Positions 1 to 64,000 of a DNA stretch of 64,000 bases are shown here, piece by piece; within the stretch, counting starts at the first letter, position 1, and each line of letters starts with the position of its first letter. The notes beneath the pieces are model-generated. The model was not told the DNA's origin. It did not search any database and saw nothing but the letters and a program-made list of their open reading frames with translations. This stretch comes from a phage. The DNA is taken from assembly GCA_036253495.1 (NCBI GenBank), contig GCA_036253495.1_4125.1. One strand, given 5' to 3'. The position numbers and the translations under genes were made by a program.

Positions 1-70
1 GCACTGTGAAAGATATGCGAATCCCTTATGAGTTGATGGTTTCAGTACAGAAATTTATTGAGGATTTCAG

Positions 71-538
71 ATGCGATTTGATCAAGTAGTTAATCGTGAG
101 TACTTGGGTCGTATGGTGGGTGCTGCAATTGACATGATGGTAAAAAAGATGTGCCGTTATCATCCATCACAATGGAATGCTTCATATAGCATTGAGATAT
201 ATGCATATAAACTTCATGGGGCTGCAACTTCATTTGAGAAAATTCACTCATTGAGGCTTCACATGTACAGGGGAACCGAACGTACATACACTGTAATTGT
301 GAATTCCGGTGGTGTTACATTACATTTAACACCATTTAATGCTGTTAATTTGGATTTAAGTTCAGTTATTGAGAGCACAGAAATCTGTCACATTGAAGTT
401 GGTTCTAATTATCATCCATTAACCGAAGAACAGTACTTCCAGATTCAAACACTTCATGATATCCATGACTTTACATACGAAGAAATTCGTGATTTAATAA
501 GATTAAGTGCAATGATTCCAAATAAGGGTACAGTGTGA
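71..538 (+). CDS. hypothetical protein; C-terminal L(S/T)EEQYFQ motif family
   Basis: Track ORF 155 aa; shares C-terminal motif with 1088..1552 and 21189..21767. Confidence 0.55.
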   Translation: MRFDQVVNREYLGRMVGAAIDMMVKKMCRYHPSQWNASYSIEIYAYKLHGAATSFEKIHSLRLHMYRGTERTYTVIVNSGGVTLHLTPFNAVNLDLSSVIESTEICHIEVGSNYHPLTEEQYFQIQTLHDIHDFTYEEIRDLIRLSAMIPNKGTV

Positions 539-641
539 ACAACCACATAACTGTCTGATTTAAATGGGTTGACATTTGAACAATGTAAAAGAATTGTTTC
601 TATATGTAATCGAATTACATATGAGTACACGGAGATATAAA

Positions 642-1088
642 ATGGCATTTGGTAACATTGAAGAAGTACAACTAGTATTTGAAAACTGTGAAGTTCAAAA
701 CTTCAAGTTCACTGACATTCTGTACATGTATGTTGGTGATGAATCGCAACGTGCATATCGTTATGCTAATGGTTTGTCAATTGAATCAGTACTGAAGAAG
801 TTTGCTATTGTCTTTAAGAAAGACACGGAGGCTGATTTTTACAACGGAACTTCATTGGTAGATCGCCTGTCAGAGCGTGATGTTACTCATGTTGTGTTCT
901 TCGGTGCAAATGACAAAATGGCATCATATGTCATTGACTGGGGTGAATATGATTCATGTAATATGCAGTACTCAATCAATCAGAGGTTGCAATTTACACC
1001 TGATGGACATATCATCTTCACAAGCAGTACAGAAGATATGATTAAGATTGATGCAGAAGAGATTGATTCTTTTGCGAGGTACATGTAA
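642..1088 (+). CDS. hypothetical protein
   Basis: Track ORF from 576; GGAGA RBS precedes internal ATG at 642. Confidence 0.5.
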   Translation: MAFGNIEEVQLVFENCEVQNFKFTDILYMYVGDESQRAYRYANGLSIESVLKKFAIVFKKDTEADFYNGTSLVDRLSERDVTHVVFFGANDKMASYVIDWGEYDSCNMQYSINQRLQFTPDGHIIFTSSTEDMIKIDAEEIDSFARYM

Positions 1089-1552
1089 TGCGTCCAGTAC
1101 TGAAAGATATTAAATCCAGGAAATATTTTCCTGGGTTTATGGAGTACATCATTGGGTTAGCTGAATCCAAGACTGGACAGAAAGTTGATATCCAACTCGG
1201 TGATGTACTGATTTGTGCAAGATCTTATCGTAATAATTTCATGGACATTTTTGAAAGATCCAATTCGATTCTTGCATCTCTTGATTTAGAGGGCTATTTA
1301 AATGCTAAATTCGTATTGGATATATACAGTCATGGGTTTTCAATAAGACCTTATAATTCACATTACAATGATGATCCCAAAAACTTCTTTGTGCATGTAG
1401 AAAATGTTGACCAATTCACTGACCTTAGTGATGAAAGTTACTTTCAGATGCAGGTGGCATATGACCTACAGGACTTGACACGTCAAGAAATCAATGCTAT
1501 CCTCTATGTATGTTCTAAATTGAAAGAAAATGAGGTAAGCGGTCGTGTCTAA
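1088..1552 (+). CDS. hypothetical protein; paralog of 71..538 (C-terminal motif)
   Basis: 154 aa; ATG overlaps upstream stop; C-terminal SDESYFQMQ motif. Confidence 0.55.
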   Translation: MRPVLKDIKSRKYFPGFMEYIIGLAESKTGQKVDIQLGDVLICARSYRNNFMDIFERSNSILASLDLEGYLNAKFVLDIYSHGFSIRPYNSHYNDDPKNFFVHVENVDQFTDLSDESYFQMQVAYDLQDLTRQEINAILYVCSKLKENEVSGRV

Positions 1553-1973
1553 TACAGCTAAGATTAAAGTTCATTTTCGTGACACATGGAAAGATGTAGA
1601 TACTGGTAACGTACTAAATGTAGAATACAGTACAGAAACAGTTCATGCCGATGATATGGGAACGGCTAAAGCTCAAGCACAGAAACTGAAAGAAACCGAA
1701 GGTGTTGCCATTTTTGAAGGTGTTGAGCATACTCGTGAATGTATCAATGTAGATGTGATTACTGAAAATGTCACAGTACTATCAAAGGAACAGATGTTTG
1801 ATTTCATTTTAAATCACACTGTATCTATTACACCAGACAACACACTTTGGACCAAAACTGATGGCACAAAGGTACGTAATAAGTACAAAGTTATAATTGA
1901 TGGTATTAACTATCAGGGTTATGACCTGGTAGATGCAATAAATGAACATACTAGTAAGAGTAGAGGTTATTGA
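1545..1973 (+). CDS. hypothetical protein
   Basis: 142 aa ORF, GTG start after GAGG. Confidence 0.5.
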   Translation: MSNTAKIKVHFRDTWKDVDTGNVLNVEYSTETVHADDMGTAKAQAQKLKETEGVAIFEGVEHTRECINVDVITENVTVLSKEQMFDFILNHTVSITPDNTLWTKTDGTKVRNKYKVIIDGINYQGYDLVDAINEHTSKSRGY

Positions 1974-2299
1974 AAATGTATGCTATAATTATCACTGTAA
2001 TATGTTGTGCTACTATAATCATCTGCCGTTGTATTGAAAAGAATGCACACATTCGTGGTATGGAAATTGAAAAAGAACTATATACTGAAAACATAGCAGA
2101 AAAGAAACCACAATCTCCATATAAACTTCAGAGAGATATGCATAATGAGTCAAAAACATGGGGTTATTGCATTACTCAAAATGGCAGTCGTCTAACATCA
2201 AGTTCTGGACATTATCAAATCATCCATAACATTGATGAAGCAAAAGAACTTGTTTGGGAACTAGAGGATCTTGGTGGCTATGAAAGAACGAAATTTTGA
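1970..2299 (+). CDS. hypothetical protein with N-terminal hydrophobic segment
   Basis: 109 aa ORF, start overlaps upstream stop. Confidence 0.5.
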   Translation: MKMYAIIITVICCATIIICRCIEKNAHIRGMEIEKELYTENIAEKKPQSPYKLQRDMHNESKTWGYCITQNGSRLTSSSGHYQIIHNIDEAKELVWELEDLGGYERTKF

Positions 2300-2483
2300 A
2301 ATTTACAAAACAATTCAGGAATTAAACGTAAAGCATGATATAATGCTAGATGTAGACAATAAGATTGCTTACATGAAAAAAGAAACTGTTTCAATGCTTC
2401 AGAGATTTTCACAAAAAGCATTTTTAATGAAGTTCTGTGCAGATGAGCATCTCACGGGACGAAAACTCTATAACGAGGCATAA
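2271..2483 (+). CDS. hypothetical protein
   Basis: 70 aa ORF. Confidence 0.4.
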   Translation: MVAMKERNFEIYKTIQELNVKHDIMLDVDNKIAYMKKETVSMLQRFSQKAFLMKFCADEHLTGRKLYNEA

Positions 2484-2484
2484 T

Positions 2485-2826
2485 ATGGATTTAAGCTCAA
2501 CAATTAATTTTTTGAGTGATAATTACGAAAAGGTCATATCAAGGGGTGGTATTATTATCCACCCTGTAACAAATGAAATGTTCATGGTTCGCTTTGATGC
2601 AAATTCATATGACCAAGTACTTGTAATATCACAATTTATCGATTATAATGAAGTTGTTCAATTTTGCTGTACTGAATTCGGAATCTATCTTAAAGATGCG
2701 GAAACTAATGAGATTGGTCATTACTTATATCAAACTCTGATGGTTACTCTAGATTTTGGACTTACTTTCGAAAATCTGGTACAATGTCACTATATGTTTA
2801 AAAACTTTCCCGCGTCTGGGAATTAA
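2485..2826 (+). CDS. hypothetical protein
   Basis: Internal ATG at 2485 after GAGG; track ORF from 2437. Confidence 0.5.
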   Translation: MDLSSTINFLSDNYEKVISRGGIIIHPVTNEMFMVRFDANSYDQVLVISQFIDYNEVVQFCCTEFGIYLKDAETNEIGHYLYQTLMVTLDFGLTFENLVQCHYMFKNFPASGN

Positions 2827-2836
2827 TGGAGTTCAA

Positions 2837-3679
2837 ATGTCAAACATTATCGTATTCAAAACTGTATCATTCAATAAAGATCTTTATTCTCATTCTTATG
2901 TGTCTTCCAATAATCTCATCATTGAGTTGACAAATGGGGCAACGTTGGCGGTAGAATTCGATTCTAGTCTTGAATCTAACGCTGCACTAAAAGAACTAGC
3001 AATGGTATTAAATGGTGAACCAGTAAACAAATCCAAACCAACTGATGGGTTGGATATGTTGGTCAATAAGATCCTAAATGGCAAATCTTCTGAAATTGTT
3101 GAACTTCTTAAAAATTGTACTGATAAAATCACTGAAACTGTTAGTACTGCAAAATCTAAGGCTGAAGATAAGCTTTATGAAGAAGCATTTAAAGTCGTGG
3201 GGGCCGCAGCAGAATATAAGTTAAATGGTATGATTAATAATCTTGACCAAGTGCTGTCTCATATGTTCACAAAAGAATATGAAACTGAAGAACCTGAATC
3301 CCAAGAACAACCTTCCAAAAAAGAAGATGTAAAATCTAAAGTGAAATCCGCATTTACTGGTGCTAAAAAGAAATTTGGTCTATCTGAAGATATCTTTGGA
3401 TATTCTGATACCACAGCACAAACCGACGATGATTCACAGTCAGATGATATTCTGATTGGTGATATGCTTGATCGTCAGTTGCGTGCTGAAATTTCAGCAT
3501 TCGTTGACAGTGTTGTTAGTTCTGAACGTGCACAAGATATGTTCGAAAGTATCAGTAAGAATTTTGGTGAAGAAGAATCGAAAGCTGCTATTGATGGATT
3601 TAAAAATCTAATTTATTCCGTTGCAGTGCAGCACCAAGATAAAACATTAGAATATGTGATTCGCAATTACTTTATGTAA
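2837..3679 (+). CDS. hypothetical acidic protein
   Basis: ATG at 2837 after GGAG; followed by bidirectional terminator. Confidence 0.55.
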   Translation: MSNIIVFKTVSFNKDLYSHSYVSSNNLIIELTNGATLAVEFDSSLESNAALKELAMVLNGEPVNKSKPTDGLDMLVNKILNGKSSEIVELLKNCTDKITETVSTAKSKAEDKLYEEAFKVVGAAAEYKLNGMINNLDQVLSHMFTKEYETEEPESQEQPSKKEDVKSKVKSAFTGAKKKFGLSEDIFGYSDTTAQTDDDSQSDDILIGDMLDRQLRAEISAFVDSVVSSERAQDMFESISKNFGEEESKAAIDGFKNLIYSVAVQHQDKTLEYVIRNYFM

Positions 3680-3685
3680 TGAGAA

Positions 3686-3717
3686 CGAAAAAGCCTCCAT
3701 ATGGAGGCTTTTTTTAT
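3686..3717. terminator. bidirectional Rho-independent terminator
   Basis: Hairpin AAGCCTCCATATGGAGGCTT flanked by A-run and T-run between convergent genes. Confidence 0.7.
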
Positions 3718-4871
3718 TGTTTGTCATAACCAATCACTACAATCTTAGCATCAAATGCTTCGGCAGAAGTAATTGTAACATTCTCATCATCATCAAGCTG
3801 AATTTCACATTGAACTGCATCATTGTTATTATCATATACTTGAACAAAAACAAATTCTTTTAAGTGTCCAGTACTGGATATATTAATTTCATACATTTCA
3901 CCATTGCGTGTCCATTCAGAAGAAGAGACATTTTGTACATATGGAGATGTTTGCAATGTACTACCCAATATACTTAGTTTTATAGGTGTATTATCATATA
4001 TTGTTACTGTAATATCACCAGTGGAGCTAACATTAATGCCAGCAGATACCAAATTATTATGATTATCATATACCTGAATAGCTAAGTTATTACCACGCCC
4101 ATGTACATCACCAGGGATTCTTGCACTATACACATCACCAGGCCCAGTACTGAATGTAGTTACTGATACAGTAGTGGTAAAGCCGTCATCATCACCAACA
4201 TCTAATATATTAAAATTAACGCTTTTTGTATTATAAAAATCAGACGTAAGAGTTATAGTTGCAGTTCCGGTTGACATAATTTCCGGTACTGTTATAATGA
4301 ATTCATCATTGACTATTGTACTCGTTGAATACTCGGACCCATCTGAAAATTTTACAGTAATTGTCATTCCTGTTGTGTTGATGGTTTGTCCAGCATTGAA
4401 CAGTTTACCCGATATTTCAGTATCCCCAACATGAACTGGATTAACTAAAATATTATCTATATCACGATCAATAATTGAACAAGTTGGTGTGTACATATCA
4501 AAAGTAACATCGGAGTTTCCAAATATCGTTTTGTGTAATTGGAATTTAGTTACAAACCCTGTTGGATCTGTAGGTTTCAATTGATTAGTGTATCCACGAA
4601 CAAAGAAAGTATTCTTTGCAATAACATCCAATAATTCATCATCGGATTTTTTATAGTTAAGTAAATTTCCTACCTTATCATAAGAAGTAATTTGTACGCG
4701 TCTATATATTTTGTTTGTTACAGGATCTATAATATCAAATAGTTTATAACTACGCTGTCTGTAAATTCTTATATTTTTTAATTTGGTTCCATCGATTAGT
4801 AAAGCACCATCCACGATATAACCACATTCACCGAACTTGTATTCTCCGGCATCAGCTATGGTTCTAGACAT
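3714..4871 (-). CDS. hypothetical S/T-rich protein (possible structural/adhesin-like)
   Basis: 385 aa minus-strand ORF, convergent with upstream plus genes. Confidence 0.6.
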   Translation of the reverse strand: MSRTIADAGEYKFGECGYIVDGALLIDGTKLKNIRIYRQRSYKLFDIIDPVTNKIYRRVQITSYDKVGNLLNYKKSDDELLDVIAKNTFFVRGYTNQLKPTDPTGFVTKFQLHKTIFGNSDVTFDMYTPTCSIIDRDIDNILVNPVHVGDTEISGKLFNAGQTINTTGMTITVKFSDGSEYSTSTIVNDEFIITVPEIMSTGTATITLTSDFYNTKSVNFNILDVGDDDGFTTTVSVTTFSTGPGDVYSARIPGDVHGRGNNLAIQVYDNHNNLVSAGINVSSTGDITVTIYDNTPIKLSILGSTLQTSPYVQNVSSSEWTRNGEMYEINISSTGHLKEFVFVQVYDNNNDAVQCEIQLDDDENVTITSAEAFDAKIVVIGYDKQ

Positions 4872-4992
4872 AAAACAAACCCCTCATTGTTGAAATGCTT
4901 ATAAAATATTTATGATAAGGAGGGTGAAAATCGGCCTTGACAGACCTGTATTTTTGAGTATAATGTACATTAATAGTGAAAAGGAGTATTTT

Positions 4993-5577
4993 ATGAATGT
5001 ATTAGAAAATCGTTTAATTGTTAAAAATGGCAAGATGACTGTGAAACTATACTCTGATGAAGCAGATTCTTTCATGGCGAAGGCAATCGAAAAGTCTGAG
5101 CGATATCAAGTTCTTGCACCTGAAAACAAATCACCTTATGGGTTTAATCACGCTCATAGTCATTTTGTTGGAATGGTTTGTGAACACGCATCGTTTGTAT
5201 TGTTCTCTGAAATTGAAGCCAGTACTGGTATTAAGTTAAACATTGATCCAGCATTCCAATGTGATGGACGTGATGGTGAATGTGACATTAAAGTAAATGG
5301 GTTGCGTATAGAAGTAAAAGGTATTAAGTATAAATCATGGAAAGACTTTGGTCCATGTGTCAGTACTCGACAATTGAAAAACATTCAGAAAAAAGCTGAT
5401 GTTATTCTGTGGGTCTTGTATAATGAGAAAAAACAAGAATTTACGTTTGAGGGATTCAATTACGTAAAAGACATTAGTTCGATTCCAGTAGTATTAACAG
5501 GTGTACCAGGTCGTCCATTAATTGAGAATCACCCAGTTATTAGTATTCTTAAGCCACTACAGGAGCTACCACTATGA
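4993..5577 (+). CDS. hypothetical protein; weak PD-(D/E)xK-like motif
   Basis: AAGGAG RBS before ATG 4993; motif D..GECDIKV..IEVKG. Confidence 0.5.
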   Translation: MNVLENRLIVKNGKMTVKLYSDEADSFMAKAIEKSERYQVLAPENKSPYGFNHAHSHFVGMVCEHASFVLFSEIEASTGIKLNIDPAFQCDGRDGECDIKVNGLRIEVKGIKYKSWKDFGPCVSTRQLKNIQKKADVILWVLYNEKKQEFTFEGFNYVKDISSIPVVLTGVPGRPLIENHPVISILKPLQELPL

Positions 5578-5813
5578 TTAAATGTAATATTGAAGTAAAT
5601 GAATACACTACTAATCAATATAACGGTGAGAAAGAGTTTTCATTTAGTACAGTACAACATGTATTGAATTTCCCAGTACTTCCATCTATTGGTTCAGTAC
5701 TGACAATCACAAATACGTATGATACCCAGTACGAGATCCTTGATATTGAGTACAGAGCAAATCTTAGTTCCAGTGCAGATGTTGAAATCTATATCATCGT
5801 AGAAGAGGTATAA
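5574..5813 (+). CDS. hypothetical protein
   Basis: 79 aa, ATGA overlap. Confidence 0.5.
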   Translation: MIKCNIEVNEYTTNQYNGEKEFSFSTVQHVLNFPVLPSIGSVLTITNTYDTQYEILDIEYRANLSSSADVEIYIIVEEV

Positions 5814-6139
5814 TGATGTTCAAGAACTTCATTGCTATAGTAGCAGTACTATTCTTAACTACGTGCTTCATCAATCCAGTTTATGCTGATAAAGTGCGAT
5901 GGAAGGATGTTAAATCACCATCCTATTGTGCTGGTTATGCTAAGGTAAAGGATGAACAACACAATAAGCAGTACTATAAGGATATGTTTTCATTTTACAA
6001 TTCAATGATTTCAGAAACTGACTTGATGGCAAAGAGAGTTGATCGTGAAGATTTCCTTCAAGGCTATGACATGAATGATGATGAAAAAACATTAGAATGC
6101 GTAGAAGTTTTTAATTACATACGAGGGTTTGATGAATGA
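5813..6139 (+). CDS. putative secreted protein
   Basis: 108 aa with N-terminal signal-like hydrophobic segment. Confidence 0.55.
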   Translation: MMFKNFIAIVAVLFLTTCFINPVYADKVRWKDVKSPSYCAGYAKVKDEQHNKQYYKDMFSFYNSMISETDLMAKRVDREDFLQGYDMNDDEKTLECVEVFNYIRGFDE

Positions 6140-6600
6140 CAGCACTGATATGTATTAGTCTATTTGTTATTGTATATCAATTGATTTTTTCTATCATTGA
6201 TGATGTTGAACATATTGCATATAGTAAATCTATATCTAAGTTTGAGGGCAATCTTGCTTTTTTTAAATCATTATTTTGGACATATTTGTTACCCAAAGAA
6301 TTTTTAGTTGTGTCTTCATATTATTCATCATATAATCTAAACTATAGTATTAGTGATTTAGCAAACATTGAACTGGTTTGTCGAAATGCTATCAACAATG
6401 TTAATGGATACAAAGTTGTGATGAAAAATCCAGGGGTGATCCATTTTATAGAACCAGGTAACAGCAGTTCTGAACTAAAACTTAGTGATATGTATCTTTC
6501 ATATAACTCAATGGAAAGATTCGTTTTACCACCGTACTATATTCGTTTGATCCTAAAAGCACTACAAAATAAAACTACAGATGTTCTTGACAGGCTATAG
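6136..6600 (+). CDS. hypothetical protein
   Basis: 154 aa, ATGA overlap. Confidence 0.5.
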   Translation: MTALICISLFVIVYQLIFSIIDDVEHIAYSKSISKFEGNLAFFKSLFWTYLLPKEFLVVSSYYSSYNLNYSISDLANIELVCRNAINNVNGYKVVMKNPGVIHFIEPGNSSSELKLSDMYLSYNSMERFVLPPYYIRLILKALQNKTTDVLDRL

Positions 6601-6664
6601 GTGAAGTGATAAGATAGTACCAATGAAACACAACACTAATTTATAATCTAATGAGGAACCAATC

Positions 6665-7123
6665 ATGACAGTATTAGCTACCCAATTTAAACGAAATACA
6701 GAGCAACGTGAAGGTTACTTGAGTATCAGTGAAGTGGTTGAAGGAAACTTCAAACAATACATTTTCAATGCTTCTATTAAATTAAAAGCGACAAAATCTG
6801 ATAAAGATCGTGGCTTTACTAAGTGGGTGGCTTACTGGGAAGATTCACCTGTTGCAATTGAAATGACAGTAATGACAACAGTACTGGAAACTGGATACAT
6901 TAAAGCGACCATTGTAGATAAACAAGTACGAACCATTGATGAGATTGGTCCTTACCCAGCACGAAATTCTAAAGTATTTGGTAACTTGATTGATGGTAAG
7001 TTTATGTTGGATAAAGATGCACAAGTTTATGTGATGGATAAGGTAGAAAAAGCGGCAGCTAAAAAAGAAGTTGTAAATCAAAGTCAAATTGACTTAATCA
7101 AACAAGCATGGGGTTTAAAATGA
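6665..7123 (+). CDS. hypothetical protein
   Basis: 152 aa, GAGGAA RBS. Confidence 0.6.
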   Translation: MTVLATQFKRNTEQREGYLSISEVVEGNFKQYIFNASIKLKATKSDKDRGFTKWVAYWEDSPVAIEMTVMTTVLETGYIKATIVDKQVRTIDEIGPYPARNSKVFGNLIDGKFMLDKDAQVYVMDKVEKAAAKKEVVNQSQIDLIKQAWGLK

Positions 7124-7563
7124 TTTCTATCAAATCCGTAAAATACATTTATCTTCTTGGTATTTTGTCTTGGTTTGCATTACCAGTACTGGACTTCTTT
7201 CAAGTCACAGATGGTAACAAGTACCAAACAGTAGTTTCAGTGTTTTCACTTTTATTTTTTCTTGGTGTCTTTTTTTCTAGTGCTTTTATGATCTTTAGTG
7301 ATGAAGACGATGCAAGACGTTTCTATGCAGTAGTTTTTGAATTTAAACACTATGGGTGGTATCTAACACTCCCGTTCATTCCATGTATCATTTATGCTTT
7401 CAACTATGAATACTATTCATATATGGGCATGGCAATGATTTTGTTTATTATCCTTGAACGTATGCGAACGGTTCAAAACAAGTTTGCACAGGAGTACGAA
7501 GACATGCAAACTGCGGAAGAGATACGTAGGAAGTCAATTCCAACAACAAAGGTAGATTTATAA
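7120..7563 (+). CDS. small membrane protein
   Basis: ATGA overlap at 7120; multiple hydrophobic helices. Confidence 0.55.
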   Translation: MISIKSVKYIYLLGILSWFALPVLDFFQVTDGNKYQTVVSVFSLLFFLGVFFSSAFMIFSDEDDARRFYAVVFEFKHYGWYLTLPFIPCIIYAFNYEYYSYMGMAMILFIILERMRTVQNKFAQEYEDMQTAEEIRRKSIPTTKVDL

Positions 7564-7988
7564 TGAGAACATACTATAAACTATTACTCGCTCCCTTTTC
7601 ATTTGGTATTTTATGTCTAATCGACGTATTATGCACAAAGTATTCGATTAGTACAGTACTTAATCCAGCGTGGTTTACTATTGCTATTGTTGGATACTGT
7701 CTGTGTGCGGGTATGGCTGCTCTTATTACGTTACTAACAATTGCAATGGATAATGACGAGAAAGATAAAAACAGCTTTGCGAATGACTTTGGGTGGAAAA
7801 CGATCAGTTCAGTAACTATTGTACCATTTGCATTACTGACAGTTTATTTCATTCAAATGGGTGAGATCATTCCTGGTGTTGCATCATCAATACTTTTGTT
7901 AATGACAATAGTTGTTCGTTCACGACAAAATTCAATAATCCAAGAGTTTCTTGAACGAGAGGCAAGGGAAGGAACAAAAACATCTTGA
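7563..7988 (+). CDS. small membrane protein
   Basis: 141 aa hydrophobic ORF. Confidence 0.55.
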   Translation: MRTYYKLLLAPFSFGILCLIDVLCTKYSISTVLNPAWFTIAIVGYCLCAGMAALITLLTIAMDNDEKDKNSFANDFGWKTISSVTIVPFALLTVYFIQMGEIIPGVASSILLLMTIVVRSRQNSIIQEFLEREAREGTKTS

Positions 7989-8013
7989 CATAAAATGTGT
8001 TAAGGGATATAAT
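7985..8013 (+). promoter_or_regulatory. sigma70-like promoter
   Basis: TTGACA, 17 bp spacer, TATAAT; upstream of 8043 gene with AAGGAGG RBS. Confidence 0.6.
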
Positions 8014-8042
8014 TATTTTATCAAAACAAAGGAGGGACACAT

Positions 8043-8294
8043 ATGAATCTCGATGTGGTGAAATCATTAACTGAAGCTTTACAGAAAAATGAAGTTCAAT
8101 GTCAAGAACTACGTGACACTATTAAGGTTGAATACGCTCGACTTCAAGGTATGTTACAAGAATCAGAATGGGTAGTTACTAAAAGCATCGAAGGTATCTA
8201 CAAAGATATCGAATCAATGTTCAATAAGAAAAGTAAGATTGAATCAGATTCTTTTAACAAACGTAAAGAACTAAATGCAGTTTTAGGTATCTAA
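8043..8294 (+). CDS. hypothetical protein
   Basis: 83 aa, strong RBS. Confidence 0.55.
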   Translation: MNLDVVKSLTEALQKNEVQCQELRDTIKVEYARLQGMLQESEWVVTKSIEGIYKDIESMFNKKSKIESDSFNKRKELNAVLGI

Positions 8295-8298
8295 GTAC

Positions 8299-8327
8299 TT
8301 GACAGTACTGAAATATAGGAGTACAAT
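8299..8327 (+). promoter_or_regulatory. sigma70-like promoter
   Basis: TTGACA, 17 bp spacer, TACAAT; GGAGTACAATGTACTCC palindrome overlaps -10. Confidence 0.5.
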
Positions 8328-8367
8328 GTACTCCTACTTTAATTGAAAACCAAAAAGGAAAAACACA

Positions 8368-8643
8368 ATGAACTCTATTCTAGTAGCAGTAAACCTAGTT
8401 GCTTCTCCGTCTTTTGATTTTAAAAAAGTTATTTCTAATAATCTTAAAAACATTTGCCCTGATACTGAACTTACTTTTTGTGTATTCGATTCTGAAAAAG
8501 TTACTAAAGTAGATCTTAATTATCTCATGAACGATGTTAAGAGTGTTCAAGGTAAAACTAATTTAGATGTAGTACGTTCTGTTGCTGACGACTACGATGA
8601 TGCTCTGATCATTTCTGAATCTTTTGAAGAGGGTGTACTGTGA
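8368..8643 (+). CDS. hypothetical protein
   Basis: 91 aa ORF. Confidence 0.55.
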   Translation: MNSILVAVNLVASPSFDFKKVISNNLKNICPDTELTFCVFDSEKVTKVDLNYLMNDVKSVQGKTNLDVVRSVADDYDDALIISESFEEGVL

Positions 8644-9107
8644 ATAAATTAGTTCAATGGGTAGAAAAAACTAAGGTCTATCCACCGTCTGAATTGTTTT
8701 TCCAAGCAGACTCTAAGCAAGCCAAGGCAGAAAAACGCGTTGTAGCCATTTGTGAAGACCTTTATAAACTTGAAGTACATACTCTTAGTGATATGCATAC
8801 TGCGTTCACAGTGCTTGCCAACGCAGCTAAACGCGATATTCATAACATGAAGATGAAGTACATTGAAGAACTATGCGGTGTGCTTGCATTCCATGTTGAT
8901 TATTCGGTTAATGCATTAGATGCTATGCATAAGAAAGATCCTATCCTCCAAGCTTATTACAAAGGATGGTCCGTAAAAGCTAAAGAGCTAAAGGATGAAA
9001 TCAAAGCATTACTTATTGAATCATTCCCTGATATTGATAAGGCAATGTTACTTTCGGAGATGCAGTACTATTATGATTCTGAAAAAGATAAGGTACTTTC
9101 TAAGTAA
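8640..9107 (+). CDS. hypothetical protein
   Basis: 155 aa, GTG start overlapping upstream stop. Confidence 0.55.
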   Translation: MNKLVQWVEKTKVYPPSELFFQADSKQAKAEKRVVAICEDLYKLEVHTLSDMHTAFTVLANAAKRDIHNMKMKYIEELCGVLAFHVDYSVNALDAMHKKDPILQAYYKGWSVKAKELKDEIKALLIESFPDIDKAMLLSEMQYYYDSEKDKVLSK

Positions 9108-9504
9108 ACTAATTCTAAGTAAGCCCAAAGTACAAATACAAGCTCAAGAGGCTTTTGATATATACGAGGCATTGAATAATTGTAATTATGATTTACTCAA
9201 TAAGCATTGTAGATCCAAAGTAGCTGTTGATTTGATTTGTGAACAAATGACAGTTAGTAACTTTTCAAAAAATTACAACATTCACTATTTTGGATTTGAT
9301 GGTTCACCTACAAAATTTGATTATAATTATGCTTATGCAGAATTGGTTAAGAGTAAGGAAAACATCAAAATAACTGAATTCATTGCCTTGTATTTTTTCA
9401 CAAAACTTGGTATAGTAACTGGATGTAAAGATCCCTTCCCATTTGATAAGGTATTGAAAGGAAGAGAACTTGATATATATTCCGCATTCTTAGATAAGGT
9501 GTAG
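9073..9504 (+). CDS. hypothetical protein (start uncertain)
   Basis: Long frame from 8995 overlaps upstream gene; first ATG after a weak RBS at 9073. Confidence 0.3.
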   Translation: MILKKIRYFLSKLILSKPKVQIQAQEAFDIYEALNNCNYDLLNKHCRSKVAVDLICEQMTVSNFSKNYNIHYFGFDGSPTKFDYNYAYAELVKSKENIKITEFIALYFFTKLGIVTGCKDPFPFDKVLKGRELDIYSAFLDKV

Positions 9505-9505
9505 A

Positions 9506-10003
9506 ATGACTACAGTATATGTTGACAAGCGTGTTGGATTATTGCTCACTGATTCACGAGTAACAACCACTACTGAGAGGTACTTTCTCGGATTATTCCC
9601 GTTAAAACCAAAAAAACAATATGGTGTAGTTACTCAAAAATCATTATACATTCATGATCGTCTGTTTAGTGCCGCAGGTTCAGTGAATGAAATCAATAAA
9701 GTATTGATGTATTTGATATATGGTGATATAGTACTGCCCAGTAGAAAAGAGAACTGCCATTGTGTCTTGTTGTCCAAAGATTATTGTATTCACTTAGGAA
9801 CAAAGAACGGGAAGTTTTTTAAGTACCTTGAGTTCATGCATGAGGAATATGTATTCTTCATGGGAAGTGGTGGAGAGTACATGGTTGATGCTGCTGTGCA
9901 TGAGAACCAAGACACACTACTTCAAAAAATATTCAGTACTTTCAAAGAGGTAAAAAACCACGATGAATATACTGACGACAATATTAATGTATACCAATTT
10001 TGA
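9506..10003 (+). CDS. hypothetical protein
   Basis: 165 aa ORF. Confidence 0.55.
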   Translation: MTTVYVDKRVGLLLTDSRVTTTTERYFLGLFPLKPKKQYGVVTQKSLYIHDRLFSAAGSVNEINKVLMYLIYGDIVLPSRKENCHCVLLSKDYCIHLGTKNGKFFKYLEFMHEEYVFFMGSGGEYMVDAAVHENQDTLLQKIFSTFKEVKNHDEYTDDNINVYQF

Positions 10004-10024
10004 TTTTTTCATTAGGAGAAGTAA

Positions 10025-10987
10025 GTGAAGAAACTAGACTTAAACGCAATTTCCGAAGAAGTACTGGATGAATGTTTTGCGAATGAAGAAGTCAATCCAT
10101 TGGAAGCAATTGAACCATCAGAAGTTATTGAAGATGATATTCCACATAAAGTTCGTAGTAAAAGTAACATTAGTCTCAAGCGTCCAGTAGGTGTGACTAA
10201 TGAATCCATCATCGAAGAGATTCGTGCTGGAATTAATGTAAAAAAGAACACTGACCTATTACTTCGTTATAACTATGGTATGATCGTTGATGTTGCTTCA
10301 AAGTGTACATGTTATATTCCGTTTGAAGATAAAATTGCATATGGTGTAGAAGGTTTTATGCGAGCACTTAAAACCTTTGATCTTAGTAAGAATGTCAAAT
10401 TCATTACATATGCAACAACGTCCGTTTATATGACTATGTATAATGAAAGTTCAGATGCAAATTACATGGTGTACTTACCACGTTATATGAGCGTTCATAA
10501 CATCCAAGTACGTCGATTTAATGAATCATATCAACGTGAACACGGTAAGCGACCTACACCAGAATTAATCTCTGAGAGTACTGGTATCGAGCTTCAGCAC
10601 GTTAAGAACTGTTTGTTATACCAGAATGCATATACGACTCTTGATGCACAACTGGGTTCAGATTCAGACGGAACCCTTGGGGATATTCTGAGTTCATCTG
10701 CTCGTGATTATAACCTTAATGTTGATAGCATTTGTAATCCATTACGTTATGCAATCACAGAAATCATTGACGAATTGAGTACTAAAGAACGAGAAATTAT
10801 CATGCGTGTTCATGGTCTGGGGGATTACAAAGCAGAAACCCTTCGTGAAATTTCTGATAATGGATATGTTGATGATAAAGGAAACATTGTTAAGTCCCGT
10901 TCATCTGTGCACCGAAAATATAGTGAAGCTATTCAAAAGCTTAAAAAAATAGTACTTGAAAAAGGGTACGAATACGAAGATTTCTAA
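10025..10987 (+). CDS. sigma-70 family RNA polymerase sigma factor
   Basis: Region 2 signature EGFMRALKTFD..KFITYATTSVYMTM matches the conserved sigma70 FD...G..FSTYA pattern; C-terminal region-4-like segment; GTG start after AGGAGA. Confidence 0.8.
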   Translation: MKKLDLNAISEEVLDECFANEEVNPLEAIEPSEVIEDDIPHKVRSKSNISLKRPVGVTNESIIEEIRAGINVKKNTDLLLRYNYGMIVDVASKCTCYIPFEDKIAYGVEGFMRALKTFDLSKNVKFITYATTSVYMTMYNESSDANYMVYLPRYMSVHNIQVRRFNESYQREHGKRPTPELISESTGIELQHVKNCLLYQNAYTTLDAQLGSDSDGTLGDILSSSARDYNLNVDSICNPLRYAITEIIDELSTKEREIIMRVHGLGDYKAETLREISDNGYVDDKGNIVKSRSSVHRKYSEAIQKLKKIVLEKGYEYEDF

Positions 10988-10994
10988 AGAACAA

Positions 10995-11021
10995 GGGTTG
11001 ACTTAGGTCAGCCCTTTTTTT
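10995..11021 (+). terminator. Rho-independent terminator
   Basis: GGGTTGACTTAGGTCAGCCC hairpin followed by T7 run. Confidence 0.7.
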
Positions 11022-11545
11022 ATGGGACAAAATGGATGTTCATGATACAATGATATTGTACAATTCTGTTGGCATGGATGACATGAACCTGATCCACTCG
11101 AAAATGTAGAGGGCAGTTGAGCAGTCCAGCAGTGCGAAGTGCAGAAGAAACCCGTCAGATGTGGGCATATTATGAACCCCTCACGGCAATGCGGCACTAT
11201 AAAGAACCACGTTAGGATGGCTGGTGGTTCCTCGATAGACATATAAGGATAACACCTTACAAATTATCTAAGGGAGAGTTATCAAATTTTGTACAGGAAA
11301 GTTGCGTCCAAAATTTGAGTACTCACATTAAGTATTTGATTGCATAGATACTTAATGAAGATACACTATGTTTAAAAGTGTAGACCGTCATATGAAACTG
11401 AAGTAGAGAGAAACAGGATGACCCGCTTTCGTACTCATTAAGAGTAATCTTCAATGCAATAGCTCTGATACCATCAGCGTCAAATTCCCCTCCCAGCGGG
11501 GGGAAGAAAAATCCCTTCCTCAAATCCCGTCAATATTAAAAGTCC

Positions 11546-11574
11546 TTGACAGTTATTAATCATTCGCGTAGAAT
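11546..11574 (+). promoter_or_regulatory. sigma70-like promoter
   Basis: TTGACA, 17 bp spacer, TAGAAT. Confidence 0.5.
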
Positions 11575-11638
11575 ACGTAGTATTAGAAGCGAACAGACAT
11601 CTCGAAGAGATGGATGACTAACTATTAAGGAACATTCA

Positions 11639-11848
11639 ATGAATACTACAATCTTTTTAGTAGTTGCTCTTTCAATGCAATCCGGTGTACAAATTACCCC
11701 TATGAATTCATTAAACCAATGTTTTTCTGTACGTGATAGTACATACGAACAAGTAAACAAAAATTCTTGGATGACAGTTAGTGAAGAACAAATGTGGTGT
11801 TACAAAAGTGATATTAAAGCGAAATTTATTGTAGGACAAACTCAATGA
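11639..11848 (+). CDS. hypothetical small protein
   Basis: 69 aa ORF. Confidence 0.45.
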   Translation: MNTTIFLVVALSMQSGVQITPMNSLNQCFSVRDSTYEQVNKNSWMTVSEEQMWCYKSDIKAKFIVGQTQ

Positions 11849-12039
11849 TTTATCGAGTGAGGTTTGAAGTTTGTAAAATTGTTTTCAATAGCAAAGGTGA
11901 AGCCTCACTCGATGAAACTCTGCACATATATAATCTCCAATTTAGGGCAAAAACAGAAGCTGATGCATTAGTAAACATGTTTAATTTCAACCATAGGTGC
12001 GGGTATCATTTAGTAAGAGTTATAGAGGTTAAAAAGTAA
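11845..12039 (+). CDS. hypothetical small protein
   Basis: 64 aa, ATGA overlap. Confidence 0.45.
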   Translation: MIYRVRFEVCKIVFNSKGEASLDETLHIYNLQFRAKTEADALVNMFNFNHRCGYHLVRVIEVKK

Positions 12040-12069
12040 TCACCGAATGCAGTGAAGAGGAAATCTAAA

Positions 12070-12864
12070 ATGAGTACTATCGATGAATTGATTCGACGGA
12101 ATTCAAAATATTACCAACCATCAGAAATTGTGGATAATATTACTAAATCTGAGTTTGGACCTAATACTCGCAAACTCATTCATGTAATGTCTCGTGACGG
12201 CTTTAAATGTGATTGTTGTGGTGAATCCAATGTAGTATTCACTTTACATAAGCACAGTACTAAAGAACGTTATAAATTCAGACCTTATGTACTTAAAGGG
12301 AAACGTCTTGTACGCATGACGTTAGACCATAATGTACTGGACTGTCTCCAGGGTGGTAATGATAAAGAGAACATGACTGCACTGTGTGAGGATTGTAATG
12401 CCTTACGCCAGCATAAGTTCGCAGAGTACAGCGAGTTTAAGTACTGGTATCATAATGCAGACCGTTCAATTGAGCCTAATGTAAACTACTGCTTCATTGA
12501 GTACATCAAGAATGCAAAAGATACATACATTCTTAAATCCATGTCTCCGATTACAGTGTTTCCTGAGAATCTATTCAGTACTATGGAGCGTGATTTCAAG
12601 CGTGGTATCATCAATGCATTCAAGCACTTAGACAAAGGTATCAAGCACTTTGATGTTGAATGTTTAAATTCAGGTATGAATCATTTAGTACAAATTTACA
12701 TGAAATCGTTTATAGGTATTGACAGTGCACGACTACCAGTATATAATTACTTTATTGAAAGCGTAGAAGGTGAATCACTTCGTGATTATGGTGAAAGATT
12801 TAATAAGAAAGTTTTCACTGCAATAGCAAATGAGATTCATTACTATAAACCATATGTAATTTAA
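12070..12864 (+). CDS. HNH endonuclease (putative homing endonuclease)
   Basis: CDCCG ... LDHNVLDCLQGGNDKENMTALCEDCN HNH-type motif; ATG 12070 after GAGGA. Confidence 0.65.
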   Translation: MSTIDELIRRNSKYYQPSEIVDNITKSEFGPNTRKLIHVMSRDGFKCDCCGESNVVFTLHKHSTKERYKFRPYVLKGKRLVRMTLDHNVLDCLQGGNDKENMTALCEDCNALRQHKFAEYSEFKYWYHNADRSIEPNVNYCFIEYIKNAKDTYILKSMSPITVFPENLFSTMERDFKRGIINAFKHLDKGIKHFDVECLNSGMNHLVQIYMKSFIGIDSARLPVYNYFIESVEGESLRDYGERFNKKVFTAIANEIHYYKPYVI

Positions 12865-12878
12865 TTAGAGGAACTATC

Positions 12879-13046
12879 ATGCAAATCATTATCTTAATCG
12901 TTGGTATCGGTTTGGGCATCTATGGACATTCATGGGTAACTGAGAAGTTTCCTGACACCCGTCCAGATTACTGTACAACTAAAACTGAAAGTACTGAAAG
13001 TATTGGAACTAAGATCGATAAAGTAATCGAGGTGATTAAACAATGA
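12879..13046 (+). CDS. small membrane peptide
   Basis: 55 aa, hydrophobic N-terminus, GAGGAA RBS; hand-translated. Confidence 0.4.
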   Translation: MQIIILIVGIGLGIYGHSWVTEKFPDTRPDYCTTKTESTESIGTKIDKVIEVIKQ

Positions 13047-13134
13047 TGAAACTTAATATATTTCTGGTTGTATTCACTGTCGTTGTTATCGGTATTGGTG
13101 CACTGGCATATATCCAACCTTAAAGGAAAAATAA

Positions 13135-13335
13135 ATGTTTAAATCGAATACAAATGTTGGTAAGCAGGTTCAATTACTTGAAGACGTATCCACTATGAGT
13201 GGAACCTTCACTAAAGGTCACATCATGACTATTATTGCCGAAACATCCCGTGGCTGGGACTTGGAAGATGCTGATGGTAATCGCATCCTTGAGGCTGGCT
13301 TCTATGGTCATCGTGAATATAAAATCATTGATTAA
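13135..13335 (+). CDS. hypothetical small protein
   Basis: 66 aa ORF. Confidence 0.5.
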   Translation: MFKSNTNVGKQVQLLEDVSTMSGTFTKGHIMTIIAETSRGWDLEDADGNRILEAGFYGHREYKIID

Positions 13336-13433
13336 GGATGCAAACGTGACTTTAGAGATTATCGTTGGTATTGTTAGTTTTAGTCATCTGTGTTGGTTGG
13401 TTTGGGTATATGATGATTTTTAGTGATTAATAC

Positions 13434-13461
13434 TTGACAGAAGATATCAGTACTGTATAAT
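13434..13461 (+). promoter_or_regulatory. sigma70-like promoter
   Basis: TTGACA, 16 bp spacer, TATAAT with upstream CAGTACTG. Confidence 0.55.
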
Positions 13462-13506
13462 GTTTATATCAAACGAAATCCACTTTAACAAATGATAGGA
13501 AATATT

Positions 13507-13785
13507 ATGTCTTTTACCAAAGAAGAACGTGACCTTATTAAAAAAGCAATCTGGTTTTATGCTAATGAAGGGGAGTGCGATGAAGAAAAAGCACGTGAAC
13601 TGTGTAATATCCTTGAGCAGAAACAAGAACTGAAAGTGTATCGTATCCGTGTTTTGGATGAAGGGGATCGTATTGTCCTAGCTGAAACAAAAGAAGAAGC
13701 AGAACAAATCTTCACTGATAAAAACGAAAATCCACATTGGATGGAAGAAGTCTGTGAAGTAAAAAAAGGTACTTATATCGATTGA
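13507..13785 (+). CDS. hypothetical protein
   Basis: Track ORF from 13492; ATG 13507 chosen. Confidence 0.5.
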   Translation: MSFTKEERDLIKKAIWFYANEGECDEEKARELCNILEQKQELKVYRIRVLDEGDRIVLAETKEEAEQIFTDKNENPHWMEEVCEVKKGTYID

Positions 13786-13810
13786 CTGTACTGAATAATA
13801 GCAGTATAAT
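13782..13810 (+). promoter_or_regulatory. sigma70-like promoter
   Basis: TTGACT, 17 bp spacer, TATAAT. Confidence 0.55.
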
Positions 13811-13816
13811 GTTTAT

Positions 13817-13882
13817 ATCAAAGGGAATGCAGTGAAAGGAAAGACAGCATAATCGTACTCGTCACTGCGTTCCCGCCCTTTT
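13817..13882 (+). ncRNA. candidate short leader RNA or attenuator
   Basis: GGGAATGCAGTGA ... TCACTGCGTTCCC stem followed by GCCCTTTT, between promoter and the RBS of the 13904 gene. Confidence 0.3.
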
Positions 13883-13903
13883 AAATTAAATGAGGAATTA
13901 ACT

Positions 13904-14212
13904 ATGTTTCAAACTAACACTCAAGGTTTTGTAATCATCGATTTGAATCAAAACAGCGGTTATTGGATGAAACCTACTGACGCATGTATGCAGTTTGATT
14001 TTTTAGGTTACAGGATTAGTGTAAGTACTGGTGCTTCTGTACTGCGTGGTGGTTGTATCGTTGAACATCTGGTAACTGATCCAGAAGGTCGTGAGTATGA
14101 AATCGCAGGTTCAGTACAAGATGCCATTATGTTTGTATGTCAGCGTGAAATGAATGGTTCGAATTCAAATGCACTGACTCATGCTCTTTCTCAAGAAGTG
14201 GAGGTTCGTTAA
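13904..14212 (+). CDS. hypothetical protein
   Basis: 102 aa, GAGGAA RBS. Confidence 0.55.
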   Translation: MFQTNTQGFVIIDLNQNSGYWMKPTDACMQFDFLGYRISVSTGASVLRGGCIVEHLVTDPEGREYEIAGSVQDAIMFVCQREMNGSNSNALTHALSQEVEVR

Positions 14213-14457
14213 TGAAATATATTGTAGCAGTACTAATTGCTTTCCTACTCACTGCATGTGATGCTTCAACAAAAGAACGAACTGGTGAGTTTGTTTTACC
14301 AACTGAACTCAAAGAAGCAGGGTGTAAGATTTATCGTATGCAACAGGAAGGTGCAGGTGCAACTTTGTACACTGTTTACTGTCCTAATGCAAACACTACT
14401 ACGTCTTATATGAGTGGTAAAGTTCGCGTGGATACATCTGTGGTTCATGGAGAATAA
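14212..14457 (+). CDS. putative lipoprotein
   Basis: Signal peptide with LLTAC lipobox-like site. Confidence 0.55.
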   Translation: MKYIVAVLIAFLLTACDASTKERTGEFVLPTELKEAGCKIYRMQQEGAGATLYTVYCPNANTTTSYMSGKVRVDTSVVHGE

Positions 14458-14459
14458 CA

Positions 14460-14828
14460 ATGAGTCTTGATACTACTCGTTCGGCAAATATCTTGGAACG
14501 TTTGAATGATGAAGAATATCTTGCTAATGCAAAATATCAGCTTGAAAAACTCATTCGAAATGTAAAATATGTTGATATCACTACACAGCTTCCACTAGAT
14601 GAATATCACAAGTTAAACGAAGATATTGTATATCACCCAAATGAAATTTGGATTGAGTGGGAATCATGGACTCATTCGGTTCTCCGTATCGAAGGATATT
14701 GTGTGAAATATGAAAGTTCACCAGGTGATTTTACAAAAAAACTGTCGATATTGTGCACTGACACACATGAAATAGTTGAGGTGAATTTGAATCATATGAA
14801 GGGTTGCCGTTGGGGAGATGTTAAATGA
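14460..14828 (+). CDS. hypothetical protein
   Basis: 122 aa ORF. Confidence 0.55.
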   Translation: MSLDTTRSANILERLNDEEYLANAKYQLEKLIRNVKYVDITTQLPLDEYHKLNEDIVYHPNEIWIEWESWTHSVLRIEGYCVKYESSPGDFTKKLSILCTDTHEIVEVNLNHMKGCRWGDVK

Positions 14829-15100
14829 TTAAAAAACTCTTGACGGTGTTTGTTGTATTCTGTACAATGTTTCTTACAGCATGTAATGATGACGGCAGGT
14901 TCAGTGCAAAAGACTTAGTTCGTCAGGATTGTACATTCACAGGTAAGTCTTTTATTAACGAATATGAAATATGTACACAAGCAGGACGTATTTGTGGGGG
15001 TTGGGAAAAACGTCAGGAGCGTCTGTATGTATATGATTGTCCAGGACACCTCAACAAAGTACTAAGCACACACAAACTTGTTTATGATAAGGTTGAATAA
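14825..15100 (+). CDS. putative lipoprotein
   Basis: Signal peptide with FLTAC lipobox-like site. Confidence 0.55.
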   Translation: MIKKLLTVFVVFCTMFLTACNDDGRFSAKDLVRQDCTFTGKSFINEYEICTQAGRICGGWEKRQERLYVYDCPGHLNKVLSTHKLVYDKVE

Positions 15101-15309
15101 TGACTACCAATGAAATGATGCAGGTTATTTGGAATAAAGGTTGTGATATTAAAATCACTAGTACTGATGTTCGTGTATTCAAAACTGAATACATGGAATA
15201 CTTGGACCTTGATACTTATAATAATATTGTATCAATTGAACACAAAGGTGCAGTACTGGAAACAATTGACGTTGTTCTCAAGAAAGCAACGGATTTATTG
15301 GGAGCATAA
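15100..15309 (+). CDS. hypothetical small protein
   Basis: 69 aa ORF. Confidence 0.5.
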   Translation: MTTNEMMQVIWNKGCDIKITSTDVRVFKTEYMEYLDLDTYNNIVSIEHKGAVLETIDVVLKKATDLLGA

Positions 15310-15310
15310 G

Positions 15311-15457
15311 GTGAACAATAAAGAATGGGAAGAGTACCGCAAGAAGTGCCGAGAGTTTGATAAAGAACTCACTGGTACTGTGAACGCAGTAATGTGGGTA
15401 TCTGCAATAATTGCAGTACTGGGACTGTTTGCAGTTATCATTAATAAGTTTTTTTGA
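15311..15457 (+). CDS. small membrane peptide
   Basis: GTG after GGAG; C-terminal TM helix. Confidence 0.4.
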   Translation: MNNKEWEEYRKKCREFDKELTGTVNAVMWVSAIIAVLGLFAVIINKFF

Positions 15458-15466
15458 GGAATACAC

Positions 15467-15667
15467 ATGTTTACTTTATATCTAGCCGTAGTACTAACAA
15501 ATGGTGAAATCACACGTACATTCGGTGACGGTGTATATAAAACACCTGAGCAGTGTTATTCTGCGACACACTGGCCTCGTGATGCTGGTGAAGAAACTCG
15601 TACCGAATACAAATGTATGAAGGTCAAAGGTGACTTTGTTAACCTTAAGGTCATTGAGGTGAAGTAG
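15467..15667 (+). CDS. hypothetical small protein
   Basis: 66 aa ORF. Confidence 0.5.
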   Translation: MFTLYLAVVLTNGEITRTFGDGVYKTPEQCYSATHWPRDAGEETRTEYKCMKVKGDFVNLKVIEVK

Positions 15668-16173
15668 TGAATCTTAGTACTGATAAGTTTGTAAAGTTCA
15701 TAGAGTTTATCAACTTCAATGAGAGCTACAATGGTACGTACAATACTATGAATATTGTATCTGATAAAGTATTTGATAGTACAATGTTCTATTTGTATGA
15801 TACAAACGGTGATAAGCTGTGTGATGTTACATTCGGTATTGGTGATCTTTTTGAATCTGCGGTTTATCTATCTAAACCAACGGTGCGTGATACATATGAA
15901 ATTCACTTTCATAATAGACCGAATCACAAAAACATTGTAGAATATGATATACCATCATCACACGAACTGTTCATTGTAGATTACAGTACTGAAGAGGGTG
16001 TATTTCAAAGTTCATTGCTATACAACTTTGAACTACACGATCCTGATATTCCTAAAGTACTGGCAATTTCCAATAAGGTATGTGAATTGCCATATAACAT
16101 ATACATGTCAGTTCCTGGTAAAAGAGTAGGTAATTTCTGTAAAGCCTTTGACATACAAGCGGATGATAAATGA
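15667..16173 (+). CDS. hypothetical protein
   Basis: 168 aa ORF. Confidence 0.55.
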   Translation: MNLSTDKFVKFIEFINFNESYNGTYNTMNIVSDKVFDSTMFYLYDTNGDKLCDVTFGIGDLFESAVYLSKPTVRDTYEIHFHNRPNHKNIVEYDIPSSHELFIVDYSTEEGVFQSSLLYNFELHDPDIPKVLAISNKVCELPYNIYMSVPGKRVGNFCKAFDIQADDK

Positions 16174-16394
16174 ACAGATACGTGATTGAATACGTGGGTA
16201 TATCTGAATTTGATAACATTCGTGGCTATGAAAAGGTCATGAGTGAACGCACGATATATGTTAGGGGTCGCGATGAAGCCCATGTTCTCTCTTTACTGTT
16301 AAATGACCTGACAAAGTTCAATACAACAAAGACACAACGTTATATTGAAACAATTAAATCTATTAAACTTTTAGACGAGGATGATGAAGAATGA
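16170..16394 (+). CDS. hypothetical small protein
   Basis: 74 aa, ATGA overlap. Confidence 0.5.
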   Translation: MNRYVIEYVGISEFDNIRGYEKVMSERTIYVRGRDEAHVLSLLLNDLTKFNTTKTQRYIETIKSIKLLDEDDEE

Positions 16395-16603
16395 ATTTAT
16401 ATCTAGTAGAAGGTACAGTGCAGGTTTTCCGTTTTGATGGTGATCGTGGTATGCGTTTCTCACATGTTGAAGAATTTAAATTTGTCGTACATGCAGAAGG
16501 TGAGTACGAAGCAGAGATTAAAGTATCTGAATCCTTTGATAAGAAAGAAACAGTAGATGTACAGTATCAGCAACTACAATTTAAAGTGTGGCCTACGCTT
16601 TAA
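16391..16603 (+). CDS. hypothetical small protein
   Basis: 70 aa, ATGA overlap. Confidence 0.5.
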   Translation: MNLYLVEGTVQVFRFDGDRGMRFSHVEEFKFVVHAEGEYEAEIKVSESFDKKETVDVQYQQLQFKVWPTL

Positions 16604-16607
16604 AAAC

Positions 16608-16636
16608 TTGACACGCATGTAAAAAGCGAGTATTAT
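16608..16636 (+). promoter_or_regulatory. sigma70-like promoter
   Basis: TTGACA, 17 bp spacer, TATTAT. Confidence 0.5.
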
Positions 16637-16667
16637 ATCTGTATTATGAATTAACTGAGGAATACGT

Positions 16668-17333
16668 ATGCTCGCCAATTTAAGTTACATTATTAGTGAT
16701 GATATGGTACAAAGTCGTGGTATGTATCTTGAGAAAGTTCCATACGATAGCGATGGTATCAAAGGAACTTTATACGAAAGTCGTTTTGACAGAAAGCATC
16801 CATTCTGGGAAAAGGCTAATCTAACGGAAGAAGATAGTAATCGTTTATTTTGTGCTGTGCAGACGCCTACACCTGGTATATTAGCGGGTTATGGTATAGA
16901 TAAAGTCATTAACTTTATGACAGACTATGAAGTTATTAAAAGTCTGCAATATATTAATACGAACAATGGTGAGTTCTATAATTCTGATGATTTTCTTGCT
17001 ATGTGTAGTGCTTCATATGAGAGTGAATTATTGCCAAGTGGTAGACCATTCCCATTGTCAACACATTGTAATTCCCCTTACGGTGTAGCTGACAACTTAC
17101 AGCAGATCCTTAAGAAACATAAGAATGTTCTTACATCTGAAATGGAAGTTGTTATTGGATTTCATCCAGTGTACAAGGAAGATCAACCTGAACATGGTGG
17201 GTGGCGTTGGCATAAGCACGGCACATACATTGGTACTCATAAGAAAAAGCATGAGTACTTGTATGATGAAGAAGGTATTGATGTTGTTTATTGTTACGAA
17301 CTAATCCCAGTAAAGAAAAAGGAAACACTATAA
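16668..17333 (+). CDS. hypothetical protein
   Basis: 221 aa, GAGGAA RBS. Confidence 0.6.
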   Translation: MLANLSYIISDDMVQSRGMYLEKVPYDSDGIKGTLYESRFDRKHPFWEKANLTEEDSNRLFCAVQTPTPGILAGYGIDKVINFMTDYEVIKSLQYINTNNGEFYNSDDFLAMCSASYESELLPSGRPFPLSTHCNSPYGVADNLQQILKKHKNVLTSEMEVVIGFHPVYKEDQPEHGGWRWHKHGTYIGTHKKKHEYLYDEEGIDVVYCYELIPVKKKETL

Positions 17334-17575
17334 TGTTAATTTTATACGTTGTACTGATTTTATTAGTTAACTTTTCTCCAACTATTTTAACTTTAGTATG
17401 GGGTAAATTTTATGATGCTGTAAAAGTATTTCTCTTGAATACTGCATGGGTATTGGTAAGTCTGACTCTTTATTGGTCTACTGATTGGATGATGATTGTG
17501 AGTCATATACTACTATATATTTCATTCCTAATGTTGTTCCAAGAAAAAGAAGTACTTGACAAACTTGAAGGTTAG
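17333..17575 (+). CDS. small membrane protein
   Basis: TAATG overlap; two hydrophobic helices. Confidence 0.5.
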   Translation: MLILYVVLILLVNFSPTILTLVWGKFYDAVKVFLLNTAWVLVSLTLYWSTDWMMIVSHILLYISFLMLFQEKEVLDKLEG

Positions 17576-17584
17576 ACCTATAAT
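17556..17584 (+). promoter_or_regulatory. sigma70-like promoter
   Basis: TTGACA, 17 bp spacer, TATAAT. Confidence 0.55.
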
Positions 17585-17607
17585 ATCCTTCTACTAAGGG
17601 GGATATT

Positions 17608-17868
17608 ATGGCAGTAGGGTTTGGTTCACCAGATAACCACCAAGAAACGATACAAGCAACTATTGATAATGCTATTGACTTTGCTCGCTCAAATCTGTAT
17701 AGTGGTGAGTCTGAAGAGTACTGCATCGACTGTGACTGTGAGATACCAGAGAAGCGGAGGTTAGTACTGAAGGGTGTAAAACGATGTGTTCAGTGTCAAT
17801 CAAAGGTTGACAAGGTATATCAAGAGCGTTATAATAGACGTGGAAGTAAAGACAGCCAACTCCGTTAA
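17608..17868 (+). CDS. TraR/DksA-like C4 zinc-finger protein
   Basis: CIDCDCEIP ... RCVQC four-cysteine arrangement in an 86-aa protein. Confidence 0.5.
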   Translation: MAVGFGSPDNHQETIQATIDNAIDFARSNLYSGESEEYCIDCDCEIPEKRRLVLKGVKRCVQCQSKVDKVYQERYNRRGSKDSQLR

Positions 17869-17888
17869 ATTAATATGAGGAACTACTA

Positions 17889-18221
17889 ATGTTATCATTT
17901 ATTCTTTCTATCCCTTGTTTTGTTCTTCTTTTTGTATTACTTTTTGAAGCATTCCAGAAAGATGAAGAAGTTAAAAATGACCTACGTAAACTATTCAATC
18001 TGGATAGTCCAGTAGTTGGGATCTTTTATGTTTTAGTATGTGTGTATGCTGTTGTGTGGCTATTGGGCTTTTTATTACCACTATCTACTGTACTTGCATG
18101 GATTTCCGTTGTTGAAAATTTAGTAGCTATTGTATGGTTTATTCAATGTTTGTTTAGTGGTTTGGTTTCTGATTGGATTTTCTTACTTAAAGTGAAGTTT
18201 AAATCAAAATCTGATAAGTAA
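17889..18221 (+). CDS. small membrane protein
   Basis: 110 aa hydrophobic ORF. Confidence 0.55.
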   Translation: MLSFILSIPCFVLLFVLLFEAFQKDEEVKNDLRKLFNLDSPVVGIFYVLVCVYAVVWLLGFLLPLSTVLAWISVVENLVAIVWFIQCLFSGLVSDWIFLLKVKFKSKSDK

Positions 18222-18312
18222 TAACCAAGTACTCATATAAAATACAGAATAGTATTAAATACTTGTGTACTAGTTAAGTACGCAAGTATTTTTTTATTAT
18301 TTTGAGGTTAAT

Positions 18313-18678
18313 ATGGGAAAGCTTACAATTATAATAGCCATGATAATGGCACTTAATGTTATGCCAGTTGAAGCTAACGAGGACGTTGCGTGGTTCGATT
18401 GCATAGGAAATGATGGACAGTGGCATACGTTTTCCAGTGATCCATATAATGGTACTGATATACTAATAGATGGTGAAAATTATCGTTTTGTTAGTGAAAG
18501 TAAAATTGGCAACAAAAAGGTATCGACATTTAGAACTGATTCTGGTATAATTGCTAATGTCATACTGATAGTTGATCCTGAAAATAATACAGGGGATATA
18601 TATGTAGTGGTTTACCGTGATCATTCCAATAAAAGAAGTCTGGATCTTGATAAACTTCATTTACATTGTCAAATATAA
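18313..18678 (+). CDS. putative secreted protein
   Basis: Signal peptide-like N-terminus; paralog of 19064..19417. Confidence 0.55.
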   Translation: MGKLTIIIAMIMALNVMPVEANEDVAWFDCIGNDGQWHTFSSDPYNGTDILIDGENYRFVSESKIGNKKVSTFRTDSGIIANVILIVDPENNTGDIYVVVYRDHSNKRSLDLDKLHLHCQI

Positions 18679-18692
18679 TTTAAGGTAAATCT

Positions 18693-19067
18693 ATGTTCAA
18701 TAGTATCATTGGGTTCTCATTAGTACTTCCACAAATCATTTTTGGTATTTGTTTTGTAACTTTTATGATGGGGTCAATCTATGGTATATGGTATTACATT
18801 TTAAAACAATCAGATGGAATCATTTTAAAAATAACAATGCATTTTGATGTGGATTCACCAGCATGGAATTCATCTATTATTACCAATACATTGTATTTTA
18901 TGATGATCATTTTGGAACAATTGGGATTTGTATCTAATAGTAATGTTTCTATGACCGCAGGTATGGCAAGTATTTGTTGTTTGTGGTATATTGTTTATAA
19001 GATTGATGTGTTGTATAATATGTATCGTGAAATGGTATTGAACAGAGATATGCAGAGGAAAAAATGA
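18693..19067 (+). CDS. small membrane protein
   Basis: 124 aa hydrophobic ORF. Confidence 0.55.
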   Translation: MFNSIIGFSLVLPQIIFGICFVTFMMGSIYGIWYYILKQSDGIILKITMHFDVDSPAWNSSIITNTLYFMMIILEQLGFVSNSNVSMTAGMASICCLWYIVYKIDVLYNMYREMVLNRDMQRKK

Positions 19068-19417
19068 TGAAAGTTATATTATTTTTTATGTGTATTATTA
19101 TGTGTGGTGTCTCTTATGCTGCACCCTTAGCCGGATTGCTTTGTAAAGAGAATTCTGAACAACACATATTCCAAGGGGATTCAGATGACCTTGATATCAT
19201 TTACATCGATGGTACTGAATATACATACGTTAAAGACCATACTGTTGGTGATATCAGTTTCACTGAATATGCAAAAACAGGTGACACTGATTATAGAGCC
19301 TACCTTCAAGTGAATATGATAGAGGGTGAAGACGGAACACAAGAAGTCAAACTCGTACTTAAACGTATTGGAGATAAGGAGGCTGATTTTGGAGGTGAGT
19401 GTACATATGATGATTGA
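19064..19417 (+). CDS. putative secreted protein
   Basis: Signal peptide; C-terminal KLVLKRIGDKEADFGGECTYDD. Confidence 0.55.
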   Translation: MMKVILFFMCIIMCGVSYAAPLAGLLCKENSEQHIFQGDSDDLDIIYIDGTEYTYVKDHTVGDISFTEYAKTGDTDYRAYLQVNMIEGEDGTQEVKLVLKRIGDKEADFGGECTYDD

Positions 19418-19425
19418 TTAAAAAA

Positions 19426-19458
19426 GGTTGACTAACGTCAGCCTTTTTTGTTATACTG
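19426..19458 (+). terminator. terminator hairpin overlapping promoter -35
   Basis: GGTTGACTAACGTCAGCC hairpin, T-run, then TATACT. Confidence 0.6.
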
Positions 19459-19466
19459 ATCCCAAT

Positions 19467-19592
19467 ATGCTTGCATTTCTTCAAGTTGATGTATATGAAG
19501 AAAGTAATGGCGAACAGTATGTTAAACTTGTGATGATGCGTAAGGCAGCAAAACAGGCAACATTCGGTGGCTTGTGTAAATATGAGGACTAA
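19467..19592 (+). pseudogene. truncated paralog remnant of the 19064 secreted-protein family
   Basis: 41-aa ORF ending KLVMMRKAAKQATFGGLCKYED, resembling the C-terminus of 19064..19417. Confidence 0.35.
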
Positions 19593-19596
19593 ACAT

Positions 19597-19788
19597 ATGT
19601 TGATTTATCAATGTGATAACATTCGTGTTATACAGCATCCCTACTTACAAATCTTTGATGTGCAGCAGTATATGGAAGGTGATGACCCAAGAACCTATGG
19701 TCGTAAGTATGATTACTTCACTGTAAAGCAGTGTCGTAACATCAAAGAAGTACGACAATTAGTTCAAGAACTTCAAAATAAAGGTTGA
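19597..19788 (+). CDS. hypothetical small protein
   Basis: ATG 19597 after GAGGA; track ORF from 19567. Confidence 0.5.
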   Translation: MLIYQCDNIRVIQHPYLQIFDVQQYMEGDDPRTYGRKYDYFTVKQCRNIKEVRQLVQELQNKG

Positions 19789-19814
19789 CTTCGGTCAGCC
19801 TTTTTTGTTATAAT
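19783..19814 (+). terminator. terminator hairpin overlapping promoter -35
   Basis: GGTTGAC-TTCG-GTCAGCC, T-run, TATAAT. Confidence 0.7.
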
Positions 19815-19843
19815 CATTTCATCTACTACTGGGGATTTTAATT

Positions 19844-20284
19844 ATGTATGTATATCGTTTTGAACTTAAATTCAGTTATATTGAACCTAACTTAGATCCT
19901 GCAAAAACAGTAGGACCGTTCGCACGGTACTCTTCGCGATACAGTACTAAAAATGGATTTGAACGTTTGTGTATGACTACACCTTCGCAATTCCAACCTG
20001 AGCCAACTGAAGATGGGATCTATTCAATCAAACGTGGCTGGGCATTTGGATGCCAAAGTTTAAACGACCTGTTCAGATTCTTTACAATGGACTTAGGTAA
20101 ACTTCATCGTTCAGGATTTTCTGTTTTTGTGTATGAAGTTCCTGATAACCATGTAGACATTGGACATAACCAAGTGCAGTACTATTGTGGTAGTGCAAAA
20201 CTACTTCGTATTATGTCAGTAAAGGAAGCTAAAGAAGAATTTCGTGCTACAAGATTTAATAAGGAAGAGATGGCATATGGATAA
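19844..20284 (+). CDS. hypothetical protein
   Basis: 146 aa ORF. Confidence 0.55.
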   Translation: MYVYRFELKFSYIEPNLDPAKTVGPFARYSSRYSTKNGFERLCMTTPSQFQPEPTEDGIYSIKRGWAFGCQSLNDLFRFFTMDLGKLHRSGFSVFVYEVPDNHVDIGHNQVQYYCGSAKLLRIMSVKEAKEEFRATRFNKEEMAYG

Positions 20285-20633
20285 AACATCAACACGATTT
20301 GCAAAGTTCTTGAGTTATGAGATACCACAAGATCCGTATTTCGACCAACGTGACGATGAAGATTACATAAAGTTAACTCGTGAACTACGAAATAAGTTCC
20401 AACAGATTTTAAGTTCATACACTAATACACATCCACATTTAAAGTACTTCATTAAGGCAGATATAGATTCAGATGATTCTGAACTATCATTCCTTGAATA
20501 CACAGTTGAGTGTGTTGGGTATGTACCTGATAATAGTGTAATTAATCACAACAAAATAAAGTTCGACTTGTACGTTATTTGTGTTATAATGAACTTAATT
20601 GCACAAATGAACAACTATTCAATAGGGGATTAA
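20277..20633 (+). CDS. hypothetical protein
   Basis: ATG 20277 overlapping upstream stop; track ORF from 20244. Confidence 0.5.
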   Translation: MDKTSTRFAKFLSYEIPQDPYFDQRDDEDYIKLTRELRNKFQQILSSYTNTHPHLKYFIKADIDSDDSELSFLEYTVECVGYVPDNSVINHNKIKFDLYVICVIMNLIAQMNNYSIGD

Positions 20634-20897
20634 ATGAAACTGAAATTGAACTATCATGGTTTTCGTCTGCGTGATGATGTGGAGTTCCTTCGTCGCACAC
20701 CAGGTGCTGAGTTGTTTTTAACTGAAATGGGTGTCCCATTTAAAGTCGAGCACATTGGTGACAATGACTGCCTGGTATATGATAATCAACCGGATATCAA
20801 CGTTCCGTGGTATTCTGAACATATGTACATTGATATGGCGGCTCGCTACAACTGTACGTTTGAAATTACATCTAAAGGTATTGCTATTCAATTCTAA
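20634..20897 (+). CDS. hypothetical protein
   Basis: 87 aa ORF. Confidence 0.5.
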   Translation: MKLKLNYHGFRLRDDVEFLRRTPGAELFLTEMGVPFKVEHIGDNDCLVYDNQPDINVPWYSEHMYIDMAARYNCTFEITSKGIAIQF

Positions 20898-20918
20898 TAG
20901 TCTGATGGACACGAGTAA

Positions 20919-21143
20919 ATGAAATACATGCTGGTGGCATTAATGTTTGTGAGCACAATAGTACAAGCCAGAATCAAGTACTTTGTGAAGTGTACAAACG
21001 TTAGCGGTGGCTACACAGAGACATATCAGGGTAAGTCGGTTAAGATGGCAATACACAATGATAGAGGAACAGTGATTTTCCTTGTGAATGATATAATCAT
21101 TTTGTACAAACCAGATGTACCATGTGAAGTAAAAAGATATTAA
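20919..21143 (+). CDS. putative secreted small protein
   Basis: Signal-like N-terminus. Confidence 0.5.
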   Translation: MKYMLVALMFVSTIVQARIKYFVKCTNVSGGYTETYQGKSVKMAIHNDRGTVIFLVNDIIILYKPDVPCEVKRY

Positions 21144-21148
21144 ACTAC

Positions 21149-21180
21149 GGGGTTGGCATAAGTCAGCCCTTTTGTATAAT
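21149..21180 (+). terminator. terminator hairpin overlapping promoter
   Basis: GGTTGGCATAAGTCAGCC hairpin, T-run, TATAAT. Confidence 0.5.
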
Positions 21181-21188
21181 GGTGACTT

Positions 21189-21767
21189 ATGAACCGTAAA
21201 GGTAAGTTTAAAGTATCAAAGAAGAATAAAAGTGGAAGGTTCAATGATATATGCTTAGGTTTTATCAAAGCACACAATAAACTTTCTGCCCTGAGTAGAA
21301 AGATAGTATCTAACAAGATTGATATTAGATATATAAGTACTAACAATAGTACAGGGAAAGATGCACATCCAACTGAAAATATTATTTCAGTATCCTTCGT
21401 ATACGATGGTCTGGACATTACGATAGATGATTACAGACGATACGGTACTGGGTTTATACGTATCTATTGCAGAGATGCATCTGATAAGCCGGAACGTATT
21501 CGTATTATCGGTACATTGAGTGCTGGTATATTTGAGTGGGAGATTGTTCAACTTAAAACTATCGATGAGTACACCACAAGTTCTAATATTATTGAGTTGA
21601 ATTGCAATGTGAAAGACCTCCCAAACTTGAGCGAAGAAGAATATTTTCAAGAAAGCTTGCTAACGCCAAATTTGGATGATATAATTAAACAATATAAGAC
21701 GATGGTGTACTTCTTCAAATGTATCAAACCTAAGACTTGTTTGATGAATATTGTCCGTGATCTATAA
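21189..21767 (+). CDS. hypothetical protein; LSEEEYFQ motif family
   Basis: 192 aa; motif shared with 71..538 and 1088..1552. Confidence 0.55.
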   Translation: MNRKGKFKVSKKNKSGRFNDICLGFIKAHNKLSALSRKIVSNKIDIRYISTNNSTGKDAHPTENIISVSFVYDGLDITIDDYRRYGTGFIRIYCRDASDKPERIRIIGTLSAGIFEWEIVQLKTIDEYTTSSNIIELNCNVKDLPNLSEEEYFQESLLTPNLDDIIKQYKTMVYFFKCIKPKTCLMNIVRDL

Positions 21768-21778
21768 CAGGAAAAAAT

Positions 21779-22210
21779 ATGTGGGTTAACGTTAATAGTA
21801 CTGAACTTAATGAAATTGATATCTTTGCATTTGTTAATCTGGAAACTGATACCTTTGTTCGTGGACGTTTGTTCATGAGTTCTTCCTGTGTTCGCAGTAT
21901 TGCAGTTATGGATGAACTCGGTCAGGTAATTGAGTGTCTACCATTACCTGCATGGGCATATAGCAGTACTGAAGAAGATGTAATGCATAAGATCTTTGAA
22001 GGTATCAATAAGCTACCTGGTGCAGATGTGAAGAATAAGATATTCAACATTGAGAATAAGAACTACAGTGCAGATGTACTGCGTCCTTTAGTTGATTCAG
22101 TACTGCAAGCTGCATTAGCTAAACCTAAGTGCATTATTTTAAAGTACATTCCAGAACTTTCCCTAACTAAAGAGGATATGAAAGGATTTATATTCTCATC
22201 GGAGTTGTGA
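21779..22210 (+). CDS. hypothetical protein
   Basis: 143 aa ORF. Confidence 0.55.
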   Translation: MWVNVNSTELNEIDIFAFVNLETDTFVRGRLFMSSSCVRSIAVMDELGQVIECLPLPAWAYSSTEEDVMHKIFEGINKLPGADVKNKIFNIENKNYSADVLRPLVDSVLQAALAKPKCIILKYIPELSLTKEDMKGFIFSSEL

Positions 22211-22434
22211 TGAAAAGGTATAAAATTGAATACCTACTTAAAGTAAGAGAGAAAAGTATTAGTAGTGAGAAATACACCAGTGAGATATTCGTCAGAGATG
22301 AGTATTACATTGGTGAAAATGAAGTTGAAGTACTGTTACAATGCATAGAAAATGAATTTCGAGATATGACACGTTATATGTCATTTGAGATATCGTGTGC
22401 AAAAGTTACATTCTTGAACAATACTTCATATTAA
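22207..22434 (+). CDS. hypothetical small protein
   Basis: 75 aa, ATGA overlap. Confidence 0.5.
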   Translation: MMKRYKIEYLLKVREKSISSEKYTSEIFVRDEYYIGENEVEVLLQCIENEFRDMTRYMSFEISCAKVTFLNNTSY

Positions 22435-22437
22435 AAA

Positions 22438-22480
22438 AGGGTTGACTTTTGTTGACCCTTTTTGCTATTCTATAAATATA
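22438..22480 (+). terminator. terminator hairpin overlapping promoter
   Basis: GGGTTGACTTTTGTTGACCC imperfect hairpin, T-run, AT-rich -10. Confidence 0.5.
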
Positions 22481-22524
22481 GACATAGAGAATATATAACA
22501 TGAAATCTATGGAGAGAAATCAAA

Positions 22525-24063
22525 ATGCCAGGTAAATTCACTGACAAAAACGGCGGCAATATGGCTGGACACTCTGATAAATGGAGTGATGAGAATCGTC
22601 GCAAAAATAGTTTCCAAGCGGGGCAAGGTTCCCGTGGCTCTCGCAACCAAGGAACGGGAGAAGCTGGGAAAGCAAACACAGTTGCATCACAGGGTCTTGA
22701 TACTTCAAACATGTCCCAGCATGAAAAATTGAAGTACTTCAATAGTCTTGGTCTTTTAAATCCGCAGCAGAAGCAACAACTTGCTGCTCTGGATAAAGCA
22801 CAAGAACAACCTAAAGCAGCACCTGAAGCACCTGCACAGCCTAAAGCGGCTAATCCGGTAAAAGAACTAAGTGATAAACTTGGGAAGATCTTTGCTAACA
22901 AACCACAACTAATTCAAGGTATCGTAAAAGCACTTCAAGCGGTTCCTAAAGAACAACTCAAGGATAAAGCACAAGCTGTTCTTGATAGTATGAAAGGGAA
23001 TACCAGTACTGAACCAACTGAAGTATTCAGTACTATCATGCGTGCACTTGAAGGTAAGCCACAGGCCGATGATGATATTGAGTTTGATGAACCTGCACAA
23101 GAAGTAGCAAATCTTGACTCAATCGTTTCTACATTTGGAAAAATTGGTGCAGAAGATAAGACTAATGCACAACAAGTTAAGAATGTACAAGCTAAGTTAC
23201 AAAATCGTCTTGAAGGTAAAGATGAAAAGATTAAACTTGCAGCAGATGCGTTGAAGAAAGCATTAGAATCATATAAACCTGGTGAGAAATCTCGCTTCAT
23301 TACTGCAATGAATGCAGTATTCGGTGCAATGAAAAAGTATGAAGCTGAACACGGTGAGAAAGTAACTCCTGATGGATATCTCCTTCGAAAAGATGAAGAA
23401 GGTGCTGTTGACCAGAAGGACGCTGAACCAGACTATGGTGATTTACCGGATACAGTTGATATGGATGGTTACATTCATCGTCCTGATATGCAAGAATTTG
23501 GTTCAGACAAAGAAGGTTTTGAACATGCTATGGCTGTGTACAAAGCATTAGTCGATAATCCACAATATGCAAATAGTTTTGTAGATGAGTTTGATAGTGC
23601 ATGGAACAACTACCAAGACAAAGGATATGATTTCCCAGCAGAAGCAGCATTCTTTGAACTAGGTAAACTTCTTGCTAAAAATGGTATTAATGTTGGTTCT
23701 AATGGTGAAGCAAACACTTCAGAAATGGACGCTGAATTGGCTAAAGATCGTGAAATGACTGATAAGTCAATTCATGAACTACAAAAGCTAATGATGTGGA
23801 TTGCTGAAATTGGTAAGAAAGCTGGTGCAGATCCTAAGAGCATTAACAGCAATATTAGTTGGATTAAACATAAGGTTGATAACAATGCCCGTAAATTACA
23901 AAAGGCATGGACCGACCTAGTGAATGGTGCAGACGATGTTGATATCGATTCACCGGAAGCATACGAGTACGCATTGAACACACTTGATAACTCTTTCCAG
24001 GATTACGAAAATGGTAACGTAACTGATTGGGAAAAGGATATCATGCATAAGTACGGTAAATGA
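22525..24063 (+). CDS. hypothetical K/A/E/Q-rich low-complexity protein
   Basis: 512 aa, GGAGAG RBS; largest plus-strand ORF in the left module. Confidence 0.65.
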   Translation: MPGKFTDKNGGNMAGHSDKWSDENRRKNSFQAGQGSRGSRNQGTGEAGKANTVASQGLDTSNMSQHEKLKYFNSLGLLNPQQKQQLAALDKAQEQPKAAPEAPAQPKAANPVKELSDKLGKIFANKPQLIQGIVKALQAVPKEQLKDKAQAVLDSMKGNTSTEPTEVFSTIMRALEGKPQADDDIEFDEPAQEVANLDSIVSTFGKIGAEDKTNAQQVKNVQAKLQNRLEGKDEKIKLAADALKKALESYKPGEKSRFITAMNAVFGAMKKYEAEHGEKVTPDGYLLRKDEEGAVDQKDAEPDYGDLPDTVDMDGYIHRPDMQEFGSDKEGFEHAMAVYKALVDNPQYANSFVDEFDSAWNNYQDKGYDFPAEAAFFELGKLLAKNGINVGSNGEANTSEMDAELAKDREMTDKSIHELQKLMMWIAEIGKKAGADPKSINSNISWIKHKVDNNARKLQKAWTDLVNGADDVDIDSPEAYEYALNTLDNSFQDYENGNVTDWEKDIMHKYGK

Positions 24064-24072
24064 TAAAAAAGA

Positions 24073-24104
24073 GGTTGACTTCGGTCAGCCTTTTTTGCTA
24101 TAAT
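24073..24104 (+). terminator. terminator hairpin overlapping promoter -35
   Basis: GGTTGAC-TTCG-GTCAGCC, T-run, TATAAT. Confidence 0.7.
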
Positions 24105-24131
24105 ACTCACATAACCTAAAGGAGAAACTCT

Positions 24132-24407
24132 ATGAACACATACGAACGTTTAGTTGGCTCAATGCGTTATGAAGAAATTTTAAGTGATATCGAAGAACTG
24201 AAAGACTCGAAAAGTTACATCCACTTAGATGAACTTATCGTGAAGTATGGGGAGGTTGGTGCAAAAGAATTAATTTGCTTTATGGTTCATGTTCGAAATT
24301 TAAATTACTTTGATCTTTCATCGAAGAACGGTGAACCGAATCTTTATTATCTATATTATTTGAAACATAAAGATGCATGTAATAAATTATTCTTAGAACT
24401 TTTATAA
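24132..24407 (+). CDS. hypothetical protein
   Basis: 91 aa, AAGGAG RBS. Confidence 0.55.
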   Translation: MNTYERLVGSMRYEEILSDIEELKDSKSYIHLDELIVKYGEVGAKELICFMVHVRNLNYFDLSSKNGEPNLYYLYYLKHKDACNKLFLELL

Positions 24408-24420
24408 CTGGAGATATCTA

Positions 24421-24681
24421 ATGCAAAACCCTGAATTGAAAATGTTTACACAAATCCGTCTTGCTCGTGTTGAACATGACACTAACTATGTACTGAACGA
24501 TGGTCCTCCACAACGCGTTGAAGTTGGTTATATTGACGTTGATAATTCACAATCTCTTCTGATTACCATTGGTTCTAACTCTTACAGTGTTGCTACACTG
24601 GAGAGTGTATTGTCCTTGGCACAATCCGCAAGGATTGCCCGTAACGCTCTTATGAACTGTGATGAACCTGATAATGAATGA
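24421..24681 (+). CDS. hypothetical protein
   Basis: 86 aa ORF. Confidence 0.5.
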   Translation: MQNPELKMFTQIRLARVEHDTNYVLNDGPPQRVEVGYIDVDNSQSLLITIGSNSYSVATLESVLSLAQSARIARNALMNCDEPDNE

Positions 24682-25012
24682 TTATATGTATGAATTAAAC
24701 ATGATATCGTTTGTTTTATCGGGTATCGGATGGATGTACTATATGCTTGGGTATATTTTATTATTCTTCCGATACAATACATTCTACAAACGCTATTGGG
24801 ATGATGCACCAATTCACTTCTTCGCATTTGTATTCTTAACTATGGCAGTGGGTGAAGTACTGCTAACTGGTATCCAAAATACTGGTGGAATGATGTGCAC
24901 ACTAACAACATTCTTTGTTGTTTTTGGGACTGTAGTTTGGTTTTTCGCGTGGGGACTCTTCTCTTTGATTATGAAACTTGAGAAACTCCGAGACAAATTA
25001 CCAGAGCGTTGA
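24659..25012 (+). CDS. small membrane protein (start uncertain)
   Basis: 117 aa hydrophobic ORF overlapping upstream gene. Confidence 0.45.
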   Translation: MMNLIMNDYMYELNMISFVLSGIGWMYYMLGYILLFFRYNTFYKRYWDDAPIHFFAFVFLTMAVGEVLLTGIQNTGGMMCTLTTFFVVFGTVVWFFAWGLFSLIMKLEKLRDKLPER

Positions 25013-25022
25013 TGAAAAGTAT

Positions 25023-25078
25023 TTGACAAACTCAACTAGTACTGTATAATGTTTATCAAGGGGATGAACTTCTCATCC
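25023..25078 (+). promoter_or_regulatory. sigma70-like promoter plus 5' hairpin
   Basis: TTGACA, 16 bp spacer, TATAAT, then GGGATGA-ACTTC-TCATCCC hairpin before the RBS. Confidence 0.55.
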
Positions 25079-25097
25079 CTACAATCGAGGAACTACC

Positions 25098-25652
25098 ATG
25101 ATTACTTTTAAGAAAACTGCCAACCACATCCATGAAATCTACATTAACGGTCACAAAGCTGGCCTTCTTCGTTTACTCGCCCATCATCCTGATGCTACCG
25201 TATCTGATAATGAACCTAAAGATTGGCGTGTCTTTTTCTTTGGGAAGTACAGTGATTTTCAAGTATCAAACCTGAAGAACATTCGTTCAGTATGCACGTT
25301 AACTGAAATTAAAGAAAAGTTAGCCAAAGCATTGAAAACTAATCCAGATGGTGTTCTTCCACCTGATAACTTTGTAGAGAAAGGATATGCCTTAGCTCAT
25401 TTCAAAGATGGTACTATTCAATCTATCAGTACTGAATATGAATACCAATGGACTGAGTACTTCACTTATGGCTCCCGTGATACTTTGATGGCTTCACGTA
25501 GTAAATTGGAAGAAGTACTGACTCGTATGAATGAACGCGAGCGTCAGTACTATGACAAACCAGAAATGTGGAGTTCAACTTACATTGACCGTATTGACTA
25601 TGTTATGATGACTCCAATCTTTGACACTGCTTACTATGATTCTTTGAAATAA
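25098..25652 (+). CDS. hypothetical protein
   Basis: 184 aa, GAGGAA RBS. Confidence 0.6.
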   Translation: MITFKKTANHIHEIYINGHKAGLLRLLAHHPDATVSDNEPKDWRVFFFGKYSDFQVSNLKNIRSVCTLTEIKEKLAKALKTNPDGVLPPDNFVEKGYALAHFKDGTIQSISTEYEYQWTEYFTYGSRDTLMASRSKLEEVLTRMNERERQYYDKPEMWSSTYIDRIDYVMMTPIFDTAYYDSLK

Positions 25653-25663
25653 GGATAACTTAT

Positions 25664-25840
25664 ATGAAACTACGTACTCGTAATCGACTGATGGATGCCC
25701 TATATCATGAACAGTGTTCATTAAATGAAGTAAAGCGTCAGTTAATGTACACATATCAGTTACCCGCTCGTGTTGCAAAACAACGTGCTAACGAATTGCT
25801 GAAAGAAGCAATCGAGTACTGGGAATCTGATTCGTACTAA
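25664..25840 (+). CDS. hypothetical small protein
   Basis: 58 aa hand-translated; AAGGAT RBS. Confidence 0.4.
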   Translation: MKLRTRNRLMDALYHEQCSLNEVKRQLMYTYQLPARVAKQRANELLKEAIEYWESDSY

Positions 25841-25879
25841 TATTACGTGATATGTCACGTTAATTAAGTGAGGCGATAA

Positions 25880-26131
25880 ATGAAAATTTTATTAGTTCTA
25901 ATACTACTAATTGTTTTACCATTTACTTTAGTATCCCCTGAACTTGCATGGAATGTGTTTGTGTACTTAGTATGTACTATTGTAGTAAATGGTATCTTGT
26001 TCTTAGTTCTATTCATAAATGGAATAGGACACGGTGGAGGATGGACCAGTACTGCTGATATTGTACATAAAACCACTATGTCTTTATTTGTAGTGTGGAA
26101 TTTATTCTGGACTTGGTTTGTGTTCTTCTAA
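25880..26131 (+). CDS. small membrane protein
   Basis: 83 aa hydrophobic. Confidence 0.5.
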   Translation: MKILLVLILLIVLPFTLVSPELAWNVFVYLVCTIVVNGILFLVLFINGIGHGGGWTSTADIVHKTTMSLFVVWNLFWTWFVFF

Positions 26132-26140
26132 TTAAAAAAT

Positions 26141-26512
26141 ATGAATATAGATTTGAAAGGTGCAACACGAACTGTCATACTCATTGGGGAATATGCTATC
26201 AAGATTCCAACCTTCAAAAGCTGGAAGTTATTCCTAATTGGAATGATAGCTAACCTCAATGAACGCTCATGGATGCAGTACTCCAAGCGTAGTGATAGTG
26301 GGATATGTCCTACTCTGTGGTCATCGCGAACTGGCTTAATAACAGTACAGAAACGTTGTAAGCCAGTACAACATAGGGGTTTGTTTTGGGTGGAGTTGAG
26401 TGCATTAGCATTGAATTCAGAGTTGAGTACTGACTTCTTCTATTCAGATGCGAAGCCAGAAAACTTTGGATATTTGAATGGTAAGTTAGTTAAGCTTGAT
26501 TATGGAGATTGA
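26141..26512 (+). CDS. hypothetical protein
   Basis: 123 aa ORF, weak RBS. Confidence 0.4.
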   Translation: MNIDLKGATRTVILIGEYAIKIPTFKSWKLFLIGMIANLNERSWMQYSKRSDSGICPTLWSSRTGLITVQKRCKPVQHRGLFWVELSALALNSELSTDFFYSDAKPENFGYLNGKLVKLDYGD

Positions 26513-26597
26513 TAAGTTTATGGAAATTGTTTTAATCGTTGCATTTGTTACATTAGTATGTACTACCATTTAATATATTTTACGAGGATAATGTGAA

Positions 26598-26927
26598 ATG
26601 AAAAAACTACTAACTATTTTAGTACTATCTGCTATTACGTTGACGGCTGGATGTACCGTTAAAAAAGATTTATTCCCTGTTGGTGGAAGTAAAGCTGATG
26701 GTGTTATTAGGCTTGGATACACATTCGACCAGCGATCTGAAATTCCATTAATTGATTTGGAACAGGGATTGTATGTAGCTACTAAACGATGCCAAAAGTG
26801 GGGATATTCAGGTGCTGAAATTTTTGGTGGCTCCACAACAATGTGTTCTGACCAACGTCCACTGGGGTGTGTTGCAACAAATGTCACATATGAATATCAA
26901 TGTACTGGTGACTTAAAAGAAAAATAA
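26598..26927 (+). CDS. putative lipoprotein
   Basis: Signal peptide with LTAGC lipobox-like site. Confidence 0.55.
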   Translation: MKKLLTILVLSAITLTAGCTVKKDLFPVGGSKADGVIRLGYTFDQRSEIPLIDLEQGLYVATKRCQKWGYSGAEIFGGSTTMCSDQRPLGCVATNVTYEYQCTGDLKEK

Positions 26928-26935
26928 TCTTTTAC

Positions 26936-26968
26936 ATGGGTTGACTTCGTTCAGCCCTTTTTGCTATA
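26936..26968 (+). terminator. terminator hairpin overlapping promoter -35
   Basis: GGGTTGACTTCGTTCAGCCC, T-run, TATAAT. Confidence 0.65.
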
Positions 26969-26998
26969 ATTATTTCATCAAGACGAGAGGATGAATAC

Positions 26999-27436
26999 AT
27001 GACCCGCATTAACTTAGTACACGTTAAAGAACTTGCTGACCAACATCTGATGGCTGAATATCGTGAACTTCCACGTGTATTTGGTGCTGTACAAAAACAT
27101 GTTCAAGCACGTAAGCGTGTACGTGATTTCAAAATTAACAGTACTTATCTGTTAGGTTCAGGTCATGTAACATTCTTCTACGACAAGTTACTATACTTAC
27201 AGAAGCGTCATATTGATATTGTTAACGAATGTTTGCGTCGTGGTATGAAGATTCAAAACACTGAAGTAAACGACATTAGCGGCTTCCCTGCTGAGTTTTG
27301 TAATGACTACGTACCATCGGAGTCCGAGATTAAAACATCACGCGAGCGTTTGATTGAGAAGCTTCAGATGAAGCCTAAGTGGTATAAGTTTACTGATGTT
27401 GAGCTACCTATATATTATGTTGATATGATACAATGA
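26999..27436 (+). CDS. denV: pyrimidine dimer DNA glycosylase (T4 endonuclease V homolog)
   Basis: N-terminus [30 protein letters not shown]...KRVRDFKI and HVTFFYDKL closely match T4 EndoV as recalled from memory. Confidence 0.88.
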
Positions 27437-27660
27437 ATGATGAAGAATTCAAAAAATATGCGATTGCGAAGCTTGATTCATACAAGTCACGCGAAACGTA
27501 TAAATTTAATCCTGATAAAACAAAAGCATCTATAAGATGGATGATTAATTCACCCAAATATACATTTGACGAAAAATATTCATGGATAGTGCAATGTAGT
27601 GATTATGAGGATTTGGTATATAATATTAAACTGTGTTGGTATGAATACAACAATAAATGA
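27433..27660 (+). CDS. hypothetical small protein
   Basis: 75 aa, ATGA overlap. Confidence 0.5.
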
Positions 27661-27666
27661 TATAAG

Positions 27667-27699
27667 GGGTTGACTTCGGTCAGCCCTTTTTGCTATAAT
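27667..27699 (+). terminator. terminator hairpin overlapping promoter -35
   Basis: GGTTGAC-TTCG-GTCAGCC, T-run, TATAAT. Confidence 0.7.
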
Positions 27700-27725
27700 C
27701 ATTTCATCAACTCAAGAGGTAATAC

Positions 27726-27965
27726 ATGAAACTATCTTTTATACGTTTAGCAGAATTCTTCGGTACTGATATAATTACTTTACAACAAATTGCAGACAAT
27801 ACTTCATTAAGCACACAAGAAGTACTTGACTTAGATGTGATAGAGTGTGATAATACTTCTATCGATTATAAAGAAGGTCTTGTCGAAAAAGATAAGATTC
27901 AGGCTAAGATTAATGGTGCTGGACGGGTTCAGTACTGGAAAGGGGTTTTAAGTAATGCGTGTTGA
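27726..27965 (+). CDS. hypothetical small protein
   Basis: 79 aa ORF. Confidence 0.5.
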   Translation: MKLSFIRLAEFFGTDIITLQQIADNTSLSTQEVLDLDVIECDNTSIDYKEGLVEKDKIQAKINGAGRVQYWKGVLSNAC

Positions 27966-29289
27966 TATTAAAGTACCTTTTAAATGTGAACCACTGAAAT
28001 TTGTCCAAGATTATGAAATATCTAAAACTATCGAATTTAGTGAAACCGCTTCAAAACTTGATATTAGTAGGAAAATTTTAGGTGAAAAGTATCCAGATGT
28101 AATATGGGATGATTTCAATCCATATAATATGGAAAAAGATGAAATGTGTAAAGACGAAATTATTGGCTTTGTTCGTATGGGAGTTCAAAATCTAAAATAT
28201 TATGCATATATATGTCAAAAATGCTCGACAAATTCAAAACAAAATGGTTTAGGTATATTTTTTACATTAAAAAGATATATTAAAAATAAAATTACATGTA
28301 TGTGCTCAAAAACACCACTATATACAAATTATCAACGAACTATACAACTTCATAATAAATCTATAAGTTTAGGTTATGTGTTTATTGGATATAATAAAGA
28401 AAAACAAATAACTTCGGATGCTAAAATAAAACTAGGATGTTATAATCATGGTATGTGGGATACTATAACAATAAATTCGTATAACACCAACTCACGCGGC
28501 TGTTCAAAATGTGCTGGTGTTCATTCACCATCACAGGAAGAAGCAAATGAAAAAATAAAACAAATTTGTAATGAAAATAAATTAGTATTTCAACCTTTCC
28601 TATATAAAAATAATAAAACTAAAATTTTTGTAAGATGTTTGGTATGTAATGAATCATGGGAGTCAAACTATTTTAAACTTTATACCATGAAATATGGTTG
28701 CCAACGTTGTGTAGGAACAAAAAAGTTAACTACTGAGATTTCTACAGGAATTGTATCAGATTATTGTACAAAATATAAGTTGACTTTCATTCCATTTGTG
28801 TATGATAATAATAAGATGAAAATATCTCTACGTTGTGATATTTGTTCACATGAATGGATAACACCATTCAATGGTATTACTAATAGAATGGGGTGTCCAA
28901 GATGTAATCCAACTGAAGCAATACGTATTTCTAAAGATTTAGATCCATTAATAGATGATTTTCAGCCGGAAAAGAAATTCCTTGAACTTGGAAAGATGCG
29001 ATTTGATAGATTCAGTCAACGATTAAACATTCTGTTTGAATATGATGGGGAACAACACTTTATTTCCAATAGGGTTTGGCATTCTACTACATCTAAGTTT
29101 GAATCTTCTCGTGAACGTGACAGTATAAAAACAGAATACGCAATAAAAAATGGATATAACTTCATTCGTATTGCGTATTATGAAGACCATATTGGAGCAT
29201 TGAAATCTTTCCTTAAACTCATTGAAGAGAATCCAGGAAAGCAAATCGTACAGATCTATGGTGATGTTCAAATCTTAGACAAGAAATAA
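27955..29289 (+). CDS. zinc-ribbon-repeat protein with C-terminal nuclease-like domain
   Basis: Repeated C..C pairs (CQKCS, CSKCAG, CLVCNE..GCQRC, CDICSH..GCPRC); C-terminal FEYDGEQHF..R..D..K..G..IRI motif. Confidence 0.5.
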   Translation: MRVDIKVPFKCEPLKFVQDYEISKTIEFSETASKLDISRKILGEKYPDVIWDDFNPYNMEKDEMCKDEIIGFVRMGVQNLKYYAYICQKCSTNSKQNGLGIFFTLKRYIKNKITCMCSKTPLYTNYQRTIQLHNKSISLGYVFIGYNKEKQITSDAKIKLGCYNHGMWDTITINSYNTNSRGCSKCAGVHSPSQEEANEKIKQICNENKLVFQPFLYKNNKTKIFVRCLVCNESWESNYFKLYTMKYGCQRCVGTKKLTTEISTGIVSDYCTKYKLTFIPFVYDNNKMKISLRCDICSHEWITPFNGITNRMGCPRCNPTEAIRISKDLDPLIDDFQPEKKFLELGKMRFDRFSQRLNILFEYDGEQHFISNRVWHSTTSKFESSRERDSIKTEYAIKNGYNFIRIAYYEDHIGALKSFLKLIEENPGKQIVQIYGDVQILDKK

Positions 29290-29299
29290 CAATACAAAA

Positions 29300-29332
29300 G
29301 GGTTGACTTCGGTCAGCCCTTTTTGCTATAAT
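29300..29332 (+). terminator. terminator hairpin overlapping promoter -35
   Basis: GGTTGAC-TTCG-GTCAGCC, T-run, TATAAT. Confidence 0.7.
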
Positions 29333-29360
29333 TATTTCATCAACTGATGAGGACAACGAA

Positions 29361-30131
29361 ATGACCAGAGAAGCACGCAGCATTCAAATTCAGAAAAACT
29401 TCAACTCCATGATGGTTGCTCTTGAGTGTTTGCTCGATGATAGCAGTACTGTAAAAAGTATGGTTGTCAGCGGTGCTCCTGGTGTTGGTAAGACTTACAC
29501 CCTCTCTAAACGCCTCCAGAAAGCACATGACGCGGCAGAATGGAACGTAGCTACCATCAGTGGTAAAATGACCACTCTGGCTCTGTACGAAGTTCTGTAC
29601 AAGAATCGTCATAGCACCAACGTGTTAGTACTGGATGATATGGACAGCATCTTTGATTCAGAAGACGGTATGAACCTGCTCAAAGCAGTACTGGATAGTG
29701 GCAAGCGTACTGTTTCTTATATGACTAGCTCGAAGTATCTGAGCAGCAACGGTATCCCTAACAGCTTTGATTTTAATGGTCGCATCGTATTCATTACTAA
29801 CAAAGATTTAGCACTGAATGCTAAAGCTAAAACTAAAATGTCTGCTCACTATGCTGCTCTTATGTCTCGCTCTGTATACGTTGACTTACAGATCCAGACC
29901 AAAAGCGATATCATGATTCACATTGAGAACGTGATGAACCAGACCAACATTCTGGAATCTAAGGGTATTAACAGTAATGGTAGTAAAGCAATCCTGAACT
30001 GGATGTTGAAGCACGAAGATTCACTTCGTTCACCTTCACTGCGTATGCCACTGTTGATTTCGGCAGTATATAACAACAACCCATACGATTGGGAAGAGCA
30101 ATGTGAAAACTTGTTCCTGGAGAAAAATTAA
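29361..30131 (+). CDS. P-loop NTPase (AAA-like ATPase)
   Basis: Walker A GAPGVGKT and Walker B-like VLVLDDMD; codon composition looks GC-richer than its neighbours. Confidence 0.75.
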   Translation: MTREARSIQIQKNFNSMMVALECLLDDSSTVKSMVVSGAPGVGKTYTLSKRLQKAHDAAEWNVATISGKMTTLALYEVLYKNRHSTNVLVLDDMDSIFDSEDGMNLLKAVLDSGKRTVSYMTSSKYLSSNGIPNSFDFNGRIVFITNKDLALNAKAKTKMSAHYAALMSRSVYVDLQIQTKSDIMIHIENVMNQTNILESKGINSNGSKAILNWMLKHEDSLRSPSLRMPLLISAVYNNNPYDWEEQCENLFLEKN

Positions 30132-30350
30132 TTGATAACATATAACATCGATAAGGTCATGTTATTATATGCATGTATTAACATGATTGTCGTTTTAGTT
30201 AAAGTTTATAGATGGTTTCATACACTTGATATTGATACTGAAAAGGAGTATAATCCTCAAGAAGCACCACTGGGTTTAAAAGTTATTGTTTTAATTACTG
30301 TAGTGTCTGTATACATGGTATTACTATCAACTATGATTAAGTTCACTTAA
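30132..30350 (+). CDS. small membrane protein (tandem array 1/8)
   Basis: 72 aa hydrophobic. Confidence 0.5.
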   Translation: MITYNIDKVMLLYACINMIVVLVKVYRWFHTLDIDTEKEYNPQEAPLGLKVIVLITVVSVYMVLLSTMIKFT

Positions 30351-30360
30351 CGAGGAACAT

Positions 30361-30693
30361 ATGATTAATTTATTTTCAACTGAGGTTATGATTAAAATTA
30401 CATTAGTATACATGTGTCTATTCGTATACTACCACGCTCTCATCGGAATCTTGTGGTTCTTTAAGAAAGGTCGTCTTCTTGAGAAATTGTACCCAGACTA
30501 TATGATATTGTATACAATTGTCCAGGGTGTAGGAATAGTACTGGGAATTCTAGTGCACTTGATATATTTGTTTGAACCACACCTTCCGTGTATTACACAA
30601 TACATTGTATTCGGAACTACTATTATGTGGCTTGTAATGATGGGTGTGTATGGTCTGTATTTGTACAGGAAACGTATAGTGGGAGATTTCTAA
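30361..30693 (+). CDS. small membrane protein (tandem array 2/8)
   Basis: 110 aa; LWFFKKGRL motif. Confidence 0.55.
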   Translation: MINLFSTEVMIKITLVYMCLFVYYHALIGILWFFKKGRLLEKLYPDYMILYTIVQGVGIVLGILVHLIYLFEPHLPCITQYIVFGTTIMWLVMMGVYGLYLYRKRIVGDF

Positions 30694-31046
30694 TGCAAGA
30701 GATTATAAAATGGTTGACAACCAGTGATATTGCTAGTACACTGAACTATGTACTCATTATCTTATATCCGTTTTTGATGGTTCTAAACTTCATTGGATGG
30801 TATTTCAAACGTCCAATTTACTACAAGATTAATAATTCAGAGTACTATGAAAGTGTTGTAATTGCAACCTCAATCACGTATACTATGGGTGCAGTTCTTA
30901 CAGTCATAGGATTAGGTCAAGGTGATAATCTTAACTTTATGCTATGTACCTTTGTTATGATATGTATTCCAACACTAATTGTAATTCTATCGAATATTGT
31001 GTGGAAAAAAATGTTATTTGCACGCAACAAAATACCGGAGGCATAA
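30693..31046 (+). CDS. small membrane protein (tandem array 3/8)
   Basis: TAATG overlap at 30693; GWYFKRPIYY motif. Confidence 0.55.
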   Translation: MQEIIKWLTTSDIASTLNYVLIILYPFLMVLNFIGWYFKRPIYYKINNSEYYESVVIATSITYTMGAVLTVIGLGQGDNLNFMLCTFVMICIPTLIVILSNIVWKKMLFARNKIPEA

Positions 31047-31381
31047 TGGAGTACTTTATCAGTTTACTACCGTGGTACTTGAAAGTAAGTACAATTTACT
31101 ACATCATTTCCGCTGGGTTTTATTTCTTGATGTGGTTCTTTAAACGTCCAATCAGTGAATTCATCGATAATAATCTGTTGGATGTTAAACTTCACTGCTG
31201 GTTTTGGACATCGACTGTGATGCCATTCATCCATTACGGAATTATCAGTACTGGTAACCGTTCTAATGGTGAAATCATTTCCTTTGGTTTTTACTGGATA
31301 TCGACTATTGTTTACATTGGTGTGCTTTTGTATCCATTTGTAGTTAAACTACGAAACTCTATCCCAGATCACAGGAAATAA
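31046..31381 (+). CDS. small membrane protein (tandem array 4/8)
   Basis: TAATG overlap at 31046; MWFFKRPISE motif. Confidence 0.55.
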   Translation: MEYFISLLPWYLKVSTIYYIISAGFYFLMWFFKRPISEFIDNNLLDVKLHCWFWTSTVMPFIHYGIISTGNRSNGEIISFGFYWISTIVYIGVLLYPFVVKLRNSIPDHRK

Positions 31382-31382
31382 T

Positions 31383-31703
31383 ATGAAGATTGAATTGATT
31401 CTTTTCACAGTAAGTGCATTCTACTTTTGGGTTTGCTGGATTGGTTTTCTCTTTGCACTAAAACCATTTGACTTCTATGCAAAGCAGTGTAAAAATGCTG
31501 CTGTTGGTAATGTAGCTTTTACATTGCTTAGTACATTATGGGTAGTACTGCTTATATTCAATCCACCTGATAATGATTTGGAAATGTCATTGTGTACATT
31601 ATTTGCAGTCCTGTGTGTATTCGCAGCATTCTGTAGTTATATTGGAAAGTTATGTTCTTTGGTATCAAATTTCCATCGTAAACAAAAAGATAAGAGGGTA
31701 TAA
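31383..31703 (+). CDS. small membrane protein (tandem array 5/8)
   Basis: 106 aa hydrophobic. Confidence 0.55.
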   Translation: MKIELILFTVSAFYFWVCWIGFLFALKPFDFYAKQCKNAAVGNVAFTLLSTLWVVLLIFNPPDNDLEMSLCTLFAVLCVFAAFCSYIGKLCSLVSNFHRKQKDKRV

Positions 31704-32086
31704 TGTACACAACAATATATGTTATTCTTAATATCCTAATTGCATTTCTAACAATAGGTGCATTACTATACATTGGAAAGTTCTTTTGTGTAAAGTTCGT
31801 CGAAGATGTGTATGATGATATTGAATCCGACTACGAATCTAAGTGCTTCTTCCATGTTGGATATATCATTTGCTTAGTAACCACTATCCTCACATGGATT
31901 GTATACGTATTCGGGATTGGAATCACTTCAATTGGTGAACCAGTACTGTGCATTATTGGATTAGTGTTTTCTTCAATGTTCGGGTTATTGTTCATGATTA
32001 TTCTTATGTATAATTTAATCTGTACTGCTATTGTTCCTTTCTTTTATGAAATTCACAATAACATTAAACGTAAAAAACGAGGTTAA
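31703..32086 (+). CDS. small membrane protein (tandem array 6/8)
   Basis: 127 aa hydrophobic. Confidence 0.55.
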   Translation: MYTTIYVILNILIAFLTIGALLYIGKFFCVKFVEDVYDDIESDYESKCFFHVGYIICLVTTILTWIVYVFGIGITSIGEPVLCIIGLVFSSMFGLLFMIILMYNLICTAIVPFFYEIHNNIKRKKRG

Positions 32087-32088
32087 TT

Positions 32089-32442
32089 ATGTTTTCTCCT
32101 GCTGGGCAAGTTATATTCATGTTATGTACACTGGTATTCTTTATGTTCTCTGTACTACTTGTGATGAAATTCTTTCACATGAAACCATTCAGTACTTGGT
32201 ATGATAATATTGTGTACTATATTGGTAATGCTATAACACTCTTTTCAGTTGCATACTATTTCGGTTATTTTGCAATGCTATTTGGGTTATTACTTGAGGC
32301 TCGTGCATTGCTTGTAGCTGGTATGATGGCAGATTTAATGTGTATAACACTAGCCTGTATTGGATTTACTGTATGTATGTCGTTAACCATTTTTGACAAA
32401 TTATGTAAACTACACAAACGTTTAGGTGAGAGGATGAAATAA
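32089..32442 (+). CDS. small membrane protein (tandem array 7/8)
   Basis: 117 aa hydrophobic. Confidence 0.55.
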   Translation: MFSPAGQVIFMLCTLVFFMFSVLLVMKFFHMKPFSTWYDNIVYYIGNAITLFSVAYYFGYFAMLFGLLLEARALLVAGMMADLMCITLACIGFTVCMSLTIFDKLCKLHKRLGERMK

Positions 32443-32825
32443 TGACTTACCGTGATTACTTTTGTATTTTTGAAATTGCAGTATTCGCTTTAGGTTCAGT
32501 CTGGTTACTTCTATACTACTTCTGTATTAATCCAGTATTCAATTGGGTTCGTCGTGCTGAACAAAGTAGTGCTGGACAAATAGCAGTTGTTATGGGTATG
32601 ACATATTATATGTTCGCCGTAGCTTCTGTTGTTATTGAAGTAATATTTGGTGGCATGAATGGTGATGATGGGGCAACGTTCTATGGATTCGTTACATTCT
32701 TTAGTGTGCTGATTCCGTGTGGTGCTCTTATTATTACTGCGTTCTATTGGCTATATCGTGGTGTTAAGAAGCTGGAATCAATTCACGTAGATATGCGTTC
32801 AAAACGAATGGGGATTGACAAATAA
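32442..32825 (+). CDS. small membrane protein (tandem array 8/8)
   Basis: 127 aa hydrophobic, ATGA overlap. Confidence 0.55.
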   Translation: MTYRDYFCIFEIAVFALGSVWLLLYYFCINPVFNWVRRAEQSSAGQIAVVMGMTYYMFAVASVVIEVIFGGMNGDDGATFYGFVTFFSVLIPCGALIITAFYWLYRGVKKLESIHVDMRSKRMGIDK

Positions 32826-33376
32826 TGAAACGAAGTTCTAATGTCATTCGTGAACGATTTCGTAAAGTAAAAACTATTAAGTACGGAGCGATTGCCTTGG
32901 CACTTAGTAGTACTTTTATTATGACTGGATGTGAACGCTCTGAAGATATTTCTGTATATCAGAATGTGGACCAATGTAAAAGAAGTGGTAGCAATCCGGT
33001 ACAATGTGAAGATGATTATAAAAAAGCACTAACTGAATCGGAAAAGGTAGCACCAAAATATAGTTCACAAAGTGATTGCTCTAGTGATTTTGGTAATCAG
33101 TGTCAACAGCATAGCTCTGGATTCTTTTGGATGCCAATTATGAGTGGATTCCATAGTAGTGGTAATGGGTTTGCTAGTCAACCATTATACAACTCTAAAG
33201 GGAACTTCTATGATGCTGGTGGTAACTCCTACGGTAGCAGTACTGCAAAAGGTACAACACGTACTGTATCAAGTTCCGCATTAGCTCCAAAACCTCCTAC
33301 AACGACCACAATCACCCGCAATGGGTTTGGGTCTTCAGTAGCCAGAAGTGCCGCTCACACGAGTTCTGGTGGATAA
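32825..33376 (+). CDS. putative lipoprotein, S/G-rich
   Basis: Signal peptide with IMTGC lipobox-like site. Confidence 0.6.
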   Translation: MKRSSNVIRERFRKVKTIKYGAIALALSSTFIMTGCERSEDISVYQNVDQCKRSGSNPVQCEDDYKKALTESEKVAPKYSSQSDCSSDFGNQCQQHSSGFFWMPIMSGFHSSGNGFASQPLYNSKGNFYDAGGNSYGSSTAKGTTRTVSSSALAPKPPTTTTITRNGFGSSVARSAAHTSSGG

Positions 33377-33407
33377 TAAAAAAAGCCCACTTAATGTGGG
33401 CTTTTTG
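33377..33407. terminator. bidirectional Rho-independent terminator
   Basis: AGCCCACTTAATGTGGGCT hairpin flanked by A-run and T-run between convergent genes. Confidence 0.7.
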
Positions 33408-36400
33408 TTATTTGTGTTTTATGTGTAAAGTGTCTAATATTGTATTGAACAATGATTTAGCAGAAATCATGATTACTTGATCAAAATCTTTAGTATAAGA
33501 AATATTAGCAGTACTGGAAGAATCTTTCACCTCATCCGGTAATGCATCAAACTCTTCTTTTTCCATAATCTTTTCAAGTTCTTCACGAGAAATGGCTTTT
33601 ACGTTTTCAATAGTCCTTAGTTGTATATTATAATCTTTATAATACGAAACTAAGTTCGTTGCGTATGAACCATCTTTAGATGCTGTGCCAGTAAAATCAT
33701 AACATCCTGTATCAGTACTAACCCAATCGATTTTCCCTGAACTACCACTATATACACCTTTGTTAAATTTAATATTAACAACATCGCCAATAGTTTTCAA
33801 TATACCACCTTTACATTCATTAAATGCGTTTAATTGATAACTTGTAGTCATATAGAATTTCGGTTCTAATGTAACAGTATCACCTACAGTTGCTTTCATA
33901 TCAGAAACACTTAAGAACAATTCATTAAATCCTTTTGAATAAGTCTTGGTAATTGTTGTCCCATCCCTGTTAGTTACTGTGTATTCTAAGTCCAATTCAC
34001 AAATACTATTCAATGATAAGTAAGGGATATCAAATTTATCAGTACTAGCATCATAAGGACATCTTGAGGATGGTAGTATACCAGTAGGGTTTGGTACGTA
34101 TTGAACTTTTGTTAACTCATACCCGCTTGCATTCGCTGGTGTAACTGTAATAGACGGTGTAGATATTCCTTTCATTCCACAGAAGTATATGTTATCTGGA
34201 AAATCATTTATTACGAAGTCAGTGACAGGAATATCATAAGTATCTTTATCAGTCCAATTAAGAACAACATTAGAACTGGTTGGATCAACAATATGTTCAC
34301 TAGAACCACAGAAATATACTGATTTGGTATTAGTAATCATTAGTAATGTTTTGGATGATGAGTTCAATTCAAGAACATCTTTCACTTCAAGACCAGATGG
34401 TAATGTCAATGGTAACTTCGTGAATGATGTTAAATCTTGTTCATCTTTAACACCACTAGTCCCCGCCGGAAACTTACCTGAACCATAGAAAACACCTTTA
34501 TTCGTCATGAAATACATGAACGGGGTTGATGTTCCTTTGTCAAATAGTTTAATGTCATCACATGTTAAACCATCAGGTAAACTTACTTTAGATGGAGTTC
34601 TATAAACACCAGGCTTAATACCACCTTCACCATTACTTACATCACCTAGTACATATAAATCTTTACCTAGTTTTAAGAACATTGATTTATTTTTAGCACA
34701 CAAGAATGTATCATATGATTTATCATCAATTGGTAGCTTGGTATACTCGGTGTATGTATGTATTGAATCATCAATCCACGAACTATCACCACTAATGTAA
34801 ATGTGATTGTTTCTGTCAATATAATATGAATACACATCAGTACTGTTCATATATAAAGCATTTAGTGCATTTGTTTTCACTAAGTGATTGAACTTAAGAA
34901 CTTGTTTTCCATCGTACTTATGGGAGTTGACACCAATATCACCATTCAGGCTACTACCAAATGAATATATGTGACCACGTGGTAATAGAACTTGAACACC
35001 ACTTTTGGTTAAATTATATTTGGAGTGCAAGAGATCGTTATATACAACTCTAACTTTCTTAAAGATATCAGTACATTCAATCCACGATTTAGATGGTGTA
35101 CCATCCATTCCTATTATTGCTGGATCACCATAATAATAAGCTTTATTTTCATATGATATTTTAAAAGATGATTTACCATCTTTTGTATTAGCACTGAAAT
35201 ACACATCTTTACTATCTTTAATTGGATAAGTACTATTCTCTACAAAAGTATTATATGAGATATCGTTGTTAGCACTATTAAGAACAAAAGAAGTAGATGT
35301 ACTATTGGACTTATAGACTGCTACGGAAGATGTATCACTGAAATCAATTTTAGTGAACGTATCTTTGTATGTTTCGTTTAATAATCCTACATAAAAAACA
35401 TCAGTGCCATCAGTAACGAATATAGCATTTCTATTATTACATAAAGAAGTAATATTTTTTACTACTTTATTTGAATTATAGTTCGGTAACTTCTTTAATC
35501 CACGAACAAAATTATCACAAATAATACCAGTACCATAGAAGTTATAATCTTTATCACAGTATATAAATGCTGTATCATATGGTGAAGTACTTAAATTCTT
35601 ATAGAATGGGAATGGAGTGAATGTGAATTGTAGAACATTACGCAATTCCCCTACTGTCTCTGTTGGGAATTGTCTGTTTTTATTATTTCCAAGAAAAACA
35701 ACTCTATCTGTTAGGTATGTGTACATAATTCCATATGGTTTTACGTACAAGTCATTATATCCTAATGATAATTTAGTTGGTGATGTTAGTGGACCGGAAT
35801 TTATTTTATTTTGGTTAAAAGAAAATTCATTTGAATTATAACCAGCCCCATATGTATTACCATCAGTACTTAAATAATATACAGTAGCTTCCCCTGCTCC
35901 AAGAAAAGTCTTTACATCAGTTGCTAACGTTTTTTTGAAAGTTGGATAAAATTTATTATATGTTCCCGTTCCCATCATCAGTTCACCATTGCGGTTATGA
36001 CCACGAGCATATAGAATACCTTTGTCTGTATCTAAGAAGAACATTCCATTATATGTTTTGTAAATCTTACCTTTTGTAATATCGAAATTGGAAAAATCAT
36101 CACTAATATCAATGAATATTGTCTCAAGGTTATCTTCAAGGGAGTTTAGAGATTTACCACAATACCATACTGAGTTATCTTTTTTAACAGCAACACAACC
36201 ACACGGACTGGCATCAAAATATGTTACATCGGAAAGAACCAGTGATAAGTTCTTTGTACTGCAATAGTTATCCATTGCATATAAATCGGAATCTTTAAGT
36301 ATATATACGGAATTCCCAACCGCTTTAATCGAATTTATCATGTTTATATCCTCATAAATTGATACCAATTCTAATGTATTTACCCACTTAAAGTACAAAA

Positions 36401-36431
36401 AATGATCAATTAAATGGGGAATCTTTAACAA
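33408..36431 (-). CDS. large RCC1-like repeat protein (putative adhesin; N-terminus uncertain)
   Basis: 1007 aa; GHNRNGELMMGTG and GSSLNGDIGVNS repeat signatures; last gene of the minus-strand cassette. Confidence 0.65.
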   Translation of the reverse strand: MLKIPHLIDHFLYFKWVNTLELVSIYEDINMINSIKAVGNSVYILKDSDLYAMDNYCSTKNLSLVLSDVTYFDASPCGCVAVKKDNSVWYCGKSLNSLEDNLETIFIDISDDFSNFDITKGKIYKTYNGMFFLDTDKGILYARGHNRNGELMMGTGTYNKFYPTFKKTLATDVKTFLGAGEATVYYLSTDGNTYGAGYNSNEFSFNQNKINSGPLTSPTKLSLGYNDLYVKPYGIMYTYLTDRVVFLGNNKNRQFPTETVGELRNVLQFTFTPFPFYKNLSTSPYDTAFIYCDKDYNFYGTGIICDNFVRGLKKLPNYNSNKVVKNITSLCNNRNAIFVTDGTDVFYVGLLNETYKDTFTKIDFSDTSSVAVYKSNSTSTSFVLNSANNDISYNTFVENSTYPIKDSKDVYFSANTKDGKSSFKISYENKAYYYGDPAIIGMDGTPSKSWIECTDIFKKVRVVYNDLLHSKYNLTKSGVQVLLPRGHIYSFGSSLNGDIGVNSHKYDGKQVLKFNHLVKTNALNALYMNSTDVYSYYIDRNNHIYISGDSSWIDDSIHTYTEYTKLPIDDKSYDTFLCAKNKSMFLKLGKDLYVLGDVSNGEGGIKPGVYRTPSKVSLPDGLTCDDIKLFDKGTSTPFMYFMTNKGVFYGSGKFPAGTSGVKDEQDLTSFTKLPLTLPSGLEVKDVLELNSSSKTLLMITNTKSVYFCGSSEHIVDPTSSNVVLNWTDKDTYDIPVTDFVINDFPDNIYFCGMKGISTPSITVTPANASGYELTKVQYVPNPTGILPSSRCPYDASTDKFDIPYLSLNSICELDLEYTVTNRDGTTITKTYSKGFNELFLSVSDMKATVGDTVTLEPKFYMTTSYQLNAFNECKGGILKTIGDVVNIKFNKGVYSGSSGKIDWVSTDTGCYDFTGTASKDGSYATNLVSYYKDYNIQLRTIENVKAISREELEKIMEKEEFDALPDEVKDSSSTANISYTKDFDQVIMISAKSLFNTILDTLHIKHK

Positions 36432-36561
36432 ATGAATTCATGATGTACTTGATGAATTGCCCATACCAACGGATTCCCCAGTCCCAGCATACCACATGGT
36501 ATTATCGAACTTTTTTATAATTGTAGTATCATAACCACACCAAACATCATCAACATTAGTA

Positions 36562-37914
36562 TTACAACAATTGTATTTCTGTGAGTGTTTGATATGTTGT
36601 ACCGTTGTACACACCTCTCCAATATACCCTACCTTCAGTACTAACCACTAATAGTCCATATGTTGTAAACCCAAGAGTACCACCAACATACATAGCATCT
36701 TTAATTCGAATACCAATGTCTTCATATGTAAATGAAGCGACTGCTCCCGCTTGCCACGAAGGACTAGCGTAGTAATCACTATAAACACCATGTGCTTTAT
36801 ATATTGATGTTGTTCCTGGTTCAAAAATTACAGTTCCACAGTAGTTCATTCGTATTTTAGTACTGGATGAAGTCGGTACATTTATACCTATGCCATCTTT
36901 TATCCCTGTCGTTAGGACGTTAAAACCACCCGCCACACGGTTGACGTCATTCGCACCGATTAAAAACATACCAACGTTGTATCCCATATAATATACACTA
37001 CTACTTCCATTCCAGAAAGAAAAACCACCACCATTACCACAGCGATATAGTTGTGAATTTGAGCAGTACATCATACCTTCGTTTGTCGCATCAAATTCAT
37101 CTGCTGTTCCTATTGTAGCTACAGTAGTCCACGTTTTAATCACTTGGTTTGTACTAGCTGGTGTTTGTATACCATATCGTATATTATATCCCTTACCAAC
37201 GATTGTACCATCTTCTAATTTAGCATAAAGTACAGGTCTATTACCAACAAAATACATATTATTGTGTGACATGTCTATTGTGCATCTTAATGAAACTACT
37301 TTTTGTGTCAATTGATTATCTTTAGTAAAAGAAGTAAAGTAGTAATCCGATGTTGAGTTGTTTATTAAACCTTGTATTGACAATCCCATATACCAGATTT
37401 CACCATTGCTGTTTAATGCTGCCAAAATACAACTATATTTTGAAGTGTATGCTGGTGATGTTGTTGAAGTTGCTGGTCCTTTATCATATCCACCACAGAA
37501 TACCATCTCCACAACTTCACCTACGTTCGAAAAATAAGAAGATACATTGATAAAACCATTTGTTATAAAAGGTGCTGTATTCATACTTGAATGTGTGAAT
37601 ATCCCATTTGCATATACACCACAAAAATGATATGAACCATCATTATCTTGGACTATTATTCCATTTGATAGTAACCAAAAATTGTTTACATTTTTTCTTA
37701 CTAATTCAACTCCTGCACCATTGGTTGGTGTTATACCAAAAGAAACATATTTTGTTTGACCAATACCATATAAATTTCCATTAGTTGCTAGTATTGCACC
37801 AAACCAGTTCCCACCACCATTCCTATCATGACCCATACCAATGGAGTCGAATTTCTTTACAGTAGGAACTTCAACTTTATTCCCATAATCCAACATTCTT
37901 ACAAAAGGTAACAT
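36562..37914 (-). CDS. RCC1-like propeller paralog 1 (putative receptor-binding protein)
   Basis: Start reassigned to MLPFVRMLDYGN after AAAGGAGG RBS; G-N-G-x-L-G repeats. Confidence 0.7.
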   Translation of the reverse strand: MLPFVRMLDYGNKVEVPTVKKFDSIGMGHDRNGGGNWFGAILATNGNLYGIGQTKYVSFGITPTNGAGVELVRKNVNNFWLLSNGIIVQDNDGSYHFCGVYANGIFTHSSMNTAPFITNGFINVSSYFSNVGEVVEMVFCGGYDKGPATSTTSPAYTSKYSCILAALNSNGEIWYMGLSIQGLINNSTSDYYFTSFTKDNQLTQKVVSLRCTIDMSHNNMYFVGNRPVLYAKLEDGTIVGKGYNIRYGIQTPASTNQVIKTWTTVATIGTADEFDATNEGMMYCSNSQLYRCGNGGGFSFWNGSSSVYYMGYNVGMFLIGANDVNRVAGGFNVLTTGIKDGIGINVPTSSSTKIRMNYCGTVIFEPGTTSIYKAHGVYSDYYASPSWQAGAVASFTYEDIGIRIKDAMYVGGTLGFTTYGLLVVSTEGRVYWRGVYNGTTYQTLTEIQLL

Positions 37915-37985
37915 ATATCCTCCTTTATTCATTATATTATATTTAATCAAAAAAGAAAAGCCAGTACAGAGTACTGGCATTTAAA
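37915..37985 (-). promoter_or_regulatory. conserved inter-paralog module
   Basis: Hairpin GCCAGTACTCTGTACTGGC + T-run, then GATTAAATATAATATAATGAATAAAGGAGG. Confidence 0.6.
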
Positions 37986-37989
37986 ATAA

Positions 37990-39165
37990 TCAAAATGTAG
38001 GAAGTTTGAATTCTCTCATAACAGATGAACTGCTTGCAGATACATTATCTGGTGATTTCCCTGCGTAGTATAATTTATTATCAATGAACATATACAATGT
38101 TGCATCATTTCCTGCTACAAGTGATTCACTTTTCTTAAATTTAACACCACTAGGTAAAATTGCTTCAACAAATGAACCTGATTCTCTTGTAGTATTATTT
38201 GCCAATTGACCATTGTTATTATAACCAGTACTATAAATTTTACCTGAACTATAATATACGAGTCCACGAGTACTAGTGTTTTCTATTCGAATGAATTCAC
38301 TATCATCTGGAACTGTCGTTGATAGTACTGGGTTTAACTTATAAGCAGATGATACATTATTATTACCCAATTGACCATAACCTTGAAAGCCTAGTGTATA
38401 CATAGGACATGATTCTGGTGTACCTTTTGTTATAATACCAATATAATTCACACTACAAAAAATGTCTATTACTTCTGTAATAGGTGTACCCTTATATTGA
38501 ACCCAAGGGAATACATACGATTGTTGCTTACCATTTCCCAAAGTACCGGAAGTTGTTGTCCCAGTACGCCACATTGTATCATCAAGTTTAATAATCCAGT
38601 TAGCTGTCGTTATCGATGAACAGAATTTTTTAACATTATCCACTAAAAATGTAAATTGATTATAATATGATGCAGTGTTTATACCAAACTTAGCACCAGT
38701 ATTATCACCTAACAAATATAAACTATTATCTGTACCTAAAATCAAAGCATAATCATAACCCACGTATATATCTTTAATTCTTGAAATTCCAAATTGTGTA
38801 AAATAGCTTGTACATTCTGTGAATGTTGTTATATTATTGGTTGTATTATTACCTAGCCATTTATCTAAACCACTATAAAAGAATCTATCATCATTTGTGC
38901 GTATTAGACAAAAAGCGTTCATTGTACTGCACCAAAAATCTTTAACATTGCTATATATTTTTGTCCATTCAGTTACTGCATTAGTATGACCTAAACCAAA
39001 AATTCCACCATTCTGAAGACCAATAGCCCATATTGAACCATTTTTATCAAGCATCATTGTACATGTATGTGAATAACCACCCGATGGTGTAACTAATTTA
39101 ACAAAATTGGGAATATATGGTAAAACTTTATTTCCATAATCCAACATTCTAACAAAAGGTAACAT
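37990..39165 (-). CDS. RCC1-like propeller paralog 2
   Basis: N-terminus MLPFVRMLDYGN; GYGQLGNN and GYNNNGQLANN repeats. Confidence 0.7.
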   Translation of the reverse strand: MLPFVRMLDYGNKVLPYIPNFVKLVTPSGGYSHTCTMMLDKNGSIWAIGLQNGGIFGLGHTNAVTEWTKIYSNVKDFWCSTMNAFCLIRTNDDRFFYSGLDKWLGNNTTNNITTFTECTSYFTQFGISRIKDIYVGYDYALILGTDNSLYLLGDNTGAKFGINTASYYNQFTFLVDNVKKFCSSITTANWIIKLDDTMWRTGTTTSGTLGNGKQQSYVFPWVQYKGTPITEVIDIFCSVNYIGIITKGTPESCPMYTLGFQGYGQLGNNNVSSAYKLNPVLSTTVPDDSEFIRIENTSTRGLVYYSSGKIYSTGYNNNGQLANNTTRESGSFVEAILPSGVKFKKSESLVAGNDATLYMFIDNKLYYAGKSPDNVSASSSSVMREFKLPTF

Positions 39166-39236
39166 AATTCCTCCTTTATTCATTATACTATATTTAATCA
39201 AAAAAGAAATGCCAGCATCGAGTACTGGCATTATTG
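39166..39236 (-). promoter_or_regulatory. conserved inter-paralog module
   Basis: Same hairpin/T-run/TATAAT/RBS block. Confidence 0.6.
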
Positions 39237-40424
39237 TTATAGTTGTCTTGGTGTATCAAGTACATATCTATTTGTACTAGGACCACCATCATCATACGTT
39301 CCGGTTGAATAGATATTTTTCATATCAGTTAGAAATGTACGATACGAACCTCTATATATTTTTATTTTATCATACATAGAATATGTTATTTGTGCTGGCA
39401 GTGGACATGCAGTAAATTTACCAATAGTAACATTAGAACCAACACCCAACGAACCAGCATAACTACTCGCATTTAAACCAGTTGCATATACACCAGTACT
39501 CGTAACTAGTATACTAGATTGTGTTGGGTATCCAGTATGGATTGAATACAAAGTTCCAGTTGGTAGAGTAGTACTATTATTTCCTAATACTGCTAGTGCT
39601 GTACTAGTCGTAGTGTTATTACCCCATGCACCATTACTAGCTAAACCACCCACAAGGAACTGTCGTGCTCCTGTACTTGGATTTTCAACTAAAGCACTGA
39701 CCGCACCACTTGAACAACCAGTATATTGTAATGTTTTTGTATATGTTGTACTTGGCTGATATAAAGTATATTCATTATAGGGAGTCCATGTAGTACTGGA
39801 ACTTATACCGGATGTACCACCACCAATATATAAATTATTTTGTGTATCAAAAAACATTACACAGTTATTTGTTGACTGTATTTGTGCAATATCAACATTA
39901 GGTGTGACAGCTTTTACAAATGATCCATCTGTTATTTGTTGAGTTTGTCCAGTACCATCAGCGAATTGTCTACCCCCACTCCAACCAGTACTCCATATTG
40001 TATTATTATCCATTAAGAAAGTAAACCACGTAGTACCTGCATACATCTGTTTAATTGAAGTACTTGAACTTTGTGTGTACAAATTTTCAATATATTGGTT
40101 ATAACTTAAAAATGATGTAGTACTAGTTTCTAAACCAATATGACTACCATATCCACAATAAAAATAATTTAAGTCATTATCTTGTACTAACAAAGTTCCT
40201 TGTGTCACCCAGCAATCTTTGACATTTTCTCTAATTAATGTCCATGATCTTAGTGCATTATTATTTCCTCTCCCAAATTTTCCAAAACTATTACTTCCTC
40301 GTGCGTATAGTTGACCATCAGTATAAAGTACAACAACATCAGTATCAGTTGGTATTATTTTCTTAATTTGAAGTGGAATAGGTACAATATTTCCATAATC
40401 AAACATTCTAACAAAAGGTAACAT
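39237..40424 (-). CDS. RCC1-like propeller paralog 3
   Basis: N-terminus MLPFVRMFDYGN; GSNSFGKFGRGNNN repeat. Confidence 0.7.
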   Translation of the reverse strand: MLPFVRMFDYGNIVPIPLQIKKIIPTDTDVVVLYTDGQLYARGSNSFGKFGRGNNNALRSWTLIRENVKDCWVTQGTLLVQDNDLNYFYCGYGSHIGLETSTTSFLSYNQYIENLYTQSSSTSIKQMYAGTTWFTFLMDNNTIWSTGWSGGRQFADGTGQTQQITDGSFVKAVTPNVDIAQIQSTNNCVMFFDTQNNLYIGGGTSGISSSTTWTPYNEYTLYQPSTTYTKTLQYTGCSSGAVSALVENPSTGARQFLVGGLASNGAWGNNTTTSTALAVLGNNSTTLPTGTLYSIHTGYPTQSSILVTSTGVYATGLNASSYAGSLGVGSNVTIGKFTACPLPAQITYSMYDKIKIYRGSYRTFLTDMKNIYSTGTYDDGGPSTNRYVLDTPRQL

Positions 40425-40494
40425 AATTCCTCCTTTATTCATTATATTATATTTAATCCAAATAAGAAAGCCAGTATCAAGTACTGGCCTATAT
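40425..40494 (-). promoter_or_regulatory. conserved inter-paralog module
   Basis: Same block, hairpin GCCAGTACTTGATACTGGC. Confidence 0.6.
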
Positions 40495-41664
40495 TTAAAC
40501 TGGTGAATCTAATACAAATTCTAAACTACTAATGCCACCATATGTGACATTTGTCCCTGTGCTATATACAAAATTACCATCAGTTATATAAGTTCGGTTA
40601 TACCCACCTGCCATCTGCGACTTACTATAATCAAACCCATCAGGAACGATTGCTTTGGTATATACTAATGCATTATTAGATGTACCAATACCTAACATAC
40701 CAGCTCCTGAAGATTTATTGTAGCCGCAACAATATATACCATCTGTTGTAGCAATAACTTGGTTATAATATGAAGTAATGTTAGCAATGCTTACTACATC
40801 ACCGGGTGGCATTAGTGAAGCAGTTTGAACCTCAAATGCTCTATAATCACTGAGAGAACCATTTATCCCATCTGCTTGTGCACCAAATATTCTCGAACCG
40901 CCATTTGCGATGATGGTTTTACCAGTGGGATCAGTACCAATTGCCATTGCCATTGAAGTACTATTCTCCATATAGTACTTGATATTAATTGTATTTCTTA
41001 AGCTGGTAGGAGCACCATAATATATAGTATATAACTTACCTCCTGAACTTGTAACTGCATTTACTCTTCCTGTATAAAATAGCCATCCTTGGTTTGTAAC
41101 ATAACCGTGCATTAAATTACTTGCAAACAATTTAACAGGTAATTGATCTGCTGCGGTCGGAACAGTACTTTTGACGAATTTTCTAGCAACATTGTTAGTT
41201 GTTGTCCCATCACCCAACTGACCATCACCCCCTGCTCCAGTACTCCATATTGTTTGGTCTGTTAGTAATACACTTGTAGTCTGATAACTAACTGCTATAT
41301 CTAATATTGGTAATGTTAACGTATCGAATGTTGGCATAGCAGAAGTCCATATTGATACTGCTGCCCCTGGCATACCAACAGTTGTTGAACTTCCACTGTA
41401 CCATATTTCATCATTGCTTTTCTTAATAACTATCGACGTGGCTCCCATCCAAAAATCTTGAACATCAGAAGTGCTAAAAGTCCATGTAGTAACAATATTT
41501 TTGTGACCTAAACCCAAAAGACCATTTGTATTCTCACCACGCACATATAAATCACCACTGTTTGTTAAAACAGCAACATTATAGTTGTTAGCTAGTATTT
41601 TTTTAATATTTGGTTTAGCAGGTGCAATATTCCCATACTCTAACATTCTTACAAAAGGTAACAT
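40495..41664 (-). CDS. RCC1-like propeller paralog 4
   Basis: N-terminus MLPFVRMLEYGN; GDGQLGDGTT and GAGMLGIGTS repeats. Confidence 0.7.
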   Translation of the reverse strand: MLPFVRMLEYGNIAPAKPNIKKILANNYNVAVLTNSGDLYVRGENTNGLLGLGHKNIVTTWTFSTSDVQDFWMGATSIVIKKSNDEIWYSGSSTTVGMPGAAVSIWTSAMPTFDTLTLPILDIAVSYQTTSVLLTDQTIWSTGAGGDGQLGDGTTTNNVARKFVKSTVPTAADQLPVKLFASNLMHGYVTNQGWLFYTGRVNAVTSSGGKLYTIYYGAPTSLRNTINIKYYMENSTSMAMAIGTDPTGKTIIANGGSRIFGAQADGINGSLSDYRAFEVQTASLMPPGDVVSIANITSYYNQVIATTDGIYCCGYNKSSGAGMLGIGTSNNALVYTKAIVPDGFDYSKSQMAGGYNRTYITDGNFVYSTGTNVTYGGISSLEFVLDSPV

Positions 41665-41734
41665 AATTCCTCCTTTATTCATTATATTATATTTAATCCA
41701 AATAAGAAAGCCAGTATCAAGTACTGGCTTTAAT
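41665..41734 (-). promoter_or_regulatory. conserved inter-paralog module
   Basis: Same block. Confidence 0.6.
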
Positions 41735-42883
41735 TCATTGTATAAATGACATATCAACTTCGGTATATCTTGTAGTGTACTGCCCAGAACTTCCACCCAT
41801 TACTAGATTGGAAAAACCAGTATAAAATAACTTACCTTCATCTGTGAGAATCAAACTACCGATGTTATTCAGTACTAAACTGTAAGAACTATTAAAATTA
41901 GCATAGGACTGGGTATAATAGAACTGATTTGTAAGATTACCAACACCCAATTGTCCACCAGTGTTAACCCCAGTTGCAAATATCGTAGTACCAAATCTGC
42001 GAATATGTGAGGCCATATTGCCGACGCAACAATGTACATTCTGAACATCCGAATTCAATAAAGTTGGTGTTGTGTATTGCTTAAGTGTTGTGCCTGTACC
42101 GAATTCATTACCATATGATACCCCATACTGTGTACCACAAGCGTACAATTTATTATCATCTTTAATAAAAAATGTACTCTGATAACTTACATCGACATCT
42201 ATAACATTAGTCTGTATTCTAACAACTCCAGTACTAGCAGTTTGATTGCCTGTCCCTAACTGATAGTAAGTGTTAATACCACAACCCCATAATGTATTAT
42301 CTTCTTTTAGGTATATGTTACCAACAGCTTTTTTTACCGATGATATGGCTTCAATCTTAACAAAGGCGTTAAATGAATTTGTATTTGTGCCATTACCAAA
42401 AGATGATCTGGTTGATGTGCTGTTTGTTCCGCAGCAATATAAAGTACCATCAGTTGTTATCAAATTCACTTTAAGATCACTGTAACTACTCATGTATTTT
42501 ATATCAGAAACATTAATACCACTGGATGTTATCCATGAAGTACAATCTGTCCACGTGTTATAATATGCACCTGAACCAGAAAACGCACTCGGACTTCCAG
42601 TTATAAACACTTTTCCAGTACCGTCTTCTTCATATAATTGACAACCACTACTGTTATTTTCCAAAAGGACTCTTTTAACATTAGTCGCACTAAGAATAAA
42701 TTTACTCGACGCTACACCAGTTCCAGTACCCTGACTGACTGCCGCTGATGCATACAAATTTTTCGTGTATGTATCATGAAAATACATAGCACTACCGCCG
42801 GAATATATTTTAAAACGTGTACTAGGATCAGGCGGGTTAGGTGCAATATTCCCATAATCTAACATTCTTACAAAAGGTAACAT
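41735..42883 (-). CDS. RCC1-like propeller paralog 5
   Basis: N-terminus MLPFVRMLDYGN; YYQLGTGNQ and GGQLGVGN repeats; closest paralog of 45279..46427. Confidence 0.7.
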   Translation of the reverse strand: MLPFVRMLDYGNIAPNPPDPSTRFKIYSGGSAMYFHDTYTKNLYASAAVSQGTGTGVASSKFILSATNVKRVLLENNSSGCQLYEEDGTGKVFITGSPSAFSGSGAYYNTWTDCTSWITSSGINVSDIKYMSSYSDLKVNLITTDGTLYCCGTNSTSTRSSFGNGTNTNSFNAFVKIEAISSVKKAVGNIYLKEDNTLWGCGINTYYQLGTGNQTASTGVVRIQTNVIDVDVSYQSTFFIKDDNKLYACGTQYGVSYGNEFGTGTTLKQYTTPTLLNSDVQNVHCCVGNMASHIRRFGTTIFATGVNTGGQLGVGNLTNQFYYTQSYANFNSSYSLVLNNIGSLILTDEGKLFYTGFSNLVMGGSSGQYTTRYTEVDMSFIQ

Positions 42884-42954
42884 AATTCCTCCTTTATTCA
42901 TTATACTATATTTAATACAAAAAAGAAAAGCCAGTATCAAGTACTGGCATTATG
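42884..42954 (-). promoter_or_regulatory. conserved inter-paralog module
   Basis: Same block. Confidence 0.6.
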
Positions 42955-44064
42955 TTATTTTGGTAAATCAATTTTAGTAAAGACTGCAACATCCTCGCTT
43001 GCACCGGGAATGGCGTAATACGTTCCAGTACTATATACATCTCCATTTTTGGTTAATATTGAAGTCAAACCATCACTAAAAAGAACATCCCTAATCTCAC
43101 TAACTTCAACGGGTAATTGTAAATTTGTAGCACTATATATAGCACCAGTTTGAGAATTGTTTAATCCCAAACCACGGTTCGCCCCAACACCCTTCTGATA
43201 TGTACTGGTAATTACCATTTGTGTAGCAGTATTTAATGCAGGTGAATTCGTCATAAACAACGGAGAACTATTAGGAAAAGTACTTGCAGGAACTGCACGG
43301 AATGTAGTCGTGCCTGAACTAAGAAAGTTTGGAGTTTGACCACATACGAAATATGATGTACCATTATAGTAATTAAATGCATTACCACCAATGGCTGCAT
43401 CGATTACACCAGAACTACGTAATCCCCAAGTGTTAATTTGTGTTTGGTCCCCTGTACCATGCTGCCCACTGCTATTCCATCCAGAACTATATAGCTTATT
43501 ATCTAATGTAATATACATACTATCATTTGCATTAGTCATTACTTTACGCACGTTAGTAGCACATTGAGTTAATGTGTAAATCGATGATGAGCCAATACCT
43601 AAAGAACCACGATATCCATTATCTCCTGCACCATAGAGTACTGAACTAGTGCTAAGTACAAATATTAAACCATTTGTACATACAATATTAGCAATTTCAC
43701 TCACTGGTATAGCATTGGTAAACCAATTAGTCCTTTCAACTAATATAGTACTGTAAGAAGTAGTTGTAGAAGATGAGAACCAGTACGTTTCACCCGATGT
43801 CCATATCGTATTATCATTTTTAATAATAACAAGTGTACGACCACCCACGAAAAAATTAGAAACATCTGAACTTACTAATATCCATGAAGATACCGTGTTG
43901 TTATTACCATTTCCAGATTCACCACCTTGATTTCTACCTATGTAATATAAATCATGTGAATCAGTCAATAAGAATTGACCCTGTGTAGAAGCACCAACTT
44001 TAATTATATTTTTAGGACCGGGTGTAATATTTCCATAATCAAACATTCTAACAAAAGGTAACAT
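42955..44064 (-). CDS. RCC1-like propeller paralog 6
   Basis: N-terminus MLPFVRMFDYGN; GWNSSGQHGTGDQ repeat; coupled to upstream gene with only an RBS between. Confidence 0.7.
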   Translation of the reverse strand: MLPFVRMFDYGNITPGPKNIIKVGASTQGQFLLTDSHDLYYIGRNQGGESGNGNNNTVSSWILVSSDVSNFFVGGRTLVIIKNDNTIWTSGETYWFSSSTTTSYSTILVERTNWFTNAIPVSEIANIVCTNGLIFVLSTSSVLYGAGDNGYRGSLGIGSSSIYTLTQCATNVRKVMTNANDSMYITLDNKLYSSGWNSSGQHGTGDQTQINTWGLRSSGVIDAAIGGNAFNYYNGTSYFVCGQTPNFLSSGTTTFRAVPASTFPNSSPLFMTNSPALNTATQMVITSTYQKGVGANRGLGLNNSQTGAIYSATNLQLPVEVSEIRDVLFSDGLTSILTKNGDVYSTGTYYAIPGASEDVAVFTKIDLPK

Positions 44065-44074
44065 ATTTCCCTCC

Positions 44075-45205
44075 TTAATTTAATAATGCCCCTGGCAAAT
44101 CCACTTTGACGAATTGTGCATATGCTGAGGAATTTTGATCAAAGTTTGGTCCCAATCCATAAAATGAGCTAATGCCGTCTTCATTTGTGTATATGATATA
44201 AACGTTCTTTACATCATTTCCGCATATAAATCGAATGTCTTTCGTTTGTGTTCCCGCTGGAACATTACGAAGGTTAACAACGCCATTACTTGCATTGTTA
44301 TCAGCCGACGCAATTGGTAATTGATTTTGATCATATTGACCACGCATATTTTTTGCATCTAAACCAAACACAGTATTTGATACCGCACCAACTTTCAAAA
44401 ATGAACCAAAACTATTATTGAATGACTTTGGAAATTTACCACTATAAACACTTCTCCCATCTGATAATACCGCTGAACTGAATGCCCCGCTATTCGATAT
44501 GGCAAATTCATTGTAAGGAAGTGTACCCATTTTGGTATATACAGAATATGAATTAGTGGAAGTATTATCAATAATCTTATTACCATTATATCCAATACCA
44601 TACTGGTATCCGTCTGCATCTTGAACTATACACAAAGGACCACTTGGGGTTTGTGTCAACGAAACAACACGTTCAACTTGTATATCACCAAATGTATTTC
44701 TTCGCCATGTTCTATCTATTATAGTACTAGTATTACCCAAAGATAATGCCACACTATATAATAGATTGTTTTCAGTAAAAATGGCAACATAATATGGGTG
44801 GTTAATAACTTGCTTCATCCCAGCATCAATAACTTCCTGTGGAATATGATCAGTAACATCCAACCAATCAAGGTTAGATGATGCAATATCTGGAGTACTG
44901 AATTTGTCAAATCTAGTTGAGCCACAAACTAGCACTCTATCATCATTTGTCAAAGCCACTGTGCTAGTCTGCATATTAGAACTGAATGATTTAACATTAC
45001 TAATGTTAGACTTGTACCAACCCTTATCAGCAGCACCCACCGTGAATCCGGTTCCCATTGATCCACTTGTACTTGTACCATAAGCCCACATCTCACCACT
45101 ATATGTTAGTGCCATACAGTGGCTTCCATTTGCTTGGAAATCCTTTATACCAGTGGGAGCAACCACTGTATTCCCATAATTAAACATTCTAACAAAAGGT
45201 AACAT
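44075..45205 (-). CDS. RCC1-like propeller paralog 7 (more divergent)
   Basis: N-terminus MLPFVRMFNYGN; RBS GGAGGG. Confidence 0.65.
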   Translation of the reverse strand: MLPFVRMFNYGNTVVAPTGIKDFQANGSHCMALTYSGEMWAYGTSTSGSMGTGFTVGAADKGWYKSNISNVKSFSSNMQTSTVALTNDDRVLVCGSTRFDKFSTPDIASSNLDWLDVTDHIPQEVIDAGMKQVINHPYYVAIFTENNLLYSVALSLGNTSTIIDRTWRRNTFGDIQVERVVSLTQTPSGPLCIVQDADGYQYGIGYNGNKIIDNTSTNSYSVYTKMGTLPYNEFAISNSGAFSSAVLSDGRSVYSGKFPKSFNNSFGSFLKVGAVSNTVFGLDAKNMRGQYDQNQLPIASADNNASNGVVNLRNVPAGTQTKDIRFICGNDVKNVYIIYTNEDGISSFYGLGPNFDQNSSAYAQFVKVDLPGALLN

Positions 45206-45278
45206 ATTTCCCTCCTTTATTCATTATACTATATTTAATCAAAAATAAAAGCCAGTACTTGAGTACTGGCATATTAAT
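45206..45278 (-). promoter_or_regulatory. conserved inter-paralog module
   Basis: Same block, hairpin GCCAGTACTCAAGTACTGGC. Confidence 0.6.
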
Positions 45279-46427
45279 TCATTGTATAAATGACATATCT
45301 ACTTCTGTATAATTAAGAACGTTCTGTCCAGAAATACCACCCATTACTACTATTGCAATGCCACAATAATATAATTTTCCAGTATCCGTAAGTATAAGTG
45401 ATCCAGATGGACTGCGTACCAAATTACAAGAGGTATTAAACGAAGTATATGAAGGAGTATAGGAGTACTGATTAATATTATTACCAACACCTAATTGACC
45501 AGACGAGTTGCTTCCAGATGCATAAAGTACTTCATCACCTTTAACTATATGTGATGCCATGTTACCAACACAAGTATATAAACTATAAACACCTGCACTC
45601 AATAATGTGGGAGTTTTATATTGTATATCAGTAGAAGAGGAAGTACCACCTGTACCAAATTCGTTCCCATATTGTGCACCGAACTGTTTACCACAAGCGT
45701 ACAAATTATTATCCGATTTGATAAAAAATGTACTCTGATAACTTACATTAAAATCTATAACATCCGAAGAAATCATCGTCACCCCAGTAATAGAAGTTTG
45801 ATTACCCGTGCCCAACTGGTAGTAATAGTTAAAACCACAACCCCATAAAGTATTATCTTCTCGCAAATAAATGTTACCAACTGCCTTTTTAACCGAAGTT
45901 ATAGTATCTACTCTTTTGAATGTGTTAAAAGAATTAATGTTTGTACCATCACCAAATGATGATATGTTCGATATATTGTTAGCTCCACAACAATACAATG
46001 TACCATCGTTTGTTATCAAATTCACCTTCATATCATAAAAACTACTCATGTATTTTATATCAGAAACATTAATACCACTTGATGTTATCCACGTAGTACA
46101 GTCCGTCCACAAAGTTTTTCTATCAGTTACACCAGTGAATGCCTTCGTGTTACCAGTGATAAAAACTTTTCCAGTACCTTTCTCTTCATACAATTGACAA
46201 TCACTACTGTTATCTTCCAATAGAACTCGTTTAACATTCTCCGCACAAAGAATAAATTTACTCGATGCTACACCTGTACCAGTACCCCAATTCGTCGCAG
46301 AAGATGCATACAACTTATCAGTATAAGTATCATGAAGATACATGGAATCACTGGAATATATTTTAAAACGTCCATCATCACCAGGGGCAATATTCCCATA
46401 ATCAAACAATCTAACAAAAGGTAACAT
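45279..46427 (-). CDS. RCC1-like propeller paralog 8
   Basis: N-terminus MLPFVRLFDYGN; strong similarity to 41735..42883 along its length. Confidence 0.7.
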   Translation of the reverse strand: MLPFVRLFDYGNIAPGDDGRFKIYSSDSMYLHDTYTDKLYASSATNWGTGTGVASSKFILCAENVKRVLLEDNSSDCQLYEEKGTGKVFITGNTKAFTGVTDRKTLWTDCTTWITSSGINVSDIKYMSSFYDMKVNLITNDGTLYCCGANNISNISSFGDGTNINSFNTFKRVDTITSVKKAVGNIYLREDNTLWGCGFNYYYQLGTGNQTSITGVTMISSDVIDFNVSYQSTFFIKSDNNLYACGKQFGAQYGNEFGTGGTSSSTDIQYKTPTLLSAGVYSLYTCVGNMASHIVKGDEVLYASGSNSSGQLGVGNNINQYSYTPSYTSFNTSCNLVRSPSGSLILTDTGKLYYCGIAIVVMGGISGQNVLNYTEVDMSFIQ

Positions 46428-46529
46428 AATTCCTCCTTTATTCATTATAATATATTTAATCAAAAAAGAAAACCCTTGACACCCTTTCAGTACTGATGTA
46501 CTATATGAGAAATCTAAGGAGAATCGTAC
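46428..46529. promoter_or_regulatory. divergent promoter region between the two cassettes
   Basis: Minus side carries the TATAAT-rich motif and RBS for paralog 8; plus side has TTGACA (46475) and AAGGAG before ATG 46530. Confidence 0.5.
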
Positions 46530-46757
46530 ATGCCATATGCTCTAAAGTACTACATCAATGAACTAAATGAACTAGAGTACGCAAAGGTTCTCTCTGACCA
46601 ATCGTGGCTAATTGAACTAAAAAATCAGAAGAGCACTGGGTGTAACCTTATGCTTGGTAGTGCACTGAATACCCTTACTGTGAGCATTGTACACAATACA
46701 CTATTAGGGGATACCCGTAAACAATTTTTAAACATCTTAGTACTAGTGGCTATATGA
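46530..46757 (+). CDS. small tandem-family protein 1
   Basis: 75 aa; YY..L N-terminus and hydrophobic L/I/V C-terminal tail. Confidence 0.5.
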   Translation: MPYALKYYINELNELEYAKVLSDQSWLIELKNQKSTGCNLMLGSALNTLTVSIVHNTLLGDTRKQFLNILVLVAI

Positions 46758-46954
46758 ACATTAACCCGTACTACATCAATGCATTGCACCCTGGGCTACA
46801 AGATGCAATGAAGAACCAAAAAACAGTACTGAAAAATGCTAAACGCATACCAGGACTCCTGAACTCAAACAGGAATAACCTCATCTGGAATGCAATAGAA
46901 GGTAACGAAAGTATGCAGTACTATTTCATCTTAACACTACTATTGGAGTACTAA
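46754..46954 (+). CDS. small tandem-family protein 2
   Basis: 66 aa, ATGA overlap, ends YYFILTLLLEY. Confidence 0.55.
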   Translation: MNINPYYINALHPGLQDAMKNQKTVLKNAKRIPGLLNSNRNNLIWNAIEGNESMQYYFILTLLLEY

Positions 46955-46955
46955 T

Positions 46956-47165
46956 ATGAATACTGAACATAAAGAATTCTACACCAAATACCTCAGCAAC
47001 GAAGAACAAATGTTTCTAAGGAGTGTACCACCTGTAAGTATAGACACACCCAACACAAGGAATTGCTTTAATAATTGTATACGTAGTACTCTAGAAGCTA
47101 TTGAATGCAATAACAAAAATATGCAGTACTCAAGTTTAATCGGACTAATATACTTCTATGAATAA
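46956..47165 (+). CDS. small tandem-family protein 3
   Basis: 69 aa; HKEFYTKYL ... LIGLIYFYE. Confidence 0.55.
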   Translation: MNTEHKEFYTKYLSNEEQMFLRSVPPVSIDTPNTRNCFNNCIRSTLEAIECNNKNMQYSSLIGLIYFYE

Positions 47166-47352
47166 TCATAAAGATTTCTACTGTAGTAAACTACACAAGC
47201 AAGACCAGCTATCATTCTCTTTAGCACCACCTATGAGAAAGGATAATCTATATTACAATTACGATTTCAGGATGGCGACACGTTATGCAATAGAACATCA
47301 GTTCCCTGAAACTAAGTACCGCTCTATCCTGAACCTCATCTTTAAGTTCTAA
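47158..47352 (+). CDS. small tandem-family protein 4
   Basis: 64 aa; HKDFYCSKL ... LNLIFKF. Confidence 0.55.
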   Translation: MNNHKDFYCSKLHKQDQLSFSLAPPMRKDNLYYNYDFRMATRYAIEHQFPETKYRSILNLIFKF

Positions 47353-47363
47353 AAAGGTACTAT

Positions 47364-47576
47364 ATGAAAACTACAAACATTCATCAGTACTACATAGATA
47401 TTCTACCTAAAGATGTACAGTTCATACTTAAACAAGAATTCAGTACTTTTAAAAAACTTAAAAGAACCGCACCTTCAGCAATCATCCTGCACCACAAACA
47501 TGTCGTGCGTAATATTCTACAAGGTGCAACAGGGACCGAGTACTTTAATATAGTAAGGCTAATTACATTACAATGA
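47364..47576 (+). CDS. small tandem-family protein 5
   Basis: 70 aa; HQYYIDIL ... VRLITLQ. Confidence 0.5.
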   Translation: MKTTNIHQYYIDILPKDVQFILKQEFSTFKKLKRTAPSAIILHHKHVVRNILQGATGTEYFNIVRLITLQ

Positions 47577-47758
47577 ATCATATAAGCTACTATTACCAAA
47601 AACTATCCGACAGAGACAAGTACAGCCACAACTCCCATGTGTGGTACTACAAACGCGGCAGTATAAGAGACAAACAACATTACTTCTGTACTGCTATAAA
47701 AGAAGTACTAACAACTAAGTACACGTACAGAGCAGTACTTAAACTTATTGAAATGTAG
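47573..47758 (+). CDS. small tandem-family protein 6
   Basis: 61 aa; YYYQKL ... VLKLIEM. Confidence 0.5.
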   Translation: MNHISYYYQKLSDRDKYSHNSHVWYYKRGSIRDKQHYFCTAIKEVLTTKYTYRAVLKLIEM

Positions 47759-47766
47759 AGAATACA

Positions 47767-47946
47767 ATGCTAGAATACTACCTAAGCGTAATTTACCCAG
47801 AAGATAGATACGGCTTCAATTACTTCTCAATGAGCTATCATTGTAGTTCGCAAAGAAAACAAAGAAAATTACTCCTGAATTGTACTAAATTGGCACAGGA
47901 CGAAATGTTCACATATAATGAAGTACTGAAACTAATTTCTATCTAA
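47767..47946 (+). CDS. small tandem-family protein 7
   Basis: 59 aa hand-translated (below track cutoff); MLEYYLSVIY ... EVLKLISI. Confidence 0.5.
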   Translation: MLEYYLSVIYPEDRYGFNYFSMSYHCSSQRKQRKLLLNCTKLAQDEMFTYNEVLKLISI

Positions 47947-47954
47947 GGTACACT

Positions 47955-48134
47955 ATGCAAGAATTCTATATCTATAAACTCCAGAACAAAGATAGATACA
48001 TCTATAATCAATTCCAAAGGTACTACACAGTCGGGAACAAAAGAGATAAAAAACGATACCTGCTATCATGTACAGTAGAAGCACAAAACGAAAAGTACAC
48101 GTACAGAGAAGTACTGAAACTAATCTCTATATAA
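47955..48134 (+). CDS. small tandem-family protein 8
   Basis: 59 aa hand-translated; MQEFYIYKL ... EVLKLISI. Confidence 0.5.
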   Translation: MQEFYIYKLQNKDRYIYNQFQRYYTVGNKRDKKRYLLSCTVEAQNEKYTYREVLKLISI

Positions 48135-48144
48135 GGAATAAACT

Positions 48145-48324
48145 ATGCTAGAGTACTACACCGATAATCTCAGTACTAAGGATCGTTTCATGTACGACAC
48201 CTTCGTGAAGTACTACAACCTGGGAACAAAAAGTACTAAAACTATTAATCTCAATAGCTGCATTCATCACGTCCTGACAAAAAATAACCCATACAGAGAA
48301 ATAATCTCGCTTGTAACAGTATAA
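48145..48324 (+). CDS. small tandem-family protein 9
   Basis: 59 aa hand-translated; MLEYYTDNL ... EIISLVTV. Confidence 0.5.
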   Translation: MLEYYTDNLSTKDRFMYDTFVKYYNLGTKSTKTINLNSCIHHVLTKNNPYREIISLVTV

Positions 48325-48352
48325 GCAGTATAAGCAATTTAAGGAGACTAAA

Positions 48353-49024
48353 ATGAAACTCAATCCACAAAGCAAACGATACCTACAGCACTTCAAGTAC
48401 CTGCAATCAATCCAGGCTGAATCTACCACTAATGCATATACTTATCACCCTAATGTACTAAAGAACCTAAAGAAAAGTAAAAAAACCAGTACAAATGGAG
48501 TTAACGTATCAAAGAACCTTGAATTGTACATGAAGAAAAATAATATAGCTGTTCATTATATGAATATCTATAATACTGATTTAAAAGTATTGAGTACTAA
48601 TACGAGCATGAAGGTACTAAAGAACGCATCCTTCATCATCCATATGCAGTTGGATAATACCCCGTGCACTTTAATGCTATACTTCGGGAATACATACTTC
48701 TTCGGGAATTGTAACACCTCCCACGATGTCAATACAGCACAATTCCAAATGGGTGGCATATACAGTATGGGTTCAGAAGAAATACACGATAACATGCATT
48801 TCTTCCAACAGCAACGTACAGAAGAAACTAAATCAATTGTAGAATTCCTCAAAGAACTAGAACACAAAGAATTATCAGAAGAAGAACTATTCATGTACAG
48901 TACTGTAATCGATAATCCTGTACTGTACAAAAACGCGTACAATCTTACAAAACATGTACAGGAACTTATCAGTACTAATAAGAAAATTCATCACCTCATT
49001 ACATATATTACAAACTATGCATAA
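48353..49024 (+). CDS. larger protein embedded in the small-protein array
   Basis: 223 aa; N-terminus RYLQHFKYLQ resembles the family start. Confidence 0.55.
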   Translation: MKLNPQSKRYLQHFKYLQSIQAESTTNAYTYHPNVLKNLKKSKKTSTNGVNVSKNLELYMKKNNIAVHYMNIYNTDLKVLSTNTSMKVLKNASFIIHMQLDNTPCTLMLYFGNTYFFGNCNTSHDVNTAQFQMGGIYSMGSEEIHDNMHFFQQQRTEETKSIVEFLKELEHKELSEEELFMYSTVIDNPVLYKNAYNLTKHVQELISTNKKIHHLITYITNYA

Positions 49025-49199
49025 AGAATACTACGTAAGTAAACTTACAATAGATCTCCAAAAACTTATTCCCCAAAAACCTGTAGATTTCAAAGATAAA
49101 AGCCAAACTATATTCTACCGATATCAAACAGAATCTGCAATAAATGAAGATGATATCTATAACTTGTACAATGTACTAACACTTATATACAGGTACTAA
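49017..49199 (+). CDS. small tandem-family protein 10
   Basis: Start at MHKEYYVSKL (track ORF from 48954); ends LTLIYRY. Confidence 0.55.
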   Translation: MHKEYYVSKLTIDLQKLIPQKPVDFKDKSQTIFYRYQTESAINEDDIYNLYNVLTLIYRY

Positions 49200-49200
49200 T

Positions 49201-49389
49201 ATGCACAAAGAATACTACACAAAATATTTCCCAATGTACCTCATAACTAATCTATTAGATAAACCTCGCGGTATCAATGCACAAAACGATAAAAAGTACT
49301 TTACTATGTGCACTAAAGCATGTATACAAGATTATGATAGCTATCATCGAGCACTGTACCACACCCTGTACCTCGCATTCGTGTACTAA
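49201..49389 (+). CDS. small tandem-family protein 11
   Basis: MHKEYYTKYF ... CTKAC ... LYLAFVY. Confidence 0.6.
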   Translation: MHKEYYTKYFPMYLITNLLDKPRGINAQNDKKYFTMCTKACIQDYDSYHRALYHTLYLAFVY

Positions 49390-49398
49390 GGAAATAAT

Positions 49399-49584
49399 AT
49401 GCATAAAGAATACTACATAAATAAACTCCCAATGCATCTACAATACCTTGTACCAACAAAACCATTGGGTATAGAAAAAGACTACGAAAAAGACTACTTC
49501 GTTAAGTGCACTAAATCCTCGATAGATATTGACGACTATAATCGAGTACTGTATCACATCCTTTTACTAATATATAAGTACTAA
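49399..49584 (+). CDS. small tandem-family protein 12
   Basis: MHKEYYINKL ... CTKSS ... LLLIYKY. Confidence 0.6.
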   Translation: MHKEYYINKLPMHLQYLVPTKPLGIEKDYEKDYFVKCTKSSIDIDDYNRVLYHILLLIYKY

Positions 49585-49585
49585 T

Positions 49586-49774
49586 ATGAACGACTATAAA
49601 GAATACTACCAAGATAAACTCCCAATGCATCTCCAACACCTTGTGCCAACAAAACCATTGGGCATAAAAGATCATGCAAAAATAATGTTCCAACAATGTA
49701 CTAAGTACACCCTAATATACGATGACAATCCATATATGCTGTACTACATAACAATGCTAATATTCAGGTACTAA
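49586..49774 (+). CDS. small tandem-family protein 13
   Basis: MNDYKEYYQDKL ... CTKYT ... TMLIFRY. Confidence 0.6.
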   Translation: MNDYKEYYQDKLPMHLQHLVPTKPLGIKDHAKIMFQQCTKYTLIYDDNPYMLYYITMLIFRY

Positions 49775-49776
49775 TC

Positions 49777-49977
49777 ATGTATAAAGAATACTATATGAGT
49801 AAACTATCAAGCACCGAAAGAATCTGGTGCGAAGCCGCCGCCCCCGTTAATCCAAAAAGTGCATACGCAAAAATGGGCTTTAGGAAAGCTACAACGAACT
49901 CAATTGAAGCTCTAGAACAAGATGACACTAAAGCACTATACTCTAACCTAATGTTGCTAGTATATATCTATGGATAA
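49777..49977 (+). CDS. small tandem-family protein 14
   Basis: MYKEYYMSKL ... LMLLVYIYG. Confidence 0.55.
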   Translation: MYKEYYMSKLSSTERIWCEAAAPVNPKSAYAKMGFRKATTNSIEALEQDDTKALYSNLMLLVYIYG

Positions 49978-50161
49978 TTATAAAGAATACTATAAACAAT
50001 TTGTTAAAGAGAACTACAAAGATGCCGTCCCCGTAATCCCTTTAAATTCCCATGACCCAAGTTCTATATTCTTGTTTAAGGACGCAATACGTACAGTACT
50101 CAATACTAAAGATGAACAGGTGCAGTACGTATTCTTACTATTACTTATATACAGACACTAA
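49970..50161 (+). CDS. small tandem-family protein 15
   Basis: MDNYKEYYKQF ... LLLLIYRH. Confidence 0.55.
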   Translation: MDNYKEYYKQFVKENYKDAVPVIPLNSHDPSSIFLFKDAIRTVLNTKDEQVQYVFLLLLIYRH

Positions 50162-50162
50162 T

Positions 50163-50360
50163 ATGAATGACCATAAAGAATTCTATATAAGTAAACTCAA
50201 AGAGAATGAACAAGTATGGATTAACGCTCTAATCCCTCTACCAATGACTCGATATGAATTTAATAAATGTACTAATATAGCAATAGACCCTTCTCCTGTT
50301 CTAGAGAATGTACAGTACAATCAGTACTACTATATCTTAATGCTTATATATAGGAAGTAA
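50163..50360 (+). CDS. small tandem-family protein 16
   Basis: Start at MNDHKEFYISKL (track ORF from 50052); ends LMLIYRK. Confidence 0.55.
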   Translation: MNDHKEFYISKLKENEQVWINALIPLPMTRYEFNKCTNIAIDPSPVLENVQYNQYYYILMLIYRK

Positions 50361-50990
50361 TTAAACACATATAGCTAGGGGAAGCTCCGTAGTGCAAGCA
50401 TTATACAGGCTTTAACATATGTTGCATATGTTAAAATTCAGCCTGGACAAATGCGATCACTAGGATTCTCCCCAGGCTAAACCCCGTAATCATAAGTAAT
50501 CATATATAAACATTTAAGTAATCATTTATAATCATTGTAGTGAACAGTATTGAGTACTAGAGTGCAGGAATGATTCAGAATGATTCAGTACTGATATCCC
50601 ACTAAGTAGGCAAATGAAGTCGCCCAAAATTTACATAATTTTACAGTACTGAACAATTGCAAAACAAATCATTTCCAATCAAAAGTAATCACGGAATGAC
50701 CAGTACTGAAAACTCCCAATCACCTATTCAAAAAAGTTCAATTTACCCTTTGTCAAAAATCCCGAATACCCATTGGGGAAAATTCCGAATACCCCTTGAG
50801 GCTCCAGCAAAAAGTTGGTTAGTACTCCATCGTAAATCTGGATCGTAAAAATTTTGGAGTACCTATGAAATAAAAGTTGGATCTTCGAAAGTTGAAATTT
50901 ACATTGGGACATATAGGATTAGTGGGATATAATGAGTTTTGAAGAGATACAGAGTATACGATTTCAGTACTGAATAATGGAAGAAATCTA

Positions 50991-51018
50991 TTGACATTAT
51001 GATTCAGTACTGTATAAT
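50991..51018 (+). promoter_or_regulatory. orphan sigma70-like promoter in the ORF-free region
   Basis: TTGACA, 16 bp spacer, extended -10 TGTATAAT; no ORF follows; T-run near 51131-51141. Confidence 0.45.
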
Positions 51019-51150
51019 GTTCTACATAGAGTGATGAATTGCCGCAAACAATTCAGAGCCTTAGCCCTCCTGTCGTGAGACAGTACAGAAGAGATTGAAT
51101 CCTCCTATGCAGTGGTTCATCTTTGACAACCTCTTTTTTCGTAATATAAA

Positions 51151-51218
51151 CAGTACTGTTATTAACAGAATGGTAGCAGTACTGTTATTAACAGAATGGT
51201 AGCAGTACTGATATTAAT
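51151..51218. repeat. 26-bp tandem direct repeat, about 2.5 copies
   Basis: CAGTACTGTTATTAACAGAATGGTAG twice, then a partial third copy. Confidence 0.8.
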
Positions 51219-51454
51219 CTAATATAATGTTACCATGCAATGTGGTGAATTTCCCTTAACAGTATTCAGTACTACATGATAGTCTTCATCCTCCTAGGGT
51301 AACATAGTGAGGGCTATGATGGCAGTACTGAATACTCCCTTCTTAAAGATAGATCTATGGTATAGTACTGACGGATTTTGGGCGTAGTAACCCTGGGTGG
51401 ATTTTGGACGTAGAGATGCCTAGCCCTCCAGAAGTCTGGAAGTAAAGATGGCTA

Positions 51455-51570
51455 TCCCTCTAGACGGCTGGATGGCTGGATGGCTAGATTTCTAGATGGC
51501 TGTACTGCTAGACGTTTGGACGGCTAAACGGCTAGATGGTTAAACGTCTGGATGTATAGACGGTTAAATC
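51455..51570. repeat. iteron-like array of short degenerate direct repeats
   Basis: GGCTGGAT / GGCTAGAT / GACGGCTAAAC / AGACGGTTAAA units repeated about ten times, followed by an AT-rich T-run. Confidence 0.7.
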
Positions 51571-51731
51571 AAAATTTTTATTTTGTTTTTTCCAATAGTT
51601 CCCCTACCGCGTGGGGATGGTTTCCCCGCAGTATCTGGAGTTAGATTTTTCTGAATCTGGAAACATTATCCCAGTTTTAGCGGGGTATGTCAACCGCCTG
51701 GATGAATATTTTTAAAAAATAATCTAGTACT

Positions 51732-51806
51732 GAATTTTGGGCGTAACTATGCACCCGGTGGGCTAGAGTCTTTCTCGACTTGATGAAATAATTATAGCAG
51801 TACTGA
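51732..51806 (+). repeat. conserved noncoding element family A, copy 1
   Basis: ATTTTGGGCGTA..GCACCCGGTGGGCTAGAG..TGATG.AATAATTATAGCAGTACTG. Confidence 0.6.
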
Positions 51807-51906
51807 ATTATAAAAGCAATAGCCTAAGTGTAAAAAGTTTTAATTAATTTGCTTGCCATCCTGGGGCGTACTATGGTACTATGATTCAGTACTGAGAAAG
51901 TACTTT

Positions 51907-51933
51907 GACCCGCTAGGGTGCGGGAGTGTATCC
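51907..51933 (+). repeat. conserved noncoding element family B, copy 1
   Basis: CCCGCTAGGGTGCGGGAGTGTATCC. Confidence 0.5.
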
Positions 51934-51946
51934 TTTTTAAATTTAC

Positions 51947-52015
51947 TGAATTTTGGGCGTAGTTCCGCACCCCCTGGGGTATCCGCTTTCTCGCGTCTAT
52001 GTAGTAATTATACGC
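51947..52015 (+). repeat. conserved noncoding element family A, copy 2
   Basis: ATTTTGGGCGTAGTTCCGCACCCCCTGGGGTATCC..TCTATGTAGTAATTATACGC. Confidence 0.6.
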
Positions 52016-52264
52016 TTTTTTAGTACTGAGTCAATAGCTAAAAACAAAATAATTGAAAATAATTTAACGCGTTTAAACGGCCCGTAAAGCCCTGGATTGT
52101 TGGGAGTGGTGCAAATGTATAGCTTAGGTGTATTAATGCGTTAGAATGCGTCTGAGGCCGTTTTAAGGGTATAGTACTGAATAATTGTACTCACTGGATT
52201 GATTCAGTACTGAATGATAGTACTCCTATATAGAAAGAAAACTATTTTAAAAGTATTTGCAGAA

Positions 52265-52327
52265 AGTACTTGCATACTATGTTTAAGGGCGTATAATGTT
52301 TTACATCGAGACGGGGGAAACGCTCCT
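52265..52327 (+). promoter_or_regulatory. promoter with 5' hairpin
   Basis: AGTACTTGCAT -35, TATAAT, then GACGGGGGAAACGCTCC. Confidence 0.6.
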
Positions 52328-52353
52328 AACTCACTTTAATAGGAATTAAAACG

Positions 52354-52716
52354 ATGGCGACTCAAATCACTAAAATCATTGCTAACCTGGTTAACTTTCG
52401 CGAAGAGATGAAAGATCTTCCGGCTGAGACTGTAAAGATTCATATTTCAGCTTATCGGGAATTGATTGCAATGTTGCCGCTTAAGCGTGAACAATACGCC
52501 GCTACTGTGATGCTTGATGCGATGATCCACAAGATGATTGCCAGTGATTTAACGATGGCTTATCAGTACATGGGCGAACTATTTGCGGTGTATAGTAAAC
52601 CAGTGCCTGGGATGGAAAGTACAGAAGTATTGCACGGCTTAAACTTAAAACAAGATGCATGGGATAATATGCCTCGTTTCCTGGTATGGGCTGACAGTGG
52701 CAAGATTTACGAATAA
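52354..52716 (+). CDS. hypothetical protein
   Basis: 120 aa ORF. Confidence 0.6.
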   Translation: MATQITKIIANLVNFREEMKDLPAETVKIHISAYRELIAMLPLKREQYAATVMLDAMIHKMIASDLTMAYQYMGELFAVYSKPVPGMESTEVLHGLNLKQDAWDNMPRFLVWADSGKIYE

Positions 52717-52726
52717 GTTTTAAAAA

Positions 52727-52788
52727 GTACTTGCAAAGTAAGTTTAAAAGCGTATAATGTTTTACATCAGGTGGGGAATAGTTCCCCA
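52727..52788 (+). promoter_or_regulatory. promoter with 5' palindromic hairpin
   Basis: AGTACTTGCAA, TATAAT, GTGGGGAATAGTTCCCCAC. Confidence 0.65.
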
Positions 52789-52810
52789 CTATATAAGAGG
52801 ATTTTTAATT

Positions 52811-53050
52811 ATGGCTACTACTAAAACTTTCAACGGTCACAAAAACAAAACTCATTGGAATGTAAGCCTTTGGATTAATAACGATGAGTCATTGTATCGT
52901 CTGGCGAAAGAATTTATCGACGCTAATACTAATCGTAATGATGCGGCCCGTCATATGATGCTATTTTTAGAACAAATTGGACAAGATAAAACTCCAGACG
53001 GTTTCAAGTATAGCACTACGGCGATCCGTGCTGCAATGGTTGGAATGTAA
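52811..53050 (+). CDS. hypothetical small protein
   Basis: ATG 52811 after AGAGGA; track ORF from 52757. Confidence 0.6.
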   Translation: MATTKTFNGHKNKTHWNVSLWINNDESLYRLAKEFIDANTNRNDAARHMMLFLEQIGQDKTPDGFKYSTTAIRAAMVGM

Positions 53051-53132
53051 GAGAATAGATTTAAAGTACTATTGCACGGTGATAGTACTTTATAATAGAT
53101 TTCTTTTATACAACAACGATAGGGGTAACAGC

Positions 53133-53399
53133 ATGAATATTATATACTTTGCAACGCGTGAACAAGCTCGGCAAGCGGCAAAGGTTGACGGTGCAACGTT
53201 TAAAGATATGGGCGTACAATCTGAACGTGGTAAACGTTGGGCCGTAGTAAAGCAAAGTACAGCCCGATCAATTCAGTACTGGCTATCGGCTTTAAAGAGT
53301 CCTGATAGTGTATCGCGTCGAGTGGTAGAAATAAAGCACGACCGCAAGGGCAACCGTGTTACTGTGTACAGTACTAAAAAGATTGCAGTACTTGAATAA
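53133..53399 (+). CDS. hypothetical small protein
   Basis: ATG 53133; track ORF from 52977. Confidence 0.55.
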   Translation: MNIIYFATREQARQAAKVDGATFKDMGVQSERGKRWAVVKQSTARSIQYWLSALKSPDSVSRRVVEIKHDRKGNRVTVYSTKKIAVLE

Positions 53400-53401
53400 A
53401 A

Positions 53402-53463
53402 GTACTTGCAAAGTAATTAGATTAACGTATAATACTTTCTATCAGGTGGGGAATAGTTCCCCA
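53402..53463 (+). promoter_or_regulatory. promoter with 5' palindromic hairpin
   Basis: AGTACTTGCAA, TATAAT, GTGGGGAATAGTTCCCCAC. Confidence 0.65.
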
Positions 53464-53486
53464 CTACAAATAAGAGGATTTTTAAA

Positions 53487-53717
53487 ATGGCTATTATGTA
53501 TATGACCGAAGTTAAAACCGTAAAAGATACTACCACTAATAAAACTACTTACTTACAGCGGGTATGCGGTGTATGGCAACGTATTAGTAAAGCAAAGTAC
53601 TTTAAATTAACATCATATGCTAATCGTTCGGATTCATTCAGTACTGAAATAAAAGGTAATAAATTACACCAATACGGCACTTATTATTATTATAGCCTGG
53701 ACGCGATTGCAGTCTAA
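53487..53717 (+). CDS. hypothetical small protein
   Basis: 76 aa, AGAGGA RBS. Confidence 0.55.
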   Translation: MAIMYMTEVKTVKDTTTNKTTYLQRVCGVWQRISKAKYFKLTSYANRSDSFSTEIKGNKLHQYGTYYYYSLDAIAV

Positions 53718-53799
53718 GCAGTTTACAAATCTTTACAATTGCCGGTATTGACTTATTTTGTCAGTACTGGCATAATGTATCTATTGAAACGAACAATTT

Positions 53800-53824
53800 G
53801 GCCCACGGGGTGCGGGAGTGTATC
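53800..53824 (+). repeat. conserved noncoding element family B, copy 2
   Basis: GGCCCACGGGGTGCGGGAGTGTATC. Confidence 0.5.
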
Positions 53825-53855
53825 TATAGAAAAAGTAGTTTAGTACAGTTACAAT

Positions 53856-53905
53856 TGTGCACCCTATGGGTTAGCTGTTGTCATGGGGTATATTATACCA
53901 GTACT
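53856..53905 (+). repeat. conserved noncoding element family A-like, copy 3
   Basis: GTGCACCCTATGGGTTAGCTG..ATTATACCAGTACT. Confidence 0.45.
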
Positions 53906-53964
53906 TGATAATGCTGTCAATACTTTTTTTTTACTATTCAGTACTGAAAACTATTTTTTAAAAA

Positions 53965-54037
53965 GTACTTGCATACTATGTTTAAAGGCGTATAATGTTT
54001 TACATCAGGACGGGGAACGAAATAAGTAACTCCCCGT
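53965..54037 (+). promoter_or_regulatory. promoter with long 5' hairpin / leader element
   Basis: AGTACTTGCAT, TATAAT, then ACGGGGAACGAAATAAGTAACTCCCCGT; leader resembles 57001-57050. Confidence 0.55.
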
Positions 54038-54085
54038 TAAGTAGCCCAGGAGTAAGGCACACGAAAAACTCCCCTGATAAAATAG

Positions 54086-54113
54086 TTTGACAAATGTTTT
54101 TAAAAGCGTATAA
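54086..54113 (+). promoter_or_regulatory. sigma70-like promoter
   Basis: TTGACA, 16 bp spacer, TATAAT. Confidence 0.55.
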
Positions 54114-54146
54114 TACTTACATCAACTACTGAATGAGAGTTACAAA

Positions 54147-54821
54147 ATGAAAACTATCACTACTACTACTTTCGTTATGGATTTTTCTGAATTGAATGAG
54201 GGTGGCAAAGCGAAAACTATCACTACTACTACTTATGTTATGGCTTTTTCTGAATTGACCGCAGAACAACAAACGTCAGCTATCGAACTGGTTCGGGATC
54301 GTGAGCGTTCATGCGGGGATGATTTCTTTTCTGAGTCAGTGATCGAATACTATAAAGAAACATTATTGCCGGAATATGGCATTAATGACGCAGATTTACG
54401 ATTCAGTGGTTTTTGGTCGCAGGGTGACGGTGCATCAATCAGTACTGATCACGTTGACGGTGTGAAGTTTTTACGCAAGATTAAAGCATTAACTAAGTAT
54501 CGTTCTATCCGTCACCTGCTGAATGAAGATGATTTGGCAATGAGTGTAAAGCGTTCTCACTCCCACTACTCGCATGAAAACACTGTAAGCGGGTACATTG
54601 AATCGGCTTACACTGATTTAACCGCAAAACAAGAAACGTTAGTTAATGAGCTTGAGGAACTACTCACTGAAACTATTCGTGAATTATCTCGCAAGTTGTA
54701 CCGTGATTTAGAGAATGCATATGAGGATCAATTCACTACTGAGAACATTGTAGCACTGATTGAGGGTAACGAATATCAATTCAATGTTATTGATGGCGTA
54801 GTAGAATCAATCGAATATTAA
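54147..54821 (+). CDS. hypothetical protein with N-terminal internal duplication
   Basis: 224 aa; KTITTTTFVMDFSEL repeated as KTITTTTYVMAFSEL. Confidence 0.6.
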   Translation: MKTITTTTFVMDFSELNEGGKAKTITTTTYVMAFSELTAEQQTSAIELVRDRERSCGDDFFSESVIEYYKETLLPEYGINDADLRFSGFWSQGDGASISTDHVDGVKFLRKIKALTKYRSIRHLLNEDDLAMSVKRSHSHYSHENTVSGYIESAYTDLTAKQETLVNELEELLTETIRELSRKLYRDLENAYEDQFTTENIVALIEGNEYQFNVIDGVVESIEY

Positions 54822-54838
54822 TTCAGTACTGAATCAAT

Positions 54839-54857
54839 GGCGGGAGTGGTTCCCGCC
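54839..54857 (+). promoter_or_regulatory. 5' palindromic hairpin (no obvious own promoter)
   Basis: GGCGGGAGTGGTTCCCGCC just upstream of the RBS of 54878. Confidence 0.5.
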
Positions 54858-54877
54858 TATAACCAGGAGTAAGCATC

Positions 54878-55111
54878 ATGATCGAACAAATTCAAACGAC
54901 TACTAGCCGGAGCGGAACGAAAGTACATTCCATCGCTGATACTGATAAAGGTGTACCCTATTGTGCTGTACACGTAAACACTGACGGTGACTATTGGTTA
55001 ACTGTATACGGGCGTTACTCGTTTGCTTTTAGTGCACATAGTAAGATCCTGGAAGTAGTGAAGCCAACGGGTAAAAATATTACCGCTGAAATGTTTTATA
55101 AAAAGCACTAA
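54878..55111 (+). CDS. hypothetical small protein; paralog of 56247..56483
   Basis: Shared GVPYCAVHVNTDG.YW.TVYG ... PTGKNITAEMFYKK. Confidence 0.65.
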   Translation: MIEQIQTTTSRSGTKVHSIADTDKGVPYCAVHVNTDGDYWLTVYGRYSFAFSAHSKILEVVKPTGKNITAEMFYKKH

Positions 55112-55114
55112 AAA

Positions 55115-55176
55115 GTACTTGCAAAGTAATTAGATTAACGTATAATACTTTATATCGAGAGCGGGAATAGTTCCCG
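55115..55176 (+). promoter_or_regulatory. promoter with 5' palindromic hairpin
   Basis: AGTACTTGCAA, TATAAT, GCGGGAATAGTTCCCGC. Confidence 0.65.
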
Positions 55177-55196
55177 CCTATACTGAGGATTATCTA

Positions 55197-55478
55197 ATGA
55201 GCAAAGTAATTAACTATACAGTACTAAGCAAGTCATTGTCTATCAGTGAGTGCACCGATGGTTATTGGCTTTATGATGAAACGCGTGGCATGAATTTAGC
55301 TATGCAGGAGAAAACTACTGATGCGGCATATCTTAAAGCACTGGAATACTACCAGAAGCGTTTAAAGGAAGTAGAAAACGATTATAATAACCTGAAAGCG
55401 AAAGTAGATAATTTCGTTGGTCAATTCGTTGACGATGACGAGGGGCACTACTGCGACCGTTGCGGATCTTACAGTTAA
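55197..55478 (+). CDS. hypothetical small protein
   Basis: 93 aa; C-terminal CDRCGSYS. Confidence 0.6.
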   Translation: MSKVINYTVLSKSLSISECTDGYWLYDETRGMNLAMQEKTTDAAYLKALEYYQKRLKEVENDYNNLKAKVDNFVGQFVDDDEGHYCDRCGSYS

Positions 55479-55495
55479 GTACTAAGGATTATATA

Positions 55496-55699
55496 ATGAG
55501 TGATTTAATTGAACGTATCAAAGAGCTTGAAGAAAAAGAATTGCAGCTAATCGGCTTACAGAATAAAATCTATCATGATTTGGGGAGTTTTATCAATGCC
55601 TGGGATAGTGGCGATCCTGATGCGTTACCTGCTAACCGCCAGGCGATGATCAATGATGTGCGTCGTGTCTTTGAGTATGTTTTTAAGCAATTAAATTAA
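55496..55699 (+). CDS. hypothetical small protein
   Basis: ATG 55496 after TAAGGA; track ORF from 55460. Confidence 0.55.
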   Translation: MSDLIERIKELEEKELQLIGLQNKIYHDLGSFINAWDSGDPDALPANRQAMINDVRRVFEYVFKQLN

Positions 55700-55702
55700 A
55701 AA

Positions 55703-55765
55703 GTACTTGCAATTAGTTTTCAGTACTGTATAATAGTTTACATCAAGGGGAGAAATGGTTCTCCC
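55703..55765 (+). promoter_or_regulatory. promoter with 5' palindromic hairpin
   Basis: AGTACTTGCAA, CAGTACTGTATAAT, GGGGAGAAATGGTTCTCCC. Confidence 0.65.
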
Positions 55766-55784
55766 TGGTAATGAGGAAAATACA

Positions 55785-56006
55785 ATGGCTAACATTACTA
55801 CCCTTTCCCAACTTGAAGCACTGGTTAAATCTATGCGGGAACATGCCGACAATATCGGCGTAAAAGATCCAGCCGTTTGCTTCTGCGACGATGTAAATGA
55901 TGATACACTGGTAATAGCAGAAGTCCAGGACGTTTCTAACTATTCATCGCGTTACACTGGCGGTGTAGCAAATAAAGGTGACTTCTGTTTATACCTTACT
56001 AAGTAA
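55785..56006 (+). CDS. hypothetical small protein
   Basis: ATG 55785 after GAGGAA; track ORF from 55755. Confidence 0.55.
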   Translation: MANITTLSQLEALVKSMREHADNIGVKDPAVCFCDDVNDDTLVIAEVQDVSNYSSRYTGGVANKGDFCLYLTK

Positions 56007-56066
56007 TACAGAGGGGATCGATTGATCCCCTTTATTTTGCAGTACTGAATCATTTAATAGACGGAT

Positions 56067-56127
56067 CTATGCACCCGGTGGGTTAGAGACTGTATCGTCT
56101 TGATGTAGTAATTATGCCAGTACTGGA
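56067..56127 (+). repeat. conserved noncoding element family A, copy 4
   Basis: CTATGCACCCGGTGGGTTAGAG..TCTTGATGTAGTAATTATGCCAGTACTGG. Confidence 0.6.
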
Positions 56128-56169
56128 TGCAGTTGTCAAGAACTATTTTTCAAATACTTTTTATTAAAA

Positions 56170-56225
56170 TACTTGCTAATAGTTTTTAAACGCGTATAAT
56201 GTTTTGCATAGGGGAGCGGTTCCCC
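56170..56225 (+). promoter_or_regulatory. promoter with 5' palindromic hairpin
   Basis: TACTTGCTA, TATAAT, GGGGAGCGGTTCCCC. Confidence 0.6.
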
Positions 56226-56246
56226 TGGTAACTAAGGAATAAGAAA

Positions 56247-56483
56247 ATGCTTGAACAAATCAAAACAACGTCTGCGAATGTAACGGGAACGGTATCACAC
56301 TTTATTGGTGATGAATCGCGGGGCGTACCCTATTGTGCTGTACATGTAAACACTGATGGCAACTACTGGTTTACGGTTTACGGATCTTATTCATTTGGTC
56401 GACCTGGACATCAAAAAATCCTGGATAAAGTACAGCCAACGGGTAAAAATATCACTGCTGAAATGTTTTATAAAAAATCATAA
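56247..56483 (+). CDS. hypothetical small protein; paralog of 54878..55111
   Basis: 78 aa; same conserved core. Confidence 0.65.
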   Translation: MLEQIKTTSANVTGTVSHFIGDESRGVPYCAVHVNTDGNYWFTVYGSYSFGRPGHQKILDKVQPTGKNITAEMFYKKS

Positions 56484-56484
56484 A

Positions 56485-56546
56485 GTACTTGCAATTAGTT
56501 TTTAGTACTGTATAATATTTTACATAGCAAGGGGGAACGGTTCCCC
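56485..56546 (+). promoter_or_regulatory. promoter with 5' palindromic hairpin
   Basis: AGTACTTGCAA, TAGTACTGTATAAT, GGGGGAACGGTTCCCC. Confidence 0.65.
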
Positions 56547-56566
56547 TGGTAACTAAGGATAATCAA

Positions 56567-56866
56567 ATGAAAATTGCAATCATCGCCCTGGCTTTATCTG
56601 TTTCCTCTTTCGCTGTTAATGCGTCATTAGATGTACCTGGTGATAAATTCATTCAGTGCACAGTAGCAATGACAGATGAAAGTACTGGCGAGATTGTTTT
56701 AAAGGATCTGGAATTACAGCCAGAAGCATTTAAAAACGGGCCGTTCCATGAAGAAGACGAAAAAGGTAGCACAACAATTTATTATGATGCAATGAAAAAA
56801 CGTGGTTCTGTCACTGTTATGGATACTGAGAAAGTAACGCATACAGGCGTTATTAACTGCCTATAA
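56567..56866 (+). CDS. putative secreted small protein
   Basis: Signal peptide MKIAIIALALSVSSFAVNAS. Confidence 0.6.
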   Translation: MKIAIIALALSVSSFAVNASLDVPGDKFIQCTVAMTDESTGEIVLKDLELQPEAFKNGPFHEEDEKGSTTIYYDAMKKRGSVTVMDTEKVTHTGVINCL

Positions 56867-56886
56867 TACATCAGTACTGAATCACT

Positions 56887-56913
56887 AGCCCACTATAAGC
56901 AGTGGGCTTTTTT
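56887..56913 (+). terminator. Rho-independent terminator
   Basis: AGCCCACTATAAGCAGTGGGCT + T-run. Confidence 0.75.
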
Positions 56914-56961
56914 GTAGTATCGTAGTACTGGAATACTTTGAAAATAGTTTTAAAAAAGTAG

Positions 56962-57050
56962 TTGACATTACCGCAAAAAGGCGTAGAATGTATTACATCA
57001 AGACGGGGAACACTAAGTAGACCGCCAGTAAGTCGAACGAAAAACTGGAC
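56962..57050 (+). promoter_or_regulatory. promoter plus conserved long leader element
   Basis: TTGACA, TAGAAT; leader ACGGGGAAC..AAGTAG..AGTAAG..CGAAAAACT resembles 54010-54075; about 110 nt 5' UTR. Confidence 0.5.
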
Positions 57051-57112
57051 ACGTCGAGAAAACTTTGATACACTAACTAACGTAAACTAAACTTTAATTG
57101 AGGAATTACATA

Positions 57113-57595
57113 ATGGCTAACGTAAAATCATTCATCAAAGCACTGGTAGCAAATGAAACTAACGTAGCGGCAGAAATCCTGGCCGAACTGGATAGCGATA
57201 CCATGAAAGCAGTACGCAACAATTTTAACATTGCGTACAGCGAAGCGAAAGAACTGCAAGCTAATAAAGCGGCAGCACTTGAAGCTGAGAAGGCAGCACG
57301 CGAAGCTGAATTGCAGAAAACGATTGAAGATATTAACGCCGCCGTCGCTGGGCTTGATCTGGAAGTAGTTACCGAAATGGCACGTAAAGCCCTGGCAGCG
57401 AAATACGGGGAAGACAAGCCAGAAGTAAAAGCTAAAAAATGGATTCAAGAACGTGTGACGGTTGTACTGGATAATGGCGAGGAATACACTGTACCAGTAC
57501 GCGGTAACTGCATTGCGGTAGTACTGGATGCTATCAAAGAAAGCGGATTGACTCGCGAGGAATGGATCGAATCTCATCGCAAAGTTGAAGCATAA
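57113..57595 (+). CDS. hypothetical A/E/K-rich protein
   Basis: ATG 57113 after GAGGAA; track ORF begins at a TTG at 57098. Confidence 0.6.
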   Translation: MANVKSFIKALVANETNVAAEILAELDSDTMKAVRNNFNIAYSEAKELQANKAAALEAEKAAREAELQKTIEDINAAVAGLDLEVVTEMARKALAAKYGEDKPEVKAKKWIQERVTVVLDNGEEYTVPVRGNCIAVVLDAIKESGLTREEWIESHRKVEA

Positions 57596-57616
57596 CAATT
57601 AAAGTACTGAATCACT

Positions 57617-57644
57617 AGCCCACCTTAAACAGTGGGCTTTTTTT
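57617..57644 (+). terminator. Rho-independent terminator
   Basis: AGCCCACCTTAAACAGTGGGCT + T-run. Confidence 0.75.
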
Positions 57645-57660
57645 GTGTCTATAGTATCCC

Positions 57661-57770
57661 AGTCCACCAGCACCGCCTAGAATCGATTCTAACGCATTAA
57701 ACTGATTATCTGATGCATCGCCCTAGCTGGTGGCGTTAAGGTCGTTAGAATGCGATTGAGAGCGTTTAAA
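57661..57770. repeat. long imperfect inverted repeat containing the CGTTAGAATGCG element
   Basis: CCACCAGCACCGCCTAGAATCGATTCTAACGC ... GCCCTAGCTGGTGGCGTTAAGGTCGTTAGAATGCGATTGAGAGCGTTTAAA. Confidence 0.5.
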
Positions 57771-57794
57771 GTATTTTGCAAAAAGTAATAAAAA

Positions 57795-57826
57795 GTACTT
57801 GCACGATAAAGAGATTAGCGTATAAT
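57795..57826 (+). promoter_or_regulatory. sigma70-like promoter
   Basis: AGTACTTGCAC, TATAAT. Confidence 0.55.
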
Positions 57827-57871
57827 TAATTACATCAAGGCGAGACACCTTAACTAACTGAGGATATAAAG

Positions 57872-58024
57872 ATGAATACTTATGAACTGGATTGTTTCAC
57901 TTTACAAGTAATGTCAGTATGCAGTAAAAAAGATTGGTCATCAAAGGAATTTAAAGCAGTTATCGCGTGTGCAAAACACGGCAAGACTATCAATGAAACG
58001 GCATCAATCATTGATAAACTTTAA
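57872..58024 (+). CDS. hypothetical small protein
   Basis: 50 aa hand-translated; GAGGAT RBS. Confidence 0.4.
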   Translation: MNTYELDCFTLQVMSVCSKKDWSSKEFKAVIACAKHGKTINETASIIDKL

Positions 58025-58032
58025 AAAATAGT

Positions 58033-58061
58033 TTGACAATAGTTTTAAGTACTGCGATAAT
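58033..58061 (+). promoter_or_regulatory. sigma70-like promoter
   Basis: TTGACA, 17 bp spacer, GATAAT. Confidence 0.5.
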
Positions 58062-58094
58062 ACATACATCAACTACTGAATAGGAATCAAAACA

Positions 58095-58322
58095 ATGGCT
58101 ATCGTAATCACTCGCGTAACTGGTACTACTGGCAATTCTTCTACTGTTGCTGTAATTACTAATAAGAAAGGTGCGGAATTGCATTTTGCAATGGATACCT
58201 GGGCAGTGAATGAGTTCGGTCAGTGGGCTAGTGTAGAATACATTGAATCCTATCAAGTGCCATCGATTAGCTTAACTGATTTAGGTGTAGAACGTATCCT
58301 TTGCCTGGATGAATTAAATTAA
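58095..58322 (+). CDS. hypothetical small protein
   Basis: 75 aa ORF. Confidence 0.55.
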   Translation: MAIVITRVTGTTGNSSTVAVITNKKGAELHFAMDTWAVNEFGQWASVEYIESYQVPSISLTDLGVERILCLDELN

Positions 58323-58326
58323 AAAA

Positions 58327-58390
58327 GTACTTGCAAAGTAAATCAAATAAAGTATAATACATTACATCAAGGGGAGAAATGGTTCTCCCC
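58327..58390 (+). promoter_or_regulatory. promoter with 5' palindromic hairpin
   Basis: AGTACTTGCAA, TATAAT, GGGGAGAAATGGTTCTCCCC. Confidence 0.65.
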
Positions 58391-58408
58391 ACTAAGAGGA
58401 AACGAAAA

Positions 58409-58552
58409 ATGAAAACTTGTCAATGTGGTAAAAAATCTATTACTGGTTTAAAGCGGGGCGTTGCTCTTTGTCAGTATCACTATAATGCTCAAGTATGGGG
58501 TAAAGAGTGGGCCGACCGGGTTGAAGCATCAAAGAAAGCAAAAAGTAAGTAA
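58409..58552 (+). CDS. small cysteine-containing protein (possible zinc ribbon)
   Basis: 47 aa hand-translated; CQCG ... LCQYH. Confidence 0.45.
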   Translation: MKTCQCGKKSITGLKRGVALCQYHYNAQVWGKEWADRVEASKKAKSK

Positions 58553-58571
58553 AAATATTATCACAGTACTA

Positions 58572-58600
58572 TTGACATAGATTGATAGTACTGGCATAAT
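58572..58600 (+). promoter_or_regulatory. sigma70-like promoter within a ~95-bp duplicated intergenic block
   Basis: TTGACA, 17 bp spacer, CATAAT; block recurs at 58860-58950 and 62740-62830. Confidence 0.6.
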
Positions 58601-58643
58601 AGATTTTATCAAGACAACACATATTAATTTAAGGAATACTAAA

Positions 58644-58856
58644 ATGGCTATCATTATTAAAAACAAAGTTAACAAGACTATCGTTAAACTGGCAGAAGTG
58701 AAAGAAGGTTATAAAGTATCTTGGGAGGGTTTTTATAGGATGTTCACAGATATAGACGATGCAATCAAGTACTACACTGATACGGTTGCTGACTTTGTTC
58801 GTTCTGATGTAGTAATGGCAGTTGCACAACATAAAGCATCGAAAGAAAGTAAGTAA
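58644..58856 (+). CDS. hypothetical small protein
   Basis: 70 aa; MAII start shared with 62828 gene. Confidence 0.55.
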   Translation: MAIIIKNKVNKTIVKLAEVKEGYKVSWEGFYRMFTDIDDAIKYYTDTVADFVRSDVVMAVAQHKASKESK

Positions 58857-58875
58857 AATTATTATCACAGTACTA

Positions 58876-58904
58876 TTGACATAGTTTGATAGTACTGGCA
58901 TAAT
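58876..58904 (+). promoter_or_regulatory. sigma70-like promoter (duplicated block copy 2)
   Basis: TTGACA, CATAAT; leader identical to copy 1. Confidence 0.6.
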
Positions 58905-58947
58905 AGATTTTATCAAGACAACACATATTAATTTAAGGAATACTAAA

Positions 58948-59271
58948 ATGGCTAAAACTATCATTAACACCGTATCCCTGGCTGCAATCCGTGCAATCAA
59001 TGTTGACGGTAAACGTTGGACTGATTCATATGGCAATACTTATCATTCTTGTCATGTAAGCGTTGAACTGGATAACGGTGTGAATGATCTGGCGGTTGAA
59101 TCATTTACTTATGGCTATGAAGATGCATATCAACAAACGGCGTTATCTCTCTTAAAGGAATCAGTAGATGGGCTTGATACTGTTGAAACCTCCCTTAATC
59201 GTTTGTGCAATGATTTGTCTATCCCGTTGCATTGTACTGTACAGAATGTTAAACGCAAAAAAGATCTTTAA
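58948..59271 (+). CDS. hypothetical protein
   Basis: 107 aa ORF. Confidence 0.55.
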   Translation: MAKTIINTVSLAAIRAINVDGKRWTDSYGNTYHSCHVSVELDNGVNDLAVESFTYGYEDAYQQTALSLLKESVDGLDTVETSLNRLCNDLSIPLHCTVQNVKRKKDL

Positions 59272-59351
59272 TTAGCTTTACTTTATGCAGATACTTTGAT
59301 ATAGTGTCTGCATAGGGGAAAGAAATTAAATTAACTTAAGAGGATAGTATA

Positions 59352-59621
59352 ATGAAAAATATCAGTACTTTAATCGATGCAGGTACGCATGTTCGTCGGT
59401 CTATGGTTGCAACCAGTACTACAAAACAAGTAGCGAGCGGTTATCTTGTATTTGTGCACGATGGTAAACTCCTGGAACGTTCAATCAATTTTGATGTTAA
59501 AAACAATTGCCGTTTTATTATCTTTAAGCGTGAACAATATAAAATTGATTTACCAGCGAAGCCCATAAGCGGGGCGTACAACGTGCAATCATTGTTTGAG
59601 CGTCAACCATACACCTATTAA
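59352..59621 (+). CDS. hypothetical small protein
   Basis: 89 aa, AGAGGA RBS. Confidence 0.55.
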   Translation: MKNISTLIDAGTHVRRSMVATSTTKQVASGYLVFVHDGKLLERSINFDVKNNCRFIIFKREQYKIDLPAKPISGAYNVQSLFERQPYTY

Positions 59622-59672
59622 TCAAAACATCGTTAGCGGTTGATTTAGGCCGCTTATATTGAGGATTATACC

Positions 59673-59942
59673 ATGAACGTTAATCAAGTACTGAATGAAG
59701 TTGAAAGCATCATTAAACCAATGAAACGAATTGATGCAATTCCTACACCGGAAGAATGCCGCCTTTATGAGCGTTACAGTGTAGAACAAGCCCAGGCGAT
59801 GGCCCGTATCCGTCCGGTTGCTAGTACTGAGAACGCGGATCAGGACGTTACAGGGGATTATATCATTAATCCAGTACTAGGGAAGATGCCGCCAATCACC
59901 GAAGAACAAAAAGACTATTTGAGCCAGTACTTAAAAGGTTAA
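59673..59942 (+). CDS. hypothetical small protein
   Basis: 89 aa, GAGGAT RBS. Confidence 0.55.
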   Translation: MNVNQVLNEVESIIKPMKRIDAIPTPEECRLYERYSVEQAQAMARIRPVASTENADQDVTGDYIINPVLGKMPPITEEQKDYLSQYLKG

Positions 59943-59947
59943 TTAAT

Positions 59948-60157
59948 ATGCTTACTGTACAGGATAAGATCGACATCTTAAAGGTTAATATGTATGTGAT
60001 TGATGCAGATCCTGAAAAAGTATTTGCATACGATGATTCTAATCGTAGTCCTTTCTATTGTAGTCATGTAGTTGGATACGTGCCGTTGGCGTATGTTATC
60101 GAAAGAGTGGTTGATGCAGCATACAATCATTTTTTAGAAAATAATACTTGCAATTAG
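59948..60157 (+). CDS. hypothetical small protein
   Basis: 69 aa ORF. Confidence 0.45.
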   Translation: MLTVQDKIDILKVNMYVIDADPEKVFAYDDSNRSPFYCSHVVGYVPLAYVIERVVDAAYNHFLENNTCN

Positions 60158-60206
60158 TTTTCAGTACTGTATAATGATTTGCATCGAGAGCGGGAATGGT
60201 TCCCGC
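60144..60206 (+). promoter_or_regulatory. promoter with 5' palindromic hairpin
   Basis: TACTTGCAA, CAGTACTGTATAAT, GCGGGAATGGTTCCCGC. Confidence 0.65.
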
Positions 60207-60229
60207 CTAACTCAAAGAGAGAAAATATA

Positions 60230-60472
60230 ATGGAAACTATTTTAATCAAAGACACTGCAACTACTGTTACTTATGATAATGATTGTATTATCCCTGGCAC
60301 TGATTACGGTGAACGTGTACCCGTTCAAGTCGAGATTGATACTACATACATTGACCAGGCTGAAAAGTGTATCACTATTGTTATTGGTGAATATCGTTTT
60401 CTACCAGAAGAGATCCAAAAATGGCAGTATATGATTGACCGTGCGAAATTAGTCGCACAAAGTTTAAAATAA
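60230..60472 (+). CDS. hypothetical small protein
   Basis: ATG 60230; track ORF from 60179. Confidence 0.55.
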   Translation: METILIKDTATTVTYDNDCIIPGTDYGERVPVQVEIDTTYIDQAEKCITIVIGEYRFLPEEIQKWQYMIDRAKLVAQSLK

Positions 60473-60535
60473 TACTTGCAATTAGTTTTCAGTACTGTAT
60501 AATGTTTTACATGAAGGGGAGAAATAGTACTCCCC
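60472..60535 (+). promoter_or_regulatory. promoter with 5' palindromic hairpin
   Basis: TACTTGCAA, CAGTACTGTATAAT, GGGGAGAAATAGTACTCCCC. Confidence 0.65.
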
Positions 60536-60554
60536 ACTAATTAAGGAATATGAA

Positions 60555-60701
60555 ATGAAAGCATCAAAAAAGAGTAATACTAAGAAAGCATGTTCACCTT
60601 TCGCTGGGGTATTCCCTTTACGTTTCGTTGATGAAGTGGTTTCCTACCCGCCGGGCCTTACTCCTGAGATGGTAGAAAGTTTGCGTAAATCTAAAAAATA
60701 G
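60555..60701 (+). CDS. hypothetical small basic protein
   Basis: 48 aa hand-translated; AAGGAA RBS. Confidence 0.45.
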   Translation: MKASKKSNTKKACSPFAGVFPLRFVDEVVSYPPGLTPEMVESLRKSKK

Positions 60702-60764
60702 TACTTGCAATTAGTTTTCAGTACTGTATAATGTTTTACATAGAGGGGGGAAATGGTTCTCCCC
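60701..60764 (+). promoter_or_regulatory. promoter with 5' palindromic hairpin
   Basis: AGTACTTGCAA, CAGTACTGTATAAT, GGGGGGAAATGGTTCTCCCC. Confidence 0.65.
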
Positions 60765-60782
60765 GATACTAGGAGAATCAAA

Positions 60783-60935
60783 ATGAAACAATATAATGCT
60801 CGGTTTGATGTTACTATCGGCAACGGCAAAGGTCAATTTTCTTTCAGTACTCGTCGCAGTTATACAGAAAACTTCCTGCGTAATTGTGCATTGACCGCCG
60901 CACAAATTAAACATTACTTCCAGGCTAAAAAATGA
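60783..60935 (+). CDS. hypothetical small protein
   Basis: ATG 60783 after AGGAGA; track ORF from 60753. Confidence 0.5.
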   Translation: MKQYNARFDVTIGNGKGQFSFSTRRSYTENFLRNCALTAAQIKHYFQAKK

Positions 60936-61021
60936 AATCATTGGCTTATTACAGTTCGGCGGTGATCGGTGCATTGATCGCGGCATTGTTAGTAACCTAT
61001 CTATTCTTTGTGGTGATTTAA
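60932..61021 (+). CDS. small hydrophobic peptide
   Basis: 29 aa hand-translated, single TM-like segment, ATGA overlap. Confidence 0.3.
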   Translation: MKSLAYYSSAVIGALIAALLVTYLFFVVI

Positions 61022-61159
61022 ATGAATCCTAACGGTTTAATTTATAGTACTCCTAAAACGAAAGCAGATAAAGCGAAAGCACGTAAAGCGAAAGTAAAGG
61101 AGTACATCAAGCAAGGCATGACGCGAAAAGCAGCAGTACTAAAAGCTAAAAATAAATGA
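61022..61159 (+). CDS. small K/A-rich basic peptide
   Basis: 45 aa hand-translated, TAAATG coupling. Confidence 0.4.
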   Translation: MNPNGLIYSTPKTKADKAKARKAKVKEYIKQGMTRKAAVLKAKNK

Positions 61160-61166
61160 AAAAAGT

Positions 61167-61198
61167 GGTTGACTTCGGTCAGCCATTTTGCTATTATA
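61167..61198 (+). terminator. terminator hairpin overlapping promoter -35
   Basis: GGTTGAC-TTCG-GTCAGCC, short T-run, TATTAT. Confidence 0.6.
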
Positions 61199-61221
61199 TA
61201 TTCATTGAGAGATAGCTCACT

Positions 61222-61246
61222 AGCCCACCGGGTGCGGAAGTGTAAA
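61222..61246 (+). repeat. conserved noncoding element family B, copy 3
   Basis: AGCCCACCGGGTGCGGAAGTGTAAA. Confidence 0.45.
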
Positions 61247-61278
61247 TAAAATATATCAATCTAATAAGGAGTACTACA

Positions 61279-61461
61279 ATGTTTAAACCAATCGAACTAG
61301 CGGCATCACATATCATCGGTAAACCTGCCGTTATCATACGCCAGGAAGACGTAAACCTATGGATCATCTATGTAGACATGAAAGAGATTGAGCGTCACGA
61401 TGATTTCAAATCAGCGTCAATTGCGTATGATATGGCGTTATGTGAGTATCAAAGAGATTAA
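61279..61461 (+). CDS. hypothetical small protein
   Basis: 60 aa, AAGGAG RBS. Confidence 0.55.
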   Translation: MFKPIELAASHIIGKPAVIIRQEDVNLWIIYVDMKEIERHDDFKSASIAYDMALCEYQRD

Positions 61462-61477
61462 AAGTATTTTGCAAAAA

Positions 61478-61540
61478 GTACTTGCATTGTACTTAGAATC
61501 AAGTATAATGTTTTACATAGCAAGGGGAAACGGTTTCCCC
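61478..61540 (+). promoter_or_regulatory. promoter with 5' palindromic hairpin
   Basis: AGTACTTGCAT, TATAAT, GGGGAAACGGTTTCCCC. Confidence 0.65.
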
Positions 61541-61561
61541 TGGTAACTAAGGAAATGAATT

Positions 61562-62029
61562 ATGAATAGCATCGAATTCGTCGCAGCAGTACAAGAAAAC
61601 TTCCTGAAAGTATTCCCTAACGGTTTCTTTATCGCCCGACCTTTACCGCTGGGTGGCGACGTGGGGATCACTATGTCACTGACTCGCGAGCTTGCCGACT
61701 GCCCCCACAATATCCGCGATAACGACCGCATGATGATGACCTTTGCGATCCACGGTATGAAGTTCGGGGATAGCGACGAATACACAGACAAGCTGATCAT
61801 GGAACCGTACCGCAGCGTTATCAGTACTATTCCACGTAAACAGTACTACGCGATGGGACATGACAAAATCCCTACCCGTAAGACTACAAACACGCCTGAG
61901 AAGCTGTTAGCGACTCTTAACAAGTATATTCGGGCCGCAGGTAAACAGGTGTTAGATCTTAAAGCATTAAACGAGATTTACCAACAGGAAAACATCAAAG
62001 AGCAGTACTTAGAAATTAACGTAAAATAG
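61562..62029 (+). CDS. hypothetical protein
   Basis: 155 aa ORF. Confidence 0.6.
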   Translation: MNSIEFVAAVQENFLKVFPNGFFIARPLPLGGDVGITMSLTRELADCPHNIRDNDRMMMTFAIHGMKFGDSDEYTDKLIMEPYRSVISTIPRKQYYAMGHDKIPTRKTTNTPEKLLATLNKYIRAAGKQVLDLKALNEIYQQENIKEQYLEINVK

Positions 62030-62093
62030 TACTAGACAACACAACGGGGCTATTATATAATAGTCCCATCTTAAGCAAACAAGGAACTACAAA

Positions 62094-62432
62094 ATGATCT
62101 CAATCGCTCAATCTAACTTTGAAAACGAAATCATCGCCCAGGCACTGCGTTTAAATGATGGTCGGGCCGAAATTAATTACGGTTTCAATTCAGGCGGTTG
62201 TGAAAACTATCAGTACTTTGTAACGGCTGATGGCGGTGTCCTGGGAATCAATACAGTTATTGTAAACATTCAGAAAATTAATTTCAATGATCCAGAAGAT
62301 AGCCAGTTTTACATCACGGGCGTAGACGTGAACTATGAGGATGACTCACTAACTGATGATTGCACTGGTGAGAAGTTAGAAAGTGCATACGGTGAAGATG
62401 ATTATCAGTCCGGTCCAGAAGATTTCGAATAA
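62094..62432 (+). CDS. hypothetical acidic protein
   Basis: 112 aa ORF. Confidence 0.6.
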   Translation: MISIAQSNFENEIIAQALRLNDGRAEINYGFNSGGCENYQYFVTADGGVLGINTVIVNIQKINFNDPEDSQFYITGVDVNYEDDSLTDDCTGEKLESAYGEDDYQSGPEDFE

Positions 62433-62448
62433 TATAAAAAATAGTTTG

Positions 62449-62511
62449 ACAATAGATTATAGTACTGTATAATAAGTTACATCAAGGGGAGAATAGTTCT
62501 CCCCACAAACA
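62449..62511 (+). promoter_or_regulatory. promoter with 5' palindromic hairpin
   Basis: TTGACA, TAGTACTGTATAAT, GGGGAGAATAGTTCTCCCC. Confidence 0.65.
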
Positions 62512-62524
62512 GAGAGAAAACAAA

Positions 62525-62737
62525 ATGGCTAATATCCGCACTGTACTGAAAAATGCAAAACAAGTTTTATTTTCTGATCATGAAAATTTCAACAAGGATA
62601 TCACAGGCGTTCGGAATATCAAAGATGTAAAAAATGTTATGGGTATCTATTGCAATATGAAACGTGTTGGCACGTTCGGCGATAAAGTACTATACCAGGC
62701 AGGGGATTACAATTTTACACTGACTATCATTAACTAA
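62525..62737 (+). CDS. hypothetical small protein
   Basis: 70 aa ORF. Confidence 0.55.
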   Translation: MANIRTVLKNAKQVLFSDHENFNKDITGVRNIKDVKNVMGIYCNMKRVGTFGDKVLYQAGDYNFTLTIIN

Positions 62738-62756
62738 AAATATTATCACAGTACTA

Positions 62757-62785
62757 TTGACAACGTTTGATAGTACTGACATAAT
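62757..62785 (+). promoter_or_regulatory. sigma70-like promoter (duplicated block copy 3)
   Basis: TTGACA, 17 bp spacer, CATAAT. Confidence 0.6.
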
Positions 62786-62827
62786 AACTTTTATCAAGAC
62801 AACGCATATTAACTTAAGGAATTAAAA

Positions 62828-63007
62828 ATGGCTATTATCGCAAAAACTGAAATCGTTGGTCTGGATTCTATCATCATGACGTTTGAAGATCAAAAAGGGA
62901 TGTATGTAGTTTCCTATGGTGATTATGTTCGGGAGTATGAAACGGTAGACGAAGCCTTTGAAAGTTACATTCGCCAGGTGAATAAAGCATACGACGACTA
63001 CCGCTAA
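62828..63007 (+). CDS. hypothetical small protein
   Basis: 59 aa hand-translated; MAIIAKTEIV. Confidence 0.5.
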   Translation: MAIIAKTEIVGLDSIIMTFEDQKGMYVVSYGDYVREYETVDEAFESYIRQVNKAYDDYR

Positions 63008-63034
63008 AATATATTACCAGTACTATTAAAGATA

Positions 63035-63062
63035 TTGACATAGTTTGATAGTACTGTATAAT
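63035..63062 (+). promoter_or_regulatory. sigma70-like promoter
   Basis: TTGACA, 16 bp spacer, extended -10 TGTATAAT. Confidence 0.6.
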
Positions 63063-63106
63063 AAGTTTTATCAACAGTAGTTAACTTAACCTAAGAGAGA
63101 AAGAAA

Positions 63107-63250
63107 ATGATCGCACTGGATTCATTCATCGAAGCAGTACTGGCAAAAACTGGCGAAGATCTGACCGCAGAACAATACGCAATGATCGAACAATGCCAGC
63201 AAGACGGTAAATCGGTGAAAGATACTGTTAAGATTATCCGCAAGATGTAA
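63107..63250 (+). CDS. hypothetical small protein
   Basis: 47 aa hand-translated; AGAGAGAAAG RBS. Confidence 0.5.
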   Translation: MIALDSFIEAVLAKTGEDLTAEQYAMIEQCQQDGKSVKDTVKIIRKM

Positions 63251-63256
63251 GATTAT

Positions 63257-63287
63257 AGCCCACTGGTTAACGCTGGTGGGCTTTTTA
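63257..63287 (+). terminator. Rho-independent terminator
   Basis: AGCCCACTGGTTAACGCTGGTGGGCT + T-run. Confidence 0.7.
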
Positions 63288-63369
63288 GTATATACCTATC
63301 CGATAGTACTACAAAATAGATTAGCTCGTTAGAATGCGTTTGAGAGCGTTTAAATAAGTACTAAAAAGT

Positions 63370-63427
63370 ATTGACAGTACTGATAGATAGTGTATAATGT
63401 TTTACATGAAGGGGAAACATCTTCCCC
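63370..63427 (+). promoter_or_regulatory. promoter with 5' palindromic hairpin
   Basis: TTGACA, TATAAT, GGGGAAACATCTTCCCC; preceded by a CGTTAGAATGCG element. Confidence 0.65.
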
Positions 63428-63445
63428 TACTAAGAGGAAAACAAA

Positions 63446-63634
63446 ATGGAACAATTATCAAGTATTTTAGTACAAGATGAATACGGCAATCCAGGAAGTG
63501 CTATCATTGTTCGGGGTAATAAGGCAACGTTTGTTATTGCTGGTGGACCTGTACAGCGTAGCATTAAAAACAATGCCGTTACTATTAATAATGTACGCTA
63601 TCGTTTAGATAAAGAATTAATTCATAAACTTTAA
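63446..63634 (+). CDS. hypothetical small protein
   Basis: 62 aa ORF. Confidence 0.55.
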   Translation: MEQLSSILVQDEYGNPGSAIIVRGNKATFVIAGGPVQRSIKNNAVTINNVRYRLDKELIHKL

Positions 63635-63638
63635 AAAA

Positions 63639-63702
63639 GTACTGGACAATAGATTATAGTACTGTATAATAAGTTACATGAAGGGGAGAAATGATTCTCC
63701 CC
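63639..63702 (+). promoter_or_regulatory. promoter with 5' palindromic hairpin
   Basis: TGGACA, TAGTACTGTATAAT, GGGGAGAAATGATTCTCCCC. Confidence 0.65.
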
Positions 63703-63720
63703 AGTACTGAGGAAAGAAAA

Positions 63721-63933
63721 ATGCAAGGTCAACTAATCGTTCGTAAATGGTCTGATACTAACGCTAAACCGTGGGATGTACAATACATCGCCCCCAATGG
63801 TGAATCCAGATATCAACCAGGTGTAACGCATAGTACTGAGCAATATGCCGCCGCACACCGTGAACGCCTGTTACAATCCATGCAGCAAGGCTTCGGTGAA
63901 AAATTCATCCAAGATCATTGGCTGAAAGATTAA
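63721..63933 (+). CDS. hypothetical small protein
   Basis: ATG 63721 after GAGGAAAG; track ORF from 63691. Confidence 0.55.
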   Translation: MQGQLIVRKWSDTNAKPWDVQYIAPNGESRYQPGVTHSTEQYAAAHRERLLQSMQQGFGEKFIQDHWLKD

Positions 63934-63937
63934 AAAA

Positions 63938-64000
63938 GTATTTGACAAAGTATCACAGTACTGTATAATTAATTACATCAAGGGGAGAAGTTTTCTCCCC
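63938..64000 (+). promoter_or_regulatory. promoter with 5' palindromic hairpin (window edge)
   Basis: TTGACA, CAGTACTGTATAAT, GGGGAGAAGTTTTCTCCCC. Confidence 0.6.

Follow-up and report, generated by a model that had tools for sequence, protein, structure and literature searches.

Location and Setting of the Motif Copies

The window, a 64,000-nt stretch of phage DNA, derives from a jumbo coliphage of the 121Q/PBECO4-like kind, an Asteriusvirus, and its right-hand part is occupied by the left part of the direct terminal repeat (Table 1). The start of OQ718158, in which a repeat of 21,525 bp is annotated, aligns to window position ~50606, and the terminal repeat of fEgEco12 was experimentally confirmed to be 20,993 bp long (PMC13070987). 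An exact 12-mer, CGTTAGAATGCG, was found three times in the window, at 52139, 57743 and 63327, always on the + strand and as the beginning of the pattern CGTTAGAATGCG-N8-CGTTT(T/A)A (52139–52166, 57743–57770 and 63327–63354). Copies 2 and 3 both carry the 3' half TTGAGAGCGTTTAAA without change, and copy 1 has TCTGAGGCCGTTTTAA at this place. When a covariance model of 36 motif family members was run on the 64-kb window, exactly three strong matches were obtained. They scored 40–43 bits, with E between about 1e-9 and 1e-8, and the next-best match reached 12.6 bits (E about 0.75). This confirms that the repeated element noticed in the preliminary description is real.

Counted from its left end, the ~21-kb terminal repeat has the three copies at 1.5, 7.1 and 12.7 kb. 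Copy 1 falls within the 1.75 kb of non-coding DNA with which the repeat starts on the left and would be ~1.5 kb off the physical terminus, if the terminus is where the alignment places it. Copies 2 and 3 follow strong terminators, the first of which (stem 57617–57638) coincides with a terminator also annotated in the G17 record, and precede promoters, that of copy 2 beginning 29 nt past the motif and belonging to a repeated promoter cassette family; both copies are therefore expected to be poorly transcribed. The position between a terminator and the next promoter, claimed for every copy, thus holds for copies 2 and 3 but not for copy 1, which has only a weak terminator-like site (51915–51934) ~200 nt upstream and a promoter (52270–52297) ~105 nt downstream. 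Neither DnaA boxes nor an iteron cluster or AT-rich unwinding region adjoins the window copies, and the suggestion of a secondary origin finds no support in the window.

Table 1. Features of the terminal repeat within the window.
Feature	Position	Strand	Remarks
Direct terminal repeat, left part	50606..64000	+	Continues past window end; contains every motif copy
Motif copy 1, core 52139–52166 CGTTAGAATGCGTCTGAGGCCGTTTTAA	52133..52174	+	Exact 12-mer; covariance model 40.1 bits
Intrinsic terminator (AGCCCACC..GGTGGGCT, then T run)	57617..57645	+	Ends upstream transcription unit
Chi octamer, GCTGGTGG on the − strand	57664..57671	−	The "CCACCAGC" of the preliminary description
Partial inverted copy of motif 5' half	57675..57699	−	Left arm of short inverted repeat
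Chi octamer GCTGGTGG	57726..57733	+	9 nt 5' of copy 2; invariant in six relatives
Motif copy 2, core 57743–57770 CGTTAGAATGCGATTGAGAGCGTTTAAA	57737..57778	+	Covariance model 43.1 bits
Sigma-70-type promoter of next early gene	57799..57826	+	TTGCAC/16-nt spacer/TATAAT; read directly
Intrinsic terminator 5' of copy 3	63257..63290	+	Stem 63257–63282
Chi octamer in terminator stem 3' arm	63272..63279	+	5' of copy 3
Motif copy 3, core 63327–63354 CGTTAGAATGCGTTTGAGAGCGTTTAAA	63321..63362	+	Covariance model 40.1 bits
Consensus sigma-70 promoter	63371..63398	+	TTGACA/16-nt spacer/TATAAT; 17 nt past copy 3

Inverted Repeat and Chi Sites near Copy 2

The inverted repeat of ~110 bp reported around copy 2 was reduced to a partial, imperfect inverted copy of ~25 nt, and neither its length nor its outer arms could be retained. 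The reverse complement of 57675–57699, TAATGCGTTAGAAT-CGATTCTAGG, is the motif with one base deleted, a deletion that generates the palindrome TAGAATCGATTCTA. This arm scored just 9.6 bits with the covariance model and carries a 12-nt deletion in G17, and it appears from these sequences to be dispensable in relatives. The octamers CCACCAGC (57664–57671) and GCTGGTGG (57726–57733), taken as outer ends, were rejected, being arranged in the order A, B, A', B' and not in the nested order A, B, B', A'; they are two Chi sites, of which the left one is mutated in 121Q and G17. With arms so short, imperfect, un-nested with the octamers and partly deleted in G17, a cruciform-capable palindrome of that size is not supported. 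When 57650–57780 was folded as single-stranded DNA, the arm did pair with copy 2 (−16.8 kcal/mol, z = −2.4), and an equally good fold was reached by 1 of 200 shuffles, whereas folding as RNA was unremarkable (z = −0.6). Seven Chi sites were counted in the 64-kb window, against 0.5 expected. Chi, the RecBCD octamer, is a recognition sequence of a host machine, as the motif would be, and is over-represented in the terminal repeat of this phage, but it is an 8-mer abundant in the host chromosome, whereas the motif is ~30 bp long and absent from the core chromosome at this similarity.

Distribution of the Motif

Three motif places per terminal repeat were found in the Asteriusvirus records listed (six where both repeats are deposited), with the exceptions of A4 (one place) and BF17 (four places), and none was found elsewhere in the ~350-kb genomes listed. 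Copy 1 is also present in vB_Ec-M-J (at 1488) and 121Q, and copy 2 is almost invariant in six Asteriusviruses, CMSTMSU alone deviating, by 2 bases. The core of copy 3 is kept between the window and vB_Ec-M-J, while the 40-nt upstream flank and the downstream sequence differ. It had been asked whether the element is repeated beyond chance and conserved; as it is repeated far beyond chance and kept in relatives, the preliminary description stands on this point.

The motif, of ~30–35 bp in all, has the core YYAGAAYGCG-WTNNAGR-GCGTTTTAR, usually preceded by an A-tract. Matches were obtained in 592 phage records, including the T5-like phages Spc35, KPP2018 and T5 itself, where the motif stands at the border of the injection-stop region; copy 3 and the Spc35 copy share 25 consecutive identical bases (25/25 of the core). 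A further 1,747 plasmid records matched, chiefly IncX plasmids, in which tandem pairs ~190 bp apart adjoin the origin. Of 5,426 E. coli genomes, 1,671 gave matches; in the records listed these fell without exception in accessory DNA lacking annotation, and the core E. coli chromosome yielded no copy of high similarity. Other matches were located in prophages or satellite-sized contigs, 3' of replication genes with DnaT or Rep_O domains, and at least 11 of 20 species-genome matches were to Gammaproteobacteria. The three window sites are thus copies of a conserved cis-acting motif common to unrelated mobile elements from enterobacteria and related bacteria. Its presence in T5-like phages, IncX plasmids and prophages alongside a jumbo coliphage was unexpected, and this sharing could not be seen in the preliminary description. 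A literature search by the motif sequence string found nothing.

The orientation of the motif relative to flanking genes varies among the other elements. Short forms missing exactly 10 nt were found in T5 (inverted repeats IRB and IRB') and as the second copy in one other family member (L087), and in one prophage family the 3' half, ACAGAGCGTTTTA, stands alone 150 nt upstream. No partner feature was consistently found near the motif: its association with DnaA boxes is limited to T5-like phages and IncX plasmids, promoters downstream of it (6/26) are not enriched and terminators upstream (7/33) are only mildly so. In tblastn searches of a few loci, no protein was common to the T5-type first-step-transfer genes and the window, nor to these genes and the vB_Ec-M-J repeat, the IncX locus or two prophage loci.

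Sequence Conservation and the Hairpin

The motif alignment contains 12 invariant and 5 nearly invariant columns, with four "loop" positions among them. Three covariation tests of the hairpin AGAAYGC/GCGUUUU were negative or unstable. Pair counts equalled the shuffled expectation, the largest flank-swap energy test (37 non-redundant sequences) gave p = 0.29, and two further flank-swap tests were borderline (p = 0.024 and 0.028). The conserved feature of the motif is its sequence and not a covarying structure. The structured RNA suggested earlier has weak support as the function of the motif: a complementary core of 7 bp is present, but covariation was not seen, Rfam gave no match (E up to 1), and the sites lie 3' of terminators.

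A possible but rather unlikely explanation is that the motif folds into a strand-specific hairpin, either in read-through or early transcripts or in single-stranded DNA, and is recognised as such by a host RNA- or single-strand-binding factor, with roles in processing, stability, priming or anti-termination. The hairpin would have the stem AGAAYGC/GCGUUUU, an 8-nt loop (G-W-U-N-N-A-G-R) and a variable outer stem. Nearly all family members gave this fold (40-mers, −8 to −23 kcal/mol), and the only variation in the inner stem preserves pairing (U.G to C-G in 28/72 sequences, G.U to A-U in one). Folding favours the + strand over the − strand by about 4.6 kcal/mol (−11.6 versus −7.0 kcal/mol), and the conserved asymmetry of the dyad yields G.U pairs on the + strand only, as a strand-specific hairpin predicts. 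Some lineages have long perfect outer stems of differing sequence (CCCCGU/ACGGGG, CCUCUU/AGGGGG, GCGUU/AACGC), in 10 of 15 sampled contexts the motif has the same direction as the downstream gene, and the two flank-swap tests at p about 0.025 point the same way. Against this, no pair showed compensatory change beyond the shuffled expectation, RNAalifold retained just 5 pairs (−0.6 kcal/mol), and the conserved short forms and the isolated 3' half abolish the hairpin altogether. Window copies 2 and 3, besides lying 3' of strong terminators, have stems interrupted by an A.A mismatch and give weak folds (−5.8 and −8.8 kcal/mol), and some motif copies elsewhere are antisense to both flanking genes.

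A Candidate Docking Site for a Host Factor

The occurrence of the motif in a jumbo phage, T5-like phages, IncX plasmids and prophages suggests that it is probably a host-factor recognition site, and the explanation that we tentatively prefer, at somewhat below an even chance, is that of a docking site which a conserved host factor recognises by its sequence in duplex DNA. The motif would be read as duplex DNA, rather than as RNA, by a conserved host protein; a host reader is preferred to an element-encoded one because tblastn showed no common protein at the few loci searched. The putative site consists of two GCG(W)T-containing decamers one helical turn apart, forming an imperfect dyad. The short forms, lacking 10 nt or one helical turn, and the isolated 3' half suggest recognition by units, which fits DNA binding. 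By analogy with T5, the terminal repeat in which the jumbo phage places the motif three times would be the first DNA to enter the cell, and the order terminator, motif, promoter at copies 2 and 3 suggests a mark at the boundary between early transcription units. Binding may anchor, insulate or otherwise organise newly entered or replicating DNA. Several observations count against this explanation: the failure to find a highly similar copy in the core chromosome would be unusual for the site of a host regulator, the better folding of the + strand and the borderline flank-swap values do not favour duplex docking, and a consistent partner feature is lacking. Many consensus sites of E. coli regulators known to us were compared, and to our knowledge none fits the motif core.

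A further explanation is that the motif is the operator of a small DNA-binding protein encoded by each element, from a gene family too short or divergent to be detected. Dyad and phased-repeat architecture is typical for small-repressor operators and excisionase-type arrays, and the regions are packed with unannotated small ORFs. Nevertheless, this explanation is very improbable: the T5-type genes had nothing in common with the other loci by tblastn, and an identical 25-nt core in siphoviruses, jumbo myoviruses, plasmids and satellite-sized contigs would need one regulator in all of them.

Comparison with Phage T5 and Other Signals

The same sequence as the window motif is found in T5 (AY587007) at 9270–9299, GCGTTAGAATGCGATCTAGGACGTTTTAGG, in the palC–palD interval of Repeat Region 3, in the injection-stop-signal region (Davison, bioRxiv 10.1101/866236). 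In the T5 record, this full-length copy is unannotated, and IRB and IRB' ("inverted repeat B/B'"), which equal the window motif minus 10 nt, carry no assigned function. In both phages, the motif is non-coding, follows a terminator and lies in a long direct terminal repeat, but in T5 it has a LexA-box-like palindrome and paired DnaA boxes beside it, neither of which the window has, and the window phage is an unrelated jumbo myovirus with no first-step-transfer proteins in common with T5 (tblastn). It was considered that the motif could belong to the cis-acting apparatus for staged DNA entry, as one component of the injection-stop signal in T5, and that the Asteriusvirus would pause or anchor the entering end of its genome at three sites. 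The full motif of T5-like phages stands at the left border of Repeat Region 3, held to contain that signal, ~60 nt from IRD' and its DnaA boxes, with the short form IRB' in mirror-image position adjoining IRC-spacer-IRD. In both T5-like phages and Asteriusviruses, it lies within the long terminal repeat and reads inward from the left end, on the strand of the rightward early genes, and the literature as of 2026 gives no mechanism for the T5 stop signal. However, the motif also occurs in prophages, in satellite-sized contigs and beside plasmid origins, without any injection, and the T5 copy is placed some 350 bp inside the shear point calculated in the Davison preprint (10.1101/866236). The Asteriusvirus copies are far from the inner boundary of the repeat, and two-step entry is not known for jumbo phages of this type. 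This explanation is considered improbable.

The motif was also compared with ops (operon polarity suppressor) elements, which RfaH recognises, and with the ops-like site that PrfaH of IncX plasmids uses, with a CGG/CCG stem and a GGTCAT loop (PMC11880322). As these, the motif is a short, sequence-conserved and strand-specific signal of mobile elements; as with ops, it would depend on a factor conserved in Enterobacterales, and a small hairpin of the non-template strand is possible. The motif sequence is, however, unlike GGCGGTAGCGTG and unlike the PrfaH site, and ops has to lie 3' of a promoter, in a 5' UTR, whereas window copies 2 and 3 follow a terminator and precede a promoter. Single-strand initiation signals (G4-type and phiX-type primosome assembly sites) are likewise hairpin-capable and found by plasmid origins and 3' of phage replication genes, but the motif is one short stem and not a multi-hairpin structure, shows no resemblance to the phage G4 origin of complementary-strand synthesis, and in virulent phages lies in early regions, far from replication origins. 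The phased GCG triplets of the motif resemble what we take to be the consensus pause signal (G at −10, TGCG at the pause).

The recombination site of the preliminary description is a possible function, the flanks of copy 3 varying in relatives while the motif is kept. In a rival explanation, the motif would be a recombination linker, a short sequence shared at module boundaries that is spread and maintained by promoting cassette exchange between co-infecting elements and having no other function, which we regard as hardly likely. The flanks of copy 3 differ on both sides between close relatives around a persisting core, one contig (L053) joins an Asteriusvirus-like upstream flank to a T5-like downstream flank, homology with many relatives ends within 70 nt 3' of copy 2, and two inverted motif copies flank a serine recombinase gene in one prophage family. 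Nevertheless, 25–30 bp is short for efficient homologous exchange, the breakpoints 3' of copy 2 fall in the promoter and outside the motif, and the abundant promoter cassettes are more obvious substrates. Conservation is also position-specific, with invariant and free positions, whereas simple homology would be expected to give uniform conservation. The promoter-early stem-loop cassettes of T4-type phages and the boundary sequences of lambdoid phages are modular-exchange linkers and resemble the motif as short conserved non-coding sequences at cassette boundaries with variable genes on either side. They are, however, confined to one phage lineage, whereas the motif is found across plasmids and different phage families; nor is the motif a promoter, as the T4-type cassettes are. 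The window has its own promoter cassettes of the T4-type linker kind, separate from the motif.

Copies of the Motif in the Terminal Repeat

The occurrence of the element along the window was evaluated with a covariance model of 36 family members, and three sites were found with scores of 40–43 bits (E ~1e-8), whereas the next best site in the 64 kb reached 12.6 bits, confirming the preliminary description of a repeated element. The same sites are marked by the 12-mer CGTTAGAATGCG, which occurs exactly three times, on the + strand, at the first base of each copy. The 28-mer is identical in copies 2 and 3 except for one base, and copy 1 diverges in its 3′ half; the copies are 5,604 and 5,584 nt apart. 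A location between a terminator and the next promoter, earlier proposed for every copy, was confirmed for copies 2 and 3, each of which has a strong intrinsic terminator upstream and a promoter downstream, while copy 1 falls within the left end of the repeat, a non-coding stretch of 1.75 kb. The coordinates of these and other features are collected in the table.

Coordinates of the motif copies and of the features discussed in the text
Feature	Record	Position	Remark
Motif copy 1	Window	52139-52166	+ strand
Motif copy 2	Window	57743-57770	+ strand
Motif copy 3	Window	63327-63354	+ strand
Inverted left arm	Window	57675-57699	
Exact Chi sites	Window	11220, 20930, 33215, 57664 (-), 57726, 63272, 63539	6 of 7 in one orientation
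Left end of terminal repeat	Window	50606-52353	no convincing ORF
Consensus promoter	Window	50991-51018	perfect match
26-bp tandem repeat	Window	51151-51217	2.6 copies
Array of 8-bp units	Window	51460-51554	GGCTGGAT/ACGGCTAA
Equivalent of first vB_Ec-M-J gene	Window	52354-52716	
Palindromic octamer CAGTACTG	Window	50586, 51005, 55721, 60162, 63375	examples
Promoter cassettes	Window	55694-55790, 60135-60207, 63630-63726	examples
67-nt repeat	Window	51742-51808, 51958-52024, 56062-56128	begins CGTAACTATGCACCCGGTGGGCTAGAG
Two tandem 63-bp units	Window	54130-54255	87% identical
224-aa ORF	Window	54147-54821	
Motif copies	vB_Ec-M-J (OQ718158)	1488, 7481, 11794	
Opposed Chi sites	vB_Ec-M-J	~589-608	small hairpin
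Motif	Spc35	8725	
Motif	T5 (AY587007)	9270-9299	GCGTTAGAATGCGATCTAGGACGTTTTAGG
IRB (inverted repeat B)	T5	5285-5310	CGTCAGAAAGCGTTTTAGG
IRB′ (inverted repeat B′)	T5	6184-6209	CGTTAGAAAGCGTTTTAGG
Palindrome D	T5	9330-9349	TACTGTATAAATATACAGTA
Primosome-assembly-like stretch	IncX plasmid pCOL256-3	4600-4680	GCTCGGTCGTTCGGCTGCGGCGAGCGG
Inverted motif copies	Prophage L005	2134-2175 (-), 5000-5041 (+)	
Tandem motif pairs	Contigs L159, L162, L167, L170, L176, L187, L189, L191, L195, L196, L218, L230, L231		

A search with the 700 nt around copy 2 retrieved 37 phage records, all of 121Q/PBECO4-group jumbo coliphages or Salmonella phages, with phage A4 as the top match (97% identity); Asteriusvirus is the genus to which the retrieved records of the 121Q/PBECO4 group are classified. 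A direct terminal repeat of 21,525 bp is annotated in the relative vB_Ec-M-J, whose first bases align at about position 50606 of the window, and for another relative, fEgEco12, PhageTerm and restriction mapping have established a repeat of 20,993 bp (PMC13070987). Homology to these two repeats places the whole region 52131–63350 in the left part of the terminal repeat and, as judged from it, the three copies lie in non-coding DNA of a long direct terminal repeat. Small + strand genes are densely packed in this left region, each with a sigma-70-type promoter and a 5′ stem-loop.

Conservation of the element in relatives was also borne out, with the same three copies in vB_Ec-M-J and a near-invariant element across six Asteriusviruses. 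When the 32-mer was used in BLAST, three places were found per listed Asteriusvirus record holding one terminal repeat and six where both repeats had been deposited, the exceptions being A4 (one place) and BF17 (four places). The spacing of about 5.6 kb is not a constant of the group, the values in vB_Ec-M-J being 5,993 and 4,313 nt. For many relatives, the homology stops at about 57836, within the promoter, which suggests cassette-mediated gene shuffling. At copy 3, vB_Ec-M-J departs from the window over the 40 nt upstream and in all of the downstream sequence but has the same core, which argues for selection on the element itself; a role as a pure recombination linker is considered improbable.

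Inverted Repeat and Chi Octamers

The inverted repeat of about 110 bp that had been proposed around copy 2 was not recovered in that form. Two nested complementary arms of about 50 nt were not found between the element and its upstream flank; the arms are about 25 nt long, the left one being an inverted, incomplete copy of the element's 5′ half that lacks one base, and the octamers CCACCAGC (57664) and GCTGGTGG (57726) are interleaved with these short arms rather than lying outside them. Aligning this intergenic region across six Asteriusviruses showed little or no variation in the element, the promoter and the right Chi site. The left octamer was mutated in two phages, and the inverted left arm had lost 12 nt in G17 and was substituted at some positions in vB_Ec-M-J and CMSTMSU, so that conservation of both arms was not observed among the six. 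A long cruciform was rejected on account of arms that are short, not nested and, in one case, partly deleted in G17. When the region was folded as single-stranded DNA, the inverted arm paired with the element (−16.8 kcal/mol, z = −2.4); its fold as RNA does not stand out (z = −0.6).

Both octamers are Chi sites, and the exact Chi sequence occurs seven times in the window against 0.51 expected, an over-representation of about 14-fold that concerns the flanking octamers and not the motif. The site at 63272 is built into a terminator stem. This enrichment may serve as protection of linear ends against RecBCD. Additionally, a small hairpin formed by two opposed Chi sites was observed near the genome end of vB_Ec-M-J.

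Structure of the Motif

Among non-redundant copies, the shared core (YYAGAAYGCG-WTNNAGR-GCGTTTTAR) spans about 26 nt and usually follows AAAAC, with no conservation past about 35 nt. The core can be read as an imperfect dyad in which AGAAYGC pairs with GCGTTTT, both asymmetries becoming G.U pairs on the + strand, and nearly every copy is predicted to fold as the same hairpin with an 8-nt loop; it can alternatively be described as two decamers one helical turn apart, with GCG(W)T in each. The mean folding energy of the family is −11.6 kcal/mol on the + strand versus −7.0 kcal/mol on the − strand, and the window copies, located after terminators, fold only to −5.8 to −8.8 kcal/mol. Recognition of the motif as a strand-specific RNA or single-stranded DNA hairpin would be in keeping with this dyad and strand bias. 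The outer stems looked convincing by eye, yet they passed neither of two pair-count tests nor the flank-swap test with the largest set. Compensatory base-pair changes above the shuffled control were not found: paired cells amounted to 75.0% versus 75.0% in the shuffled control with a fixed alignment and to 75.9% versus 75.5% with a model-fitted alignment, and RNAalifold retained only five invariant pairs. A register-free swap of 3′ flanks between lineages gave p = 0.11, 0.024 and 0.028, and then 0.29 with the largest set. For this reason the hairpin is not claimed as demonstrated, although a predicted one is possible, and its recognition as a strand-specific structure is judged rather unlikely.

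Conservation lies in the sequence and extends to four 'loop' positions. Recognition as duplex DNA is favoured by several observations: the conserved short forms are shorter by exactly one 10-nt unit, one prophage family has a 3′ half-unit standing alone, copies 2 and 3 of the window follow strong terminators, and the motif is found in both orientations relative to neighbouring genes. A protein that recognises the duplex sequence is tentatively preferred to the hairpin on the weight of the evidence, at somewhat less than even confidence.

The motif was also compared with known RNAs and sites. No tRNA was found, and Rfam 15 gave no match at E up to 1 for window 49000–64000; a partial resemblance of the core to the 5′ half of what we take to be tRNA-Lys was judged not to fit. 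To our knowledge, the core fits none of the consensus sites of the E. coli regulators IHF, Fis, Lrp, RcsB, PhoP, the OmpR family or the LacI family, and it is also unlike the H-NS high-affinity site, boxA, the MuA site, attC, Tn3 ends and CRISPR I-F/I-E repeats as we know them. The G4-type priming signal was rejected, the complementary-strand origin of G4 (3860–4030) having no resemblance to the motif, and so was an ops/PrfaH site, which differs in both sequence and position (ops-like IncX PrfaH site from PMC11880322). The AT-rich seed motif of Sfx/H-NS showed no similarity to the motif either (PMC13250579); for H-NS and Sfx, ChIP data from strains with R6K or IncX plasmids are available in that study. 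A Hin/Gin-type crossover site was discarded because the sequence TTATCAAAAAC, found just upstream in one prophage family, is absent at the second, inverted copy.

T5-like Phages

BLAST with the 32-mer matched 592 phage records, most of them apparently T5-like phages of Salmonella, Escherichia and Klebsiella according to names and sizes (105–145 kb), with the taxonomy confirmed only for Spc35, KPP2018 and T5. The elements of these three phages scored 46–53 bits with one covariance model, and in Spc35 and KPP2018 all 25 core bases were identical to those of the window motif (copy 3 in the case of Spc35). The window motif therefore matches in sequence the element of T5-like left terminal repeats. 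The Spc35 element lies inside the annotated left terminal repeat, which according to the record comprises the first-step-transfer DNA, and is located after the last pre-early gene and about 60 nt before paired DnaA boxes. In T5, the element is flanked by palindromes C and D and borders Repeat Region 3 on the left, and the T5 inverted repeats IRB and IRB′ are the same element minus exactly 10 nt. Davison compared 25 T5-like phages and regarded Repeat Region 3 as the probable injection-stop signal, these untranslated repeats being better conserved than most genes (10.1101/866236).

TTWTNCACA boxes were found near the motif in Spc35, T5 and the IncX plasmid. None was found within 700 nt of any copy in the window or vB_Ec-M-J, so that the IRD′-spacer-IRC′ module, with its paired DnaA boxes, was not detected there. 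DnaA boxes near the motif are restricted to T5-like phages and IncX plasmids, and the motif was rejected as a constant companion of DnaA boxes or origins. T5 palindrome D fits what we take to be the LexA-box consensus, CTGT-N8-ACAG, and two other phage lineages (L027/L087 and L066) have similar TATACAG-containing sequences immediately after the motif.

Plasmids, Prophages and Other Genomes

Of 5,426 complete E. coli genomes, 1,671 had the motif, with 1,514 places on chromosomes and 666 on plasmids, and no listed record carried an annotation at these sites. The contexts sampled were an ETEC prophage, an IncX plasmid and, as a weaker match that is possibly due to chance (E ~0.8), a lambdoid prophage; phages P4 and lambda, scanned for an annotated site, were both without the motif. 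Matches were also obtained in 1,747 plasmid records. Pattern scans of viral, genome and metagenome collections added satellite-sized contigs, further prophages and another jumbo-phage contig, and a scan of one genome per species gave 20 hits, against about 9 expected by chance on our own estimate, among them Escherichia, Leclercia, Phytobacter, Pantoea, Erwinia, Arsenophonus, Vibrio, Moritella and Haemophilus.

The IncX plasmid carries two tandem copies about 190 bp apart, beside DnaA boxes and the iteron origin but not within it. In the window, a replication origin or iteron cluster was not found, the copies being single, 5.6 kb apart and without DnaA boxes. Neighbours that could be named were often replication genes (DnaT-domain protein, replication protein O and HTH_36 proteins), and some were structural or packaging genes. 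A role as upstream activator of promoters was rejected, as 6 of 26 contexts had a downstream promoter, a frequency equal to that of control windows; a co-directional upstream terminator was mildly enriched (7 of 33 versus 1–3 in control windows).

The region of the IncX plasmid between the DnaA boxes and the motif pair closely resembles what we take to be the primosome-assembly hairpin region of pBR322/ColE1. Metagenome contigs commonly carry tandem motif pairs like that of the IncX plasmid, at a near-fixed spacing of 177–190 bp, and this constant spacing may itself be functional. In one prophage family (L005, L051, L088 and L147), two inverted motif copies flank a 2–2.9-kb segment with a serine recombinase gene, a layout reminiscent of an invertible segment.

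Recognition and Possible Role

A tblastn comparison of the window, the IncX locus, two prophage loci and the vB_Ec-M-J repeat with T5-type first-step-transfer genes showed no protein in common, and a shared gene cassette was accordingly rejected for these loci. The presence of the motif in unrelated elements, the absence of a shared protein among the loci compared and the largely gammaproteobacterial distribution suggest that it is read by something common to the hosts; a regulator encoded by the elements themselves is very doubtful.

In the terminal repeat, which is assumed, by analogy with T5, to be the DNA that enters first, copies 2 and 3 stand at boundaries between early transcription units. 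The T5 motif flanks a module associated with the DNA-transfer pause, and the motif of plasmids and temperate phages adjoins replication functions. Binding of a duplex-recognising host protein may anchor, insulate or otherwise organise newly entered or replicating DNA, a proposal that we infer from its fit to all these settings. The most attractive version, a direct role in staged genome entry, is unlikely. In its fullest form, the motif would be a docking site for a conserved gammaproteobacterial host factor and part of the T5 injection-stop/restart machinery, through which mobile elements control the fate of newly entered DNA; this is held to be highly improbable, but if true, the three Asteriusvirus copies would imply that these jumbo phages too deliver or activate the genome end in stages.

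As far as the tools and libraries used indicate, the motif family is new as such: Rfam gave no match, a literature search on the sequence string brought up nothing but two papers on human genetics, both unrelated, and only the short T5 forms are annotated, without a function. Its kind, that of conserved cis-acting repeats of phage terminal repeats, is already known. The sharing of a near-identical non-coding sequence of 25–30 nt by T5-like siphoviruses, jumbo myoviruses, IncX resistance plasmids and prophages is surprising and experimentally tractable, and it suggests that mobile DNA and the enterobacterial cell interact in one way not yet described. Since the T5 motif edges the presumed injection-stop region, whose mechanism has been open since the 1960s, a small conserved motif that is also present in simpler plasmid systems could offer a tractable handle on that signal. 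The motif is additionally a compact marker for terminal-repeat and early regions in new Asteriusvirus sequences and a possible cis-element in IncX plasmid biology. Even if it were neutral, the annotation of T5 would be corrected, IRB and IRB′ being short forms of a wider motif.

Other Repeats in the Window

The non-coding left end of the terminal repeat contains a perfect consensus promoter, a 26-bp tandem repeat and an array of 8-bp units, which could correspond to non-coding RNAs or to packaging or terminus-recognition repeats. The palindromic octamer CAGTACTG was counted 58 times in the window against 1.0 expected; it is dense in this left end and often located in the spacer of early promoters (TTGCAATTAGTTTTCAGTACTGTATAAT), and it resembles the target site of a regulator, encoded by phage or host, or a signal connected with restriction or methylation. 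Between 52256 and 64000, 13–15 copies of a 60–100-nt cassette were observed, each combining a promoter, a G-rich 5′ stem-loop and a ribosome-binding site and resembling the promoter-early stem-loop cassettes of T4-type phages. A separate 67-nt repeat is present in three copies with 63–82% identity. Finally, two tandem 63-bp units span the start of the 224-aa ORF, the first of them beginning 17 nt upstream of its ATG.

Follow-up and report, generated by a model that had tools for sequence, protein, structure and literature searches.

The right-hand end of the phage DNA analysed here (64,000 nucleotides, referred to as the window) carries a series of small genes, many of them preceded by a near-consensus promoter and a GGGGA..TCCCC palindrome. 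What does this palindrome do? An earlier note had offered two answers, an operator for a dimeric repressor or a 5'-proximal stem-loop that protects the mRNA or is recognised by a factor.

Promoter-hairpin units in the early region

The window belongs to an Asteriusvirus-type jumbo coliphage of the 121Q/PBECO4/G17 group, with ~90% identity to Asteriusvirus phages. In the relatives, the counterpart of 52.2-64 kb is a block of early genes at the end of the genome, annotated in one of them, vB_Ec-M-J, as a direct terminal repeat. It holds ~33 small genes, all of whose products are small hypothetical proteins, and the array of units extends past the window edge (28 kb of G17 contain 23 units of this type). 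Across the window, AGTACT was found to be 11-fold over-represented.

A clean unit begins with an AT-rich/AGTAC upstream element, followed by TTGCAA or TTGACA, 16 bp, TATAAT and gttttACATcaa, then a GC stem of 5-9 bp with a loop of 3-5 nt, and an SD and ATG 13-21 nt further on. cAGTACTGTATAAT differs from the canonical extended -10 (TGnTATAAT). In the dominant class (class I), the stem-loop lies 9-15 nt downstream of the -10, within the predicted transcript. By eye, 15 clean units were counted in 52-64 kb, in addition to four degenerate units, one promoterless class-I hairpin and one outlying unit at 25023, a locus at which a similar unit had already been noted (Table 1). Six or seven promoters have no hairpin (54087, 58033, 58572, 58876, 62757, 63035 and one near 53070), two further hairpins (about 59285 and about 59635) lie upstream of an SD without a promoter, and several small genes in 52.2-64 kb have no promoter of their own.

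The pattern TTGNNN-N16-TANAAT had 20 matches on the + strand of 52-64 kb, and behind 13 of these a hairpin strong enough to pass a strict threshold followed at 7-18 nt. Simulating the region with a first-order Markov model gave an expectation of 0.64 promoters and 0.01 units, a strong hairpin being present in 4.7% of random 45-nt windows. A promoter scan gave 77 promoter-like sites, compared with 48.3 ± 7.1 for shuffled sequence, and nearly all sites matching at 12/12 or 10/12 were on the + strand. The repeated units described in the earlier note are therefore real, whereas its statement that almost every small gene has one is too strong, the figure being 15-19 of ~33 genes. The term monocistronic likewise says more than the sequence warrants: cassettes begin at the previous gene's stop codon or just past it, and in most cases no terminator lies between the two, making read-through likely.

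Aligning the units, as had been suggested, revealed stem covariation (see below) and a constant start context. Among 103 units, position 8 past the -10 was A in 103, preceded by C or T in 103 and followed by T in 100. The transcript is thus predicted, from this Y-A-T context, to start at that A, leaving 2-8 unpaired nucleotides (mode 5) before the strictly called stem.

Table 1. Promoter-hairpin units and related elements in the window. For the clean units, the first coordinate is that of the -35.
Feature	Position	Strand	Promoter	Hairpin	Gene or context
Outlying class-I unit	25023..25079	+	TTGACA-N16-TATAAT	GGGATGA acttc TCATCCC (25061-25079)	SD, ATG follow
Degenerate unit	52270..52332	+	TTGCAT-N16-TATAAT	imperfect stem GGGGG aaacg CTCC	52354-52716
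Class-I unit	52731..52789	+	TTGCAA-N16-TATAAT	GTGGGGAA tag TTCCCCAC (52771-52789)	start 52811
Class-I unit	53406..53464	+		identical to that of 52731 unit (53446-53464)	53487-53717
Variant (degenerate) unit	53969..54037	+	TTGCAT	ACGGGGA/TCCCCGT, 14-nt loop (54010-54037)	no ORF; leads into hairpin-less promoter at 54087
Promoterless class-I-type hairpin	54839..54857	+		GGCGGGA gtggt TCCCGCC	20 nt upstream of 54878-55111; similar hairpin in G17 preceded by promoter
Class-I unit	55119..55177	+		GCGGGAA tag TTCCCGC (55161-55177)	55197-55478
Class-I unit	55707..55766	+		(G)GGGAGAA atgg TTCTCCC(U), terminal G·U	likely true start 55785; start annotated in relatives is ATG at 55755, in hairpin loop
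Class-I unit	56173..56227	+		AGGGGAG cgg UUCCCCU, incl. G·U	56247-56483; after terminator 56012-56031
Class-I unit	56489..56546	+		GGGGAA cgg TTCCCC	56567-56866
Degenerate unit	56962..57030	+	TTGACA-N16-TAGAAT	start gacGGGGAAC	~115-nt leader, then 57113-57595
Weak (degenerate) unit	57799..57851	+	TTGCAC-N16-TATAAT	AAGGCG aga CACCTT, one C·A mismatch	57872-58024
Class-I unit	58331..58390	+		GGGGAGAA atgg TTCTCCCC (58371-58390)	58409-58552
Class-I unit	60148..60206	+		GCGGGAA tgg TTCCCGC	left flank of window-specific gene cassette 60203-60462
Class-I unit	60476..60535	+		GGGGAGAA atag TACTCCCC, one A·A mismatch	right flank of cassette 60203-60462
Class-I unit	60705..60764	+		GGGGGGAA atgg TTCTCCCC, one G·U	start 60783
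Class-I unit	61482..61541	+		AGGGGAAA cgg TTTCCCCT	61562-62029
Class-I unit	62446..62504	+		GGGGAGAA tag TTCTCCCC	62525-62737
Class-I unit	63371..63428	+		AGGGGAA acatc TTCCCCT	63446-63634; after terminator 63257-63282
Class-I unit	63643..63702	+	TGGACA-N16-TATAAT	GGGGAGAA atga TTCTCCCC	start 63721
Class-I unit, truncated by window end	63942..64000	+		GGGGAGAA gtt TTCTCCCC	
Second cassette class	61162..61197	+	T run, then -10 (GGTTGACTTCGGTCAGCCATTTTGCTATTAT)	terminator-type, over -35	other copies: 19785, 24075, 26941, 27670, 29303
Third cassette class	62033..62067	+		GGGGCTATTATATAATAGTCCC, encloses -10 box	62094-62432

Sense-strand pairing of the palindrome is conserved

A dimeric repressor bound to the palindrome at about +6 to +25 would turn off the early promoters, and the site lies just downstream of the predicted start, the classic roadblock position, with a GGGGA/TCCCC core conserved within the genus. 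Against this, the distance from GGGGA to TCCCC is 5-10 nt and reaches 14, and the arms vary between 5 and 9 bp. In 33 distinct hairpins, compensatory changes occurred at 7 of 9 stem pairs and 91.6% of cells were paired, a percentage inflated by the use of a hairpin finder to pick the hairpins, which leaves the variety of pair types unaffected. The covariation score was 0.525, compared with 0.20 ± 0.02 in shuffles (reached in 0/500) and 0.12-0.22 in slid controls. A strand-symmetric census of stem mismatches in 56 distinct hairpins gave 14 G·T, no A·C, two A·A and one G·A, the 14 G·T corresponding to about six or more independent G·U events because many units are paralogs or orthologs. In all 14 the G was on the 5' arm. 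Such asymmetry between G·T and A·C has no meaning in duplex DNA.

The same site also carries unrelated stems in other phages. RaK2 has GGGATACA/TGTATCCC, GGGAATGAA/TTCATTCCC and GGAGATTCCA/TGGAATCTCC at this position, rV5-like phages have different stems again, and in Phapecoctavirus ESCO13 the site of the 62446 unit is occupied by GCGGCA atag TGCCGC instead of GGGGAGAA/TTCTCCCC, ahead of an ortholog (62% identity) of the gene at 62525 in the window. The hairpin is lineage-specific: present in Asteriusvirus, RaK2 and rV5-like phages, it is absent from GAP32-type relatives, which have the same promoters with hairpin-less leaders. At the level of sequence comparison, these data show that the palindrome would act as an RNA stem-loop and not as a protein-binding dimer operator, since it is conserved as sense-strand base pairing; we regard the operator as extremely improbable.

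Folding of the predicted 5' ends, also suggested in the earlier note, agreed with this: the hairpin was the MFE and centroid structure (-10 to -14 kcal/mol) and the sole structure predicted in the leader, with the SD open, while leaders without it folded at -0.5 to -2 kcal/mol. Single-sequence z-scores against dinucleotide shuffles were modest (-1.2 to -4.0). The 5'-proximal stem-loop of the earlier note is thus supported as a structure, its role in protection or recognition being putative.

Transcription termination and the class-I hairpins

Stem-loops of this kind are known from the promoter-early stem-loop (PeSL) cassettes of T4-like phages (Arbiol 2010, PMC2839356; Comeau 2014, PMC4122927), where the original view is that the stem-loop stops or damps transcription from upstream promoters. 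Expression build-up along the array would be avoided in this way, the unit's own promoter necessarily being damped too. When one RB49/phi1 stem-loop was inserted ahead of lacZ, behind a promoter, expression fell as much as with rrnB T1, a strong terminator (PMC2839356). In other cassettes of the window the hairpin covers the -35 and is followed by a T run (61162 and 19785 are examples), or it covers the -10 (62046); hairpins so placed would be able to act solely on upstream transcripts. Moreover, at least one class-I hairpin is scored as a terminator by ARNOLD in the record of G17, and most units have no other intergenic terminator. However, the 8 nt past class-I stems average 2.1 T and never contain more than 4, and a terminator scan of 52-64 kb flagged none of the class-I hairpins but found canonical terminators elsewhere in the region; lacking a T tract, class-I stems are not canonical terminators. 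Where the phage does terminate, it uses AGCCCAC...GTGGGCTTTTTT. A terminator placed 5-25 nt behind the start of transcription would throttle its own gene, and good hairpins are kept in the 56173 and 63371 units, right behind a canonical terminator. Attenuation by class-I hairpins therefore seems unlikely to us.

A proposed role in stabilising and insulating early mRNAs

With moderate confidence, we propose that the units are PeSL-type expression cassettes of the Asteriusvirus terminal-repeat early region, whose hairpin stabilises and insulates the mRNA. The near-consensus sigma-70 promoter, with its A-rich/AGTAC element, would be read by host RNA polymerase, and the co-regulated regulon of the earlier note holds in this ordinary sense: host-RNAP early genes with one promoter type. 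In each early mRNA the hairpin would form the 5'-proximal structure, ~2-8 nt behind the predicted 5' end, and would most likely serve to stabilise and insulate the message. RppH and RNase E require single-stranded 5' ends, which is why 5' structures stabilise mRNA (PMC3997798). The hairpin could impede this 5'-end-dependent attack, stand in the way of exonucleases that trim processed or read-through transcripts, and keep the ribosome-binding site free irrespective of the upstream sequence. Emory et al. reportedly found in 1992 that a stem protects the 5' end only if no more than about 2-4 nt precede it; with a mode of 5 unpaired nucleotides, protection may be marginal. Promoterless hairpins, hairpin-less promoters and the GAP32-type leaders indicate that a role at the 5' end is neither universal nor exclusive.

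Alternatively, the hairpin could be a tag by which a phage or host RNA-binding protein or ribonuclease recognises early mRNAs and times their translation or decay, a post-transcriptional early regulon whose logic would be analogous to T4 RegA/RegB control. The G-run/C-run core is conserved in all Asteriusvirus and RaK2 units, GGG always first and CCC last without inversion; this fixed orientation could reflect sequence-specific recognition or merely common descent, and copy-and-paste descent of the cassette explains the conserved core equally well. The fixed hairpin-to-start-codon distance (13-21 nt) also favours a tag, and the lineage-specific presence of the hairpin would fit a lineage-specific partner. 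Yet loops are diverse (UAG, UGG, CGG, AUGG, AUGA, ACAUC, GCGGU, CAC and others), stems covary freely, the GGGG core is absent in ESCO13, and no candidate partner was identified. We consider such a tag distinctly unlikely.

Indels between relatives end in the cassettes

All of the ~11 indel boundaries between the window and G17 fall within cassettes. Directly repeated units flank the insertions 58651-58834 and 60203-60462, and the corresponding unit of G17 is a chimera of the two window units. The 58331 cassette and its gene are shared with the Vequintavirinae phage A7_1 (87% amino-acid identity). Promoter, hairpin and gene thus seem to form a module, and in such modules small genes come and go or replace one another, among close relatives and across phage families, the ~90-nt cassette being a recombination substrate by virtue of its dozens of copies.

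These boundaries and chimeras would also suit a hairpin without any role in expression, riding on a duplicated cassette or serving as a DNA-level recombination hot spot; the PeSL authors mapped one crossover to the loop of a stem-loop (PMC2839356). However, the promoter core is identical over 37 bp, which suffices for homologous recombination without the hairpin, and compensatory and mostly G·U changes (14/17 mismatches) keep the pairing across genera, pointing to selection on a single-stranded sense-strand structure. A mere passenger is in our view very unlikely.

Comparison with known systems

The ompA hp1 and papA stem-loops, engineered 5' hairpins and the T7 phi10 leader GGGAGACCACAACGGUUUCCC are 5'-terminal mRNA stabilisers. 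Like them, the class-I element is a simple GC hairpin near the mRNA 5' end in which structure counts rather than sequence, followed by an unstructured SD region; unlike them, it has a predicted single-stranded tail (2-8 nt, mode 5) beyond the protection optimum, and one hairpin (54839) is promoterless. Lambda nut boxB and the coat-protein operator are RNA hairpins bound by phage proteins through a conserved loop or bulge. They too are short and lie early in the transcript or beside the ribosome-binding site, whereas the loops here vary freely.

The promoters resemble those of the Rak2-like phages CBB and GAP32, whose RpoD-like early promoters with UP-like elements (PMC5259590) likewise combine a sigma-70 consensus with an upstream A-rich element and are concentrated before short hypothetical genes and within the terminal repeat. 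GAP32 has the same promoter (AAAGTACTTGCAA-N16/17-TATAAT); unlike in the present units, a downstream hairpin is unmentioned for CBB and GAP32 (PMC5259590) and absent from GAP32-type leaders.

The closest match, missed in the earlier note, is to the PeSL cassettes of RB49/phi1, PST/T4 and nt-1/KVP40 (PMC2839356, PMC4122927). No PeSL reports were found in the literature for Rak2-like jumbo phages, to which the present phage belongs. The commonest stem-loop positions are between the -35 and -10 or over the -10 in RB49/phi1, and upstream of the promoter in PST and nt-1; in the dominant class here the stem-loop lies downstream of the -10 and has no T tract, and the PeSL terminator role suits it poorly. 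Shared features are a sigma-70 promoter close to consensus, whose AT-rich upstream region begins at the preceding stop codon; a stem-loop in which a G run and a C run enclose the loop and G·T pairs are tolerated; a 3' end that carries the SD and start codon; and several positional classes per genome (here stem-loops over the -35, over the -10 or downstream of the -10). In both, the cassettes lie on either side of small ORFans within a hyperplastic region and bound indels between close relatives. The cassettes are a neat case of this known design, not a novel type of regulator.

A promoter-hairpin unit recurs at the genome terminus

The repeated promoter-hairpin unit of the earlier note was borne out by both sequence reading and pattern scans, and is real and highly non-random. 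Each unit comprises, in order, an A-rich stretch with AGTAC at its end, a -35 element (TTGCAA, TTGCAT or TTGACA), a 16-bp spacer that frequently ends in cAGTACTG, a TATAAT -10 element, about 12 nt with the consensus gttttACATcaa, a GC-rich hairpin, and an SD followed by ATG (hereafter a class-I unit). The promoters are near-consensus sigma-70 promoters located almost exclusively on the + strand, seven of them matching at 12/12 positions and many at 10/12. Scanning the + strand of 52-64 kb for TTGNNN-N16-TANAAT returned 20 sites, 13 of which are followed by a strict hairpin at an offset of 7-18; Markov simulations of the same region predicted 0.64 promoters and 0.01 units, and just 4.7% of random 45-nt windows contain such a hairpin. 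By eye, we counted 15 clean units, 4 degenerate ones, one promoterless class-I hairpin (54839) and an outlier at 25023, the only unit in the other 50 kb of the window. The statement that almost every small gene has such a unit was overstated, with about 33 genes in the region; six or seven promoters there are hairpin-less, and several genes are translationally coupled and have no promoter of their own. The description of these genes as monocistronic is unproven, because few units have a terminator after them.

Unit geometry was taken from 78 units of the window and its Asteriusvirus relatives G17, WPEC5 and 121Q: the stem starts 9-15 nt past the -10 (mode 12), is 5-9 bp long (mode 8), closes a loop of 3-5 nt and ends 13-21 nt before the start codon. 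All 56 distinct hairpins have a G run on the 5' arm.

For the stretch 55000-61000, some 79 phage records align at 80-95% identity, and almost all are jumbo coliphages of about 350-380 kb from the 121Q/PBECO4/G17 group (Asteriusvirus). Its G17 counterpart falls in the ~21 kb at the start of the genome, where every gene is directed toward the genome end, and the match in vB_Ec-M-J falls under an annotated 'Direct Terminal Repeats' feature; the terminal repeat of the relative Sharanji measures 20.7 kb (PMC11895373). Neighbouring genes in G17, WPEC5 and 121Q all encode small hypothetical proteins. Because of these terminal-repeat matches and small hypothetical neighbours, the array is placed in the early/ORFan region at the genome terminus. 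Over the whole window, Rfam gave no match at gathering thresholds and ARAGORN detected neither tRNA nor tmRNA.

Covariation and mismatches point to an RNA hairpin

The palindrome had been read either as the operator of a dimeric repressor or as a 5'-proximal RNA stem-loop. Covariation was assessed on 33 distinct hairpins, all with 3-nt loops, aligned without gaps; a MAFFT alignment that mixed stem and loop lengths proved structurally inconsistent and was dropped. In the ungapped alignment 91.6% of cells are paired, and both partners have changed in 7/9 pairs (45 cells). The covariation score was 0.525, against 0.20 +/- 0.02 in shuffles (0/500) and 0.12-0.22 with the partner column slid, for sequences that were chosen by a hairpin finder and many of which are mutually related. 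We then have the mismatches: using a caller with an equal penalty for every mismatch type, the 56 distinct hairpins contained 14 G·T (G on the 5' arm each time, roughly six or more independent events), 2 A·A and 1 G·A, and no A·C, C·A or T·G was found. Transitions alone should give G·T and A·C equally, and a G·T excess is to be expected only where the + strand folds on itself.

The distance from GGGGA to TCCCC is 5-10 nt, reaching 14 nt at 54010, and the arms span 5-9 bp; such variability is a poor fit to a dimeric DNA-binding protein. An operator calls for fixed half-site sequences at a fixed spacing and for asymmetries without strand bias, and we found instead a spacing of 5-14 nt, covariation at 7/9 positions and a bias of 14 G·T to 0 A·C. 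With spacing, arm length, covariation and strand-biased mismatches all contrary to it, the operator was not supported and is the least supported of the readings weighed.

The stems of other phages were also informative. RaK2, from another genus, shares both the promoter and the ACATCAAAG start region with the window and has a hairpin at the corresponding position, with stems that differ from those of the window (GGGATACA/TGTATCCC, GGGAATGAA/TTCATTCCC and GGAGATTCCA/TGGAATCTCC). A group of 360-366-kb contigs carries the hairpin GGGGGAA-acaac-TTCCCCC. In Phapecoctavirus ESCO13 the hairpin GCGGCA-atag-TGCCGC precedes an ortholog of window gene 62525 (62% amino-acid identity), while the window gene itself is preceded by GGGGAGAA-tag-TTCTCCCC. 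GAP32-type relatives have the same promoters followed by AT-rich leaders without a hairpin, so the hairpin is a lineage-specific addition to the promoter. A scan of viral contigs with GTACTTGCAA-N16-TATAAT yielded mainly unrelated single matches and was informative only for contigs of about 345-378 kb. A stabiliser is expected to conserve structure and not sequence, which is what both the covariation score and the differing RaK2 and ESCO13 stems display. Taken together, covariation, mismatch asymmetry, variable geometry and the stems of other phages support the 5'-proximal stem-loop; these four tests point to RNA, or at minimum a single-stranded sense strand, over a DNA palindrome. The comparisons show a conserved sense-strand stem-loop between the predicted transcript start and the SD.

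The hairpin may stabilise and insulate early messages

An A occupies position 8 past the -10 hexamer in all of the 103 units, with C or T before it in 103/103 and a T behind it in 100/103. Y(-1)R(+1) is the preferred context for transcription start, and transcripts probably begin at this invariant A. In leaders folded from the predicted start, the hairpin alone forms (-10 to -14 kcal/mol), leaving the SD open, and leaders without a hairpin are essentially unstructured. As z-scores against dinucleotide shuffles were just -1.2 to -4.0, the case rests on recurrence and covariation and not on single-sequence energetics. Strict stems leave an unpaired 5' tail of 2-8 nt (mode 5), and RNAfold one of 1-5 nt; Emory et al. 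(1992) reportedly found that a stabilising stem must lie no further than about 2-4 nt from the 5' end.

The main rival is the proposal, made by the authors who described promoter-early stem-loop (PeSL) cassettes in T4-like phages, that the stem-loop is a transcription terminator or attenuator. It suits the two other cassette classes of the window, with a hairpin over the -35 or enclosing the -10, but fits class-I units poorly because they have no U tract and would throttle their own gene. A terminator combines a GC hairpin with an immediate U tract; the 8 nt past the class-I stem hold a mean of 2.1 T and a maximum of 4 (78 units), and a terminator scan of the window picked up no class-I hairpin, which together argue against canonical intrinsic termination. 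The same scan did recover AGCCCAC...GTGGGCT terminators with a T run at 56887, 57617 and 63257 and a hairpin-plus-T-run at 61162. In the ARNOLD-based G17 record, at least one class-I-like hairpin (12051-12070) is labelled as a terminator.

We infer that the hairpin would stabilise and insulate the early mRNAs. RppH and RNase E of E. coli require single-stranded 5' ends, and 5' hairpins have long been known as mRNA stabilisers (PMC3997798). In a terminator-less array of strong promoters, the same hairpin would also come to lie close to the 3' end of processed upstream messages, where it could block exonucleases. The modal 5-nt tail, the promoterless hairpins and the hairpin-less promoters point against a pure 5'-cap role. 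It seems unlikely that the hairpin is, beyond a passive stabiliser, an address label by which one RNA-binding factor or nuclease, phage-encoded or hijacked from the host, post-transcriptionally switches the whole early gene set of the terminal repeat: its lineage-specific occurrence, in Asteriusvirus, RaK2 and rV5-like phages and not in GAP32-like phages with the same promoters, would track such a factor, but a protein-recognition tag should have a conserved loop. BoxB and coat-protein operators conserve loop or bulge nucleotides, and here at least 20 different loops of 3-6 nt were seen.

Other candidates were discarded: RNase III sites, the stems being too short; an N4-type DNA-hairpin promoter, the hairpin here following a sigma-70 promoter instead of preceding a start; and a Q/qut-type pause, the initial transcribed region having no -10-like element. 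CsrA sites were set aside because the loops have no GGA. No transcript maps for Asteriusvirus were found in the literature searched.

Other cassettes and start-codon annotation

The positions of the other elements are collected in the table. The second class is a composite terminator-promoter with the stem GGGTTGAC / GTCAGCCC, a TTCG loop and the -35 (TTGACT) inside the stem; the predicted hairpin of this PeSL-like class can act only on transcripts arriving from upstream. ESCO13 has a similar hairpin over a -10, AGCGCC TATAAT GGGCGCT (about 1759). The hairpin-less copies at 58.5 and 58.85 kb bracket a gene missing from G17. At the tandem promoters, the predicted leader from the first spans about 80 nt, contains no ORF, forms a 7-bp stem around a 14-nt loop and runs into the second; G17 carries two copies of this pair (10847/10965 and 20837/20953). 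The start of the 224-aa gene (54147-54280) contains a tandem duplication of about 63 nt (atgaaaactatcactactactac...tttttctgaattga repeated), which caused BLAST HSPs against G17 to overlap.

Positions of cassettes, promoters and related elements in the window and in two other phages
Feature	Position	Strand	Remarks
Hairpin over -35, then T run and -10	19785, 24075, 26941, 27670, 29303, 61162-61197	+	GGGTTGACTTCGGTCAGCCCTTTTTGCTATAAT
Hairpin enclosing -10	62033-62067 (hairpin 62046-62067)	+	GGGGCTATTATATAATAGTCCC (one G·U)
Hairpin-less cassette, three near-identical copies	58545-58643, 58849-58947, 62738-62827		about 100 nt, attatcacAGTACTattgaca..gatAGTACTGgCATAAT..atcaagacaacacatattaatttaaggaat; promoters at 58572, 58876, 62757
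Tandem promoters	53969-54146		first at 53969; second, hairpin-less and consensus, at 54087
Facing promoters, region 51650-52060	about 51853 and 52034	+ and -	
Facing promoters, region 53740-53925	53748 and 53920	+ and -	
Further promoter, region 56035-56145	56139	-	into hairpin 56012-56031
AGTACT examples	52170-52230, 54822-54833, 55724-55729		
Cross-family modules	58318-58552, 62446-62737		A7_1 1514-1734; ESCO13 1201-1495

Window ORFs 55755, 58379, 60753 and 63691 were called from an in-frame ATG that an AUGG or AUGA loop supplies 30 nt ahead of the ATG with the SD, and the GenBank start lies inside the hairpin for G17_00045 and its WPEC5 ortholog (G17 12651; WPEC5 20078). Initiation at the loop ATG was rejected, since most loops contain no ATG and the SD-like arm, a mere 2 nt away, is itself base-paired. 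N-termini beginning inside the hairpin are probably mis-called; these hairpins are easily mis-annotated, whether as terminators (G17) or as gene starts.

AGTACT excess and convergent promoters

AGTACT is the commonest hexamer of the window, with 250 copies against 21.7 expected (11.5x), mostly as CAGTACTG or TTCAGTACTGAA, and it also ranks first within the left 50 kb. Its density is 2.8 per kb in long ORFs (all three frames) versus 5.7 per kb elsewhere, and it adjoins the -35 (AAAGTACTTGCAA) and -10 (cAGTACTGTATAAT) of early promoters. An excess of 11-23x is common to G17, WPEC5, 121Q, RaK2, GAP32 and related 355-378-kb contigs; it is absent in rV5-like ESCO13 and three unrelated contigs, and reaches about 4x in the 3-kb cassette region of A7_1. 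The literature searched neither mentions nor explains this enrichment. The AGTACT palindromes, and not the hairpin, might be DNA sites through which a phage protein controls or marks the DNA.

The strong promoters on opposite strands, which face each other at the inner edge of the early region, would yield RNAs of about 100-170 nt that contain no ORF and are antisense to one another. The motif ACCC-N3-5-GGGTGC is present in each predicted RNA; in RaK2 and a number of related contigs it likewise lies downstream of strong promoters, and it occurs in the leader past 61167. These regions have no Rfam match. In the related phage PA5oct, two highly expressed ncRNAs are located in the terminal repeat (PMC7318152).

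The units resemble PeSL cassettes and are shared among large coliphages

Modular shuffling, the hallmark of PeSLs, was seen here as well. Homology breakpoints against G17 fall inside cassettes in about 11/11 cases, a location into which selection against gene disruption likewise drives boundaries. Two insertions relative to G17 (58651-58834 and 60203-60462) have directly repeated units on both flanks; the corresponding G17 unit, present only once, is chimeric, with parts of the two window units meeting in a promoter core of 37 identical bp. Two unrelated Vequintavirinae phages, A7_1 and UPEC06, carry a cassette together with its gene at about 90% nucleotide identity (87% at the protein level for A7_1). 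The modules common to A7_1, UPEC06 and ESCO13 indicate horizontal exchange of cassettes among large coliphages. Since whole modules occur across phage families, this sharing supports cassettes as a general vehicle for trading host-takeover ORFans. As compact, very strong and self-contained expression modules, they could be reused in E. coli engineering.

The literature searched contained no report of PeSLs for Rak2-like or rV5-like phages. The CBB paper describes RpoD-like promoters with UP-like elements before short early genes and in the terminal repeat and records no hairpin; the rV5 and CBB genome papers give promoters and do not mention a downstream hairpin.

In RB49 and phi1, PeSLs start in AT-rich sequence at the stop codon of the preceding gene, contain a near-perfect sigma-70 promoter, end with an SD and start codon, and gather near the ORFans of hyperplastic regions. 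The published scheme has five positional subclasses, 'downstream of the -10' among them (PMC2839356). In the PST/T4 and nt-1/KVP40 versions, the stem-loop lies upstream of the promoter (PMC4122927). The window units likewise have a near-consensus sigma-70 early promoter, an AT-rich upstream stretch that starts at the stop codon of the preceding gene (for example TAAAAAGTACTTGCAA at 55109, 55697, 58320 and 63634), an SD and start codon at the 3' end, a G run-loop-C run stem with G·T allowed (14 G·T in 56 hairpins), a concentration in a hyperplastic small-ORFan region, and indels bounded by cassettes. By this likeness, judged from the text and figure legends of the RB49/phi1 papers, the element is a PeSL-type cassette of a jumbo-phage, putatively transcribed-leader class. 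PeSL-type cassettes are now seen beyond the T4-like phages, in Rak2-like jumbo phages as well as rV5-like phages, and their in-transcript, U-tract-less class offers a clean natural test of whether the PeSL stem-loop acts as a stabiliser or as a terminator.

Follow-up and report, generated by a model that had tools for sequence, protein, structure and literature searches.

The two leaders and the genes that follow them

The window, by which we mean the whole 64-kb stretch of DNA analyzed, comes from an Asteriusvirus-like E. coli jumbo phage and carries consensus sigma-70 early promoters in a dense array. Two of these, which the original prediction had placed at 53965 and 56962 and which are both present with −35 and −10 boxes, are followed by leaders that share sequence (Table 1); the promoter of leader 1 is a member of the promoter repeat family D1/D2 found by a repeat search of the window. 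By analogy with T7 A1, transcription would start at A54004 in leader 1 and at A56997 in leader 2, and with this putative start the 5′ UTR of gene 57113 would be about 116 nt long, in keeping with the roughly 110 nt first proposed. The promoter said to intervene ahead of gene 54147 is P2, a full consensus match that serves this gene. Neither encoded protein has a significant match in Pfam, and both PHROG families are without known function. Gene 57113, for which leader 2 is the sole recognizable mRNA leader, is the syntenic partner of the L2-type element (described below) in Rak2-like jumbo phages.

Table 1. Coordinates of the two leaders, their promoters and genes, and the predicted helices of the element copies
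Feature	Position	Strand	Details
Leader 1 early sigma-70 promoter	53969..53996	+	−35 TTGCAT 53969-53974, 16-nt spacer, −10 TATAAT 53991-53996
Element copy 1 (L1 type)	54004..54078	+	predicted three-helix junction plus pseudoknot
Copy 1 P1	54004-54009 with 54073-54078		AUCAGG with CCUGAU
Copy 1 hp1	54010-54016 with 54031-54037		
Copy 1 junction	54038-54046		UAAGUAGCC
Copy 1 hp2	54049-54053 with 54068-54072		GGAGU with ACUCC; loop 54054-54067
Copy 1 pseudoknot	54041-54046 with 54056-54058 and 54061-54062		GUAGCC with GGC and AC
Second promoter P2	54087..54114	+	TTGACA, 16 nt, TATAAT; 12/12 consensus; 8 nt 3′ of element copy 1
Gene 3′ of leader 1	54147..54821	+	224 aa, phrog_5162
Leader 2 early sigma-70 promoter	56962..56989	+	−35 TTGACA 56962-56967, 16-nt spacer, −10 TAGAAT 56984-56989
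Element copy 2 (L2 type)	56997..57069	+	without hp1
Copy 2 outer helix	56997-57002 with 57064-57069		AUCAAG with UUUGAU
Copy 2 inner P1	57002-57005 with 57052-57055		GACG with CGUC
Copy 2 junction	57014-57022		UAAGUAGAC
Copy 2 hp2	57025-57029 with 57044-57048		CCAGU with ACUGG; loop 57030-57043
Copy 2 pseudoknot	57017-57022 with 57032-57034 and 57037-57038		GUAGAC with GUC and AC
Gene served by leader 2	57113..57595	+	160 aa, phrog_27871

The two leaders align better than shuffled controls. ATCAGGACGGGGAAC of leader 1 aligns with ATCAAGACGGGGAAC of leader 2, after which leader 1 has a 17-nt insertion followed by an ungapped block (54038-54070 versus 57014-57046) with 26 of 33 positions identical. 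The full leaders reach a local alignment score of 44, compared with 16.0 ± 2.6 for dinucleotide shuffles (0 of 2000 reach 44); when the promoter-proximal ACGGGGAAC is left out, the score is 31 against 15.3 ± 2.6, reached by one shuffle in 2000. The shared sequence as first described is confirmed, with one qualification: TAAGTAG..AGTAAG..CGAAAAACT is specific to both leaders, but ACGGGGAAC is not, because it is the 5′ arm of a GGGGA..UCCCC hairpin found 3′ of most early promoters in the window. Scanned with a degenerate pattern of the block, the window yields exactly two matches where none is expected, and an independent repeat search returns the same pair of leaders as family D12.

A conserved, pseudoknotted RNA element

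The comparative sequence evidence makes it very probable that the shared block forms the core of a compact RNA, some 45-75 nt long and pseudoknotted, that is encoded just 3′ of strong host-type (sigma-70) early promoters. The element consists of an outer helix (P1), a variable hairpin (hp1), a conserved junction, UAAGUAG-N-C, and a second hairpin (hp2), the loop of which is 14-17 nt long, reads (A)UAAG-N′-C-NN-ACGAAMAAC, and pairs back to the junction (GUAGNC with GN′C..AC). Compensatory changes are found in all four helices, that is, P1, hp1, hp2, and the pseudoknot, and P1 and hp2 were predicted independently by RNAalifold from 27 T7-like sequences. Taken jointly, hp1, P1, and hp2 pair in 89.6% of cells, compared with 73.9% in shuffles and 16-35% in slid registers, with 10 pairs altered on both sides and a covariation score of 0.41 versus 0.13 (reached by 0 of 500 shuffles). 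Five of the six P1 pairs covary in the T7-likes, where at least seven distinct complementary helices occupy the same position (GUCAA/UUGAC, GUCAUC/GAUGAC, GUCGGU/ACCGAC, GAUUAG/CUAAUC, GUCAC/GUGAC, UCAAC/GUUGA, and GCUAA/UUAGC), and hp2 appears as CCUG/CAGG, CUUG/CAAG, CCAG/CUGG, or GGAG/CUCC. The variable pseudoknot pair, C-G in copy 1 and A-U in copy 2, is A-U in 23, U-A in four, and C-G in three of 30 distinct cores, and unpaired in none; in L138 it is G-C. While the stems drift and covary, the unpaired nucleotides are near-invariant.

Model R1, whose training alignment contains both window copies, gives copy 2 a score of 53 bits and copy 1 47.4 bits; the next best score in the window is 8.8 bits, so that the model finds no third copy there. 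Copies outside the training set, from 121Q, EJP2, and CMSTMSU, score 31-49 bits. The predicted fold of copy 1 has a minimum free energy of −22.2 kcal/mol (z −2.9), and an 83-nt stretch around it is 91-100% identical in Asteriusvirus and Justusliebigvirus; in the orthologs of copy 2 in 121Q and EJP2, all helices are preserved despite base changes. With the starts placed by analogy, both copies would lie within about 100 nt 3′ of a strong sigma-70 early promoter, and their outer helices would take in nucleotides +1 to +6.

Distribution among phages

We find the element in three settings, namely the A1-A2 interval of T7-group phages, Rak2-like jumbo phages including that of the window, and Justusliebigvirus. 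Nucleotides 551-592 of T7, within the A1 transcript and abutting the A2 −35, and their counterparts in T3, K1F, phiYeO3-12, phiA1122, and other Studiervirinae are the same element, as judged from the junction UAAGUAGACAG, the hp2 loop (A)UAAGUCNNACGAAAAAC, the P1 helix, and the pseudoknot; T7, which is among the sequences from which R1 was built, scores 64 bits. Homology extends to the promoters and to the initial transcribed sequences (T7 AUCGAGAGGGACAC versus AUCAAGACGGGGAACAC in the window). The architecture differs in that hp1 of the T7-likes flanks the P1 5′ strand to give an H-type pseudoknot, with the P1 3′ strand usually being the A2 −35, whereas hp1 of window copy 1 is nested in P1 to give a three-way junction and copy 2 has no hp1.

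The element occurs once in each of 532 phage records of the T7 group. In records that begin at the terminal repeat, it lies about 0.5 kb from the left end in the T7 group and 3.4-6.9 kb from it in the jumbo phages, which have several copies per genome (three in 121Q), doubled when inside the terminal repeat. All the phages concerned are virulent, with hosts among Enterobacterales and Aeromonas. Across 185,579 bacterial genomes the element pattern is essentially absent; its three hits are a T7-like contig within a metagenome-assembled genome, a weak chance hit, and one that the model does not recognize. Neither the stem nor the pseudoknot complementarity is present in pattern hits within coding sequences or in a (GTAA)n family of eukaryote-like type, and these were set aside as chance matches.

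A strong sigma-70 promoter follows within 110 nt 3′ of the element in 47 of 58 distinct contexts, and in 25 of these 47 the promoter starts no more than 10 nt from where the hp2 loop motif ends. In the T7, phiA1122, and T3-like loci that we read directly, the −35 of this promoter overlaps the P1 3′ strand. Between the element and the next promoter lie 0 to about 45 nt, and the position of the element relative to the downstream −35 is thus not fixed. The other 11 contexts, window copy 2 among them, have no following promoter. P2 and the element are kept together in 121Q, outra, and muut. The element travels in a cassette of promoter, leader, and second promoter.

Searches of Rfam 15 gave no match in the window at gathering scores, and no relevant match at E ≤ 5 in T7 1-1500 or in the Munch and outra loci; a tRNA/tmRNA search found none. 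In the papers returned by a literature search for T7 551-592 as an RNA element, the sequence is cited only as promoter DNA. The element is a widespread and apparently unnamed part of the first transcripts of these phages.

Comparison with known RNA regulators

The put RNA of phage HK022 binds the β′ zinc-binding domain of RNA polymerase and suppresses pausing and termination in cis. Like the element, the put RNAs (putL and putR) are about 70 nt long, lie just 3′ of early host-polymerase promoters, and need no phage protein, and they remain bound to RNA polymerase without a tether (PMC9378689). The likeness is one of functional analogy only, as put, from a lambdoid temperate phage, is built of two stem-loops, whereas the element has three helices and a pseudoknot. 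Judged by architecture and by model R1 rather than by an alignment with put, the element is not a pair of adjacent stem-loops resembling putL and putR, and R1 has no hit in HK022 at 24-30 kb, a region that includes PL and PR (the O gene starts at 30029).

Sites of the nut type (boxA-boxB of lambda; boxB-boxA-boxC of rrn operons) are similarly leader RNA signals for host elongation factors. T7 has an rrn-type boxA at 812-824, and some T7-like contigs (L028, L055, and L053) have a boxA 20-40 nt 3′ of the element. Matches to boxA (GCUCUUUAACAA) with up to two mismatches number eight in the window, compared with 8.5 expected, and none falls in the leaders; the 14-17-nt hp2 loop is also unlike the GNRA-like boxB pentaloop. 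Riboswitch aptamers and autoregulatory leader pseudoknots (T4 gene 32, S15, alpha-operon) resemble the element in size, pseudoknots, invariant junction and loop nucleotides, covarying stems, and location in a 5′ leader, but the element has neither an expression platform nor a link to one gene.

Other candidates considered by inspection, namely CsrA and Hfq motifs, the ops element, sigma-dependent pause elements, small ORFs, and ribozyme or riboswitch classes, do not fit. A by-eye likeness of the junction to 16S rRNA 861-875 and 1142-1165 failed on alignment to rrnH, where five of six variants score no better than shuffles and the score of copy 2 is reached by four of 200 shuffles; R1 scores 9.4 bits (E 0.5) on the rrn operon. 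Mimicry of 16S h26a-h27 or h39-h40 was therefore rejected.

What might the element do?

The original prediction had taken the conserved leader for a functional RNA. This view is strengthened by helices that covary across hundreds of phages, although the specific mechanisms proposed at the time do not fit. Since the unpaired nucleotides stay near-invariant while the stems drift, the element is likely to fold as it is transcribed and to bind a host macromolecule that is itself conserved. It would be among the first RNAs made after infection, ahead of any phage protein, and its likeliest partner may be the very RNA polymerase that transcribes it. Elongation could then be changed in cis, through anti-pausing or antitermination, or through altered passage across the strong promoter just downstream. 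We tentatively favor the possibility that the folding element acts on the host elongation complex in the manner of HK022 put RNA. The frequency with which a strong promoter follows closely is in its favor, but the common descent of the cassette, and not function, may account for this link. Also against it are the fold, which is unlike that of put, and the fact that, in this part of the window, the element is borne by only two early units out of about 25. Nearby genes in the window each have their own promoter (57798, 58033, and 58331), and hence no downstream gene visibly relies on read-through from the element-bearing promoters; an argument for antitermination from gene layout was dropped because the genes past the terminator at 57617-57645 are served by the promoters at 57798 and 58033. 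We know of no report, in decades of in vitro transcription from T7 A1, of special elongation behavior of A1 complexes. In T7, an RNase III cut at R0.3 frees the leader, which suits a trans-acting RNA equally well.

As the main alternative, such an RNA could be a folded decoy or aptamer, transcribed abundantly from the strongest early promoters and either freed by RNase III (T7-likes) or active as the 5′ domain of mRNAs (jumbo phages). Its target in the first minute of infection, which it would bind and neutralize or recruit, could be a protein or RNA of the host or a small molecule. We regard this as somewhat doubtful. Near-invariant unpaired nucleotides within covarying stems are what aptamers and protein-binding RNAs display, and the several copies per jumbo-phage genome, the restriction to virulent phages of Enterobacterales and Aeromonas, and the second promoter that nearly always comes next, as though the element formed an expression unit of its own before the promoter of the gene, all agree with it. 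However, the roughly 100 RNAs that a single genome copy would yield early in infection are too few for the titration of abundant factors, and no candidate partner has emerged: by inspection there is no GGA (CsrA) or ARN-repeat (Hfq) motif, alignment to the rRNA operon scores no higher than shuffles do, and no riboswitch or leader family of Rfam matches. Nor is there a 3′-end signal after the element, which also speaks against the short independent transcript first suggested; because leader 2 is the only leader of gene 57113, the element is not a stand-alone sRNA.

Less likely still is a protective or insulating 5′-terminal fold, in which a stable structure would pair the first nucleotides and shield early mRNA from RppH and RNase E, or standardize the 5′ UTR. 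The inclusion of the putative +1 to +6 in the outer helix of both window copies would suit this, as would the simpler 5′ hairpin at the same place in the other early leaders of the phage and the dependence of gene 57113 on leader 2 only. A protective hairpin has no need, though, of some 20 invariant nucleotides common to T7 and jumbo phages; the T7-like element is not 5′-terminal, as a separate 5′ hairpin precedes it, and is parted from every coding RNA by the R0.3 cut, and transcripts from the second promoter do not contain it.

Conservation could also be ascribed to the DNA, as an upstream region of P2/A2 (an UP element or factor-binding site). The T7-like GAAAAACAGG lies at about −46 to −38 of A2 and by inspection agrees with the proximal UP-subsite consensus at 8 of 9 positions, and the A2 −35 is the P1 3′ strand. 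Protein-DNA contacts cannot explain compensatory changes in four helices, the spacing to the promoter is variable, and L2-type copies are conserved in Asteriusvirus with no functional second promoter, all of which makes this highly improbable as the sole explanation. We give equally little credence to an attenuator or operator specific to genes 54147 and 57113, as originally proposed: the element does sit in 5′ UTRs, and in Rak2-like jumbo phages the L2-type copy shows synteny with a single gene family, but there is no terminator-like hairpin with a U-tract in 53997-54146 or 56990-57112, the ribosome-binding site is not sequestered, unrelated genes follow the L1-type copies in 121Q, outra, and muut, and the T7-like copies precede a promoter (A2 in T7) instead of a gene.

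Implications

Few phages have been studied as thoroughly as T7, whose A1-A3 region is in standard use in transcription biochemistry. That a 40-70-nt part of the T7 A1 transcript appears to be a deeply conserved pseudoknotted RNA, common to jumbo phages and Justusliebigvirus, extends the reach of the element well past the phage in which it was first noticed, where this could not be seen. It is conceivable, and we put it forward with reserve, that the very first transcript of these virulent enterobacterial phages, T7 included, carries a protein-independent RNA device that spreads between unrelated families as a promoter-leader cassette and either reprograms RNA polymerase, as a second put-like class with an unrelated fold, or disarms a host factor before any phage protein is made. 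Action on RNA polymerase would place the element in a new class of elongation regulators made of RNA only, accessible to the in vitro systems already built on T7 A1; a decoy would amount to an RNA-based factor for takeover or anti-defense, expressed ahead of every phage protein. Either way, immediate-early transcription units gain a sequence signature, and the element exemplifies how a regulatory cassette is transferred horizontally between unrelated virulent phages.

Two leaders sharing a structured RNA

Both of the early promoters for which a common downstream leader had been predicted are present in the window, and the sharing is confirmed: ATCA(G/A)GACGGGGAAC stands in leader 1 (before gene 54147) and in leader 2 (before gene 57113), followed by a conserved block. 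After a 17-nt insertion in leader 1, this block runs ungapped for 33 nt (54038-54070 versus 57014-57046) with 26/33 positions identical, and its pattern occurs twice in the window against 0 expected. The full leaders align with a score of 44, compared with 16.0 ± 2.6 for dinucleotide shuffles, none of which (0/2000) scored as high; once the stretch next to the promoters is left out, it falls to 31 (shuffles 15.3 ± 2.6, with 1/2000 reaching 31). An independent repeat search recovers the same leader pair (family D12). Since ACGGGGAAC is a 5′ hairpin arm common to many leaders in the window, it is not specific to these two, and what they specifically share is TAAGTAG..AGTAAG..CGAAAAACT. Ahead of gene 54147, the predicted second promoter is also present, matches the consensus at 12/12 positions, and begins 8 nt after copy 1 of the element.

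The original prediction took the conserved leader as a sign of a functional RNA, which is supported by four helices with compensatory changes. Hairpin hp2 has a 4–6-bp stem closing a conserved 14–17-nt loop, the stem variants being CCUG/CAGG, CUUG/CAAG, CCAG/CUGG (window copy 2), and GGAG/CUCC (window copy 1). The outer helix P1 encloses the junction and hp2, and in T7-like phages holds a fixed position with at least seven different complementary sequences, while hp1 is a variable hairpin directly 5′ of the junction. Both-sided changes are found in 4/5 pairs of hp2, 5/6 pairs of P1, and three pairs of hp1, counts that overstate the number of events because the sequences are related. In the pseudoknot, junction GUAG-N-C pairs with loop G-N′-C-x-(U)AC. 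N and N′ were unconstrained in the search patterns; among distinct cores, this pair is A-U in 23, U-A in 4, C-G in 3, and unpaired in none, with a fourth type, G-C, in one metagenomic T3-like contig. Closely related copies also differ in this pair (C-G in window copy 1 but U-A in the copies of phage 121Q; C-G in the T7-like contig L028 but U-A in L055), which indicates several independent events.

Considered jointly, hp1, P1, and hp2 have 89.6% of cells paired, against 73.9% in column shuffles and 16–35% in slid registers, and their covariation score is 0.41 versus 0.13, with 0/500 shuffles as high. P1 and hp2 also come out of an unguided RNAalifold prediction. In the window, a covariance model built on the junction and hp2 picks up the two copies and no others (53 and 47 bits, the next hit scoring 8.8), and it recognizes copies in 121Q, EJP2, and CMSTMSU on which it had not been trained (31–49 bits), where all helices are kept despite changed bases. 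We hold the structured RNA and its distribution to be well supported and very probable.

The anatomy of the two copies is given in the table, where transcription starts in the jumbo phage are those expected from the promoter consensus and the T7 A1 precedent. Copy 1 is predicted to form a three-way junction plus pseudoknot, and structure prediction for leader 1 gives an MFE z-score of −2.9. Copy 2 is without hp1, and its nested-only MFE fold is no better than shuffles, as would be expected if much of its stability sits in the pseudoknot; the structural case for copy 2 therefore rests on comparative evidence.

Features of the window and repeat contigs from the metagenome scans
Feature	Position or contig	Strand	Description
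Copy 1	54004-54078	+	P1 AUCAGG/CCUGAU from inferred +1; hp1 54010-54037; junction 54038-54046; hp2 54049-54072
Copy 2	56997-57069	+	P1 GACG/CGUC plus outer AUCAAG/UUUGAU; junction 57014-57022; hp2 57025-57048
Standard 5′ hairpin leaders	52262-63969	+	About 25 sites, after nearly every early promoter
D6 units	56008-56139, 53780-53920, 51700-51834, 51958-52034	-	Shared motif; a promoter at the head of each
(GTAA)n repeat contigs (metagenome)	L098, L105, L107, L114, L117, L121, L126, L129, L130		

The early gene array

The 3.7-kb region around both leaders is 86–94% identical to E. coli Asteriusvirus jumbo phages (G17, PBECO4, 121Q, and others). Near-consensus sigma-70 promoters, AAAAAGTACTTGCA..N16..TATAAT..TTACATCA, are densely packed in the final 14 kb of the window; downstream of most come a short 5′ hairpin (GGGGA..UCCCC), a ribosome-binding site, and an uncharacterized small gene. 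In this standard leader, the conserved hairpin (GGGGAGAAAUGGUUCUCCCC and variants) lies at about +6 to +30, ahead of the ribosome-binding site; leaders 1 and 2 have only its 5′ arm in common with it. Searches of the window for tRNA genes and Rfam families found neither.

Several other features of the array were observed. Gene 54878 is preceded at 54833-54877 by a standard leader (AUCAAUGGCGGGAGUGGUUCCCGCC and ribosome-binding site) with no promoter upstream (family D7), as if its promoter had been deleted and the gene were now co-transcribed with 54147. A 63-nt tandem duplication (54130-54255; 87% identical; family D8) spans the ribosome-binding site, start codon, and first 15 codons of gene 54147, so that the protein opens with a repeated MKTITTTTFVMDFSEL-like segment. 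Between a terminator (57617-57645) and a promoter (57798) lie about 145 non-coding nt (57646-57790) with an 8-bp inverted repeat, CCACCAGC..GCUGGUGG, whose predicted fold is not above shuffles (z −0.3). On the minus strand, short units sharing the motif CCCAYNGGGUGCA (family D6), each with a near-consensus sigma-70 promoter at its head, may encode small RNAs that run divergent or antisense to the array: one gives an RNA of about 97 nt (56104 to 56008) ending at a bidirectional terminator, 56010-56040 (fold z −2.6), and the RNA of another (53885 to 53780) is predicted to form a long hairpin (z −3.9).

Distribution across phages

Used as a blastn query, leader 2 matches the orthologous leaders of Asteriusvirus genomes, and its core matches three further settings: the T7-like Yersinia phage phiA1122 (553-587); Munch-like Salmonella jumbo phages along with Klebsiella phage fENko-Kae01; and the Erwinia jumbo phage Hallingskeid. 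Justusliebigvirus phages such as outra and muut, about 145 kb in size, carry leader 1 (83 nt) at 91–94% identity. The T7 counterpart, nt 551-592, lies inside the A1 transcript (start 498) immediately upstream of A2 (start 626), its final bases doubling as the A2 -35. Pattern scans of IMG/VR and metagenomes add dozens of T7-like and jumbo-phage contigs, and with a K1F-type copy as query, blastn matches 532 phage records, one copy each, with hosts in Escherichia, Klebsiella, Salmonella, Enterobacter, Yersinia, Citrobacter, Cronobacter, Serratia, Pantoea, Edwardsiella, and Aeromonas. Where a record opens with the terminal repeat, the K1F-query matches stand some 0.5 kb in from its left end, the jumbo-phage copies 3.4–6.9 kb in. 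The pattern is essentially absent from bacteria, with 3 matches in 185,579 species (one genome each), one of them a T7-like contig binned into a MAG. An unrelated, eukaryote-looking family, (GTAA)n-TAAGTAGG..AGCTTCTAAGGCRCACGAAA, was discarded as a chance match, having no hp2 stem and G/G at the pseudoknot position.

Gene 57113 (57113-57595, phrog_27871) has an N-terminal motif in common with the gene after the L2-type element (that of leader 2) in Munch, Hallingskeid, and EJP2, and from this sequence likeness appears to be their distant homolog; those genes match one another at E ~1e-16. The RNA and gene thus form a syntenic pair of long standing, close to the end of the genome in Rak2-like jumbo phages. 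In T7-like phages, the leaders after A2 and A3 are also strongly conserved (e.g. GGUGUCUUCUAGGUGACUUAAGCGCACC after A2; T7 626-830 and T3/K1F-like loci), and a hairpin, GGUC-UAACGAAACCU-GACC, directly upstream of T7 boxA has a loop similar to ACGAAA in the loop of hp2; more structured RNAs may lie here.

Possible mechanisms

Hardly any unpaired nucleotide differs between T7 and jumbo phages, several of the invariant columns being fixed by the search patterns, while the stems have drifted; this points to a conserved host macromolecule as recognizer, or to a demanding tertiary fold. Host RNA polymerase would transcribe the element, using the strongest early promoters on DNA that probably enters the cell first, before phage proteins are present. 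The closest functional precedent is the put RNAs of HK022, about 70 nt long and directly downstream of early promoters, which bind elongating polymerase and suppress pausing and termination without a protein factor or tether (PMC9378689). The element itself is not a put or nut member: no put homolog was found by sequence or model, and boxA has no link with it in the window phage.

By analogy with put, we tentatively propose, with low confidence, a cis-acting element directed at RNA polymerase. A strong promoter follows the element in 47/58 contexts, 25 of these beginning within 10 nt of the loop motif, and in loci read directly, the -35 of such close-set promoters overlaps the 3′ strand of P1. 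Promoters can act both as sigma-dependent pause sites and, when occupied, as roadblocks. If the RNA aids upstream-initiated complexes in passing the downstream promoter, the arrangement would make sense; it may instead be an inherited cassette structure, and the gene layout of the window offers no read-through argument for action on polymerase. A trans-acting decoy or aptamer, which we consider only slightly less likely, has two points in its favor: jumbo genomes carry multiple copies, and in T7 the leader is released by RNase III. A fold protecting the 5′ end is improbable.

Other readings do not fit. A short independent transcript, as originally suggested, is contradicted in the window, where no 3′-end signal follows the element and leader 2 is the sole leader of gene 57113; the second promoter after the L2-type copy, retained in Munch-like and Hallingskeid phages, has been lost in Asteriusvirus, making the copy part of that gene's only leader. 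A gene-specific role for the operator that was also suggested does not fit L1-type copies (the leader 1 form) before unrelated genes in 121Q, outra, and muut, or T7-like copies before promoters. As the whole explanation, upstream DNA of the second promoter is not enough: compensatory changes are the mark of an RNA, and the next promoter lies anywhere from 0 to about 45 nt away. The proposed attenuator finds no terminator-like site in either leader, and an rRNA mimic was rejected by alignment to the rrn operon.

The element is absent from Rfam 15, and the searchable literature quotes the T7 segment solely as promoter DNA. We regard it as a family of structured leader RNA that had not been named before, of the same kind as the RNA signals in early leaders of phages, put and nut among them. 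The finding itself is real and of more interest than a reading of the sequence by itself could show.
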